From NCBI GenBank assembly GCA_965655095.1, contig OZ296655.1:14446001-14510000 (forward strand): 64,000 bases of DNA, read 5' to 3'. Both the position numbers and the translations under genes were made by a program. How positions within the stretch are numbered: position 1 is the first letter of the stretch; every line of letters starts with the position of its first letter. A model generated the notes under the pieces. That model made no database searches and was not told the DNA's origin. It saw only the letters and a program-made list of their open reading frames with translations. Below, piece by piece: positions 1 through 64,000 of this stretch. The DNA comes from Haplodiscus bocki (Eukaryota).

Positions 1-659
1 GTGTCGGTTGGACAAAAATAATTTCTGAGACGATCCAAGAACCAAAGACTTAGATTCCTTCAAGGTGTCAATTCGATGACAAACATTTTCCTTTTTTTAC
101 CTTATACCCTTTTTGCACCTTCCTGTCCTTTACAGTCTATTCAACCCCATTGTTTTTCCAATTCTTTCATTTCCAGATGAAAAGAAGGTTTCTTACTAGC
201 TGTTTGATTTTTATGGTTTCTCTATCTCCTAATTAGGCCATCTTTAAAAGTACAGGACCCATAAATGATAATTAGACGACAAACTTACGTGTCCTAATAG
301 GAGCTAATTCAGGCCCGCAAAAAGGCTGGTTTTGACAGCACAGAGAAACGAAATCTAATATACCCATAAAATTTAATCTTAACATGACACCTCGAAAGGC
401 GAAAACCGCAGGAAAGGATTATTACCCGCATAAGGTGTTTGGATCAAAGAAACAGTTTCAAAGTATGAAATTGGAAAAAAAATGTGATTGCAAAAGTATA
501 ATCTTGGAATTAGGCGCCTTTTCAAAATTTCTAGTTATGGTAAAAAGTTTTCCATGAGGAGAGTGTTTTGAAGAAAAATGGTAAGAAGTAGATGTGATGT
601 TACTGGGCAAAAGGCAAATTTTTATGCTTCATTTTCTCATCTCAGAATCAATTTTTAAT

Positions 660-1146
660 AATTATTTTCCGCATATATTTAATATATTTAAATACGGCAA
701 TAAAATCATCCACTCAAGGCGTGCGTTTTCTTTTGTTAACTTGCAAATTGAAAATGTCCGAATTTCCGATGGTTTTTAATTTGAAATCTCTTCATCACCA
801 AATTATAACAAACTTGCTGTAGAATGCGACTGAAAGAGAAAGATTTCTCAAAAACGTAGGCATTTTTTTGAAAAAAGGGTGGGTTTTCCTGTTGAAAAAG
901 TGAATTTTTTCACAATCGGTAAAGGTGGAAAATCTGTAGAATTCATATCAAATTTTTTTTCAAAATGACTTTTTTCCACCAGAGTTGTGGTTTTGCAAAA
1001 AAAATCTGAAAATTTTTAATTTTCAAAAAGTTGAGAAATTTGATGGATATTTTTTTCAAAAAATATTGCTTTCATCCTTCTGAAAAACATCACAAACAAA
1101 GTTGGAGAGCAGAAAATATCTCGGTGGTAGCCGGGTGTTTTGTTGT
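660..1146 (-). mobile_element. Non-autonomous interspersed repeat (no TIR seen; possibly Helentron/DINE-like), internally shortened copy
   Basis: The reverse complement begins ACAAAACACCCGGCTACCACCG and ends AATATATGCGGAAAATAAT, matching both ends of the copy at 35075-35873. It shares the internal AGTCGCATTCTAC motif. Confidence 0.65.
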
Positions 1147-2946
1147 ATTTCTCAAAAGAAACCATTATCACAGCCCATTTTGAATTCAAATGGATCATCA
1201 GAAAAGTGTTACTGAGATCTCTTAAACTCAACAAAAAGAGTGCCGATTTACATACTTCGGCTGGATAGTTTTAAGAGTGATAAATTGACAAGTTGCGAAA
1301 CTTCCCGACGGCGGCCCGCGTAAGGATCAATATACTTGAAGGGGGAGTCTTCGATGTTTTCAAACTAGAAAACATTTTTGGTACACCAATGGGGGGAAAA
1401 AGTGTTGCAATTATGGTCAAATTTTTATGATCGCAGTGCCAAGAAATTTTGTGCGGGCACTTTTGTGTGTTTTAAAAAGTTATATTTTCTGCACTGGCTG
1501 GTGGTGGGATACCTGGTTTACCACCGTAGGGTTAACTTATCACGGTGCAGTCATATACACCAGCCCTGTCATGGCAAGATTTTTTTAAGAACACCCTGTA
1601 CTCATGAGCAAAACTTAAGAAGAATAGCCTGTCCTAATAAGAATATTTTGTTCAAGTTTCGTGTTTTCTACTGTAACAACAATAGTAGAAGGATTTCAAA
1701 AGTTGCCCCGAAGCAAACATTTTGTGTCGACTTAAAAAAGGGTTAGAATGATCTTATCCAAAAAGGTGAAATGCAGTAGTTGTAGGATAATGTACTCCAG
1801 TATCCTGGAGTTTTAGACAAAATTTTTCAAGGCAATTTTTTTAGACAAATCGTTTTAGACAAATTGAAACATTAAAATTTAAAATTTAGGAAAAATTGTT
1901 CCTTTTTCATACTTCGAAGTAAGATACTTCCTTCCAATATTTCTAACAGAGATACCATTTTGTTCAAGTTTCACATCCCAAAGCTTTAATGCTAGCCTTT
2001 GAATAATAGGTCTGAATTATCGGATCTTCAAAAGAATATGTAACTTGCACGTCGTTGGGTCTTAGATACCTTCCAACTGTCACAGGATTGGACGAAATAA
2101 CTTAGTGAGTCCCTGGATGAACTCCAGTAATGAAACTCAGATCCCGGGGTTATACCTGGGACCTTACTAAGACATGCCTGTTTCCCCTGGACCCCAGCCC
2201 TGTCTTATTGAGAATGCTTCATCCCTGGGCGGTAAGTCGAGATTTGGTATTTTGCTATCACCGCTATTCTTTTGAGCGAACTCAAGCTATCGAAATTTTA
2301 TTTTTGTTGAATTCATAATAGGAAAAAACTATCTAACGTAAAGTTCAATAAAACCACCGGCTGAAACATAAATAAAATGAGTAAAGAACTAGGAATTTGA
2401 TCACAAAAACTTAGGTCTCTGTGGCAGCACACCTGCGAGGCATGCGGCCAACCCCTTTCTCAGACAAAGACATCCTAAAGCCCAATGGGAAACTTAAAAC
2501 TCTAGACACTACTGATTAGACTCATAACTAAGTATTTTTAGATTATTTTAAGCCATTGTGCATATACACGGATACGTATGTGATACGTATCCATAATAAA
2601 TGCACAGAAATATTAACTGATCCAAACTAGGACGGAACCGTTACGGAACAAACAAGTATTCACAGAGCAATTGATCCTTAAATGTGCTATTTTTGTATTA
2701 ATTTACTTATTTACCTATTTATTTAGATACTAATATAAATCCACCTTTTTGGTACAATTGCAGTAATTAATAGCAATAAGTGCAGTTTACAGCAGTAAAT
2801 GACTTTTAAAAGTGCTAGTACTAGAGCGGCTTATTTGCATTAAAATTGACTCTCGGAGTGAATATTTGTTCCGTACGTGTTCCGTCGTCACTAGTTTTGG
2901 TGACGTCACTAATATTATTTTAACTATGCCGTGCTGCAGTGCTATG

Positions 2947-2973
2947 GTGAATACGGAGTCACTCCGTATTCAC
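2947..2973. repeat. Perfect palindrome (13-bp arms, 1-nt spacer) in the LTR U3 region
   Basis: GTGAATACGGAGT-C-ACTCCGTATTCAC. Confidence 0.9.
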
Positions 2974-3005
2974 TCCTAATTCGAGCATGGCTGACTAAAT
3001 TGATG

Positions 3006-3174
3006 CTTGTACTACTAGTGGCTACGGAGCTGCTCCGGGGACCACTAGTAGCAGACTGAATTTTAACTTGTACTACTAGTGGCTACGGAGCTGCTCCGGA
3101 GACCACTAGTAGCGCTGACTGAATTAACTTGTACTACTAGTGGCTACGGAGCTGCTCCGGATACCACTAGTAGC
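3006..3174. repeat. Three tandem 61-bp units, each an imperfect hairpin, inside the LTR
   Basis: Units start at 3006, 3067 and 3128. Each contains CTACTAGTGG-CTA-CGGAGC-T-GCTCCG-N4-CCACTAGTAG. Confidence 0.92.
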
Positions 3175-3414
3175 TGCTAGGCGGAACGAGGAGTAAATTA
3201 GCAATTATACTAGTTTCTCCTCTTTTCCAAAATACCGAAAGCTTAATTAGATGATGGTGATATGAATATGAAGGTGATGATTAGATGTATTATTAAGTCA
3301 TGTATTTCCTATTTCATTTTATTTCCTCATTTTTATTATTTTATTTTATACTCTCCTAAACAAGGAAATTCTTTGAACTTTCCATCTATGGAGTATACAA
3401 TAAACAACATGTCG

Positions 3415-3801
3415 GCGCGGGAATAAACGCTTTGATGTCCATCTCTGACGGATTGGGACCGTCCATTTTCTGTCGAAAGATGGAGAAGGCGCGTCCTATG
3501 ATGGAAGAGATGGATGGAAAAGTTGTTTATTTCCCGCCAGAGTCGGCATTTTTAACTTTGAAGTAATAATGTTGAAAGTATTTTTCCCTATTTGTACTTT
3601 GACTTGGCGGGTAAACAATTATGTTTCCCGCCAGCAAAAAGTATAAATAGGAGAAATGAAAATACAAGAGACAGATTTTTTTATTCTTCCCTGCTAGTAA
3701 CTTACTGACGATATTAATCCAGTACTGTAAAATTTCATTGATTGCATTATCTGGTCACTGTAGAACTCAAATTGTTTTCTTGCCTCGACTCAACTAATAA
3801 A
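3415..3801 (+). promoter_or_regulatory. Putative LTR promoter and polyadenylation signals: E2F-like sites, TATA box, AATAAA
   Basis: TTTCCCGC at 3530-3537 and 3624-3631, with related reverse-strand sites at 3415-3425 and 3604-3615. TATAAAT at 3642-3648 and AATAAA at 3796-3801. Confidence 0.55.
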
Positions 3802-3840
3802 GTATTAACTGATCGGCAATTCTTTTCCCTTCGTCAAAAG

Positions 3841-4254
3841 ATGACCACTCGAAACAAGAGAAAATTGGCAGCGTTGAATAAGGAAAATTGTGAAGAAGAT
3901 CCTAGGAGCAACATGGCACAAAACTCAGGCGCTCCTAGATCGCAGGAGGACTACATAACTCAAGTCTCCGAGGAGATTGAGGGAAGAGTCACAAAAAGGC
4001 TGTCAAAGGAGTTCAGTCGAACAGAGAACCGCATTCTTGGTGCTCTAGCGCGACTCGATGACTTTCTGATGAACCCGCTATTACCGGGACACTCCGGAAC
4101 CGCTCCGGAGCCCACCCGGAACACAACGCGTAATAACCAGGGAACGAATGAGGACGGTTCCCAGACTGATCCTCATCCTGAAACAAGTCTCTTCCACGGT
4201 CAGAGGGAACAAAACTCTGGCATAGGAAACGACTATGACAGTCTCAAAATTTGA
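3841..4254 (+). CDS. Gag N-terminus-like ORF starting inside the LTR (MTTRNKRKLAALNKENCEEDPRSN...), truncated at the solo-LTR boundary
   Basis: Open from ATG 3841 through the LTR end at 4240. The same peptide (EGRVTKxLSxEFS...LGALxxLDDFL) is recognisable in the other two LTRs (ORFs 12208-12456 and 24304-24495). Confidence 0.65.
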   Translation: MTTRNKRKLAALNKENCEEDPRSNMAQNSGAPRSQEDYITQVSEEIEGRVTKRLSKEFSRTENRILGALARLDDFLMNPLLPGHSGTAPEPTRNTTRNNQGTNEDGSQTDPHPETSLFHGQREQNSGIGNDYDSLKI

Positions 4255-7200
4255 CTGTTGCTTGTCACCTTTTTTTGCCAGATCTGATAGAAATATAAAA
4301 ACCGGAAATGCCAAACTTCCGAAAATTTTCTACGATAGCAACAATTATTTAAAGTGAATTCATTTAAGTGAATTAGAAATACACTATTTCTGTCGTCGTA
4401 GTATTCACGCCAAGATATTTGGCTGAGTAACCTTGAATTTTCAGCAATTTTTGGGACAATTGTTTAAGTATGCAGCATTGGAATATTGTTACACGTGCCA
4501 AAATTTTTCATGCCAAGAAAATCAAATTTTCCAAAGTGATCCTAGATCTTTACAATGGGATCAAGAGTCCGAGTGTGCAAACCCAAAAAAAGTTGTCATC
4601 GTCCGAAGAATTGAAATAGCTGTTGAAGTCTAACAGGGTAGTTATGAATATCGATAGAAAGGACAATACCAGTTATTCTAAATAGACAATAACATTCTGG
4701 TTAGAGACTGAAAAAAAACAACTGAAACTAGCCTTCGATCGCAATTCTTCCAGAAATACTAAATTTTCAAGAAGTGAGGTTCGGAACTACTGATGACGTT
4801 AATGATGTTAATTTGTAAAATAAACCAAAAAATTAAAAAGACAAGAATTCAGATCCTTTGAACACATAAAAAGCCCTGAAAAAATATCCAATCAGTTGAA
4901 AACTAAAAATATTATTTTTTATTGTTGAAGTATTGTTTTTTTGCTAATTTGGATATTCCTCAGGCAGTCTAGGCTGTGTCCAATTCACACTGTAAAAAAA
5001 ACAAAACAAACGAAACAAAACAACAATAGAGACACTGTATACTTTCTCCTCGGACAACAACAAAAAAGATGTTTCATCCGCTCTAAATGATCCCCATTCA
5101 AATTAAAAGCAGTTTTTCATCCCCATCCTTGTCGTTTTCGAATAATTGAGACAGAAAAAAAGCACATCAAAGAATGACGTCACTGCAGTCATTCATGATT
5201 ATCGAAAAACGCAGAAATGAAAGATGAGAGCTAATCTCACATGGAGCCGGTGGGAATAGACAGCATTGCACTTCCACTTTTTTCGAATATGCTTTTTTCT
5301 ACTTATCAGTCGTCTTTAAACATCTTCGGTGGTCGATAACCTTGATAATTTGTGGAGAGGTTTAAAGTGTAGAAGACAATTAGTTGCCACCGGGAAGCAA
5401 TTTGAATTTTATGGATTGAGATTAAATGATGTTCGTAGTAATTGGTTTGTTTCTTCATTACCGAACGAAATGAACTTGCGTGATTCAAAAATTTGCCGGC
5501 TAAAATTTGATCAAGATCCGCGCATCAACTTGAGGATCAGTCATTACCCTGCAATAACTTTTCAAGACCTTCAGGAAGGGATATTGATCGAGTTATTAGT
5601 CGCAAAGAAATTTTACTTTTGAACTGTTTAACGGTAATTTGATTTTATGGAGCTACCTTTAGAAACGGAAGTAGAGCCCATTTTCACAAAAATTGTTTAT
5701 TTAGAAATTTTTCATATTTACTTTTTAAACACACAAATTAGCACCAAATAGTATCTTGGCTTTTCTCTCTTTTTGTCGGTACCATCTTTTTTCAGCTTGA
5801 AACTATAATTTACTTGATTTCTATTATGCTTGGTCCGATGTTTTGAAGATGAACACTTTCTTCAAAAACCTCTATTAAGACCTGATGTATAGACTTTGAG
5901 CATCCTCACTCTTTGACCAAAATCGTTTACTTATTCATGATTTTTTCAGTGACTTATTCGCATAAATTACGAAGTTGTGATACAAGTAAACTTTTCAGAA
6001 TCGAGAATTTCATCTTTTTGTTTTTTTTATGGGCATAAGTGAATCAAATTAGTGAATCGAATGCTAAGTCACTTTGATTATCCCACTTGTATTTGCAAAG
6101 GATTCAGTGATTTTGACTTATGATACTTTTGCTTTCAGGACAGGTTTTTTTTTTGTTATGTTAACAAATCTTTTAACTTGTGATGGAATTAACAAACTAA
6201 TTTTTAAAAGTAGTATTTTTCTAGAGTGCTTTGGAGCTTCTCTTCTTCAACTGTTTTTCCAGCAAATACCTCCTGCACTGACCTTATCAGTTTCTCTAAA
6301 TAACAATTGGAATGTAGTCAGGAATTTTGAGTTTATAATCAAATTTTAAAATTTTGGACAAAAAATTTTTGATGCTTGGAAAAAAATGGGATACTAATGA
6401 AAAATTTTACTCAACTTTTGATTAAAATCAAGCAAGGAGGTTGATCCTCAATTAAAAGAGAAAATAATGTCACTGTTTTTTTCGAGAGGAACTGAGACAA
6501 TACTTTTTGAAGTTATAGGCAACTGTCACTACTTGAAGACTTTTTCAAAGAGAAATCGAGATGCAGTCTTTCATCAAAAACTGCCCTGCATTTGTCCCCA
6601 AGCAGTAGCTACCAGAAATGCCGTAATCCTTGAATCTGATTTCGAGATTTGAGGGGCTAATCTGATGAAGCACATGGATTCTTGAAAAAAATGTTCAGCT
6701 TCAATGTCTGACCAAGTTTTCGTCGGCAAATTTTAGACCTTGAAGAAATCAAGCGCTACTGCCGCCGGCGGCCGAAAGTGATGAAGCAACTTTTTATCTC
6801 ACAAATGGGAACTGTCCAGGAACGCCGCATTTGCACAAGCGAAATTAATCTTCAGAAACTTTTTCAACCCTTTAAGGTCGCCAATTCATTTTTTTGATTA
6901 GGAATCTTAATTTGAAGCCAAGTGCAAGCGAAAAATTGATTTTGTAGGAAATGCTATTCTGATTACGTTTGAAAAATTGAAGTCAATTTTGATTCAAGAT
7001 AAGGATTTTTTTCGAATGATTATCTTTCCTTTTTCTTTGTCTAAACTTATGCCTAAACATGGTTAGTTGGATGCATTTGATTAATTGGTTAACGTTACAA
7101 GTGTGCATAGCGCTGTTTGGCTTCCTTAGTGGCTTGAATAAGTAAAATGAAGACGTGGGATCTTGCCATTTCTTGGACTTAAATGAAAGGTGGTCAAAAA

Positions 7201-9229
7201 AGGGCAAAAAGGAATGTATTTCTAAATGGTCGCACAGCCCTAATGATTGAATTACTATAGAAAAGAAGCTATTACGTGAGCACAAGTCAATTTTGAAAAA
7301 ATCATCGACTCAGAGTTTTCTGGTCATGCTTGAGCAAGGTTGCGGAAACGAACGCAAAGTCGGCTTGAAACAAATTGACCATACATGCAACCATTGTCTC
7401 TGAAGTTTTCCAAAGTTACCCCCGTTCCGGGAGAAATAGGTGGCATCTTCAACTTTTATGTTGAATTTTCTTCGTTTTGTAAGTTTTCAAAGAAATTGTA
7501 TTGTAGTTATGAGTTTTGTTCTTGTTTTTATTAAAATTCTCGCCTTGATGTTCCGCTATCGGAAAAACATTGATCGAGCACTTTTCGTGCCATTCTCATA
7601 GTTCAAAGATACGTACAAGTGTAATTTATGGAATATATTACAATTCAAACTCTCACTGTAAAGTTTCTATTTGTTCCATCATTTCCTTCTGTCAAAACAA
7701 AAATTGATTTCAAAAGTCTTTGATTAATTAAAACTTTTTTAAAAGGAAACATTTGTTTCAGTTGCAAACGCGAGCATTAAGCCGGAAGAGAAGGCTTAGA
7801 TTGGGTGTTCGACGCAAATGATAATCAGAAAAACATTGTCACTTCAAACGCAAATCACTACTAACTAGTTGAAGCTCAAGGAGCTCTTACTCAAGTATCA
7901 GATCAGAACATATCAGAACACTTCCAATGAGAGATGGATAATAAAACTTCAATATCAGATGAAAGAGTGAAAATACTTTAGTTGTTAGGGTGATTGATTT
8001 TGTCGTCTACCGAGTTGAGATGGCTGTGAAGTATATTTAAAATAGAGAGTCCAGAAACGCAGGGGCTTAGTTGAAAACAATTGCCTAAAGTGATTTATTA
8101 GTTTCAAAGGGAGAGAGAATCCTGAAACAGTCAAATTAGGCGATTCAAGCAGGAACAGTTTTCATGAAATTGCTATTGAAAACAATCAACCTCATCAGCA
8201 AGAATGGTTCTTCCAGGCAAAGCAACCAAAACATTCCCGTCTGCGAGAACAACGCTTGACAAAATCAAGTTTGTCAGAGTTATATAAGTCCCTCTATTTT
8301 CATCACGTGAGAGATTCGTTGTCACGCGAACATGAGGAGAGAAAAAACTTTTGTTTGATGCATCTTCTTAGTTTTCCTTGCAGTGGTGCATTACTGGTAC
8401 TTCGTTTGTTGTCTCAGTCAACAGAATTGTGCAAGTGCGGCAGTTGTTTTGTGCTTGTGCAACGAGCTGCAAGGTCTCAGGAAGTTAACTCTTTACTTAA
8501 CCCTTCCAGGCGGTTTGTTGCGCGGACATATATCAAGTGAAGTCAAGTAGCAAGGACTTACGGGCAATACAACGGAAAGAATGACCCAATTTTTCAACCT
8601 TTGAAGAAGATGGAGAGTTTCCGAGAGAAATGGAACGCTACTGGACAAGATAGAGTGCTGAGTTGAAATCGTTCCAAGAAGTGGACGGGAATAATACAGA
8701 CAGGCAACAGTTAGAATTTACGTTCAACTTTTGAACAGTTGTGTTACAAAAGCAAAATTTATCGTTCAAATTATCAAGCTCCAAGTTTGTATAACTTGCG
8801 CATCAAACATCCGAGCTTAGTTCTAGCCAGAAGTTCACAAAGTAAAAACCAACGCTTTCTTTCTTCGAAAATTGGCTGGTGTATTCTGAAACCAATCAAC
8901 GGACTTTCGGATAATTTCAGAAGCTAAAACTAATTGTATCATTCGAGAAACAATTACGCTCATGAAAACAGTAGAATTACAAGAAACAAAGACACTCCTT
9001 TACTGGAAAAAGTAGCTTGAAAAAGAGAAACGTTCCAGAAGTTCCTTGAAATAACTCAAAGGTTAGGACATTTTTGAGGAGTTTTTCGAATCTCGGGCTG
9101 AGTCGAACATTTCTATTTTCTTTCCTTCTAACGCTGATTTTTAATTAAAAGATTTTCAATAATAATAATATGGATTTGCATATGGGAGTGATCCCATTGA
9201 ATATTTGGGTCAAAAACTAAAATTGTTTA

Positions 9230-11640
9230 TGATTCAGCTTGCATGACACACAATCACAGTTGGGGTACTACGTGCAAGTTTTGTTGATATCATATTGGTC
9301 GTTGTAAAATATCCATAAGTATTTTAGGAGTCTGCCTTTCAGTGCTCAAGTATCCATGAAACTCACATGTTTTTCCATTCTGTTTACTATTTTGCAGGTT
9401 CGGTAAAAAAAATCGCTTCGCTGGGACTCTTTAGTGATACTGTGCAGATGCAATAAGGTACATCTGGTATTTTTAGTGGATGTTGACTGATTTAATATGC
9501 AGTGGCCTTGCCAGTTTAGTTCATATTCGTTGTTTGTTATTCGGGATAGTGTTAAACAGTCCATTAGCACCATATAGTAAGGCAGAAGTAAAACGTTGAA
9601 TATAATTAAAGCGGACTGGTAATCGTGGGATGGCAGAATCCATGTCATATTCCTTTGATGAAACTTTTTCGAGTTCGGCAACACTGCTTTTTGATGGACA
9701 CCAGCATTGGTTGGCATAGCAAACTATAGGTAGTTTAGAGGTTTTAATATTATTCAGTTTGTTTCTGCGTGGCAGGGATGGTGAGAAATGTCGTCGATTA
9801 AGTTGATATACTCTGTTTGCTTTTGTAATGGAATGTTTTGTGAGAGTAGCCCAGTTAAGGTTCGATTCAATTTTTGGGCGTAAATTGTTTACTACGCGAG
9901 AGGTAGTTACAGTTGTGGTATCCAGTACATATGCTTCATGACGCGAAGATAAAAGCGGGAGGAACTGGCGTTTGGATAATTGGATATCTTTAAGTGCATT
10001 TGGTTTGTCGAAATTCGTTCCATAATTGCATCGATCTCCTCACTAAGATCTAGTCTGTTTGATTCACGTACTAGAATATGGAGTTTTAGGTCATCCGATA
10101 AGAGGTATGCAGTCGAAAAGAAGATTGAATCAAGTAGATCATTGGTAGGTAGATCAGGTAGATGAAAATAATAAAAAGCAGGAGTCCAAGAAGTGACCGT
10201 TGAGGATTACCACTGAGAACTGGCGCCCACGAGAAAATTTGATTATTGATTCTGACTCCCTGACGTTGATTTTGTAAATAGTCTGGGATAACTGTTATCA
10301 AAGACTTTTGCACTCCAACTGATGATAGTTTGGTCACAAGAATTTTGTGGTTTATTTTATCAAATACCCTGGAAAAGTCAAAGAATACTAGGCCTTTTTT
10401 GCTGTTATCGTTATCAAAGTGAATGTGATGGAGGCAGGTTAAAAGTTTATATATGGTTGATTTACGGGACCGAAAGTAAAATTGCTTTGATGACACAAAC
10501 TTTGTGAAATCATTACATTGTGGGATATATATAAATCTCTCATGAATTTGCCACAATATCTAGCAATGTTACAGGACGGTAGTTTTCTACCTTTGATTTG
10601 CTGCCTTTTTTGAATAAGGAGTAACAATTTCATTATTCTATTTCGTCGGGTACTTGCCAACACGCTCGATGTTTTTGAAGACTTTGTGTAAAGAAGAAGC
10701 TATTGTCTCCGCTGTCTCTTTATAAACAAATGGAGGAACAATATCGGGTCCTCGACGTTTTCTGGTGTGCAGATTCTTGCAAATTTTGGCAATCGTAGTT
10801 TTCTCGATGCAGTAGTTGCCTATAGTACCTGTCTATGAGGGAATTGTGATTGTATGCTTTGAGTCAGCACCATTTGGGTTTGCAAAGACAGATACAAAGT
10901 TATCAATAAGGAAGTCAGCCTTCTCTCTGTCGGCGACAGCGCTTTTACCATTGTTCAAAGGTGTGCGAAGAGTTGATCTGTCAGAATTAACAAAGTTGAT
11001 GTATTTGAATAAAGTAGAAAGATTTCGACTATCAGAGGGCGATTTTTCGCAATCTCTTTTGTTGTTGGTTACTACTTCTTCTAACTCTTGAGAAAGCTTT
11101 TGTTCTTTGAGTATCAAATTTGATGAGGGACGGACGCCACGATTCAGTGTCTTTATTGCAGTTTCCTTTCTTTTCATATGATTGGATGTTGAAAGACTAA
11201 TCCAAAGTGGCACGAACTGTCGGTGCTTTGTTCTGATTGGGACGCGTTTCTGAAGTAGATTGGTCCGTTGGCTTTAGCTTCACTCTCATTTTATGTTAGA
11301 AACAGTTACAAAAACTTTTTCTACTGCTCTGCTGACATTCAGAATGCAGTCAATGGACTTAAATTCCCAAAAATAACATCAGTCGATCTTCAATGAAAAT
11401 ATCAAGATCAAGTGGGGCTATCGATAGGACATTACATGTACTTTTGCCTTAAGGATGAGATTCTGTTAACTTGCAAGACGCTGTCAACCGAGTGAAGTCT
11501 CTTAGTGTCTCCCATTGTCGATCCCCGATTGCATTATCCAGATGAAGCAGGGCTGTCGTTGAGAATAATAATTACATGTTAGCCGTTTAGAGTTTTAAGA
11601 CCTCATCTAAGAAACAGTAACCTACCAGAGGCCGTCAATG
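9230..11640 (-). pseudogene. Degenerate CR1/L2-group non-LTR retrotransposon ORF2 (linker, RT, C-terminus)
   Basis: ORF 10086-10556 has decayed RT motifs: QFYFRSRKST (~QxGFR), FFDFSRVFDKINH (~DFSKAFD) and SGNPQRSLLGLLLFIIFI (~SGVPQGSxLGPxLF). ORF 10833-11213 has DREKADFLIDNFVSVF. ORF 9346-9717 is CR1-like C-terminal sequence. Many stops and frameshifts; ends approximate. Confidence 0.85.
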
Positions 11641-12053
11641 GCGTTGAGTAACCTAATTTATCTCTTTCCTCCAACCGAGGCCTTTACATGGATGGTTCAT
11701 TTACCTTTCGCTATATTTTACTTTTGGTTGGAAGAGCTGCAGCTTTCCACGTCAGCAACAGGGCTTTTGAAATCTAGCTTTCAGCGAGCACTAGCTGAAC
11801 ATGTCGGTGATGCGGTCCAATGGATTAGCAAAAAAAAATTCAAATTTCGTTTTTCTTGTATTTTCACTCTGTGCAATCCCAACTTAAAATATTGCGTCCT
11901 CATTTTCTACCAACCCTATTTATCTGCACTGTCATCACCATTTCAAGTGTTAACCTCAAATAATTACGTTGCGAATAAAGCGATAGCTTGCTGATCTTCC
12001 GTCTGATCTTCAAAAACTTACAGAATTTTTTGACTAGTTTCCACCAACCTTCC

Positions 12054-13675
12054 TGTGAGAGGTCTTTTTTGGGGTTAGTTATTGTGACGATTGGCTCAAA
12101 AAGACTCTCACTTCAGGATGAGGATCATTTTGGGAGCTGTCCCCATTCGTTCCTTGAATTTTTCTGCTTGATTTTCAGTACGTATCCGGATCGCGTCGGG
12201 ACTTACCTCAGACTTGTGGGTTCAAAAGAAATTCATCTGGTTGTGATAAAACGCCCGAAGTGTAGCTTTTTGTACTACTGAGCTCCGGAGACAGTTTCTT
12301 AGTCACTCTATCCTCAATGTCCTCTAACACCTGAACAATACAATGTTCCTGAATTCCACTAGCGTATGAGATTCCAGATTGGTTACTCCTAGGATGATCT
12401 TCCATATTATCTTTAATGATGGCTGCTACCTCTTTTTTAATCGTGACAGTCGCCATATTTGAAGAAAGGAAAAAATATTCACCAGTGTTTTATATTGAAG
12501 TAACGTTTATTTTTTTGGAAAAAATGGAAAAACTCAAGAGTCAAGTTTTCAAGAAGTACGTAAACTGTCTAGAGCATCAGAAAAAAAATATTTGTGCACC
12601 TCTGAATTTTCATTTCTCCTATATATACCATTTCATTGGCGGGAAATAAAAATGTTTACAGTGCAACTCAAGAAATATATAGCGAGAAAAACTTACATCA
12701 AGAAAAATCAAAGTGGGAAAGCCAACTTTGGCGGGAATCAAACCGCTTTTCCAACCAACTCTTTACTCAAAGGAAGCGCTCTTCCAGTCCAGCGACAGAA
12801 AAAGAACAGACGTATTCCGTCAGAGACGGACATCAAAACGTTCATTCCCCCAACGACATTTTTTCTCCACGCAAAAAAAAATGTATAAATTGATATTGGA
12901 AAATAACAAAAATTTCCTAACCTGGAGAAAAAAGAAAAAACACAAAATGCATGGCTTTAATATGAAGAACTGTATAGAATGATAATAAAAGTTAGAACTG
13001 AATATGGCATATCACTCACACAATTTCATTGTCATAAATGAGGAGAAAGTAGTAGCACTACTAGTTCAATTCTCGATCAAGCGAATGACTACTAGTAGTC
13101 TTCGGAGAAATTCATTAGTTAGCAGTAGCGCCGGTCAAAACCTTTCAGCAGTGCTCCAGTTGGGAGTGAATACGGAATCACTTTGTATTTAGTACAGCAT
13201 CCCGTCATATCTGAGTAGTTGTGTTGGTTGTGACATCACGAGACTAGTTGCGACGAAACACGTACAGAACAAAACTTAACTTCACTCGTGGAATCCTTCA
13301 CGCTGTATTAAGTCACGCAGCTCATTTAGCTAATGTAAAATATTGGGCTCTTTTAACTAGCATTTATTCCAATCAATCAAAATCACCAGTCATAAAGGTG
13401 GATTCATATTAAGTAAAAAATATTTATTTCAAAACAGCACCTTTAGAATGGAATGCTCTTTCAGTGTTCTTTTGCTCCGTAACGGTTGTGTCGCAGTGTG
13501 AATTAGTTTATTGGGGTAATCCATATACAGCACGGATCAGTGTACATGTATGGTTAATATAAACGCACATGAAACTTTGTTAGGATAAATGTGAAAATCT
13601 GAGTTTCCTTAGAGTCTTGGGATGTCTTTTCTGCCTGTAACTTTTAACCACAGGCTCCGCAAGTGTGCTGCGATA
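12054..13675 (-). mobile_element. Old LTR of the same Gypsy family
   Basis: The minus strand starts TATCGCAGCAC (TG mutated) and ends CCTCTCACA, collinear with 2420-4240. Flanks CTTCC/CTGCA match only 3/5, and no PPT precedes it. Confidence 0.85.
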
Positions 13676-15649
13676 CTGCAATTTTGTGGTAAAGACGTTC
13701 ACAGGCTTAGTTTTTGCTTCTGTCTTTTTGGTGGTGGCAGGGGAGAGGATGGGCTCGAAGCAAAAAATAGTGGTCCGGGTTAGTCTGAACAAAACTTCCC
13801 CACGTCTGAAAATGTCTCCCAAGCATTCATTGAACTGACCACCTTTGATGGCGTTGATATCTTGGAAACATCAAACGGGATGTTCTTCCTGTAGCGTGAT
13901 GTCATCAATTTCGGGAGTGTTGGATCTCGGCTCCGTTACGGGTGCCGGTGTCATTAGAGTCATCACGTTGAAAGGTTTCACAAGCAGATTCCGGCGGGAA
14001 GTGCTTTGAATTTTCTGCGCTAAATAGCAGAGATGATAGAGTTGAGTATTTGACAGTATAATTGAAGTTGATGCGTTTGAAACAAATCAAGATTGAAATT
14101 AGGAATGGGAAAATTTTGAGTTTCTTTCATTAACATGTCCTTGCAATATCATGTTGAGGTCATTGCTGTTACACAAATCAGTCACAATTAAGAAAGATGA
14201 AGTTATTTCATGAAATATATAAGTCCACAAAGCAATAGTTAGATGATCTTACAGCCACGTGCTTTAATTTGTACGGAAAAAATCACCTCGGTCAATACGG
14301 AGGAGAGGGTTGTTATTGTGGAGCATGTCGGTTTATCTCAGCGTGAGACTGTCATTCATGTTGCTGCAGCTGGCAAGCGAGAGATTTCCCCTAATTCCCA
14401 TGATGTCCCTTTTGATAAGTTGGCGAGGGGTGAGGAAGAGTCAAGAGCGGCAAGTCCGGAGCAAGTACGGATTAAAACTGTCTGCGTTGCAGGAAATTCG
14501 GTTGTGCGGTCTTCATTCCTTTGTGGAGAGGCGAGCTAGGATGGGGATAGTCTTAACATGCCAATAGAGAATGCAGCTATTGATGTTGCTGGGGTGGACG
14601 AATATGTTGCTGTGGTTGGGAGCAGTACCTCAGTTCCTTGTGGTGTGGAGTCCGAGGGGTTCACCTTCGGAAAATTTGTTAGCCATGCCTTCGTGCGAGA
14701 CTCAGGCGGGGATGTCGATATTTCTGGCCTTCCCCAGTGTGTGTTTTTATTTTATCTTATCTTCATTTTACTTTATCTTCTCTTGTAAAGGCTCACATGT
14801 TGGCTATTTGTAATTTTTGTAAGCCAGTTCCATATTTGCGCAATTTATCGCGAAAATGGCATCTTGAGGTTTTTGTTTTGAGCGTTTGATTATTCTGGCC
14901 AGCCTGCTGATTGTCCGTACTGTTAGCGGGGATTCTTCACTGAACCTCTTGACTCACAAATTGAAGTCGGTGGAGAGTTCTCTGGAGATGAGGTGCGAAG
15001 GAACGCTTCCAGAAAAGGCGGCCACATGGTTTTTCTTGAGAGTTGGTTTTCATCCATTATAGTTTAATTTACCCGACCATTTGCTTTCATGTCCTTGCAA
15101 CGTCTTTGTGAAAGGGTACTGATGATGATGTGTTGATTAAAACCCGCCACTAGGAAGGTTTTGACTGTCGTTGAAACCAAAAGCCAGGTCCGGAGGAAGA
15201 AGGCGATTGTGAGGAGCCGCTTGGTTCCTCTCTCCCATGACGGTCATCACCAAGATCTCCCCTGTTTTAGTGCTGGTGGGAGCCTCGCTTCACTGGAACA
15301 GGCTTCTGATGAGGGTAAAGCTTTGGCTGATTCGTAGAAATCTCCAGTGTCATTCCTCATTTGTTCCTCATTGCACTTTGTTTTCTTGTTATAGACCTGT
15401 TTTTTGCAGATTCTGCTTCTGCGAGCATAAATTTTACCGGTTACCAGTTCATTTTTACTTGCGGGTCACTTTGTGACGAGGAGGAGTCACAGTTACTGTA
15501 TCCTCTAAGGAGCAGTGAGTATCATCCCATAATCGCTTACGAGCATCTTGGTTTGACATGTACAAAGTTTTTGTTATGTCCAGGAAGTTGAAAGAAAATC
15601 AGGAATAAATTTGTCAGGGAGTCGCTAAATAAGCCCAACGTTCGACACA

Positions 15650-18600
15650 ATAACAGACACGAGTGGAGATGAATCAGGCGAGACTCTTGGGCATCAAAAT
15701 ATTTTTAGCGAGAAAACCTACAAAATGAAGAAGTCATACGCCGCTGAAGAACTCAAACTTTTCTTCGTTACTGCGCCCACCGATGCTGCTGGGATCCCGC
15801 TTCTGCTGCAATAATTGCCCTAAGGATCTGTCTGTGCTGATGCATGGGCCATACGAAATTCTTCGGCATTTTCAGGGTGCCCGTCATTTCTCACGGGACC
15901 ATCGCCTGTGGTTGGAAACCCTTGGTTGGCGAGTTTTCGATTTTGATGAGAACCCTCTTCCTGATGAAAAAGTAGAATAACAAAGGAGAAATTTTTGCTG
16001 CATCCCCCTGTCGAGCGTGATTCTCAACGTGTGTTCACTGAAGATTTGTCGGTTGATGAGAGTGATGCGGCCGATCTGAATATGCTAGTACTCGCGAGGG
16101 TGTCCTCCCTCTTGGAAGTCCTTCCGCTCAGTGCCAGTTATGAGCTTGTGGAGATCCATTAGAGCCAGTTCATGCTAACTGCCATCCGAGTTGACAATGA
16201 GGCTTTCTGGTCGAGAGGAGAAATGTTGGTTAGTGCCAGGAAAAATACGTAGTGTTTCCAATTTTTCCCGTTTTCATTTGATCGTGTTCCAGTTATTCAT
16301 CCCAAATGGGATGTTTCCCTCATCTTCCGTCTTGCTGTAGACTGGGTGAACGTTCATCTGTACTACAACATGCAATTTGAACAGCGAGGTCCTCAGTTGT
16401 GGGTGTTTCTGCACACCTCCGTGGTAATGGACAAATTCACCAGTGATGCAACCAGTGAGCTTGGAAACCTAGGTCAGGTCCCAAACGACGTAGATACAGC
16501 AGTGTCCATTATTTTAGTTTTCAGAGGCTCCATTTTTCTAGGTGAAATCTATGCGGCCCTTGTTGGCAGTGGAAATCAGCAGAAACTGATAGGTTTCCCC
16601 ATTTTTAATTTGCGTCTTTTAAAACGCTGTCTTCAGAAGTCTTCATCGTCTGTGTCTGGGTCCCTGGATGCCTTCTCCGTGACCATGTTTTTGGTTATTC
16701 GTCTAAAGGGAGCATAGAACAGGGATTTGATGATGTCCCGATCTGACTCTGGAAAAGCTGTCATCATCGGATATCTGTTAATGCCAGAATTGCTCGAGGT
16801 AGTGGCCAACATTGTGGCCATTGGTCGTGTCCTATTTGAAAGAGACTGCCAAAAAAGACAAAAGAGATAATCTTGGTGTCTAGTATAGATCTTTGTTTGG
16901 ATTGGTTTCCGCTTCTTTTTGTAAATGATGGCCACCTGTTTGTTGATCAGATGACTCCCATGAAGTTTCGACTCTTCCATCTGATCTCGGAGATTGATTA
17001 GTTGAATTCACATTCAGCGTATCAGTTCATGTGTCTGGTTCCGAAAAATTAGGGTGTTACTAGGATGATTCCAATAGTCATTCTAGTTTCTTCTTCATTT
17101 TGGTGCTAATGAGGTTTGGGGGTTTCCGGTAGTACTCCGTATTCCTTTCCTGTTTATCTTGCTTACCTTTTGGTCCATAGGAACTAGAATATTTATGGTA
17201 GCGTTCCAAGTCTGTTCCTCATTTTGTCTTTGTGGCCCCGGAGCAAAATATGAATTTTCTGGGAGTAATCTTTTTTTACTCGTCATTTGTTCCGAAATTA
17301 TCAGGGGTAACCTAGGAAATTTTCCGGATCGCTCCTACTTTCTTTCTTTCTGGTTTGGTTTACTAGTCTTACCTATCACACCTGGTTTTTTCTTGATTCA
17401 GTTGGAAATTTTTGGGCGCAAACTAGCAACGTTTTGTATCACTCCTGGTTTATTCCTCAGTTGGTTCTTTGTGTTTCAGTCAGCAACACTTTTGTGGAGT
17501 TCGATACTGGGAAGCCTGATTACAGCTATCGCTCTTCGGAGAGCTGTCCCGATCCGTGTACTGTCTGCTCCGAAAGATCAAGTCAGTTCGCTCGCTGCAC
17601 CTAATTGAGAATTATGAGGCCCAACTGCTACCCAATAAGTCGTCATTCCCCCGATTGAAGAAGAGCACTTTCTTGAGAGCACACGCATTCTGACAGCTTT
17701 GGAGAAAGTATCCAGCTATTACCTGAAGTCAAGACTCAAGAGAGGTTGCCGTCAATTTTTGGAAGACCTTGTCTGCAATTTGCTCTTGACTGTTGCCGGG
17801 TGATCACTCATTTGTCAGAGCCTGAGTTTTTTCTTCCCTGAATTCATCATCGGCGGAGATGACTACTCCGCGTTCCACTTGTTTGGGCAACTCCTTGATG
17901 GACTTCTAGAGAAGGGCTGGGTCAATGGGTCTGTGGTGGAACCGTCCAGGGTGGAGTTCTTATCCTTCGTGAGAGAGCAGGGGCAGCTGGGACAGCATTC
18001 CACGAGGAAGCATCTTGATGTGCCTCACACCCTGTCCTTCTCTGTCTCTCACACTGGATTTCATGTTCGCCGCCAGAACCCGTACCACTTGAGTATCTTT
18101 CTAAAAATTGTTTCTATGTGTGGTTTTTCGGGTGTTCAATAACACTAAGTTTTAGATCTTTTATTTGAATGCTCTAATCGCGCAAGGGCTCAGCAGTCCG
18201 TTCTGCCCTTTTGGAGTAAACGTTGATCGTGTTGCCACTCCGGCTGAAGATGTGAAGTTTAAAATGGTTTCCATGCAGTACTTCGTGAGAAAGCCACTCT
18301 TCACGCAGCGGAATTTCTTTTCTGCGTCAGGGATCAACAGGCTAATTACTACAAGTGCTTGCGCTGGTGATGTCTGTGCTCGCGCGTCTTTTGATCCTTG
18401 GGAGACTGTTCGTCTCCGTTCACATGCTGCTGCTGTTGCCGATCTGATGAGCTCTCGAGAAGATTTGCTTCATCGACGCAAAGTTTCAAAGATGGCCCCG
18501 AGCGAAGGTTTGGGCTGGCCAGTAGGAATTATTTTGTTGTGGATAAACCCGGATGCCGAACAGGAGTGAGAATCTCCAACATTGTTGAAGTTTGGGAGCT

Positions 18601-18898
18601 GGAATTTCTACCCATTGAGCCACGTGATCCGTGCTTTCAGAAACTAGTTGCAACCTCAGTTGTCTTACGAAGCGTGCGTAAGATTAGAGGAAGGGTCAAT
18701 GTTCCCCCTCTTACGAAGAAGAAAATTTCCTCTGCCGATTGTTCACCTGTTAGTTCTTGTAAGCGCGTTGGTTTGGAGGAAGAGCCCAACTTTGTGGATG
18801 TTCCGGATAAAAGTTTCGAAGGACCTGGGACCCCCAAAAGCAGTCGTGGTCACTCTGTTGCTCAGTTTTTCAAATGTCACTTGGCTAACTCAGAATAA
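15650..18898 (+). pseudogene. Decayed accessory gene, antisense to gag-pol, with a C2H2/BED-like zinc finger and probable short introns
   Basis: CNNC-x16-H-x5-H (CNNCPKDLSVLMHGPYEILRHFQGARH) in ORF 15783-15980. Consecutive same-strand protein-like fragments at 16346-16717, 17879-18142, 18165-18569 and 18398-18898. Candidate intron GTTAGT...TTCCAG at 16229-16292 and an acceptor TTTTAG ending at 18155. The 5' end is uncertain. Confidence 0.6.
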
Positions 18899-19156
18899 TT
18901 TTGATTGGTATTTTTTTATCTGCAGTTTGTAGTATTTAGTTAGAATTAAGAATTAGATATCTTTGAAATAGTCACTGAGGTCGACTATAAAATCGCTTCC
19001 GTACCGGGAAAATCCTAAAAAGACTAGGCATGAGCGGTAGGTGTTTTGTATTGTTTCTGGAATCAGATTTGGGATTTTCTCAGAGCAACCTCCAGGAGAT
19101 GCTCCGTAGAGCAAATTAGGTTTTTCTGGGGAAGTTTACTTGAGATTCAAAAATAT

Positions 19157-22100
19157 CACTTTCTCTAACCATCATTGCTGTTCAGCTTAGAGTTATGACG
19201 CAGATCGTACTTTGTGCTCTGGGGTTTGGTTGAAGTAGGGTTATGACGCTCTGAAATCGCATTCCCTGTAGGTAGTATCGTGATCTGTATCCATTCAGTC
19301 ATGTATAACGTCAGCTTGGGGAAATTTCCTTATGGGCAACTGTACCTTGATTGGTACTTCTTTCGTCGTTCGCTAAGTCAGATTGTACAGCAATTTTGGC
19401 TGAATTAGGTATGCCGGGTTCCTCTTGATCGTAGTCAAAAACAGTTTTTTCATTTTCACACCCCCACGCTCTGGTGTACAAATCATCATGTTTGACGATC
19501 TCCTGAAGGTTGGACTTTCCTTGTTCAGACGTAGTTTTTACGCCGAGTATCAATTGTGTAGACGCCATTGGGCGTAGTCTCATGCGATGAAGTACTTGCG
19601 TTTTCTCCGTTCCGACTTCAGGTACCAAACAATTATTATTTGGCAAAGCCTTTTCAACGATTTAGAGACCAGTTTGGCGAGAATCTGTGGAAAAATTTTA
19701 CTTCCTTGATGATCTGCTTTGGGCTGGAAGAGGTACAAGTAGTCTCGTCCTCTCAGTTTTGAGGCAATTGCTTTTCTCGTCATAGTACCTTTTTTACTTG
19801 TTGCAGGCTTGCGTGGCTTTCTTGCGAACGTTTTGGAAAATTATTTCTGTCTGCTCAAAAACGTTTCGGGTGATTTGTCAATTCAGTGCGGGTGTCTGTT
19901 ATGGACAAAAACCCACTTTAAAATCTAGAAAATTGTTCGGAAACCGTCCATAGAACACTCTACTAGGCTGAAAACCAATGCTTGCATGGTAAAACGTGTT
20001 ATAGTTCAGGTCTGCAATATTTACATACTTGTTTCACATTGATTTGCTTTATCTGCTTCAAACTTTAGTGCCCTCTCGAGTGAAGCGTGTGTTCGTTCAT
20101 GCATCCCAATTGTCTGCGCGTGTTTTGTTGAGTCATTCTCTAGGGTAAATCCACGAACCCCAACTACTTCTGTTACCAGTTGAGACACAGAAGCTGAAAC
20201 CTGGTCGGAAACGAGTGTCGTTGGTAGCTAGGTGTTCTTATTCACAATGTTAGTTTTGACTCCGGCGATTGTGATTGTTTTGGCATCTTGACTTGTTGTT
20301 GGGTAGGCAAATAGGTATCTAGAAAACCCATATATAGCTTTAACAATATTTTCATGGCTACTTGACGGAAGTAAATGTGGAACCAGGTCAATCTCCATGG
20401 AACCTTCTAATCCTGTGATGTCTTCCCTAGGGTTTAGCAGGGCTGAACGGGCGAATGTGTTGTTAATTGGTGATTCCTTGACACATTTCTCATGAGACAT
20501 GAACCACTTTCTGAACAGTGGTGCCATGTTTGGATAAAGCTTTTTCTATCTGTACGCAATCATTTGTCTGTACTTCAAGGCTCCGGAGTACTTCATCAAC
20601 AAGTTGCTTTGGTATAAGAATTTAGTACTTTTTGACGCTGCTAGTTTCTCCTTATTATTTCAAGAACGGTAGGCTCTCTTTGAGTATATAGTACGATCCG
20701 TGTTCGCTTGGTAGTGCTCAACTCGACTGTATGTTGTTAGTAGCACTTAATTATGTGGTTAGCCAAGTCTTTTCAGTTTTGAATTCTTCAATACTAGATC
20801 GACGTCTTGCTCCACTCGTATGTGTGCATTAGCTTTGATTCCGTTGATGGAGTATGACGTACTGTTTCCGTCGATCTTGGTGATTTCTTTGCTACTTGGG
20901 TTAATTGCGGATGGTTCTTTGTTTGCTACCCTTTCTGTTGCACTTCCCTGAGATTGTTCTTTCCCTTCAAGGGTCTTTTCCTCGATCCCGTTTTCATTGT
21001 CAGCCTGGTTGAAGAACAATTGTTTTTCTTCTCTGACATCAGAAGATGTTGTTGTGACCTCAATGGGTGTTGTCTGTACATCTTCCCGGATTTTGAGACA
21101 GATCTTCTACGTAGCTTTGAGTTCCAGTCAAGCAAGAAGTTCAGCTGCTGTGTTGACTGAACCAACGTTGTCTGCTATGTTGAAGTTGAATTGCAACAAA
21201 TATTTGTATGCATTACCCAGTGATGGTAGAACAGCTTTTGTCCGATTGAAATGTGTAACTGATATGTTATCTGTTAAAACGATTGTTGGCTTTGCTATTT
21301 CCCAGAAAACATGTGCAAATTTGAGAAATGCCATGTAAATTGCCAAGATTTCTTTCGAAGTTATTGACATTTTGAGTTGCACATAGGAGAAAATTTTTGA
21401 TCCGAACACCACAGTTGCACAGGTTTTCCTCTTTGATTGGATTATGTGCCCTGTGTTGTCTTTTACCATGAGAACGTAGCCACCACTCTTGAAGCTTGCA
21501 TCCGTCATGAAGAGGAAATGCTGTCCTCGTTGAGGCTGCCTGAGTTCAAGTTCGCAAGTAACGTTGAGTGCTTTCCTGACTGAGTCAAAGGTTTCCGTGG
21601 ATTCTGTTTATTGATTGGATTTTCTGGTTTTAGTAACTTGTAGAATGGGTTGAACTTTAGGGCCATGCCGTGAAAGAACTTTCTGTAGTATGTAACGAGA
21701 CCAAGGTAGCGCTGCAAAAGCTTTTGATTTGGCAAATCTCAAATTGTTGATTTAGTTTTAGGTTATTTCACAATCACTACGGAGAACTCGGCAATCTGTG
21801 TGTTCTTCCTGGTCGTGTGAGGTGATTCAGTTGTGTTGGTTTTTCTGACTGTTACTTTGTCATCAATTGTTGTTGCCCTTGAGTGAGAAATCATCGAAGT
21901 TGCTGTTTCGGTGAATATCTCCGAGGAGGTCACAATACCCTTTGTTTTCCATTCTCACGCTTGATCCACAAAAGCATTGGTTTTTTTGTTGTCATCGCGG
22001 GAAGTGTCAGGTTGTCATCGCTGAAGACAGGTTCTGGTCTTGCTTTTTTCTCGCAATTAGCGCTTCTGACTTGTCTCGTCAAACAAGGACAGCGAATGCC

Positions 22101-22460
22101 GCCTCGTCTGGTGAATGAGTACACTGTTGTGTCTCATGAAGTGCATCCCATTGATTGGCCCTGTTAGTTTCTTCATTACGACGAAATAACCTGAGCACGT
22201 AATATCGCCAGAATCAATTTTGAGTGTGATTCTTGCTATGGGTTTTTCTAACCGACCATTTGTTTCTTGTATTTGATAATATGGTGGGTCGTCAAATATA
22301 AATTTGTTGGTTGGGGCGTGTTGTTTGTTTCTGTCTAGTTCATTTTCAGCGACGGCACTGACATAAGCATTAGAGTCAAATAAGGCGTCTCTTCTGAGGT
22401 CATTTTCAAAATCCAGAGTGACAAACAGCATCTCTTTTTTCCGTTTAAGGACTAAAGTTG
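19157..22460 (-). pseudogene. pol: Degenerate Ty3/Gypsy pol (protease, RT thumb, RNase H, integrase), RT catalytic core deleted
   Basis: Protease DALFDSNAYVSA (22057-22431), LQRYLGLVTYYRKF (21505-21735), RNase H MTDASFKSGGYVL...KPTIVLTDN (21128-21508), integrase EIDLVPHLLPSS...FSRYLFAYPT (20228-20527) and TQVLHRMRLR (19311-19646). The PR-RT-RH-IN order indicates Ty3/Gypsy. Confidence 0.9.
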
Positions 22461-23039
22461 AGGACAGTGGAATGTGAAGTTCACTCGCGTTTTCATCTCT
22501 TACAAGCTTTTCTACAACCTGTGGCGCTGTTTCTGTGATATTAGGAATTTTGTCAACTCCTGCACTGTCGACTGTTGAGTCGTTATTCGTTTCATGGATT
22601 TCGGATAGGCTGTTCCAGGAGTTGTTGAGAAGCGGTACTGGTTTACTCCTGCTGTTATTTTATTGAACCGATTCCGTAGTAGATACGGATTTTTGAGGTG
22701 AGGTTCCGTGTAAAATCGACGCTTCTGATTCTACATCATTTTCATGTGGTATCTCAGGCATGTGGTTCTTTTTGGGTAGTTTTGATAGTCTGGGTTGTTG
22801 GAGTATTAACTGACTTGGACCTTTCCACGGATGTTTGCTGTCAAGCAACCTCTGGCAATAGTGGAACTAATGTTGTGGTGCTCTCCGGTCTGTCAGTTGC
22901 AGCTCTAAAATGAACGCGTGGCATTTGAATTTTAAATGTTGCGCTTCAGCCTGGACATTTTTTCTGTCGTAATTTGAGGGTCAGTTCGTTGGGCCTGGCT
23001 CCATGCTGCCGGTCTACTTTTCCGTGGAGGTGGTCTGTT

Positions 23040-24040
23040 TGCTGCATTAACTCCAAAATAACCTTTCTGTGCATTGGTTCATTTTGCCACATTTTTCACG
23101 CAGGGAGTATAAACACTTCTAGGTTTTCTGTCAGTTTTGTTGTTGTAATTGCACTTGTTGTTACTGGTGTTGGAGTTACAGTTTGTGGGTGCACCGTCAT
23201 TTTTTCCGGAACTGTTTTTTATGTCCGCATCTTGTTCTTCTTGTTTGCTCAGCTGACGCCATTGGTTTTTGTAATTTCCTGGTTCATTACATTGGTGGCA
23301 TGTTGGTTCTGACTCTTTGAAGGTTTTAGTGTCTAATTGGCTCGCCCTGTTTACTTTTAGCTCATCAGAAGCTTCCAGACTGCTCAACACTAACTCTCGT
23401 TCCAAGTGTAAGACAATTTGTTCATATGAGCCATTCTCCAAATGGGCCCGGTTTATCAATTTCTTCGGCTGCCGTGGCATTTTGGGAAAAATGAATTGTT
23501 GGATGATGGCATGAGCAGCAATTTCGAATGCATATTTTGTTAATCTTTGGAGTTCGTCAAGAGAAGTTGCCAAGTTTTGGTATGATGAGTTGAAAACAGT
23601 TTTCTGGAGAATATCTTTTGTTTTGGCCACTGGATGAGGCTTAACATATTTCCCAAATAATACTGAGAAGTTTTCTTCCAAGTTCTCCCGGATTGGGCTG
23701 TTTTTGTTTTTGAATGTTTGCAACTCATCACCCCTCATTAGAGATTGGAAATGTTTTATTTTTTCAATTTCAGTCAACTGGTTTTAACCTTGAGGTTTGT
23801 GTGAAGGAGAGCTTCGAAGAGTTCGAACTTCTCAGATTTCCCGTCAAAAGTGGGCATTGTTGTGGTAGTTGACATTAGAAACTTGGACTTCCGATTTTTC
23901 TTGTTGTTGAATTAACAGAAAGGCTATTGATCGCCAACTGTTGAAGGGCCAACAAAAACTAGTCTCCTTCAAACGTTGCACGGTTGTTGTCACTTTGGAA
24001 AAGTGGCTGACTTGTGCAGTTTTTGTTTTCCCGAAGCAAT
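23040..24040 (-). pseudogene. gag: Degenerate Gypsy gag (capsid plus degenerate CCHC knuckle)
   Basis: TTMPTFDGKSEKFELFE near 23810-23870. ORF 23079-23777 has KIKHFQSLMRGDELQTF and the knuckle remnant CHQCNEPGNYKNQW. It lies directly upstream of the protease on the same strand. Confidence 0.85.
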
Positions 24041-24207
24041 CACATGGTGATGAAATGTTTTTGAAACCTAACTGAACAACCAGTAATTTTTCTCTTGCTG
24101 CCTTTTTGGAATAGTTCGCATCATTCTGTTGCGCGCAAAAATTTTATGGGGCCAAAGTTTAAAGTGAATTTTCATGGTTGCGGTCCCTAAAACTCAAATG
24201 GTGTTGC

Positions 24208-25850
24208 TGTCAGAAGTCTTTTCTGGGCGTGATTCCTGTAACGATTGGCTCAAGGAGACTCCGATTTCGGAATGAGGATCATTCTGGGAGCAGTCCTCAC
24301 TCGTTACTTGGTTTCCTCTGCTTGATTTCCGGAATGTCTTCGGAATGGGTTCGGATTGTCGGAGTTAACTTGGGCTTGTGGGCTCAGAAAAAAGTCATCC
24401 AGTAGTGATAAAGCACCCAAAGTGCGGCGCCTTTCCATGCTTTTGAACTCCAGAGAAAATTTCCGTGTCACTCTACCCTCAGTTTCGTCCGACACCGGAG
24501 TGATGTGATCTTTCTGTTTCCTGAGAGAGTTTTTATTTTTTTTTGGAGCCTGTTTTTGCTTAAGATAATCTTCATGATTATCCTTGTTGATGGCAGCTAA
24601 ATGTTTTCTTCAGGGTTTTCATCTTTGCAGAAAGCAAAATATTCAGCACTGTCCTAAGACTGTTAATTAAAGTCTTTTGATAACAGTTGGGATAATTGAA
24701 TAGTCAGGCTTTCTGGACTACAGTTTTCGAATCATATCGTCAATATGTTTTTTTTAAATCTGCGTATTTCCTTTTCTCCGATTTTTGCTTTTTCATTCGC
24801 AGGGAACATAAATGTTTACACGCCAAGTCGAAGAACAATGAGGGAAAAGTACTTGCATTATTGAAAATCAAAGTGGATTTGCCAACTCTTCCGGGAGAAA
24901 AAGCTTTTCCATCCATCTTTTTCCTCATATGACGCGTCCTTCCCACCTTTTGACACAAAATTGATTGACCTATTCTGTCAGAGAAGGACATCTAATTAAT
25001 TATTCCCGCGCGGACGTTTCGTTTACAAGCACAATAAAGTAATAATGTATAAACCAGAGTTAGAAAAAATGAAAACTTCCTTTATAGGGAAACTGAAAAG
25101 ATTATAAAAATTAGAATAGCATGTATGGAAAAATTATAATGATAGTCATTATAGAATTTTCATAGTATTCCATGCATACTTAATTTTTCTTCCAATCAGT
25201 AGTTTTTGCCTTCAGAAATGAGGAGAAACTACTAGTAATACTAGTTCATTTCTCGTTCAGACGAGTAGCTACTAGTATGTTCCGCAGAATTTCCGTATTC
25301 ACTAGTAGTAGCAGTCAAATCAGGCAGTTTATGCTCAAATGAGGAGTGACTCCGGAGTCACTCCGTCTTCAGTAGAGCACTGCGGTACAGCCTAGTGATT
25401 GGAATAATTGTGACTTCACCAGACTAGTAGAGACAGAACACGTACAGAACAAACATGCACTCTTAGAGTCATTCACGTTTTACTGCCGTGGCATTTACCT
25501 TTTTATTTGACAGCGTCAATTTGATAAGACCTTAGCATAGTAAATCAATTTAGTTACCGATAGGTGGTGGATATATATCAATTAAAGTAAATAACTTAAT
25601 ACAAATTCAGCATCTTTTAGATTGGAAAGCTCTGTGAAGATCTGTTGGTCCCGTAACGGTTCCGTTTTAGTCTTGATCAGTGCACTAGGGTGGTCCGTAT
25701 ATTATACGGATCAGTAACATGGAAATTAGCAGAAACATGAAACATGAATTTTATTCTGTATGTTTACAGTTCATTAATTCCCTTAATGGTCTGGGAATGA
25801 TGTTTTTCTCTGCAGATTTTGTCCGCAGGCTTCACAGATGTGCTGCGACA
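24208..25850 (-). mobile_element. LTR of the same Gypsy family, probably an independent solo LTR
   Basis: The minus strand reads TGTCGCAGCAC...CTTCTGACA. Flanks GTTGC (24203-24207) and GTTGT (25851-25855) match 4/5. No PBS follows. Confidence 0.85.
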
Positions 25851-26419
25851 GTTGTCAAAGTATCAACATTAATGAAGCCGTTGCCTTTACCAGCAAAAGC
25901 AGTAAACATAACGGTGGAGCGGCGTGTGTGAAGCTAACCCACATTTTCTTTATCTGATTTGTATCAGGTTTTCTGGGAAAAACAGGATGACTCAACTACA
26001 AAAATACAGAAACCACAGCCCTAACTTTTAGTTAAACATTGAATTTAGCTTTAATGGCATGTAACTTTACCTATAGTTAGAACTAAAGTTAGAAGGTAAA
26101 ACACTGAAAAGTTTTTCAGTACAAGAAGAAACGATTGCCTTTCCAAGTACACTGCCCTCTACATTCCAAAACATTTTATTTTTTAAGTTTTGAAGAAATT
26201 TAGTGTTTTTTTAAAGTTTAAATGCAGAGTTGTGGTAAATTTTCTTAAAATCGGGAACTAAAACGCCGATTTTTTGCATGCGAACCACTTCCATTTCTTA
26301 GAGCACTATTACGAAACATCAGATATCTTCCTTACCGGGTCGAATATTGGGCCGAAAATTTCTGGTATAGGAGCGCTAATTGCAGTCAAAATTAGCCAAA
26401 GAAGCCATTTTCAACAAGA

Positions 26420-27190
26420 AAAAAAGAAACGGTAACGGCGCGTAACCGGGAAAACAGCGGCGTTAACGGCGGCGTTTAATCGGAAAAATGGCGCGGTAAT
26501 ATCCGCTGCTATACTAGAAAAATACTTGCGTTTTTTCCGCTGTTATACCGGTAATTTATCTGCGAAGTTTTAACGCTGGTATCCCGGAAAAAATTGGTAA
26601 TCATTTTCTCAGACTTCATTCTCGCATTGTGTGGAAACTTCTCATCTTCCAGCTTGAAATCAGCCAGGGCGAACATCAGCGTCTTACAACGAAGAACTAT
26701 GGCATCAACAACCGGAACATCAAAATGTGAAACGAACTAAAACATTGCAAGAATTAAAACTGTCGGAAATTGGGCAAACCTCGAAGTGAAAAGTCACGTT
26801 TTCACATGTTGATTTTTTGTGTAGTTTCTGCTGGCCGTGCCATGGTCATTGACACTGGCTGGGCTGCCACATGCAGGCGCAAAATCAAAGCCCCATCGGT
26901 CTCCCGCGTTTTCCAGGAAATACGCTCTGAGAGCCTCGCAATTCTTTGTCGAAAAAAATTTGGTTGACCATGTGTTTTTCATTCTTCACGGAGTGAGAAA
27001 TTTCGATTTTTTTTGGACAGATGTTTCTTCTGGTATAATGGCGTTCAACTGAAACGCTAAAGGCTTTAACGGCGGTCTTTGTTGGTATAAAGACTATGAC
27101 GGCGTTTTTCTCAGATAGTTAGCGGCGTTAGTGGCGTTTACGGCACTGTACCGGAAAACAATCAGCGTAGTCTCGAAGAAGTTCGACCCG
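26420..27190. repeat. Degenerate MITE-like element with clusters of short GC-rich subterminal repeats
   Basis: Repeated TAACGGCGGCGTT- and ACCGGAAAA-like motifs are clustered at 26430-26590 and 27030-27165, around a non-repetitive core. Exact ends were not resolved. Confidence 0.4.
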
Positions 27191-29767
27191 GGTTTTCGAA
27201 TTGCAGATGAGGTAGCTTGAACCTTTCAAGTGACTTTAATTCACTTTCGAGCAGTTTGATTGTATCGTCACTTGGGGTTGCTAGTATTCCTGCATGCATT
27301 TTGCGGACAAATATGCATAACTTCTAAGTTCACACTTAGTCGTGAATTACCTGCTAACTTCAGGAACAATTATTTCCTGATTTTTTTAAACCGCTTGTTT
27401 TCTTTACGGTGTGGTTACTGCGTTGTCGTGACGATAGAAAAAATCTATATGTTTTTGATGGTAAGCCGACCTCACGTTGCGCCTGTAAAACGCTCAGTTT
27501 TAAAGGAAGCGGCCGCTGGTTTTTTTCAAACTGTATGCTCTCCACTACTTGAGTTGATCCATTTTCTCAATGTTTTTTTGGTTCCGGGTTCCTTCGACCA
27601 ATTAGATGAATGGCGCGAGACGTTACAGCCCTTTTGCGCGCAAACAATCTATGAATTTCACAGCTGTTAGCCAAGAATAGAAAAAAAATTTATTTCACAA
27701 AAAATCACGCGAAATCCAAAATGAAAGTTTGGACCCCACCTCGGTGGACAAATAGAGGATTTTGTCCCAAACGATTTGTTTCTATTCCTTCACATTTTAC
27801 TGGGCAGAAAAAATGCAAGAATGAAATTAATTATGTTGTTTAGACAATTCTTCTTTTTCCTAGTCATGACTATGAAAAATTTTCACGATTGTTCATTTTT
27901 CTTTCAAAAACAGACAATCAAGCAACTTGTAAGTCATTTTTGGCAAAACGCTTCATGATTTCTCACCTCTAATGTTCGCGCTCGGACAGAATCCGGTTTA
28001 CAAAGCAACTTGGTTTTTGCAGACAAGGAGTTATCAGAGCGCATGCATTAATATGACATGGATTGTAGTTCTAAATTAGAGCTTTCGTATGTTTATATGT
28101 CCATTGCGTTATTTGTTAGTTTAGGAGATCAAATTGACGTCCTAACAAATATATTTAGCGGGTGGTACATTAAATGCAAAGAAAGTCGTCCTTGCTGTAG
28201 TTGTCAAGGGGGTCGTAGTTTTTTGCACCGGATCAAGAACTCTTACAGACGGCGTTGTAGTTTTCGTAGCTGGGTCATTTGAGCAACTGCTTGTGCCTGA
28301 CTTCGTTTGTTTATCTATAAATGGGCTTTCACACAGTAACAACATTGGGTGGGTTGTTCACATCTCAGAGTTCATAGCAATTGTTGTTTTCAGGCACACC
28401 CAACCGGCCAGAGTTTGCGAATGAGGTGCAAGGAGAACATTGATGAATTCAGACTGACTTGTGTTGCTGCCACAGTAGTTTTACATGGTACCGTTGTTTT
28501 TAGTGTCTGATTCCCGCGCCTTTTTTTTAATATATGAATCAATACCTAAAAATTGAGCGTATTGAAGCCATTAAATGTTTTCGCAGGCATTTAGATACAT
28601 AATAACTGAAGAAAAAATTGGTCACAATAACAAGTCACCCACCTCCGGTATCGTTTTGTGAACGGAAGTAGCAATTATAGGCCGATAAGTTCTTCTGCTT
28701 ATATCGCTTTCAGCATGAAACGGACATTAATTTTGTGCGCAATTTTGGGTCGTTCTAGCACTTAAAGCCGCGTCTAATGTGGACCGCTTTATCATCATTC
28801 TGTTTTTAGCTGCAACAATAATTCAAAAACTGCCTGTTCGAAAACGTTTTTGTCCGTTGTGTCAAAGTTTGGACAGAAGTTACCACAGCAGCACTATTTT
28901 ATGCTCGTTCAGCTCAAAACTGTGCTCTAGTCAATCTCTATGATTGCTGCCACAGCTCCTGAAATACGTATTACCCAGAAAAAATGACTTTTGTGAGAAT
29001 TTTTCACGACTTTTGACCTAAACCGTTTGCCTAAATTTGAAAGCGGGTAAGGTTAGCGGGCTACTCGAAAATCACATGGAATGAGTTATTGAAGGGCCTG
29101 TTTCCATGAAAAACGGATACTTTTGCTGAAAGTGAGTTTTCATTTGGTACCCTTTTCGCGATGACAGCTTTTATCTCAAAGTTCCTGGCCGTTATGTTTT
29201 TTTGCCAGGTCAAATGATTGAAGTTGGCGCCAATCAGTTGGATTTTGTTGGTTATAAATGAGATCGGGAAACGTTGCTGAAGTTGCAGTCGTTTCATGGG
29301 AAGGTCCTATTTTTGTCTACCTCATTCCCCGCGCTTTATGTTGCCTCGGTTCAGGAACCATCACTACTCTGAAATGTGTTTTTGCCTGGAAGGAGATTTT
29401 GAAGCACTTGCATGCGTCTGGCATGAAGTGTAGCTTTTTGAAGAATTTCACGCAAGAGTTGAGTAACTAGATTGTCCCCTGGAAGACATCGACTTTTATG
29501 TTGGCTTCTACAGTTAGAAGAGGCAACGCCTGCCGAATGGGTGCTGGAATTGAACTTGACTTGTTTTTTTACCGGAGTGCTGGCAAGTGGTCCTAAGGCT
29601 GTTAGAGTGAGATCTCCTCCGTGGAAAATGTTAAACTTTACATTGATCTTTCCTGCATAAAAAGTAACGCGAGCATTCAGAGCGTTGATATTGAAGTACA
29701 AAATCTGTCAGGTTTTCCAAAGACATTGTCAGGACAACCACTTCTTGCAATGTTACGTGCCCCAAAA

Positions 29768-32090
29768 CGAAAAACCAAATCGATTTCTTTCTTATAAAAA
29801 GAAGATGGCGCACAGCCATAAACGACATCCGCACTCGCAAGGACAACCTGCTCATTGATAGCGACCACCAGATGCTTAAGTGCAAGATCAAATCCAAGCT
29901 GAAGACATACACAAAGTCTTACAAAGCCCAACGGTTCAACATTGAAGGCCTTCAACACCCTGCCACGGCCAGACAGTACTGTCAGGAGCTACGTAAAACC
30001 GCTCAAGCGCTTCCGCACGACAGTACCGTGAACAAAAAATGGGAGTATATAAGAGACGCTATGATCAAAACTGCTAAAACGACCATCGGCAAGACTCAAA
30101 CCAAAAGTAAACCCTGGATTTCTCAGGAGACTCTCAATGCAATTAAACATAGAGAGAGCCTCAAAAACAAGGGTGCGCCGCGCAACAAGATTAAAGAACA
30201 GAGGAAGCACATCAAGAAGCTTCTCAGGAGAGACAAAAACAAATACATTGACGACAAAACTGCCGACATCGAAATGGCTAATGAGAAAGGGCACACCAGG
30301 GAAATGTACCGGCTGATCCGAACACTTGGAGGCTGTAAAAAGCATGCTTCGGAAACAATTAAAGACTCTAGCGGTCAGCGAATTTCCGATACCAGGAAAA
30401 TCATGGAAAGATGGGCAGAGCACTTTGTCGAACTGCTCAACGCTGATACTAGCTCCACTCCATTACTCAAACGATTCACCCCACCCGTGGTCTTAGCAGA
30501 AATAGATACCGAAGCTCCAACCAAAAATGAGATTACCCACGCTTTGAGAGAACTTCAGAATCGTCGTGCTGGAGGATGCGACGGCATCCCGCCCGAGTTG
30601 TACAAAGAAGGCGGCGAGGCTCTCATTGACATGCTGAAATCCCTTCTCGATGACATCTGGGACAGTGAACAAATTCCGGATGAATGGCGGACTTCTGTAC
30701 TTCTTCCTTTCCACAAGAAAGGCGACACGCAGATTTGTAGTAATTACCGTGGCATCTCTCTGCTCTGTATAGGCTTCAAACTCCTCGAAACTATCCTTCT
30801 GGCTAGACTCACAGAAGCCTACGAACCTGCTGCTCGAGACAATCAGGCGGGGTTCAGAAAAAAGAGAGGATGCCGAGACCAAGTTTTCGCGCTTCGACAA
30901 ATTTTGGAGCAACGAAGTGAATTCAACAGATCTACAGTTATGACGTTCATCGATTTCAAGGCGGCGTTTGATAGCGTAAACCGCAATGCGATTTGGCAAA
31001 TCTTCGAACGCCTAGGCATGTCACAAAAGATCGCCAACATCATCAGAAATATGTATACCGATACGAATAGCATCGTGAAGATGAATAACAACCTCTCCGA
31101 CCCCTTTCCGGTGAGCTCGGGTGTGCGCCAAGGCGGTGTTCTGTCACCTTTCTTATTTAATCTTCTGATCGACTGGGTTATGCATACAGCCACTGAGGGC
31201 ACCAATCACGGAATACAGCTTGAAACTCTCATTACCGACCTTGACTACGCTCACGATATCTGTCTCTTGGAAGACAACAGCGCTGATGCCCAGGCCCTCC
31301 TCGATAGGGTCCTTTCTGCCGCGGTCGAAGTTGGTCTCAAAATCAACGCCGGGAAGACGAAACGTATGCTCTCCAGACTAGAGCCGTCTTCGATTTACTG
31401 TAACGGCTGTGCCCTTGACAACGTGGCAGAATTCGATTACCTAGGCAGTCGCATCTCTCACAATGGTGACATCTCCAGTGAGATCCAGCATAGAATTACC
31501 CGTGCAACTGCTAATGCCTGCCAGCTCAACAAATTCTGGAGCAATAGAGATATCACTATCAAAACCAAGAGCAAAGTGTATAAAGCCTGTGTTCGTAGCG
31601 CCCTCCTGTACGGAGCAGAGACCTGGACCCTAAGGAAAGCTGATCTCTCCCGACTGGACGCATTCGAGAACAGATGTGCTAGAAAATTCTTTGGAGGTAA
31701 AACTGAACTCAGATGTTCGACCATCAGAAGCATGGCACACCTGGGTGGCTTACTGGATCCACTCCTCCGGCAGATGCGCCTGAAATGGTGCAGGCATGTG
31801 TTCCGGATGACAGAGGACAGAGTCACCAGAGAGGCATTGATGTTCGACAAGGCTACATCTTGGAAGCGCCCACCAGGGGGAATGAGAAAGACCTGGAGAA
31901 CTACTGTGGCAGAAGATCTGGAGCCCATTCTGAAACCCCCACGGATGAGATCCGATATTTGGAAGAGGAAGTGGAAGGATACCTGCAGTGAAATTGCGAC
32001 GGACAGGCCGAGATGGCGAGCAGTTGTCCGGGACGCGGTATCGGTGGCTGGCAATGGGCAGACATGCCTCTAGCCATGATGATGATGATG
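29768..32090 (+). mobile_element. Young 5'-truncated RTE-clade non-LTR retrotransposon
   Basis: Perfect 19-bp TSD AATGTTACGTGCCCCAAAA at 29749-29767 and 32091-32109. The 3' end is the stop codon plus CC plus (ATG)5. The short UTR and short-repeat tail are typical of RTE. Confidence 0.95.
29770..32073 (+). CDS. RTE ORF: C-terminal end of the AP endonuclease plus reverse transcriptase (5'-partial; catalytic YADD reads YAHD)
   Basis: The frame is open from 29770 (KNQIDFFLI...DSDHQM, the APE C-terminal motifs). RT motifs: GCDGIPPELYK, KKGDTQICSNYRGISLL, QAGFR, FIDFKAAFDSV, GVRQGGVLSPFLF, LDYAHDI, FDYLGS, LLYGAETW. Confidence 0.95.
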   Translation, partial: KNQIDFFLIKRRWRTAINDIRTRKDNLLIDSDHQMLKCKIKSKLKTYTKSYKAQRFNIEGLQHPATARQYCQELRKTAQALPHDSTVNKKWEYIRDAMIKTAKTTIGKTQTKSKPWISQETLNAIKHRESLKNKGAPRNKIKEQRKHIKKLLRRDKNKYIDDKTADIEMANEKGHTREMYRLIRTLGGCKKHASETIKDSSGQRISDTRKIMERWAEHFVELLNADTSSTPLLKRFTPPVVLAEIDTEAPTKNEITHALRELQNRRAGGCDGIPPELYKEGGEALIDMLKSLLDDIWDSEQIPDEWRTSVLLPFHKKGDTQICSNYRGISLLCIGFKLLETILLARLTEAYEPAARDNQAGFRKKRGCRDQVFALRQILEQRSEFNRSTVMTFIDFKAAFDSVNRNAIWQIFERLGMSQKIANIIRNMYTDTNSIVKMNNNLSDPFPVSSGVRQGGVLSPFLFNLLIDWVMHTATEGTNHGIQLETLITDLDYAHDICLLEDNSADAQALLDRVLSAAVEVGLKINAGKTKRMLSRLEPSSIYCNGCALDNVAEFDYLGSRISHNGDISSEIQHRITRATANACQLNKFWSNRDITIKTKSKVYKACVRSALLYGAETWTLRKADLSRLDAFENRCARKFFGGKTELRCSTIRSMAHLGGLLDPLLRQMRLKWCRHVFRMTEDRVTREALMFDKATSWKRPPGGMRKTWRTTVAEDLEPILKPPRMRSDIWKRKWKDTCSEIATDRPRWRAVVRDAVSVAGNGQTCL

Positions 32091-32899
32091 AATGTTACGT
32101 GCCCCAAAAGAGCAACTTGTGCCATTAGATAGGTTCTCCTGAATTTTCCTTCAAATTTATAAAGCAATGAAGACATCTGCAGATTTGGTTTCACCCAGTA
32201 GCTTACGTCTTCAAAGGAACACTACAGATTAGGGCATATATGCACACCTTGCCATTGCTTCACCCCAGTGACACAACTACCTCTTTCCGCTCACGCAAGT
32301 GTCTTCGAACCTCGTACTTCGTCCTGGTGTAACTGCTCGTGACGGTTTCTGAACTTGAACGTTTATCGCTTTTGTTGAGTCTGGTTGAATGAAAAAGCCC
32401 ACAGTTCTGATCCATTGACATGGTTTTGTAGGCGGACTAGAGACGCCGGGTTGTGCCAACCAATCAAATGAAATGCCAGCTTGTCGTTACATCGCTTTTT
32501 CGCTGTTTCAGCTGAACTGTAACCCATTAGATAGCGGTTTCACCACTTTCGTCACATTTTCAACCAATTTCGAAAATTATCGCAAGTGGGTTCGAATGGG
32601 GTGCAAAAATCTACCGCTTCTGACTCCAGACAGCCTTCGCATCTGCTGGTGCGAACCTTATGAAATCTGCTGTTTCTTTGATTTACTTCGAGTCATAATG
32701 GCTCTAGCATACTCTTCTTCTTTTGGCACCGTTTGTACGTTCGTTTAAAAAATTTTGTCGGCTAAAAAATTACTCATGTACCGCGCCATCACTACCTAGG
32801 TGGCCAGGAAATTATCCTTCTAAGACTTCAGGGAGGTTTTTATGGTAAAACTACAAACTATGACAAAACTAAGAATATACGATAGTATGGTAAAAATAC

Positions 32900-35800
32900 A
32901 TTACACTGCATTGGGGTATGGAAAGCCGATCTTGCACTCTACACAACAGAAATTTTTTATTGATTGCATGAAGCCCCAAATAGGATTAAACAGACTTTGA
33001 TATGAGAGAAAAACCCTTTCATAAGGTAATAAGATTTGGTGGAAAGATCGTGGCTTTTGCCCTGTTCTCGCACTGTCCTCGGCCCAGTTCCACATAGGTG
33101 GGATGCAAGTTGCCACAGTTTTTTACATGTGGCTGAAGAATTGCAACGAAATACAATATTTTTAGTTCCGTAGCCTTCTGCAAAGATGTGAATGTTCAAT
33201 CTGAATTTGACTGGGAGTAACAACAAAATGGGAAACTGTCCGACGGAACAAAGTTTTTGCCAGTTTGTTGAAAAAAATCGACGGGAATTACGGGATAAGA
33301 TGACCGTTCTGACAATGTTTCAAAACAAGGACCTTCATGGAAAAAGATGTTTCTGCGTCCAATAACGCAAAAAATTGTTACAAAGGTTCTGCGTGGGCAT
33401 TTTTCAACATCATGACCTTTTTCCTGTCGGCAGAGGTTATAGTTTAGGCGAAGTGTAATTGCTGCAACCATGGTATGACTCATGAACATTGAAATTTCCC
33501 AATGTTTGCCAGATTAGCGTAGACTTGAGGAAAGAGCAACTGGTTCTGATCATATTAAAAACAACTGAATGGTCAGTTTTTATTTGGGTTACTATTTTGT
33601 AGCACTGAACTTATGTTCGTGACAAATAACTGGATTATTGATGCATATATTCTTCTCACTACAGAGACAACCATTTGATACCATTGATTGAGAACTGTTT
33701 CTTGTCTCACGGTGGGAGCAATTGTGGTACTTCAACGACACACCTATTCCATCCTTTTCCACTTCAAAAATTTCATGGATGCCTTCTGCCGACAGTTTAC
33801 TGTTTTTTGTTGCTGAGTATCAAACTTATCGAAGTTTTTCAGGTTGCAGAATGTAAAATTTTGCCACGGCGATTTCAGGATCAACATTTTGGGATAAGGT
33901 TGGTCATTCAACAAACCTCTTAAAAAGATCATAGGCTGCTCAAGTTGCTCACGCGTCGGGCATTTCAAACGCTGTTTACGAAGCTGTTTTCTTTCGGACA
34001 GGATTGGCAAACATCAGTAGTTAGTTTTCCCGTTCATTGTGACACCCACGCTTGCAGGTTACTTCGAGGGACGCAAGGTTTCGATGGACTTGTATAATTT
34101 TACAGGCATCAATCAAAACAGCTCTGGAGTGTGAATCCAAGCGAAAAATTTTGTTTTCAATTGACTGTTTTCATGTAAAAATCTTCAACAGTTCGAACTC
34201 TAAGTGAGAGAAAATCGAAGAAATTGACCAAACTTTGAACTGTTGGCGTACCTCTGGTTTCTCAGAAGCCAGGTTTTCATCAGTTTTTGTTCTTCAGCCA
34301 ATCAAGTCGAATAATTTGAAAATTTGCCTCTTTTTGCTGGCTGTGAGCAAATCTTTGAAAACGCTGGCCAATTCGAAACTGAGTTTTGCAACTGAACTTT
34401 GCTTTGATTTTGTATCCAAATCCCATTGGAATCACAGGGTAACTTTTTGCATTCGTGGTTCAATTGTTTTACTTTGATACTTTATGGAATCACGAAAGTA
34501 AACACTTTACTCGATAACTGAAAGTTATTTACATTCAATTTTGCCAAGACTGGTTTCCAGGTTTATCTGGAGCAACATTAGAAGTAGCAGTTTTGAATAA
34601 ATTGCGAGGTTGTTTCAAAAATTTGGTCTGGAGAGGGCGGTAATTTTTCGTTTAGCAATTGTTGCAAAAAATTTTTAAAAATTGTCTGAGTTGGAAACAA
34701 TGTATAGGGTTTTTAAGATATCAAATTGATCTTTATGTTTGCTGAGTACCCCACTGAGAGTGAGCACTTTTAATTCCTAAGGTCTGAATCAGAAATTCAG
34801 TTGTTTTTGTAGATTTGACGGATGTTTTTCAAGTTTTACGATTTTGTTGTGCTGGTTGCTCAGCAACCGTCGGCGTGATTTCTCAATTGGATTGTTGTTT
34901 TTTGCGAGACGAATGTTTGTGATCTGATTACCCAGCACCTGCACGTCCGACAAGGTGGTCTGTTAACATGAAGAGATAGTGGCTGCCTTGTTCACTGGTG
35001 CAACAAGTTTCGAAATAAACATGTTCCATTTTCTGTTAGCAGCAGAAATTTGAAAATTGTTCATTTGAAATCATACAAAACACCCGGCTACCTCCCGGAA
35101 AAATTGCGCCCTCCAACGTTGTTGAAGATGCTTTTTTAGGAGCATGAAAGTGTTTTTTTTTTCAAAATACTCTGTTTCCTCATCAAAATTTCTAACTTTT
35201 CCAACTATAAATTTTTTCTGACTTTTGCCAAAAAAACACCAAAAACAAAGTGGAAAGGGATTTGCGAGAAAAATATCCTTTTGAGACGCATTCTAGATAA
35301 GGTTTGCACTTTGAAAAGAATGAGACCGAAAAAATAAGCTTTCGCAAACCGTTCCAAAATTGGGTTTTCTTTAAAGTAAATAACGCGTTTTCCGAGAAAA
35401 ATTTTCTTGAAGTTTTCTTAAATCGCTAGAAGCAACAAATTTGCAGTAGAATGCGACTGGAACTGTAAGAATTCTCAAAACTTTCATTTTTGAAAAATTT
35501 CATTGTTTTTTTTAAACCCATCTTCTTAGAAGAAAAACCTAGGTTTTTAATTTTTTGAGAAACCCTACTTCTTTAGTCGCATTCTACAATCAATTTGCTT
35601 ACTTTAGTGATTTTGAAACATTCAAAAATATTTTCGAGAAAACCTATATATTTCTGTAAAAATCCCCAAATTTTGATCATTTTGAGAAAACTTACTGTTT
35701 TAGTCGCATTTTACTGCAGATTTGCTACAATTTGATGAAAAAAACTCAGAAACGTGAATAACCGATGTCGGCTCGTTTACGAAAGCTCAATTAGCAAACA

Positions 35801-38800
35801 TAAAGTAAAAAACCGGACCTATTTGAGAGAACGATTTCCCTTTCACATTCTTAAGAATATGGCGCAAATAAAAATTGTTTATGGAATATTGTTCTGCATC
35901 TTTTGATATGCTTACTCTCCTGAAATGAATGCTGTCTCACCAATACGTACTTTGTCAGTGGATTCTGTTGAAATGGTTAAAGACGGGCTCCTACTTCCAT
36001 TTTCTTTGATTTCACGAGTCTTATTTTTCCTTTAGCGCTGGGAAAGGCCCTGCCATTTTTTTTCTTGCAAACATTCTACTCCTGAAAGAAATGTTGTGCC
36101 TTTTTATCGCAATTACAGCTATGTAGCTGTGTTTGAGAATTAATTTGTTTGCGTGAGGTGGTCTGTTCTGTAATAGGCAATATACTTCAGCGAAAATACA
36201 ATTGTCACTTTCCTCATTTGTTAGTAAGCACTGCACTATATGCTTGTGCTTGGTTCGTCTGTTTTGATGATACATCGTCTTTTTCCTTTATTTTTGTTTT
36301 GTCTAAAATTGTTGTTGTAGCAGCTTCGTCCCTTTTTCGAGCAGCATGAGAAAATTGCTCCCGTTTTCGTCGCCTAAACGGATACTTCTGCGCAATTTTG
36401 GATGCTTCCGAAAAAAAATCACCCATGAAAACAATTGTTACTTTCCTGAGACCAAAAAAAAAACATCACCAATGGTAAACAGTGTACAGTTTGGCATGAT
36501 TTCTTGAAAATGTCTTTGTCAAGCTGGAAGAATCATGCAATGAGACCTGGAGCCTACTACTGCCCTAACAAAACTATATTGAGGATGATCAATGTGATGG
36601 CACTTGCCTACATGCCATGATCAAGAGGATATAATTCAAACGAACTGTTGAAGAATTGTCCGCGAGGAATACGTTTTCTGAAAATGACTTCAATTCTTTC
36701 AATTCTGTGCAGGCGATTCAAAATCCTATTTATGGAGATATAGATCATTAACTGATTAGACCGCTAGAGAATCAGATGCTATCCAAAACACTGCTGGAAT
36801 AAAGCTTGCTGTGATTGAAATTCTGTCGGTGCCGGAGCAGACGCAATAGTCTCCGAGACAAAGTTTTTGCTTTGATTTCTTGTTTTTGTTTTGTTTCATG
36901 AAATGAAAGATAGGCATGAACAAGTGTTACCGATGATTTTTCAGAAGAAATTAGGATTTTTGGTGGTTAGTCTCTTAGCGGGCTTAACTACGGACCAAAG
37001 AATTGTATTGAGATTTTGTGCATCACAGGTTAAATTCACCTCGTTTCGAAATTCCAAAGCTGTTTTGCTGAGCCTATTTGCAATTTCAAGTGTAAAGTTG
37101 GAGTGTTTGTCATTATGTACTGAGAGCATTTGCTTGTCTTCACGACTTATCGTGAAAATAGTTAAGTCTTCCGCAAATTATCGTAAGAGTTTGTGTTTCG
37201 TAGAGGTCAAATTAAACAGGAGAGGAGTACACAATTCGCCCTAGGCAACATTTACAATGAGGTCCGTGAACATTATTTGTTGCGTTGGAATACCGTTGGC
37301 GTTTTAAAACCCCAAACATATCTGCATATTGATCAATGCAGTGACGACTTGTTATTAGTTTTGAATAGCGCCGTTTATGCTACCATATGGTTTTGTTGAT
37401 TGAAACACTTCCTGGGTGATTTTTCCTTCATTCCATTGAATTGCGACTGCCATTTTGATGCTGATAATCGGAAGTGCCGGTTTTTTGATGCAATATGTAT
37501 AAATGTTTTAGGAGTCCAGATTTTGTTACTGGTATCCATGGGACATTTTCTTCTTTGAATTACATATAGACCAAAAGAAGTCGAAGGAATTGTTTTATCT
37601 CTTCTTCAAAATTTAACTTTCGAGTATATTGAGAATTATTGACATGGAATGGAAGAGTTTTTTGGAGATAAACTCTGTAAATGATTTCAGATTCAATTTT
37701 TGTCCCACATCAAATATACCTGACTTGGCAGTGAAGAGTTTTCAGGTTTTTATTGAAAAAAATGGAAACTGTTACTTTTTTTTCATCGAAAAAGTTCCGA
37801 TGGGCGTTTCACCGTAATCAGGAAATGGGACCGTAAAGGTTGATTTGTATTTTCTATCGTAAGCCCTTTCTGTTTGCAACTCATCTTCTCTCAGTTTTTG
37901 AGAAAGAATAGACAAGTAACTGTTGCTGAAGTAACAGGCGGAGAATTCCTGCACAACAACCAGAATACTTTCTTCACGGGAAAAGATTTGGAGCCGGAAA
38001 AAGTGATCAGCCACTGCGTTTTTTTAAAAACCATCTACAAAACTAAAACTCCCACTTCACGAAGGGACGTACGAGAGATTGGCCATTTTTGCTCATTGGA
38101 ACAGTAGGGTTTGTTTTGTTGTCATTCTTTTTCCGTGCAAAGTCCTAAAAACAACTTTGGGATCCTTAACTGCCTGTTGGCTTTGTTGTAGAGGTAGCAG
38201 AACCTATCTTTTGGAACACGTGGCCAGGGGATAATTGAAAAATTCAGAAGATTGCAGTCACCAGTCCAACGTTGTTTTCATTAACGTAATGATGGAAGAT
38301 TTCCCGCCAAAACCCGTTTGACCTCACCCACACACCCCCAACTATCTTTTGATCAAGAACATGACCCCAGGTCGTCAGTTGAAGAGGTCTTTTTATGATT
38401 GATGTTCTCCAGTTGCCAACTAGTACGGTCAAATTGAATCAACTGCGTGATATTGTGACTAGGTTGGCAAAGTATGGAAACCACAGTCAGTGATGAATCC
38501 TTCATTCAGGCGTTGTACCAAGTGAAAGTTTGTAGACCTATGTCAGCTATTGTAACCCCAAAAAAGTTGAAGTATGTTATCGGTAGCGTTCAGCAATCGC
38601 CCAACCGGCCATTCCACTACAAGATGCCAACCAAAATGTTCAACATGAGGTCCGTTCCTATTGCTTTTCTCAAAAAACCTAGAGCTTACGTCCTTTTTGA
38701 AGTCGAAACACAATGGCGATATCAAGAGTGCTCATTTGTGAAAATCTTGTATCAAGTAGCATCCCTCAGAGCCCCAGTTTATTTCATTGTCTATGCTTTA

Positions 38801-39830
38801 GCAACTCTAGTTGACACGCTCGTTCACGTGAAAGCGTTTTACCAACGTGCGTTAAAAACAAGGAAACCTAGGTTGTTTTCCCTCCTAACTAGATTTGTTC
38901 TGGCTGTTCAAGTCTCACTTATTAAAAATCAGTTGTTGTTTTTTAATTTTCGGCCATAGAGTTTTTCCTAAAAGTTGAGAACGTTTTCCAATCAGATAAA
39001 CGTTTTGGGAAAAAGTTTTCCTAAGTTCCTTTTCACCGACTTCTGATGACGTTGTCATTCGTAGGAGATGATTTGATTCTTCCTGTCAGGAAATATTCAT
39101 TTAATTTTCTCTTTCACTTTTCACGAAAAACAAGTAGGAACATTTGATGCGTGAGTCTTTCGGTGCTAAGTTCAATCTGTCAAAAAAGTATGCAAAAGAA
39201 ATCAAGCTATATTTGGGAGTGAACAAAGTTTGTAGGTAAAAACTGTTACTAGTGGCTTCCATTTATACTTTAGACAATTAGAGAAGTCATTTGGACACGA
39301 AAAGTCAGTTGAAAGTTCAATTGTCTCTCTTCATAAAATTGTCGCGGTGATCAAGTTGAAAAACACTTAAAGCTTCAAATCATACATAAAGTAGCTTAAG
39401 CGAATGTGGCAGTGTGTGAAGCTCATTGGTCGATATTGAAACAACAGGCTTTTAGGAACAACTACAAACAGGAAAACGTTTTGCAGCTTTTGAACCTTTC
39501 AAAACTAGCTGTTCAGACATAATAGCGTTTTATATGTCCTTCTTTGGCCTGGTCGTTTCCAGTGATTACCGGAAATCAGTTTTACTCTCAATGGTTTGTT
39601 TTCAGGAAGTCAAATTTACTTGTCAACCTTGGGTGTTATTCTTAAGATTTTCATGCGTGCTATGACGTCACAGAAATTTTCAGTTCTGTAGCCCAAAGCT
39701 GAAACTTGGGAGCCTTTTGTTGTGTGTTTCAAAAATGCGTTTCAATTGGTGTTCACTTGTTTTCTTCAGCAAGAACGGGTTTCTCTAGCGAACAGAACCC
39801 TTTGCACCACTTTGTATTCAGGGTTGTCAG
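32900..39830. mobile_element. Large unknown element, degenerate copy A (left end unresolved)
   Basis: Collinear with copy B: 34740-35000~47780-48030, 36490-37250~48215-49110, 38520-38720~50600-50800 and 39600-39830~51730-51960. Confidence 0.7.
35075..35873 (+). mobile_element. Non-autonomous repeat inserted into copy A (same family as 660-1146)
   Basis: Shares both ends with 660-1146. Four copies of an AGTCGCATTCTAC-like motif, one inverted (~35284, ~35445, ~35575, ~35702). Absent from the matching position of copy B. Confidence 0.7.
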
Positions 39831-39833
39831 TGG
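39807..39833. other. att-like site S1 (left arm interrupted by 9 bp)
   Basis: CCACT[TTGTATTCA]G-GGTTGT-CAGTGG at the junction of copy A and the ~1-kb module. Confidence 0.55.
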
Positions 39834-42800
39834 ACCCGCTGGCGATGGGAAGTAACAATGAAGAAATTACATCATACCGCACCTAGGCTACGGGAAACCG
39901 ATTTCCGATCCTACCAGAAAGAAGATTTTCACTTTTGCATGCTGTTGTAAACTAGCATTAGAAAAGCTTTGTTGAAAAAAAAACTGAAAAAAATTTTTTT
40001 CGTTCGAGGCGGGATTATACGTGATGGAATAATTGTGTTTTTTTCCCTACTTTCAAACTTTCTTCGGCAATGTCCAACGTCATCCCCATACAACTGGTCC
40101 AAAATCTGTGTGCGAGATAAAATAAGTGTGAGCAAACTGTATGCCAAAAAGTATCGGCCGTTTTTTTTCAATTCGGGAGATAGGCGCTGACAATTTCCGG
40201 AAATTTTCGTGAAAAGCGTCTTACCGTCATTTTCGATCACGAAATTCAACTTCTTTCTGTTTTTTCACCTTCGTGAAGGGAGTAATAGCTAAACTTGTAA
40301 TGGAGTGGGATCAATCAAAATTTCCCATCAAGCTGCCAAAAATTGTATGTATTTGGCGGGAGAGAATTAACGGATATGACGGTTTTTTGAAAAAAAAACT
40401 AGGAAGGTTTGCATTCTCAGAATACCGGATAAGTTTTGAATTTTTTCAGCGTAGTCTCAGCAGTTTTTGCTGAAAGTCCGGTCCGACAAGACGTTTAACG
40501 CCCAAGTAGTAATGTTAAACTTTTATGTTGTAATAGGTTTTGAATCAATTTTCAGTAAATTTTTTTTCAGCCAAACTTATACAAATCGTTGCACATGGTG
40601 TCTAGTTCTGATCTGAAAAAGATCGTGAACAGCTGTGATGACCGGAAGCTTTTGTTTTGGTTACGAAAAAGTAATTCGCATGATGACCCAATCGTTAGGC
40701 GTGACTCTGGATTCTACAATTTTTTTATTCTTACATTTTTCCGCTCCAAGTACGATGTCTGGTTACATTAAAGCATGGAGGGTTTCATCAAGCCCCCGTG
40801 TCTTTCATAAAACGTATTATCTAATTCCACTATCTCTTTTGCAAGTTTAGGAAGAACTGTGGGCAATTATATACACTCAATTCAAAATATTTGCTAGAAG
40901 ATTTCTTCTTGTAACATCATTTGTCTTGACCAAATTTGACGTTTTTTTGTTTTCCTTACCATTTCACGCTTGAAAACCAAAACTGTATGAGTTCTTGTAG
41001 AATCACACGTTGTAGCTATTTGGGCGTAACACTTAGAAATGTGTTTTTGTTCTTTATATTGTTTGAAGTAGTTTTTGGTCGGCGTCTCACATGTATTATA
41101 TTGGCGTTCAGCAAAGAATATGTTCCAAGGTTGTTCTGTCTGGTGTCCCACATCAACGATCTTTTTGTTGAAATAAGTTTAGTTTTTTAGTGTAATTGTT
41201 TTTCAAGTACACGAAGTCTCGTTGCAAACTTCCAAGTCTGGTATCTTCGACACTAAACTGGGAATGTCACCTGCGTTGAGGTAGTTAACTTGTTTGTTAA
41301 AGCAAGTACACAAATAGACTGAGTTTTTCGAGTTAATTCGATGCAAATACTATGAAAAATCAATTATGGGGGATTGCATTTATCTTTGGAAATTTTTTTG
41401 AAGAAGTTCAAGTTCATTTCGACAGAATTGTTTCTGTGCAATACGTCTGTTTATTCAAAACTATTCTTTGACTCAGTTTTCTAGACATAGGCGCAGCTGG
41501 TCTTCATAATAAAACTTTTCAATCATCTGATTTTCGGTAAGTGATGAACTATTATTGTAAATTCTGTTAATGGTTTGGTAGTCATTACCATCAGTCTTTT
41601 TCAAAAAAGAAAACTTGCTTATGTGAACGATGTTGGAGAAGTCTTCACATCGAACGTCACATTTGGGTTTTTTTGTTGTTTGTCCCCTCACGGTCATTTC
41701 CAGTTCTAGCGGAAAGGCCGTTAGGGTGAAGTTTCTGTGACTCGCAGATAGTGACTTTTGTTTCTGTTGGGAAGTGGTACAAAATTACAAATCCCTGTCT
41801 TTCGATGAAAAAACATTTGTGTAGAGAACCTAAGAAAAGCGCAAACTTTGCTTGCTTTTTTGACAGTAAAGTCTGCAACTGATTCCGATTATCCTTGGAA
41901 AGGGCAACAGTTGCTGAAGGCTATGTTGATTGGTGAATAACTTCCTCTTCAGCATTCAATACCATGAGTTTTATCTCGAACGTGCCGCATTCAACAATTT
42001 TTTGCACAGACGCCACTTTGATTACAGTTTGCAATGGTTTGGGAAAACCGTTTGTGGGGAAGCTTCTGAACGCACACTGATTGGGTGCCAACCCTTTGAA
42101 AAACTTGCTTCGTCTGCAAACTCATCCTGTTCCAGTTGAGGGCAATTACTTATTCTTCGTTATTGCCAGGTCAATTGGGTCACAGGCTTGGTGCCATCCA
42201 AAACTACTCCATCGTGTTTGTCCAGCTGAACCCTCGTTCCATAATGTTTTTCAATATTGCGAAACACACAAGATGATGGAAATGGTGTGGTGGAGACAAC
42301 TTCAAACATGAACGATTCTTTGAATATTTCTTTAATGTGATGGAATGGTGTGTATAACGTTTGTATATAGATCTGTGGTTTCAACTAAAATTGCGGTGAT
42401 TCATGTTTACAATTGCTGCTCATTGACAAAACTGTGGAATGTTTATAAGTATGCCGGAGATTGTGCCTTGGTGGACGTCCTATCATTTGTTTGATTATTT
42501 TTCAAGCAGTTAACCATTTATAAACGATAGCAGCGTTTTCAGCAGTAATTCCGTTTTCAAAGCGAGTCTCATATCACGGACGCAACAAGAGTTCAACCGA
42601 AATACTATGTCAAGAAGGAATCTTATCTCCGCATCTTTTCATTTAACGCTTGTACTTCAAAATGTAGTGGGTGTTCAGAATTCAAAGTTTTTCCTCATTT
42701 GTGCGATGAAAGTCTCACATCAACCTCTGTAGTACTGAGCAATGTACACAACGACTTTTTGTTGCCCGGCAAAAACTCGTTCAGCGTAGCAAAAGATGAT

Positions 42801-45800
42801 TGAGAAACTAGCGGTACCGAAAAGGCTCCCCTGAGCCCAGCTGTTTCCTCTAAGTTCTTGTCTCGGTCGATTCATTTCACGCAACCGACACACACAACGG
42901 CACAGCCAGAAAGATAACGGAGATTGGAGATTGATAACGTCAGACGACATGAGGACGCCTCAAGTAGATCTTGTATTTTCGCGTCCATTTTATCTGCCGA
43001 CAAAACCCGCGATGGAACTTTGCGCTAAATTTTGTCAGATTTCAATTTCTGTTTTTCCTTTCAAACTGCAAACTCTTGAAAAAAAAGCTAACAAACGCTC
43101 AAGATTTGTTTTGGGACCCATTGTTAAGTGTTTGGATTCCCAAAGTTGTTTCTCTTACAATAACGACGGAAACTCTTAGAGGTATACCTGGTCTTGGGTA
43201 TTTCATTATTTACTAAAAGATCTCACCATTCCAGGTTGTAGTTGAGAAAACTTGTTCTTTTTCTACCTCCTGGATTATGTGACAGTTGGGTTTTGTTTCA
43301 ACAATCGTATCATGGCGTCTGTAAAGTTAATCCAACTGTTCTAGTTAACATAACAAAACAAAGGTACGTTTTTTTGAACAAAGTAAATTCGTGATCTTTC
43401 AATATTTCCGAACGAAACTTGGCCACTGAATGTTATCCAATTTAAAGATGTCACTTTGGATGTTTCTCATTTATTAAAGAAAGGGGTCACATCCGTTTCA
43501 ACATCGGTCACATTGTTAATTGGATTTCTTTTCATTCACATCGTTCATTTCTGATTACTTGAACCTTCTGCGATGTGCCAAAGGCAATTGTTTGAAACCA
43601 ATGAATGTTCTGGATGCGTTTGTTTTTTCGAGCTTTGTCAATGTTAAAGATGCATATGTTATACTTCAAGAACTTGTGTTCATCGTCACAAAGAGGCTCA
43701 CCAGAAATATCTTCAACCGCCTGATCACACGTCAAAGGGACGTCTCAGTTCTGCCACCACTGACAGATTGGCATTTGCTGCTCCAATTTTGCGTGTCTTG
43801 AAAAATGCCGAGCGGATAGGGCTAGACATACTTTCCAGTTACAGAAAAACGCTGATATTGATTCAAGTTTTTTGAGCATTCTGTTGATCTGTAAATGACG
43901 GTGGGGTGTCACGTCATATCTGTCAGTCAAGGCCGAATCCCAATGTGGTTTTCACTGTAGCTAACTTAAGTGCTTTCTGAACAAATTACTGCTCGCCGGC
44001 GAACAGAGTAATTAAATTCAACAAGGTTTTGCAACTGAAACCGATACTGAAGGCTGGACTGTTTGTCTTTTGGCATCAACAATTCTGTCTGTTCTGGATA
44101 TTTGCATCTGTTCAGTAATCCTAGTTTGATTGTTGGAAGACGCCTATTCGCGAAATTCAAGCTGATACGGTTGCTCAGCCTCCAGTTTTTGAGCTCAGAG
44201 AAGTACTTTCTGTTGTCGCGGCCAACGATATTCCTTATCTCTCCTCAGCTATGTTGATCTATTTCTAAGGCAGCTGCTGTGGGTAAAACGACTTTACTTA
44301 TGCTGCATTTTTTGGATTGTGAACTTATCTCGAGGTTCCATTGCTGCAAAAGGAAAACTTGGGATGCTTTGGTCATTAGTGAACTGTCAGAGATACTTAG
44401 TATATTTCCAGAAAACTCATCTTGGTGCCTCGGTTCCAATGCTTAAAAATTTTTTGATAATCTCATTTGGTATGACGTAGTGAGCCGTCAGGACATTTTG
44501 AATGTTTGGGAAGCTCAATAACTTTGTGGTGTAAATGTCAAAGTTCTTCTTACGATTAAGCGAACACACTGGGTTCTAATTTCAAATTTTGATTGAACTT
44601 TCAAATTGCTCAGTCTGTTTTCCCGTTGAAGTTCTTTGTCGATTGAAGTTTACAAGCTCGTCCTAACATTCTTTCAAGGCATGGTGGTTTCGTGCAAGGT
44701 TGTAAGTGGCCAAACAAAAACGTATATTTCCTCAATTGGTGTTTTTGCCTTTCGATATAGCGATTGATTATTTCAAAATTGCCATTGGAACACCTTTGTT
44801 GATTGTTGACACCCGTCTGCCGATGTTGATGGACTGTCGATTTTGAAGCACTGGCAAGTCAATGAAAATTTCTTTGTAAGGAATATTCTCTGCGACTGAC
44901 AATTAGTTCTCTTTCCAATGGTTTCAAAGGCTTTTTGGGTACAAGTTTCCTATTACAATGTCCAGTGAGTGGTTGTTTGACAAATTTTTGCGAATGCTTT
45001 CTAGTGGTGAAAATCAGGAAAAATAGTTTGTTTCTGATGTTAACAAAAAAGTCTGTGTTGAGTTCGCAGCAAATTCACCGCGTGAGTTTAGTCACTTAGA
45101 TGAATGTGGCTTTAGTTTTGCTTCTGTTGAGTCATATAATCGGTCTACTTTTTCTACCAAAACGGTTGCGTCCTTGGAGTTTGTTACGGATGATGAGCTA
45201 ACAGAGGAAGAGCTTAATGAAAGACAGGCAAATAGTGCTAAAAGGTCAAATTTCTGAAAGGAATGCACTGACTCTCAAATCCCACTACATCTTTCAATGA
45301 GTGTTTAATGCGGTTTACTGAAAAGTAGTAAGAGTCTACTGCATGTGTGTCCACTAGACACACAAAAATTTTGGAGAGCATCACCTTGAAGCCACCACCT
45401 ATTTTTGTCCTTTTTCTTCAGCCGGAAGCCATGTTGCTGTTGTCCAGCTTTTGGCGTCAAAACGCAGACGGAAAAAACTCGGCTGCAATTCCTTCTCTTT
45501 TGTACAGAAATCACAAACAAAACGAATTGCTGGACCTCGTAAGCTTAGCAGCATTTGCAAGCGAGCCTGAAAGAGGAGTTTCTGTTGATGCCAACAGATC
45601 TCTGTTACCTCCATAATAGTGTCGACACGTGATTCAACCTACAGCCGAGAAAAATCACTAACAGAGGTTGGAGTGAGACAGCTCGTCTAAGGTGAATGAA
45701 CATGCCATGCGAGAACGGGTCATGTTTTTGATCGACGCGTTCTCAGAAGGAAATCGAAAAATTAGAAAAATCGGTGAAAGAACGGCCGGCAATTTTTTTC

Positions 45801-48800
45801 AACCTACATTTATGAGCAATCGACAAATCCTGGACTGCAAGAGGTATTTTGATGCACTGGACGCAAAGTTACTGCAAGTTTCGTGTAATGAGGATGATCG
45901 AAAATCATCGAGTCAATCTGAATTGGCCACTATGTTGAGAGCGTCAGAGCGAGATTTTTGTCCTGTTATAATTTAAATTGAAACTTCGCCCGAGCAATCA
46001 CTGGGAGATTTAACTAAGATTCTGTATCGATATGAGTTTCAAGATGAAACTACTAGACATCCTGACGTACAGGCTCTGAATTAGACTGCAGGAGATTGTT
46101 GTAGTGAAGCAATGAGATGTAGAGTTTGCTGCTCAATAACAACGTTTCCGGGAAATTCGAAAACATGGGTTGGTTTGCACAATTTTGGTATGGCTGATTT
46201 GAACGAAATACAAGGTCTGTTCCACCTTGACCAATCATACAGCTCTTTCAGAGCTAAGATAAATGACAGAAGAAAACGGACTAACGGAAAAAAATACATG
46301 CTGAATGCTCAAGTAACCTCTTTCTGCGGGCTTTACCAACTAAAGCATTCACAATAACCTGTCGGAGGAAACGATTACAGTTCCAGAGAAAGATGGACTG
46401 GCCGAGTCCAGTGACTTTGATTGTTCTGTCAGCATTGATTGCCGTCATTGTGGTGGCAAGCATGATTATCCAACCAAATTCGACTCACATTATTATCCAA
46501 CAAGCACTCAAGTTTTTGCCTACGACCCAGCTAGCACCAATTTTAGAAACCTGCGTCAATCACACGAGTACCCGATTCTTTGTCAAACTTTTTTGCAGGA
46601 CTGGAGGAATGAAACGCAGTTTCTGTGTGCCGAGTGGAGCACATTTGTTCCACTTCGATGCTGATGAAAAAATGGACAAGGAAAAGGCTAGAATCCACAT
46701 GACCAATACGAGGAAGGCTGCAAAACCTGAAAAAAAACTTTAAATTCTCAATTTTTGAGTCTTGCGGAGTCTGTGAGGTGTCATTGCAAATTCCTTATGT
46801 GATAACGAAAGTTTGATTCAATCACATTGTCTTTGGCTGGTGATAGAAACGGGCTGGAATAGTTATTGAACCGGAAAGCAGACCATCTAGTTCCTTTCAA
46901 TGTACTCTCTTTCGGGATGCAGAGTTCCGTTAGACACAGCAAAGGCTTCACAGAAGGTTAAGAGGGACTGATAATTGATGCAGGAAGGTACATTATTGTT
47001 CTCTCTTGTAAAGTGTGTAACCGAACTCTTCATTTTTTCAGGATCCACTCAGAAATCTGCGTATTTTGAAGCTTTTTTAGTGAATACCTTTTGAGATGCC
47101 AGGATTCCAAAATCATTGGTTTTGTTGATTGTTTCGGGCTTTAAAAATTAAGCTATTATGCAGCTTTGACTACTTTCATACATCGTTTTTTACGATTGCC
47201 TTTTTGTGCATCCATCAAACAGGACAGAGAATTCAGTCGTTTTTCCGTGCTCGACGAACACAGTTTATAGAACATTATAGCATTATAGAACACAGTTTTG
47301 TGGAAGTGAGTAAAAGCAACTTTTCTGACCAACCAGATGCCCAAAAAGAAGTAGTTTTCTTTGTGGAAATGTCAGTGGGGTTAAATTATTGTACCAGTGT
47401 TTAACCGGTTGACCAACATCCACCATGGCGCGTCCTATTAGTTGGGACCCAAACTTACATGAAACGTGCAACTAGATTGACGGTTCCTTGGATGATCAGC
47501 AGAACATAGTGGATTACGTTTCTTCTTTTTACGAACGCAAAGGCCTGAAACGGTTATTGAAAGAGTCTTACACTCATTTTCTGTAATAAATTATGTTCAA
47601 GTTTGTGTGTGGAGTTGCAGTAGAGTAGCTGTTGTGCTGTATCCGCAAATTTATTTCATTTGTCTGGACAGAATAGGATCTCAACGTTTCAGCCAGTGAT
47701 TTTTGAAAAGCACTAATTGAAAAATTTTTTGACTGAACGACACTGTGAAGCGTTTTCCAGGGTACGAATTTTATTTTAAGTCTGTTGAGTGTCCCAGTGA
47801 CCTTGAGTTTATAGACATTAATATTTGAGTCATAACTCTATTCATTGTTCCATACCTGAGGGAAGCAGTTTAGGTTTCGCACTTTTGTTGCGCTGGTTGA
47901 TCAGCAACAACTGGCGTAATTCCTCGGTGGGAATGCTTTTTGCTAGATGAAAGTTTATGAGATTTTTGCCCAGGAATTGCATTATTGACGAATTAGCCTT
48001 TGAACATCAGGAGATAGCGGCTGCCCTATCTGTATTAAATTGTTATGTCTAAGTATGTTGTTGTACAGTAAGGCAAAAATCCCATTTGTTTAATTGCTCT
48101 AAAGCATACTCCTGAGCGGAATTATCTGATTCAGTCAAAAAATTTAACCAAGAAAAACCATTTATTATTTTCTAGAAACCAATGTATTGAACACCAAGGG
48201 TGAGCATGTTATAATTTAGCATGATGCCGTAAAAAACACGTTGTCAAGCGGGAAGAATCACGCAAGGAGTCCTGGAGCCATCTCTTTCCCTAAAAAACAA
48301 ATTTGAGAAAACCCAATGTGATGGCTCTTGCCTACATGGCATGATCAGAATAAAATTAAAACAAACTTTTGAAAAATTGTCTAACGGGAAAAACTTTCCT
48401 TGAAAAAACAATGAGACCTGGAGCCTACTACTGCCCTCAAAATACTATTTTGAGGAGGATCAATGTGATGGCACTTGCCTACATGCCATGATCAAGAGGA
48501 TATAAATCAAACTAACTGTTGAAGAATTGTCCGTTAGGAATACGTTTTCTGAAAATACTTCAATTCTTTCAATTCTGTGCAGGCGATTCAAAATCCTCTT
48601 TATGGAGATATAGATCATTAACTGATTAGACCGCTAGAGAATCCTTTGCTATCCAAAACACTGCTAAGCGGAAGCTTGCAGGACTTGATCTTCCGTCGGT
48701 GCCGGAGCAGACGCAATAATCTCCGAGACAAAGTTTTTGCTTTGATTTCCTGTTTTTGTTTTGTTTCATGAAATGGAAGATAAATAAGCAAAAGTGTTTC

Positions 48801-51800
48801 CGATAAATTTCCGAAGGAAAAACAGAATCTTAGTGATTGGTCCGTTAAAAGGTTTATTCTCCGAACCAAAGAAATGTTTTCATGTTTTGTGCATCAAATG
48901 TAAATTTCACTTGGTGTCATTTTTCCAAAGGTCTTTTGGTGATCAAATCTGAAGTTGGAGGTGTATGGTTGGAGAATTTGTAATCAATTACTGAGAACAA
49001 TCGTTTGTATTCACAAATTATTCTGAAAAAATATATGTCTTCCGCAAACTATTTTAGGTGTTTGTGCTTTTTACAGGTCAAAATAAACATAGGGGGATCG
49101 AAGGATTCGCAATCATTAAAAATTAACGCGAACTCAGTAGAGATTGTTTCATGAGTGGTAAGACAGTCCTTGTTTTGACACCACTCAAGCTTTTGCAAAC
49201 TGACCACTGCTGCAATGGCTCAGTATTATTGTTGAATCGAGACTTTTTGCAGGTTTTGTGACTTCAGAATATCACTGATGATCTTCACCTGATGTCATAG
49301 AACTGTGATTCTAGTTTTGGTGATGTCATTTCAAAATAAATCCTCCTCTGGAAGTTTGTAATTAATCGCCTTGCATCGGACTTCTAATACTGTTGCCTGT
49401 TGAACACTTTTTGTTTTTGGAAATGCATTTAGTTCAGAGGACGTCGTGTGTAATGTATTATCCGTTTTGCATTATAAAAGTTTTGAAACTGTGGATACTG
49501 TTTGACCTGGAATGAAAAAACTAATTTTCTACGGACAAACCCGGTAAAAAACTTCAGATTCATATGGCTTAAGTGTAGCATTTGCGGCCCTGGAAAAGGG
49601 TTTGACTTGCATTGAAGCAAATAAAATTTGTCATGTTATTTTCTGACAAAGTTTCAAGAGCACTTTTCCTAGAAAACAAATCCTAAACAAAACAAAACTT
49701 ATAACTTGTGTTTTCTGTAGTATACCTTGTTTTGCAGAAATAACCTCTGACTTTTTAGTACGAATTGAAAAGACAAAGATTTGTTATCGAAGTTAAATGC
49801 ACAGAGTCCCTGGGAACAGCCAGAAGACCATGATAAGAGTTGAAGGTTTTGGTGCTGAAGAGAAGTGATAAAACAGAGCAAACTACAATATTGAAACGCC
49901 CACAACCTGAAAAGTTGAATGAAAAACGGCCTTATTGGTCAATGCAATGGTAGAGGTTGATGTTTTGTCCTCTTCTCAGCTTCCCCTCAGAAACCTCCAA
50001 AACAGTTCTTGGATCGTTCTTTGACTATTGGTTTTGATGTAGAGATAACAGAGCTGTTTTTTTAACACTTGTTTGGGATGTGACAAAAATCTTCCGACAT
50101 TTGAAATCCAACAGGCAATCGTTCCTATCATTAACGTGACCAAAAAGATTTTCGTACCAAGTCCAAAATCGGCCTTACTCAGTACACCGGAAAGGTTTCA
50201 TTACACTCTAAACAACAGCACTCTATTGTTTTCGCATGTTAATTTTGTATCGTACGGTTTCAGCAAATATGTGCAACCGTCGTTTTCTGAGAAGTGAAAC
50301 AGTGAGCACTGGCTCACAGTAGATCTTTTTGTCGTCGTGGACTCTCGCCGAACGCAGCATTTCCATAGACGTGGAGGAAGAAACGGACGATTTTCTTAGC
50401 GGAGACATGACCCAGAGTCATCAGTTGGCTTCGTTTTTGTGCAAGAATGATTTTCTGCGTTTGCCAGCTTTTTTGGGTGAATTTAATCTATTGCGAGAAA
50501 ATATGACCAGGCTGCCGCAGTAGGTCATCGACAATGGTCGTTGGAGAATCGTTGGCTGCAAAGATTCAAGTTTGTCACAGGTCAAATACTAAAGTTTCTC
50601 ATATTGTGAGGTTTCGATGTTTTATGCCATCTGATGTCTTCCCGAACAACTCAAACTATGTTCTAGGTAACGCCTGGCAACCGCTCAATCGGCCACCTTT
50701 ACGTCATTACGCCAACCCAAGTGTTCAAGTTGATTGATTTGCCGTGGACATTTTCAAAAAATTCCAACATCCTGTTTGAAGGCGGAACACAACCAACACA
50801 TTGATAAGCCTTCAAACTCGACAATTTTGTATCATTTGTCATTCTGTAATGCCGTCGATTTTTTCCTTGTACATACCTTCGTAACTCAACGTCACGTGGT
50901 TGTTCCATTAAAAAAAAAGTTTCAACAAACATTAGAAGGAAAGAAACAAATGTTGTTCTGTTTTCTTTAGAAGTTCGGGTATGGTTTGGGCCAGGGTAGT
51001 GAATTCAATTTGAAAATTAAACGAATTCCCTTTCAACTTTACACTTCGACGTTTTTTCTCAAATATTCAGTAGCCTTCCCAATGTTAGCCTCATACAAAA
51101 GAAAAGTTTTTCGCAAGTTGGTGGTCACTCACTTTTGATGCTATCATCAATCGTTGAGATTGAATCGTTTTGCTTCGTCGAAGAAGTGTTTACTTTAAGT
51201 TCCTTTTCGTTGTACAAAAATCAAATGTAAACATTCGGTGTGTCTTTTGTTTGCTGTTAAGTTAAATTTGTCAAAAAATTAGAAAGACAAATCAACTTGT
51301 GTTTCGAAGCGTACAAAAATCAAAAACAGGAAAATTTACGACCACCGATTGATAGTTCGGATGACTAGAGAATTCGTTTGGAAATGGAAAGTCAAAGGTC
51401 GGTTGTATGTTGAACAAATTTTATAATTTCTTTGATGAGAGTGTTTCACTGATTGAACAGAGATGAACTTCATGTTTTAATTGAAACAGCAAAGTAGTTT
51501 GGGTGAACGAGTGAAATTGACAGTATGTGGGCCTCGTTGCTTGATACAGAGAGATCGGATTCCTTGGCAACATTTACGAAAAGGAAAAACTGTAGGAGTT
51601 TCAGAATTTTCTAGATACAGTCGTTTGGACGTTCCAGTGTTTCTATGTTTTGTCGAAAATTGTAATTGCAGTTGTTTGATCTGGTACTTTCCAATAAGCA
51701 TTGGAAACCAAACTTTTACTCAATGTTGTTTATTCCATAAAGTCCGGTCTATTTCTCAATCTTGGCTAGTGTTCCTGAATTCTGGAGAAGTTTTAGATGG

Positions 51801-51950
51801 GAATCATGTTTTTCTGCCGTCTTTTCTGTCGAAATTGAAGTTTGTCAGCGTTAGTTTTTTTGCTGAAATCCTTTTAAATTGATGATCACATCTTCTACTC
51901 CAGCATTCACTGGGCCTATCTAGCGAAGAGAAAACTTCCCTCCATTGGGT
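39830..51950. mobile_element. Large unknown element, degenerate copy B (truncated ~1-kb module 39830-40450 plus gene-dense body)
   Basis: The right part is collinear with copy A. The left part is collinear with copy D: 41760-41880~57775-57895, 43110-43330~59120-59330, 44910-45040~60835-60960 and 46410-46570~61338-61498. Confidence 0.75.
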
Positions 51951-51959
51951 GGTCAGGGG
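51942..51959. other. att-like site S2
   Basis: CCATTG-GGTGGT-CAGGGG. Confidence 0.6.
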
Positions 51960-52935
51960 CGTCAGATTTTCAAAATCCAAGGCCGGTGGTCTGTTGCTGC
52001 CGCGGTTAAAAAATTAAAGGTTAGAAGGACAGCGTAGTACAGGCGGGGTTTAGGGAGCTGGTTTCGGATCCTACCCAATCGAAGTTTCGCATATTTTGCA
52101 TGCTATCCGGAACGGGATTGCAAGAAATTTGATGTGGGAAAAAATGTCTTCATTCGAAACATTTTGTCGTATGACAGAAGATCGTGTTTTTCGCCCTCTT
52201 TCTAGTTAGTCGAGGCCTGGCTCCACGATGATCCGATATACTTGGCCCAAATTCTATATGTGAGAGAAAACTTTTTCCAGGAACTTGCATGCCTAAATTA
52301 TTGGCACAGACTTTTTTGTTCTGGAGATTGGCGCTGAGAAATTTTCTGAATTTTGTGAAAAATGGGTCAATCTGTCATTTTTGATCGCAAAGTAAACCTT
52401 TCTTAGTCTAATAGCCTCCTGACAAAAAGTAAAATTTCAACCGGGAAATGATTGGGATCAACAAAAATGCTTCGTCCAAAATGCAGAGAGAAAATGGCAG
52501 AAACGATCAGAAAAAAATAGGCATAAGACAGGTTTGTTTTAAAAAATATTGTGAAAGTTCCCCAGCAAAGTTCATTTTTGCGTGGAGCGTACACTAAACA
52601 ATGTCACACAGCTTCTAGACGAGAGCGTGTTTGCTTTTCCCTCTCATCTTGGTCAATTTTTTGTGATTCACAAAAAATTCTTCAACAACGGTACGCCTTA
52701 TAAACTTTGGAATTTCCCGTTGTTCTGGAGAACAGTGTGTTTACATCAGGACAAGCACCTGGACTTCTGTCGTTTTGTTGTTGACCAATCTTACGGAACA
52801 AAAGGAAGCAGTGTTTACCAAATTACCAACAGGGTCAACGTCAGTGTATTATATATCACAATTTCAAAAACAAAAATTTCACTCTACAACATGTCTCTAG
52901 AGTTAGGCCTCCGCCGGGAGTTGATGCCTTTTCAT
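51960..52935. repeat. ~1-kb non-coding module (complete copy)
   Basis: Homologous to 39830-40450, 55666-56604 and 56622-57125. Shared blocks include TTTTGCATGC, GGAGAT(A/T)GGCGC and CTAAACAATGT(C/T)ACA. Confidence 0.8.
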
Positions 52936-52953
52936 CCACTGGGTAGTCAGGGC
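52936..52953. other. att-like site S3
   Basis: CCACTG-GGTAGT-CAGGGC. Confidence 0.6.
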
Positions 52954-53149
52954 TCTTTAGCCAAAAACTACGTGAGTCTCGGTGGAGGAGAACTGCAAGC
53001 GAACCGTTATATATACATCATCTACATTTAATTAATTTTACTTACAATAAAGCGTTTTTGAAAATGTTCCATAGATAGTTGCTCGAACGTTGCGCGTGGT
53101 TTTCTATATTGATGTACAAACAAATTTCTGCTGGCGTTTTTGCGCGATA

Positions 53150-54470
53150 AATTTCTAAACGGAGTATATGTGGTAATGATGGTTTCTTCTATCACATCTC
53201 TTGAGTTTTCAAATTTAGGTCAACTTCTCTCCATGGAAGAAGTTCAGCTGCGTGTAACCGTTACTGGTATGGCATTTTGCTGAAGAACCTTTCTGATAGT
53301 ACCCCCGTTTTCCGCTGGGGTGCACTGACACGGATTTGCAAGGCAATTCTATTAGTTTTCTCAGGCTGATTTTTTCTCGCCAGAATAAAGAGGACATATT
53401 GACCGTTAAAAAAGACCGATCGTCAATTGAAAGACTGTTGGCTACAGATGAGTGTTAGATACCGTGGTGCAATCAGATTTTACTTCGGACCAATGGAAAA
53501 ATGCTAAGGTTTTCGGGTCTACTAACATTTTACTCAGTCAATTGACTAAGTCAGTTGACAGAATAAGTCTAGAAATTGCCTCAGAGATTGATCTTAGGAA
53601 TATGATTTCTTTGTGTTTGTTGGTAGTATTCACCAGGACACGTTCGATGCTGTACTTGATTGGTCAACCAGGGGTGCCACACAGTGCCGAAAACAACTGC
53701 GTGCCCTTTTAGAGAGTTCGTCACTACAAATTGATTAATTTCTTGAACAAGGAGGATCAAAAGGGAACAAAGAAGTATTATAGGCCACCTAAAAGCATAA
53801 CTACGATGCAGTCCAATTTCACCCGGTAGCAATCAGAAACATGTTGGTATTTTCCCTATTTCACGGAATGACAATTTAGCTTTTGAATCGATACACCATA
53901 CAAAATGGAACTCTTGAACATCAAGGAAGACGTTTACGACCATGGGCTATCGGTGTAAAAAGTGTGGGCAAAAGAGAGTGACTAATGAGGTACCTTTGAC
54001 ATTTACCTAGTACCGATACTAGAAAAGTTAGGTTCTTTGTGTACTCTTTTCAGTTAGTATTTTAGAATTTGTAAACGTTTAATTAGTCATTTGTTTCTGC
54101 TAGTGCTCAGAACACTAGTGTGCTCAAAACGGTAAGATCCAAGAAGATTGAAGTTGAAAGTAGGCGGTCGCTATTGTTGCAGTTTCACCCTTCTATTGAA
54201 CCAAGAAAACTGGAACCCTATAATGTGTGAAAACTTTCCTTGAGTTTCCTCTGACATCCCGTGTCCTGCGCCTCAGTACAAGTTTAGCTAGCCCATAGCT
54301 ACTGCCTAGACGTTATTTTCTCAGGAGCTTACCGCATTGTACAGCTGAAAAAAGAGTGGCACTTTTGATTCACATTACTTTAATCAGTTATCGACTGAGA
54401 GAGTTCCTTTCCACATGGCTGGAAAATTTATCACGTCGTCCAGCTGTTATGCCTTTCAGTATGAATGAGG
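53150..54470 (+). pseudogene. Decayed tyrosine recombinase (DIRS/Crypton-like catalytic signature)
   Basis: Manual translation across stops and frameshifts. Box I AIRNMLVFSLFHGM[T; ACA at 53871 is one change from Arg AGA], then KKCGQKRVTNEVPL. Box II LTSRVLRLSTSLA (R at 54269). ELTALYS[TGA at 54346 is one change from Trp TGG]KKSGTFDSHY (Y at 54376). The W-x4-TF-x3-Y spacing matches DIRS-type recombinases. The start is uncertain. Confidence 0.55.
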
Positions 54471-54526
54471 GCAACCAAATAAGCTCTACGGCCACAACCA
54501 TGCTTCTAATCCTGCTTTAATTCCCT

Positions 54527-54544
54527 TCACCGGGTAGTCAGGAG
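54527..54544. other. att-like site S4
   Basis: TCACCG-GGTAGT-CAGGAG. Its downstream flank (G-rich tract then AACCGTTA at 54597) resembles that of S3 (AACCGTTA at 53002). Confidence 0.55.
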
Positions 54545-55647
54545 TTTGTGCTCCTCAAATGGTTGATGCTATGCGGGGGAGGGGGTGGCCCGGATCAACC
54601 GTTAGCTAAAGAGGCAATGGTTTTCAACCACGGTTACGTGAAACTTCAGGGTTCCGCTATTACTTTCCAGAAGTTCCATAAGTTTGCAATTGCAACAACA
54701 GATAAAACAAATTCTGTTTTGTTCCTAAAACGTTTTTTGTGATGTGCATAATATTGAAGCATTTCGCACTGACTTGTTCAGAAGAATCAATTTACTTTTT
54801 TCAAGCACGTACAACTTTGTTATCACGTACTACCTCTGAACAAGATTCTTGTATATCCAAATAGTTCCAATTATAAATCCAAAAAAATCTGTTTTCTGCA
54901 TACTACAACTAAATTATTGTAGATGCGGTTCCTCGAGCCAATAAAAGGGTTCCAGGTGATCTCATCCAAGAAACAGATTGAAAAACACTGAAATACACAA
55001 TTACTACTATCTGATACAGTTTTGAAAACAGCGGCCTCGGCTCCTACCCATGCAATTCCGATGAAATTTTGAATGCGGATATAATTCGGAATTCTGAGAA
55101 AAGTGTTGCAACTTAGAATATTCTCGCCAATTTGGTCCGGGAGTTCTGACGTAATGATTCTGTTTCTTTTGGCCAAATTTCACAGTTTTCTTCTGCTATT
55201 GCCGCAAGCAACCTTACGCAATTGGCCCAAAGTTTCTTTGTGAAGCATACTATCCCCGGGCAAAACACATGAAAACAATTTTAGTCGAAGCCGTCATAGG
55301 TGTGAAGATATGACGGATCGAAACTGGCTAAAAAAGGCAGAAAATCGCTGATTTCTTCTTATCTCCAGGATTGTTCTACATAACTGGCGCACGGACCGCA
55401 AATAGTGAAATACATTTTCTGGGCTGACATGACGGATAACAAGTGTTTTCTAAAAAAAAGTTTCAACACAGACACAGTTTTTGTGGTAAACTTTACATAT
55501 GATATCTGTAAGGTCCTCGTGCTTTCGAAAACCGTTTTGCTGCATAAAGTTCTTGAAATTTGAGAACCTTTGTGGATAAAAAGTGTTATGAGGAAAATCC
55601 TACTCTGCGTTAATCTTTCAGGAAAGGGGTCACGAAAGTCAATTGTC

Positions 55648-55665
55648 CCGCTGGTTGTTCCGTAG
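55648..55665. other. att-like site S5 (strongly degenerate)
   Basis: CCGCTG-GTTGTT-CCGTAG. Supported by position: its upstream flank resembles those of S1/S2, and it is followed by TGCCGAGGTTGAA (55698), as S2 and S6 are. Confidence 0.4.
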
Positions 55666-56604
55666 ATCAGCAAAGTAACTCGGTGAAACAACGGGGCTGC
55701 CGAGGTTGAACAATCATACAATGAAAATAAAACACGTGGCACAGGGTTCTAGCAAAAATTTTCGGAATTTTGCATGCAGTGTTAAAATAGGATGGTAAAA
55801 AGTTTTGAGGTGAGAAGTTTCTTTACCGCTCAGAACGTGATTAGATATGACGGAATGATTGTGTCTCACTCAATTTGCACATTGTCTCCGGCTTAGCTTC
55901 CCTTTGATCTAAGACAATCGGTCAGTTTTTGTATTAGAGGCACAACTACTGTGAGTACCTTGCCAGCCGAAATTTTGTGGTCGAGCCATCTTCGTTCAGG
56001 AGATAGGCGCAGACAATGTTTCAAAAAATTACGGAGAATGGGTCAATTGGTCTTTTTGGATTGGGAATATCATCTTTTTTGTTTTCTCAGCTTCGTGAAA
56101 GAGGTCTAAGCTGAAACTGGAATTGAATGGGATGAAGAACGATCAAGAGGCCCAAAAACGACGGTTATGACGGGAGAAAAATGACAGTTATGATATAGTT
56201 TTTCGACAACAAACTTTCCCGAAAAAATTCATTTCTGCGTGAAGAAAACTCTAAACAATGTTACATAGATTTTGGGCAATTTTTTGTTTGTTTTTCGTTT
56301 TTGACCATTTTCACCTCTTTTGAGGCGCTTCATTTTTGAATCGCGGAAAGCTTTACCATATTGTTATGCCTCATAACCACTAAAGAGTCACGTTGTTCGG
56401 GAGACTGGCGAGGAGCTGATCGGCGTTTAGATTTAAAGAAAACAATTGAAGTGATCTCATCCCAATTGCTGAACAGTCACAAGGAAAAAAAGAATAGACT
56501 CAATTTTATTAATGTCAGCAATAGTATGCATTCAATAAATTTTCCAAAACAATCAATCTACGGTTTAATCGTATAGCCTCAACTATTAGTCGGTATCTTT
56601 TCCT
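55666..56604. repeat. ~1-kb non-coding module (second complete copy)
   Basis: Collinear with 51960-52935 over its whole length. Confidence 0.75.
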
Positions 56605-56621
56605 CCACTGGTGGTCAGTGA
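56605..56621. other. att-like site S6
   Basis: CCACTG-GTGGT-CAGTGA (core 1 nt short), followed by the palindrome GCAACCGGTTGC at 56653-56664. Confidence 0.6.
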
Positions 56622-59600
56622 TGTAACCTATTCAGTATTCCGAGCCCGGGCAGCAACCGGTTGCCGAGGTTAAAGAGTAGCGGCAAAGTGTGCCAAATGC
56701 TACATAGGGACTCTGAAACTGATCTCGGATTCTACTTGAAAGAAATTATCTTTCGTATTTTGCATGCGGCCCTAATATAAGATTCTAAAGGACCCGAAGT
56801 AGGCAAAAGCCTTTCACATTCCTAACGTGATGCTAGATGACGGAATGATTGTGACTTTTACCATATGTTTAGATTGTCTCCAGTCTCGCTTTATCTCAAC
56901 TCGATACAATCGGTCCAAGTTTTCTTTTAGGCAGAAAGATTTTGAGCAGGTTGCTAGCCAATTTTTTTTCGGCCAAACCTTCTTCGTTCGGGAGATAGGT
57001 GGTGACAAAAACAGGTCGTTGTGTCCTTTTTGGTCAGGAAACACAACTTCTCTTCGTTCCGTGTTCGCCTGAACGAAAGGCAAAGCTGAAAGTTGAATTG
57101 GTTGTGGAGTAGTTATGCATTGGACAAGGGTGATATTGAGAGTACAGTCACACATGAACTTATCCTGTTTACTGTCCGGCACCAACCAATCTGGTCCACA
57201 GTTAGTCTTATTTCATAATTACGTAATCTTTGTCTCCAAGTGCCGGATGTCTCGCCCAAGTCAATTATGCGTGGTATCTTCGCCAATGATATGGGAAAGT
57301 CGCTGATATGAAAATGCTGGTTGACCTTCTTTTCTGTCAGAGGCATCAACTTTATTAATTGAATTGTTGCAGAGACCATGAATATTCCGGTATCTTGACG
57401 GTAATTACCTTCAGATAAGATTTCGAAAATACGAAGGTTCCTTTTGACAAAATATTTCTGTATTGCATCTGTTGTTTAAGCTTCTTTCTTGACTCAGTCT
57501 GCTAGATACAGACGCTGCTAGTTTTTATAGAAGAACTTAACGCATCTGATTTTCAGGAAGTGTTGTACTCTTCTGTCTTAACTCTGTTGAAGGTTTGGTT
57601 TGCATTATTGTTCTCAAAAAAGGTAACTTTATTATTTTGATCGGTAGCGGAAAAGTCTTTACCTCAGAAATCATTGTTGCAATAGTATAGGTTTCTGTCT
57701 TCAGTCACGATCAATTGTAGTTTTTGCGGAACGGCAGCTCTGGTGAAAGCTGTTCGTGACTCGAAGAAGGCTACTCTTGTTTCACTTGAAAAGTGGGACA
57801 GACAGACAAACCGTGGCTTTTTGACGAAAGAGAGGCTGTGCAGAAAACCTGAGAAATGCGTAACGTGTGAGCGTGTCTGTGGCAGCAATGACTGCTTATG
57901 TTTTTCGTCATCGATGGAAAGTGCTTCTGTTGCTGAAAACTATTTTGGTTCTTCGGTGTCTTCCTTTGCATCAATCAAAACCAGGACACAATTCTCGATC
58001 GTGGCACCTCCAACAACACTTCTTTGCACGGAGTCCAAATTGAAAAGAAGTTGCAATGTTAAAAAAACCATCTCTGCGGAAGCCACTGAAGACAGACTTG
58101 TTAGCTACTGCCTCTTCTCTTTTCCTTGCTCCAAAAACTCAGCCCGTTCCGGTTGAAGAGAATTGTTTGTTGCAGCTTTGGCAGTGTACACTGGATTGTA
58201 ACCTCTATACTGTTTAAAATCACGCCATGGATATTGTTCGGTTTTAATGTTTCTTGAGTTTGTTCCGCGTTTTGTGAAATTTTACTATAGCATTGAGGTT
58301 AATGTTGTGGTGAAGACTGCATCGACTGTGAACGACTATTTGAATTGTTTCGGAATGAGAAGGAAGGGTGTGTTTGGTACTTGTGAAGAGATTTATGATT
58401 TCGTTCAAGCTGCCGTTTTTGAGATGTTTACTGCAAATTTGTGGATAGGGTATAAGTATGTCGAAGGTTGTGTTCTGGGTGGAGCTTCCATCTGTGTTTT
58501 TGTTTCATACCCATGCAGCTCAACATATTGAAACCGCAGTGGATTTGTCTGCAAGTAATCATCTTTTCAGGCATTTTTTAACTGCAGGCTGCATCCAGAG
58601 TTCGTTCGAATGATCTAAACCACAAAGAATCTGATCCCCCCATCCTTTCCGACGAGGAATTATGCTTGAAAGTGTAATGCGTTGTCTCAATTTAGCATTT
58701 GGCGTCATTTGTCAGATGAATGCTTCACATCCTTCTCCGCTGAATCGCGACGAAGATACAACAATTTTCTGTTACCGCGCAACTATTCGTTGATCTGAGT
58801 GACAACTGATTGCATAAAAAGCCTCCAATTGTGCTCCCTTGAGCCCAAACACTACCTTTAGAATCCAGACTTGGGAGATTTTTGTCATACAAACAAAAAG
58901 AATGACTCAGCCACAATTGTATTACACAAGGACATCATCCGTCGACAATCGAATGCCGTGATTTTTTCTAGTTTTGGCGACTGCATTTTGATTAGCCACG
59001 AATACCAAAAACCGGGACACTTTTTCATTTAATGCTATCGGATCTCAACTGATGCTAATCCCTTGAAACGGTTAACTCTTGAACAAACAACAATCGAACA
59101 TTCTTTGGTTTGCAATCGACTGTTTCGTGTTTAGTTCCTGAATGTTGCTTTTGTTACAATAACGACGAAAGATTTGGGTTGTATGAGTGAACTTCCGCAA
59201 CTCATTCGATACTGAAAGGTCTCAGAATTCCAGATTGTACTTTAAAAAAAGTGTTGCTTGGTTACCTCCTAAAATACGTGATAGTTGGGTTGTGTTTCCA
59301 CAATTCTATCCTGCTGTTTGCGTGGCTGATCCAGCTGTTTACTTTGATATTACCAAAGTAAAGCAAGTTTTCTGAATAATGTAAAATCTAGTCCTTCTAC
59401 TGATTCAGGGGAAGCTTTGTAGACGGGAGGTTTTCAAAATTGTAGATGTCCCTTTGGGAGTTTCGTCTTTTTTGAAAGAACAAGTCACATCGGTTTCAAC
59501 CACCTTCTAAATGTGATTTCGCTTACACTTACATCTTTCAGCTCCGACCCCTTGAGCTAACTTCGAGGTGCGAGTGATGCTTTGTTAAATCCATGTGATG

Positions 59601-62600
59601 TTTCCGGGTTTCTCAGTATTAATGACACATGACCGTGTTTCAGGAATTTTGTTCATAACAAGAGGGTCTCATTTGCAGTGTCTTGATTTGTAAACTCATT
59701 TGTATTTGGGACGTCCCAGTGTTGCTAACACTGGCAAGTTTGCGTTGGATTCTCAAATTTTGCGTATTTTGAAAACTTCTCGGCGAGTCACGTTGGTCCT
59801 GTTTTCCATTTCGTGAAGGCTGTAGCTAAAACTTCTGTTGGTTGGAGCATTGTTTGAGCACTAAGCGACATTCGGATGCGATTTCGTATCGGTTCTTCAA
59901 AGCGAAATATCAAAGTAGTTTTTACCCAAGCGATTTTCACAACTTCCTAAATAATGTTTTGGCCTCCGGCGATGCAGCTGCTTTTCTTTTAGCGTCAATA
60001 ACCGCGTTTTTCTTGGAAAAATATTGATTTTTAATTCTTCTGGATTATTTAATAGACACTAGTTGTGCGCAAAAATCAAATTTGTGACGTTTGTTTACCC
60101 TCCGAACTCCTTTGGTTTCTCTTTTTCTAGAGAGTTGAGCTCCATGTTTTAGGTTTTGTCCTTGCTGCGAACAAAGTTCTATATACCTCGCGGATTTTGT
60201 AGATATATTCTTGATGCAGCCTTTGTCGATTGTACGACTTTTTTGATACAATTTTAAGACCCTGTATTTTTCTCTAGCTTCCGCTGCACCAGATCGAAAC
60301 CGTTGATGCTTGTGTGAGTGATGAACTTTCAAAGTTTCATTGAAGATTTCCTGAGTGACCAAACCAGTGTCTTGATTTCGGTGATTCCCATTTTTCTGAT
60401 AAAGTATTTTATTATGCTGTAACAAGTCGTCAAAATCTGTTGCCTTTTTTGGAAGCTCAGCATTTCTCTGGTATGAGAGTGATGCTATGTTCCTGCAGAC
60501 GGGTAGTATTTCAACGTTCTCAATTCAAAGTTCCAATAAACTTCAAAACTGCAAAGTCTGCTTTCGAGTTGAAACTTGTTGCCACTAAAGGCTTAGTGTT
60601 TCGCAATTTTTTTTGACGCCTGGTAGTCTCTTCGATTTTTGTGGGTCAGCAAGGCAAAGTTTTTTCTTAGCAATTAAGATTGCTCAGCAGTATGTTGGTC
60701 AATCACTTCACAAACGACTATTACAATACCTGTTTTCTATCGAGGTATGTCTGCCAACGTTGACGAACTGAGGTCAAAAATCTTTAAAAACATTTCTTGT
60801 GAGAATCATTTGCTTTGCTACAGACCCAAAATTTTCTTTCTAGTGGCTGCAAGTGCTCATCTGTTAGAAGTTCTTTTCTACGCAATCCACTGAGGGGTTG
60901 TTTGGCAAGTGTTTGCAGGACATGCATTTCAATGACAGCAAAATATTTTTCATTTCTGATTGGTTTCATAGTGAACTTGGTGAATTTCCTCAAGTTCACG
61001 CTTTGATTTGGACTGCAAAAGATTGCTTCAGTGAAACAGTGGAATCTAATGTTTGTTGCTCCACAACAACGTTCCGGTGGAATTTATTGACTGCACTTGG
61101 GTTGCGCAGTTTTATAGTGGGTGATTGGACTCGGTTATGAGACTTGTTTTACCGCTACCAGCCATAAAGTTGTTTCAGAGCTAATTTCATAGTCAGATGA
61201 AAACTGAAAAATGGAATGAAGTTTCCTGCTGAACGCCCGAATACTTTATTTCTGCTGGCTTTACCTACTAAAGTATTCACAACCACCTGTCGGAAGGAAC
61301 AATAACAGTTTCAAAGAAACACTGATTAGCCGATTTTAGTGACTTTGATTGTTCTGTCAGCATTGATCGGCGTCTATGTGGTGGCAAGCATCATTATCGA
61401 ACCGAAAATGACTCATATATTTCTCCAACATACTCTCAATTTTTGCCTTCGACCGATCTAGTACCAGTCTGAGAAATCTGCGTCAAATACATGAGTAGCC
61501 AAATTTCTCTCAAAGTTTGTTTGGGGCCTTCGAGTGGAAGACGTTTGTACGACTTCCATTTTCAAGAAAAGTCGAACATCAAAAGTGCTGGAATCCAGCT
61601 GACAAAAATGAAGAAGGCAGGAAAACGTGGAAAAAAGTCTTTAACCTCTCGTATGTTGAGTATGGCTGAATCTCTGTGGCGGTCATTGAAATTTCTTTAC
61701 GTTGTGACCAACACCCAAGTGAATCGCGTTGCCACTGACCTGCAAGAGGAACGGTCTGGAATAGTGATGGAAGCGAAATTCAGATTTTCTACTACCATTC
61801 AATGTCTTCTCCTTTGGGAGGCAGTGCTCCGTTAGACACAGCAAGGGTTTGCTCCTTACCGTTGCTACACGGAAAAGCAGAAGCTGCCTATAATTGATGC
61901 CGAAAAACGTACCCAATCTCAGGCCCAAATAACCGTTTTTGGTTTTTAACGCCCCCTGAACCAACCTCAGTGCTCAAAATGGAAATCTTATTCAACGGGT
62001 TCTTGCGCTTCCTAAAACCCTTAAAGGTCACACCCGAAAGTCTACTGAATGAAAGAATTAGGGATGGCTGGATGACCTCGGTTTTTGCATACGCCTTGAA
62101 GTTTTGTACAATGCGGCTTTTTCGAACTACTGTCGGAACTTTTGCAATAGAGTCCCCCTTTCTCCAGGCAGTGTTCTGAAGCAATAACATGTACAACAAA
62201 CGCTAAAGAAATTTGTTCAGTTTTGCTAAAAACTGAAACAAAACTGTTTTTTTTTCAAACATCGTTTCGCAGAGTACAAATAACCTTGCGACTCAAATTT
62301 TGAAATCTCTGGGCCAGCACATAACCAAAAAATACTTTTCGTCCCAGCCAACTAGGAATTCTGTTTCTGTGAGGCTTCTTTTGCGAGATGCCAAGTTTCT
62401 GGAGTTATTGATCTTGTTCGGTGTTTAGTACTTGAGCAATTACTCTTTCTTTCGGGGCCATTTACCTTTGTAGATCGTTTTTCTGCAAGTGTTTACTTGA
62501 GCTTCCAGCAAGCAGCACAAAATACTACAGTGGTTTTTCCGTGCACGACGCCCTGCATTTTAGCAGGGCTATCGGTAGCCAAATTTCTGACGATTTAGAT

Positions 62601-64000
62601 GCGCAAAAAGAAGCTTTGTTTTCTCCGTTGTTATTTTTTCTTACCGATATATGAAATGTGAACACAACCTCGGTGCCTCATATTACGTGGAAGCGAAAGA
62701 TCCGAAAAACACGCCACAACCAAATTTGAGGACTCATTGGAGTAGGTATAGAAGATTTTGGTGTACGCTTTTTTTCATTAGAGAGTCATTGATCTTCTAC
62801 ACTGCCTTTAATAAAGATCAGGTCACAGTTGTTCCAACAAGTACACGGAGGAGCCATAGAAAGCTTCGTTGTGTCTTAGCGACTCTAGCTGGTGGCTTGC
62901 GATGCTTCGTAACGGGTGTCACTGCCGATGGAGCATAAAGTTTGGTAAAGAGATAAAGACAAACAAAGGCTTCAATCCCTTTTCCTGTTGTTGAAAAATA
63001 AACCTTGAGTCAGTTTGTTTCATATGTTTTGAAGAGACTTCATCAAGTTTTTGTGGAAGTTACTTATACGGAGCGTTTGCATGATTAATTCAATGATTCA
63101 AGCAGATATCTGGTCAGCGACGAACGTTGTTTTGCACGCCATTTATGAAAAAAGTCTTCATTTTGGATAAAAGTTGTCCTTTCGATAGATAAATTTTGTC
63201 AAACACCACCTTCGTCAGGAAATTTTTTTTTTGCTCAGCAATTCTGTGTTAGCTATTTTCGAACTCCAGATTTTGGAGCATTACGTGAGGATGGGAAACC
63301 CACAAGGAAAGAGGCTTCTGGATTTCATCTTGAATTTGTATGTGTCAGGTGCAGTTAATATGACGTGTTTTCAAATCATCGGCAACACCTGTAAATTTTT
63401 TAAAAAATGGTTGGACTCCACTCCGGATAGTTTGAAAAGGTTTAGTACAAGAGGTATAGAAACAGAGGCTGTTGAGGCGCGATTCTTTTTGTAGAAACAA
63501 AACAAAACGTGCCGAAATTTTTTTTCAAGCAAGGTTTTCAAACAGGAATTCAAATTGGGGTTGCTGCAACAATACCCTTAAACAAGTTTTCGAAAGAAAC
63601 GTTGCTTCGAGCCAGATGGTTTGTTCATACAAGTTAGGTGTGTATTGCGCCCTATTTCTAGTATGCCATTGCTGAAAATACTCTGTAGGCAACAGTGTCT
63701 AGGTGAATGATTCAATGAAAATGATGCAAATAATGTTCTTAGCGTATCTCAGGCCGGAGTAAGTTCTTTGTCACCGCACATACCAAACCTGGATTCCTAA
63801 AGCTGTGTTGTTATTCGTAAAAAGTGTTGCGTTCTCCATCAAGTTAACAGTTCCGGAATCTGTAGATTTGTTCAACTTCCTTGTAAATCTATGCGGCTCC
63901 AACAGTTCACCAAAAACTGGGTGACTTTGATCCAAGCTTGACAACCCAGATTGTTGGTTGTGAAAATTCTCATTCTGGTTGAAAGAGCAATTTTGCGTAG
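56622..64000. mobile_element. Large unknown element, degenerate copy D (truncated 1-kb module plus body; runs off the window)
   Basis: Collinear with copy B, with conserved decayed reading frames such as SDFDCSVSIDxRxCGGKH (+ strand, ~46410 and ~61338) and FxGxLHxxxF...FVxLxHFxxETxV (- strand, ORFs 41657-41878 and 57664-57888). Confidence 0.75.

Follow-up and report, generated by a model that had tools for sequence, protein, structure and literature searches.

A fossil chain of GIY-YIG Helitron-like elements in Haplodiscus bocki and its probable growth by insertion at element junctions

From position 32,800 onward, the window (the whole 64,000-nt stretch of Haplodiscus bocki DNA that was analyzed) carries decayed repeats that all point the same way, which raises the question of what the repeating element is and how such a head-to-tail array arises. 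A sequence-only reading had taken the repeats for copies of a giant, gene-dense or cargo-rich element, either an endogenous DNA virus or a giant transposon of an unfamiliar class. The repeats form a long-dead fossil chain made up of a 15-kb autonomous family and 1–1.6-kb non-autonomous passengers.

The large units of this chain are decayed, same-orientation copies of a 15.0-kb element on the + strand, at 60–72% identity. Self-comparison of the + strand recovered the repeats among the three large copies proposed by eye (A versus B, 58–82%; B versus D, 59–69%). Unit boundaries were mapped to 32800, 39823, 51949, 52943, 54534, ~55655 and 56612, and the second, third and last two nearly coincide with the copy borders of the sequence-only reading. 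The units and the remnants within them are as follows:

32800..39822, + strand: copy A, its 5ʹ end fused to the final ~5.7 kb of the 15-kb unit across a large internal deletion
33531..34110, + strand: remnant of the RepHel C-terminus in copy A (helicase end and GIY-YIG; tblastn, aa 2553-2737)
35074..35901, no strand given: unrelated insertion interrupting copy A, with an internal inverted repeat at 35316-35712
36299..36895, + strand: ORF217 remnant in copy A, containing the off-frame peptide FVKLEESC
37907..38611, + strand: ORF330 remnant in copy A (predicted RPA-like OB-fold ssDNA-binding protein)
39823..51948, + strand: copy B; spans 12.1 kb, has several deletions and is collinear with the young 15-kb unit
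41592..47535, + strand: broken RepHel in copy B; OTU region to Rep retained, helicase and GIY-YIG lost by deletion
48148..50734, + strand: ORF217 and ORF330 remnants in copy B
51949..52942, + strand: decayed ~1.0-kb non-autonomous unit that matches all of the young L209:358-1401 at 64% identity
52943..54533, + strand: 1.6-kb unit whose 5ʹ end, preceded by CCACTGG, is of family type; no match for its interior
54534..55654, + strand: decayed ~1.1-kb non-autonomous unit with a different 5ʹ-end type
55655..56611, + strand: decayed ~1.0-kb non-autonomous unit
56612..64000, + strand: 5ʹ part of copy D, which continues past the window; two further large copies come after it
57761..63999, + strand: broken RepHel in copy D (OTU, part of Rep, helicase)

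Copy A is the head of the array and directly follows a host CTAG; a search of positions 32000-32799, upstream of it, returned no family match. The array extends ~32 kb past the window, up to about G000:C8:14,542,000. Decay is evident from the RepHel frames, with 76 stops across 12 HSPs in copy B (overlapping HSPs counted) and 69 stops across 15 HSPs in copy D. Each copy carries different deletions, as had been proposed, but the region once read as a decayed large copy, "C", consists instead of the four 1.0–1.6-kb units, three of which match non-autonomous family members. The insertion in copy A has a relative at window positions 691-1172.

The intact form of the element is found elsewhere in the genome. 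The genome-wide search for younger copies that the sequence-only reading had recommended recovered copies more than 99% identical, and young tandem copies are spaced about 14,994–15,005 bp apart, giving the full unit length of 15.0 kb. Intact natural copies with open frames were used in place of a consensus. They encode three genes only, all on one strand, a content at odds with a gene-dense or cargo-rich element: a 2,749-aa RepHel protein (intact at L086:558-8807, − strand), an RPA-like OB-fold protein (ORF330) and a 217-aa ORF (ORF217). RepHel contains, in order, an OTU-like domain, an HUH Rep domain, a Pif1 helicase and a C-terminal GIY-YIG nuclease, whose nearest solved relative is SLX1. 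Helitron_like_N (PF14214), PIF1 (PF05970) and GIY-YIG exceed the Pfam cut-offs, whereas the OTU match, with E values of 3e-4 to 3e-3 in three other copies, lies under its cut-off. Rep motifs 1–3, the helicase motifs and the GIY-YIG residues are conserved across 23 aligned proteins, and dN/dS between two subfamilies is 0.12 for Rep, 0.13 for GIY-YIG, 0.13 for ORF330 and 0.20 for ORF217. ORF330 is predicted to be an RPA-like OB-fold ssDNA-binding protein: a model from a 17-row alignment reached pLDDT 78.9 (32 for the single-sequence fold), its best Foldseek matches are RPA/CST proteins (E 6e-5), and VIA gave Z 9–10 over about 100 residues at an rmsd of 2.5–3.6. An RPA-like gene lies downstream of RepHel in families A and B, and in family B the ORF is reversed. 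ORF217 had no match in Pfam and no homologue outside family A among the loci examined.

No Rep/Pif1 motifs had been recognized in the decayed copies, yet tblastn places RepHel remnants in all three large copies (listed above), and the peptide SDFDCSV falls within the Rep domain. The apparent bidirectional ORFs are artefactual: the peptide FVKLEESC comes from a wrong reading frame within ORF217, and the GRL..C peptide is an antisense shadow of ORF330, in a frame that has 14 stops in a young copy. The reported lack of pPolB, packaging ATPase and integrase holds for intact copies as well (Pfam, 13 ORFs). An endogenous DNA virus or Polinton-like element is thus highly improbable. Its large unit and tandem copies would suit a virus, and the predicted ORF330 fold also resembles baculovirus LEF-3 (E 9e-5). 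However, the intact copies encode a RepHel transposase, an OB-fold protein and a 217-aa ORF, with no capsid, polymerase, ATPase or integrase family among the 13 ORFs; none of 55 pattern matches in IMG/VR viral contigs was confirmed as a relative; and non-autonomous derivatives and CTRR ends are typical of transposons. Neither a DDE transposase match in Pfam nor a target-site duplication (TSD) was found, as would be expected of KDZ or other DDE transposons. HUH Rep motifs 1–3 fused to a Pif1 (SF1B) helicase, with no TSD, place the element in the Helitron superfamily, and at that level a match to Helitrons, which the sequence-only reading had named as evidence against itself, was found.

The ends of these elements differ from those of familiar Helitrons. 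Elements read 5ʹ-GTGG...CTRG-3ʹ with a hairpin near the 5ʹ end, and CTRG directly precedes 493 of 521 pattern-defined 5ʹ ends (reversed control, 0). Among 152 junctions, a sample biased towards loci collected around family A, 147 follow CTGG or CTAG, in keeping with the 3ʹ CTRR of HLE1, and the starts are GTGG in 145 and TTGG in 6. An unoccupied host site has the sequence CTNG^GTG, with no duplication on insertion; for the array at C1:135.68-135.72 Mb, 6 of 8 matching satellite units show the two flanks joined at offset 0. CTNG precedes each of the 10 array heads observed, and six of eight presumed tails begin with GT (five with GTG), the others with ATTC and TATG. A 4-bp GGTG target duplication was considered and ruled out by a TTGG-starting family located between CTAG and GTGG. 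Because of this family, the shared GTG is not a duplicated target and the shared bases are limited to one G. Insertion is therefore precise at CTNG^GTG, with a duplication not above 1 nt. Array flanks are AT-rich DNA, satellite or other elements, not telomeric repeats. In a two-unit C7 array, the flank is single-copy and the insertion is present in both samples compared.

A hairpin with an NAGGG loop lies 30–50 nt inside the 5ʹ ends. Covariation involves one variable pair of four, in sequences that had been picked by motif, and for 5 of 7 whole junctions folding did not outperform shuffled sequences. A GC hairpin near the 3ʹ end, about 50 nt from it, was seen in one family other than A, so the lack of one in A (below) does not hold throughout. 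Family ends are not inverted repeats; by eye, only a 4-bp GTGG/CCAC complement is seen, in the CTGG group.

The elements lie in chains. Many autonomous and non-autonomous families alternate in the same orientation over up to about 260 kb, and near-identical copies have different neighbors from locus to locus. The 152 junctions comprise 63 distinct 3ʹ/5ʹ pairings, and pairing is not uniform: a GTGGTCA start follows a CTGG end 70 of 75 times and a CTAG end 9 of 72 times. This suggests that the chains are built by insertion of elements at each other's junctions. Alternatively, the same element may have formed chains mainly by rolling-circle read-through, recombination, block duplication or hopping over short distances from the donor. 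Plants and bats are known to carry tandem Helitron arrays and concatemers (PMC5876387, PMC5148889). Pure A-A runs at 15-kb spacing on C3, and a block of a family-C copy and two passengers repeated at a 42,252-bp offset on C1, indicate that read-through and recombination contribute too. As the main source of the chains, these processes are unlikely. Read-through copies an existing order and could not create the first mixed junction, whereas the A-type start is preceded by 12 upstream types and at least five starts follow the A-type end, all with base-exact joins. Local hopping would use nearby CTNGGTG sites, of which there are 23 in 93 kb of non-array DNA, in both orientations, but 95 of the first 100 ends listed fall in 7 clusters with a single orientation within each.

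The elements thus probably form a distinct GIY-YIG Helitron-like lineage, and the chain probably grew as single elements inserted, one after another, precisely at resident junctions. The mechanism may be modeled on Helraiser, as summarized in PMC5876387 and PMC13085455. Rep would nick CTRG^GT and stay bound via its tyrosine, Pif1 would peel one strand off, the OB-fold protein would coat the stripped strand, and the next CTRG^GT would terminate the unit. The resulting circle joint would read CTRG^GTGG, the same as the target, so every insertion would leave two new targets and each junction would act as end, start and target simultaneously. Recruitment of the transposase by the NAGGG-loop hairpin would favor junctions strongly over CTNG^GTG sites in host DNA. 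GIY-YIG would likely trim flaps or nick the second strand at integration, holding the place of the Helentron AP endonuclease. Since tandem junctions equal the expected circle joint, reads cannot tell circles from tandems; in long metagenome contigs, no terminal repeats indicative of circles were seen, and contig ends were not marked by the CTRG|GTGG motif.

Relatives of the element are widespread. A profile search returned 546 clusters at E≤1e-30, with GIY-YIG present in 61 of the 67 top matches having a complete helicase, and, besides Perkinsus and a diatom, relatives occur in aquatic metagenomes, in hundreds of clusters. One contig, L151, hints at chaining in other hosts. In a quick, unrooted Rep tree, 31 clade rows stand apart from 10 HLE1 and 7 HLE2 rows (SH-aLRT 99), with a long-branch warning and with HLE2 represented by two families of the same genome and HLE1 by one subgroup; 7 of 50 chosen proteins lacked a Rep regex anchor and were dropped, and five HLE2-like frames of the same genome were added.

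Like Helitron1/HLE1 (Helraiser, PDB 7lcc), the lineage has a Rep-Pif1 fusion, a 3ʹ CTRR, no target duplication, a downstream RPA-like gene (families A and B), non-autonomous derivatives and tandem copies. However, HLE1 has a 5ʹ TC and an A^T target, compared with a 5ʹ GT (or TT) and CTNG^GTG here; the Rep motif-2 spacer is 7 residues rather than 5; GIY-YIG is fused; and the hairpin is near the 5ʹ end, with family A lacking one in its 3ʹ-terminal 70 nt (z = +1.19), where HLE1 would have one. Helraiser matches the lineage only at E 1e-7, in the helicase. With Helentron/HLE2, it shares a large ORF, an OTU-like domain (some families), an extra C-terminal nuclease, a 5ʹ hairpin and reversed-ORF variants, which are known in Fusarium. 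HLE2 differs in having an AP endonuclease instead of GIY-YIG, a T^T target, a separate Rep branch and 11–18-nt terminal inverted repeats, none of which are evident here by eye. At E≤0.001, none of 14 clade proteins had DUF6570 or AP endonuclease, both of which were found in HLE2 controls of the same genome (L187/L188).

The groups named in the literature searched are HLE1, HLE2 and, since 2026, a Paramecium clade. It is possible, if rather unlikely, that the lineage is a divergent branch of a described group, either this third clade or an unclassified HELIANO cluster, and that only the chaining is new. Paramecium Helitrons (PMC13085455), the closest published parallel and compared by description only, likewise lie outside HLE1/HLE2, with 3,052–3,592-aa ORFs in either orientation (as in family B here), non-autonomous partners and a sequence-specific, orientation-fixed target resembling their own end. 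HELIANO reports four or more additional clusters, and one of its HLE2 families, from Sphagnum, has a GIY-YIG. Yet the Paramecium elements target telomeric repeats, end in CCAA rather than CTRG and carry satellites, and neither the main text nor supplement 1 of PMC13085455 contains "GIY"; the preferred site here would be another element's junction. In the Sphagnum family, TIRs are present and insertion is at TT. Of the "giant transposon of an unfamiliar class," the unfamiliarity thus stands in part, in the Rep outside HLE1/HLE2, the unusual ends and target and the mixed chains, while the class itself is the Helitron superfamily. No description of the lineage or of junction targeting was found in the literature searched, with subscription papers and Repbase outside its coverage. 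We tentatively propose, as a claim nearly as probable as its opposite, an undescribed major lineage with a fused GIY-YIG, its own OB-fold protein and a conserved 5ʹ hairpin, in which the junction is origin, terminus and preferred target and targeting guilds of families form self-extending mixed chains.

Parallels exist outside Helitrons. IS91 and IS200/IS605 recognize subterminal hairpins and are not known to form long mixed chains; unlike the lineage here, they work without a helicase. The HeT-A/TART/TAHRE telomeric arrays of Drosophila are mixed head-to-tail chains of several related families, but these are retrotransposons added at chromosome ends, whereas here DNA elements occupy internal sites, with no host role shown. 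PMC10288648 and PMC5876387 describe for IS91 and IS200/IS605 a short, orientation-specific target and no duplication, as here.

The lineage looks like a further deep, widespread Helitron branch beside HLE1, HLE2 and the Paramecium clade, one that structure-based finders requiring TC...CTRR or TT/TIR ends would overlook. Because near-identical copies have open frames, insertion of single strands as long as 15–18 kb, guided by sequence and hairpin and without duplication, is directly testable, which bears on Helitron target choice and the role of accessory nucleases. Junction insertion would also offer transposons a route to tandem blocks on the 100-kb scale without satellite-type homogenization. 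If true, this would be a safe-harbor strategy created by the elements themselves, in chains of hundreds of kilobases.

The feature that occupies the window (G000:C8:14,446,001-14,510,000 of the 1.5-Gb assembly) from ~32,900 to its end is real: an array of fossil Helitron-like elements. Self-comparison bore out the same-orientation repeats described from the sequence alone: all lie on the same strand, with 58-82% identity between copies A and B and 59-69% between B and D. The third large copy of that description, C, instead resolves into four short units. A 1.1-kb probe has at least 37 matches in the genome, many at ~15.0-kb spacing. Among eight young copies set against another, L009, six are 99.8-99.9% identical to it, and the remaining two and one further copy are 91-96% identical. 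Mapped on the young unit, window copy A is the 5ʹ end joined to unit positions 9,337-15,000, copy B spans the bulk of the unit, interrupted by deletions, and copy D represents the 5ʹ portion of another copy. These window copies share 60-72% identity with the young unit and are nearer to the young family than B and D are to each other, as would be expected had they decayed independently in place. The array continues past the window to ~C8:14,542,000 and includes two more large copies there. Because the old array in the window is already a mix of large and small units, the mixing behaviour is itself old. The window also contains other elements, among them, immediately upstream of the array, a non-LTR retrotransposon that looks young:

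29695-32073, plus strand: reverse-transcriptase domain (PF00078, E 2.5e-36) in an open frame of 792 aa
12050-13541 and 19311-25715, with an inverted partial copy at 2616-4254: degenerate pieces resembling LTR retrotransposons
21131-21607, minus strand: RNase H domain inside an LTR-retrotransposon-like piece

In a young copy (L086:558-8807, minus strand), a single open frame encodes a 2,749-aa protein, RepHel, with Helitron_like_N (E 2e-7), PIF1 (4e-13) and C-terminal GIY-YIG (1e-8) domains; an OTU match below cut-off is present in three other copies. Among solved structures, Pif1 proteins (5e-14) resemble the helicase more closely than Helraiser does (1e-7). For the nuclease the match is SLX1 (4e-8), a likeness from which its role might be guessed. 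Downstream of RepHel and on the same strand are ORF217 and then ORF330. The fold of ORF330 predicted from a 17-row alignment (pLDDT 78.9) resembles ssDNA-binding proteins of the OB-fold type, RPA and CST among them, both in Foldseek (E 6e-5, with TM-scores of only ~0.25) and in VIA (Z 9-10 across the first OB domain); it additionally matches baculovirus LEF-3. Between two subfamilies, dN/dS is 0.12-0.44 across all parts. Of three peptides that the sequence-only reading took for conserved frames, one genuinely comes from Rep, a second is out of frame and the third is antisense. Rearranged genes also occur. At L201:4745-8887 (minus strand), a frame fusing RepHel N-terminal sequence to ORF330-like sequence probably arose by internal deletion. 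In the array past the window, a block of ORF217, ORF330 and the 3ʹ end is duplicated (L021:4461-8052 and L022:402-1479), and a 3ʹ piece lies inside the RepHel gene of the next copy.

Elements start with GTGG(T/C)C, seldom TTGGT, and end with CTGG or CTAG. Genome-wide, the 5ʹ-end pattern occurs at 521 sites, 493 of them directly preceded by CTRG (reversed control, 0). A hairpin, GGG-NAGGGN-CCC, lies 30-50 nt inward of the 5ʹ end. Three of its pairs show little or no variation, and in 11 of 19 sequences a further pair is altered at both positions; as these sequences had been selected by motif, the covariation lends the hairpin modest support. Across 66 metagenome loci (390 kb), the motif occurs six times, always on the RepHel strand, versus 0.14 in shuffles. 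One such locus (L151:9240-9310) has RepHel, an ORF330 homologue, CTAG and then the conserved 5ʹ hairpin 50 nt on, possibly a head-to-tail junction in another host.

CTNG precedes all ten array heads seen, and the presumed tails (n = 8) have GTG in five cases and GTC, ATT and TAT in one each. The target of one array is a satellite:

L221:3249-10000: ~370-bp satellite with alternating subunits, in which a ~39-kb mixed array is precisely inserted

Both flanks of this array lie at offset 0 on six of eight matching intact satellite units; insertion is therefore precise and without target duplication. Some 3ʹ-truncated family A copies (L041, at C3:133900584, and L051/L052, on C4) stop at an internal CTGG followed by a new 5ʹ end, reflecting either premature termination or the use of internal sites for insertion.

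The chains interleave autonomous families A (15.0 kb), B (17.0 kb) and C (18.0 kb), and other RepHel families, with non-autonomous units of 1.0-3.1 kb in which the longest ORF starting at ATG has 61-110 aa. The ORFs of family B are reversed, as they are in the reverse HLE2 of Fusarium and in clade B of Paramecium:

G000:C9:53093422-53110469 (L087, L015, L016): family B, RepHel and ORF330 homologue opposite to the element's ends

Among the first 100 listed ends on C1, 95 fall in seven clusters, each of one orientation and the largest of them 258 kb long; a bare target site is present roughly every 4 kb. The 152 distinct junctions sampled, which are non-independent and skewed toward family A, comprise 63 pairings from 27 upstream and 12 downstream types. 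Their ends form two groups, GTGGTCA coming next after CTGG in 70 of 75 cases and after CTAG in 9 of 72. Near-identical family A copies have differing neighbours on both sides, locus by locus. Two observations speak against growth by single units alone: a three-unit block is repeated at a 42,252-bp offset, and A-A runs are present.

Genes, motifs, ends, target, precision and chain composition are observed; the steps from nick to reinsertion are modelled on Helraiser. A nick at CTRG^GT would be followed by Pif1 unwinding, by a circle with a joint identical to the target and by reinsertion that would yield two new targets. The transposase would be recruited by the 5ʹ hairpin of an element already in place, which would account for both the junction preference and the two end groups.

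HELIANO (PMC11417382) defines HLE1 and HLE2 with DUF6570 as an HLE2 marker, places an RPA gene downstream in HLE1, reports that one HLE2 family from Sphagnum carries GIY-YIG and notes unclassified clusters; a third, telomere-targeting Helitron clade has also been described (PMC13085455). Tandem Helitron arrays and occasional self-insertion are reported in passages from PMC5876387, PMC5148889, PMC10288648, PMC6431247, PMC8788227, PMC11934779, PMC13404089, PMC12001565 and bioRxiv 10.64898/2026.09.17.752431, in which no base-precise mixed chains were found. Searches of the open-access literature yielded no account of the lineage.

Relatives include 30 full-length sequences, among them Perkinsus olseni and Skeletonema dohrnii proteins, and the 66 metagenome loci, ten with an ORF330 homologue. 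A Rep profile matched 546 clusters at E<=1e-30, which may include canonical Helitrons. Within the best 150 of these, the helicase is complete in 67, of which 61 show a GIY-YIG match (two weak); five of the other six stop within 33 residues. In 97 of 103 scored, the motif-2 spacer has seven residues, against five in the HLE1 and HLE2 elements of the same genome. In a quick Rep tree, which is unrooted, samples HLE2 thinly and carries a long-branch warning, 31 clade rows stand apart from 10 HLE1 and 7 HLE2 rows (SH-aLRT 99). The HLE1 elements of this genome have animal relatives, and on that evidence the host is probably a marine invertebrate. Canonical HLE2 (DUF6570, OTU or UCH, AP endonuclease) is present beside HLE1 (L187, L188, L190); three Helitron lineages thus coexist. 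The element works like a Helitron, yet by these tests belongs to neither HLE1 nor HLE2, and its lineage probably targets the junctions of its own kind.
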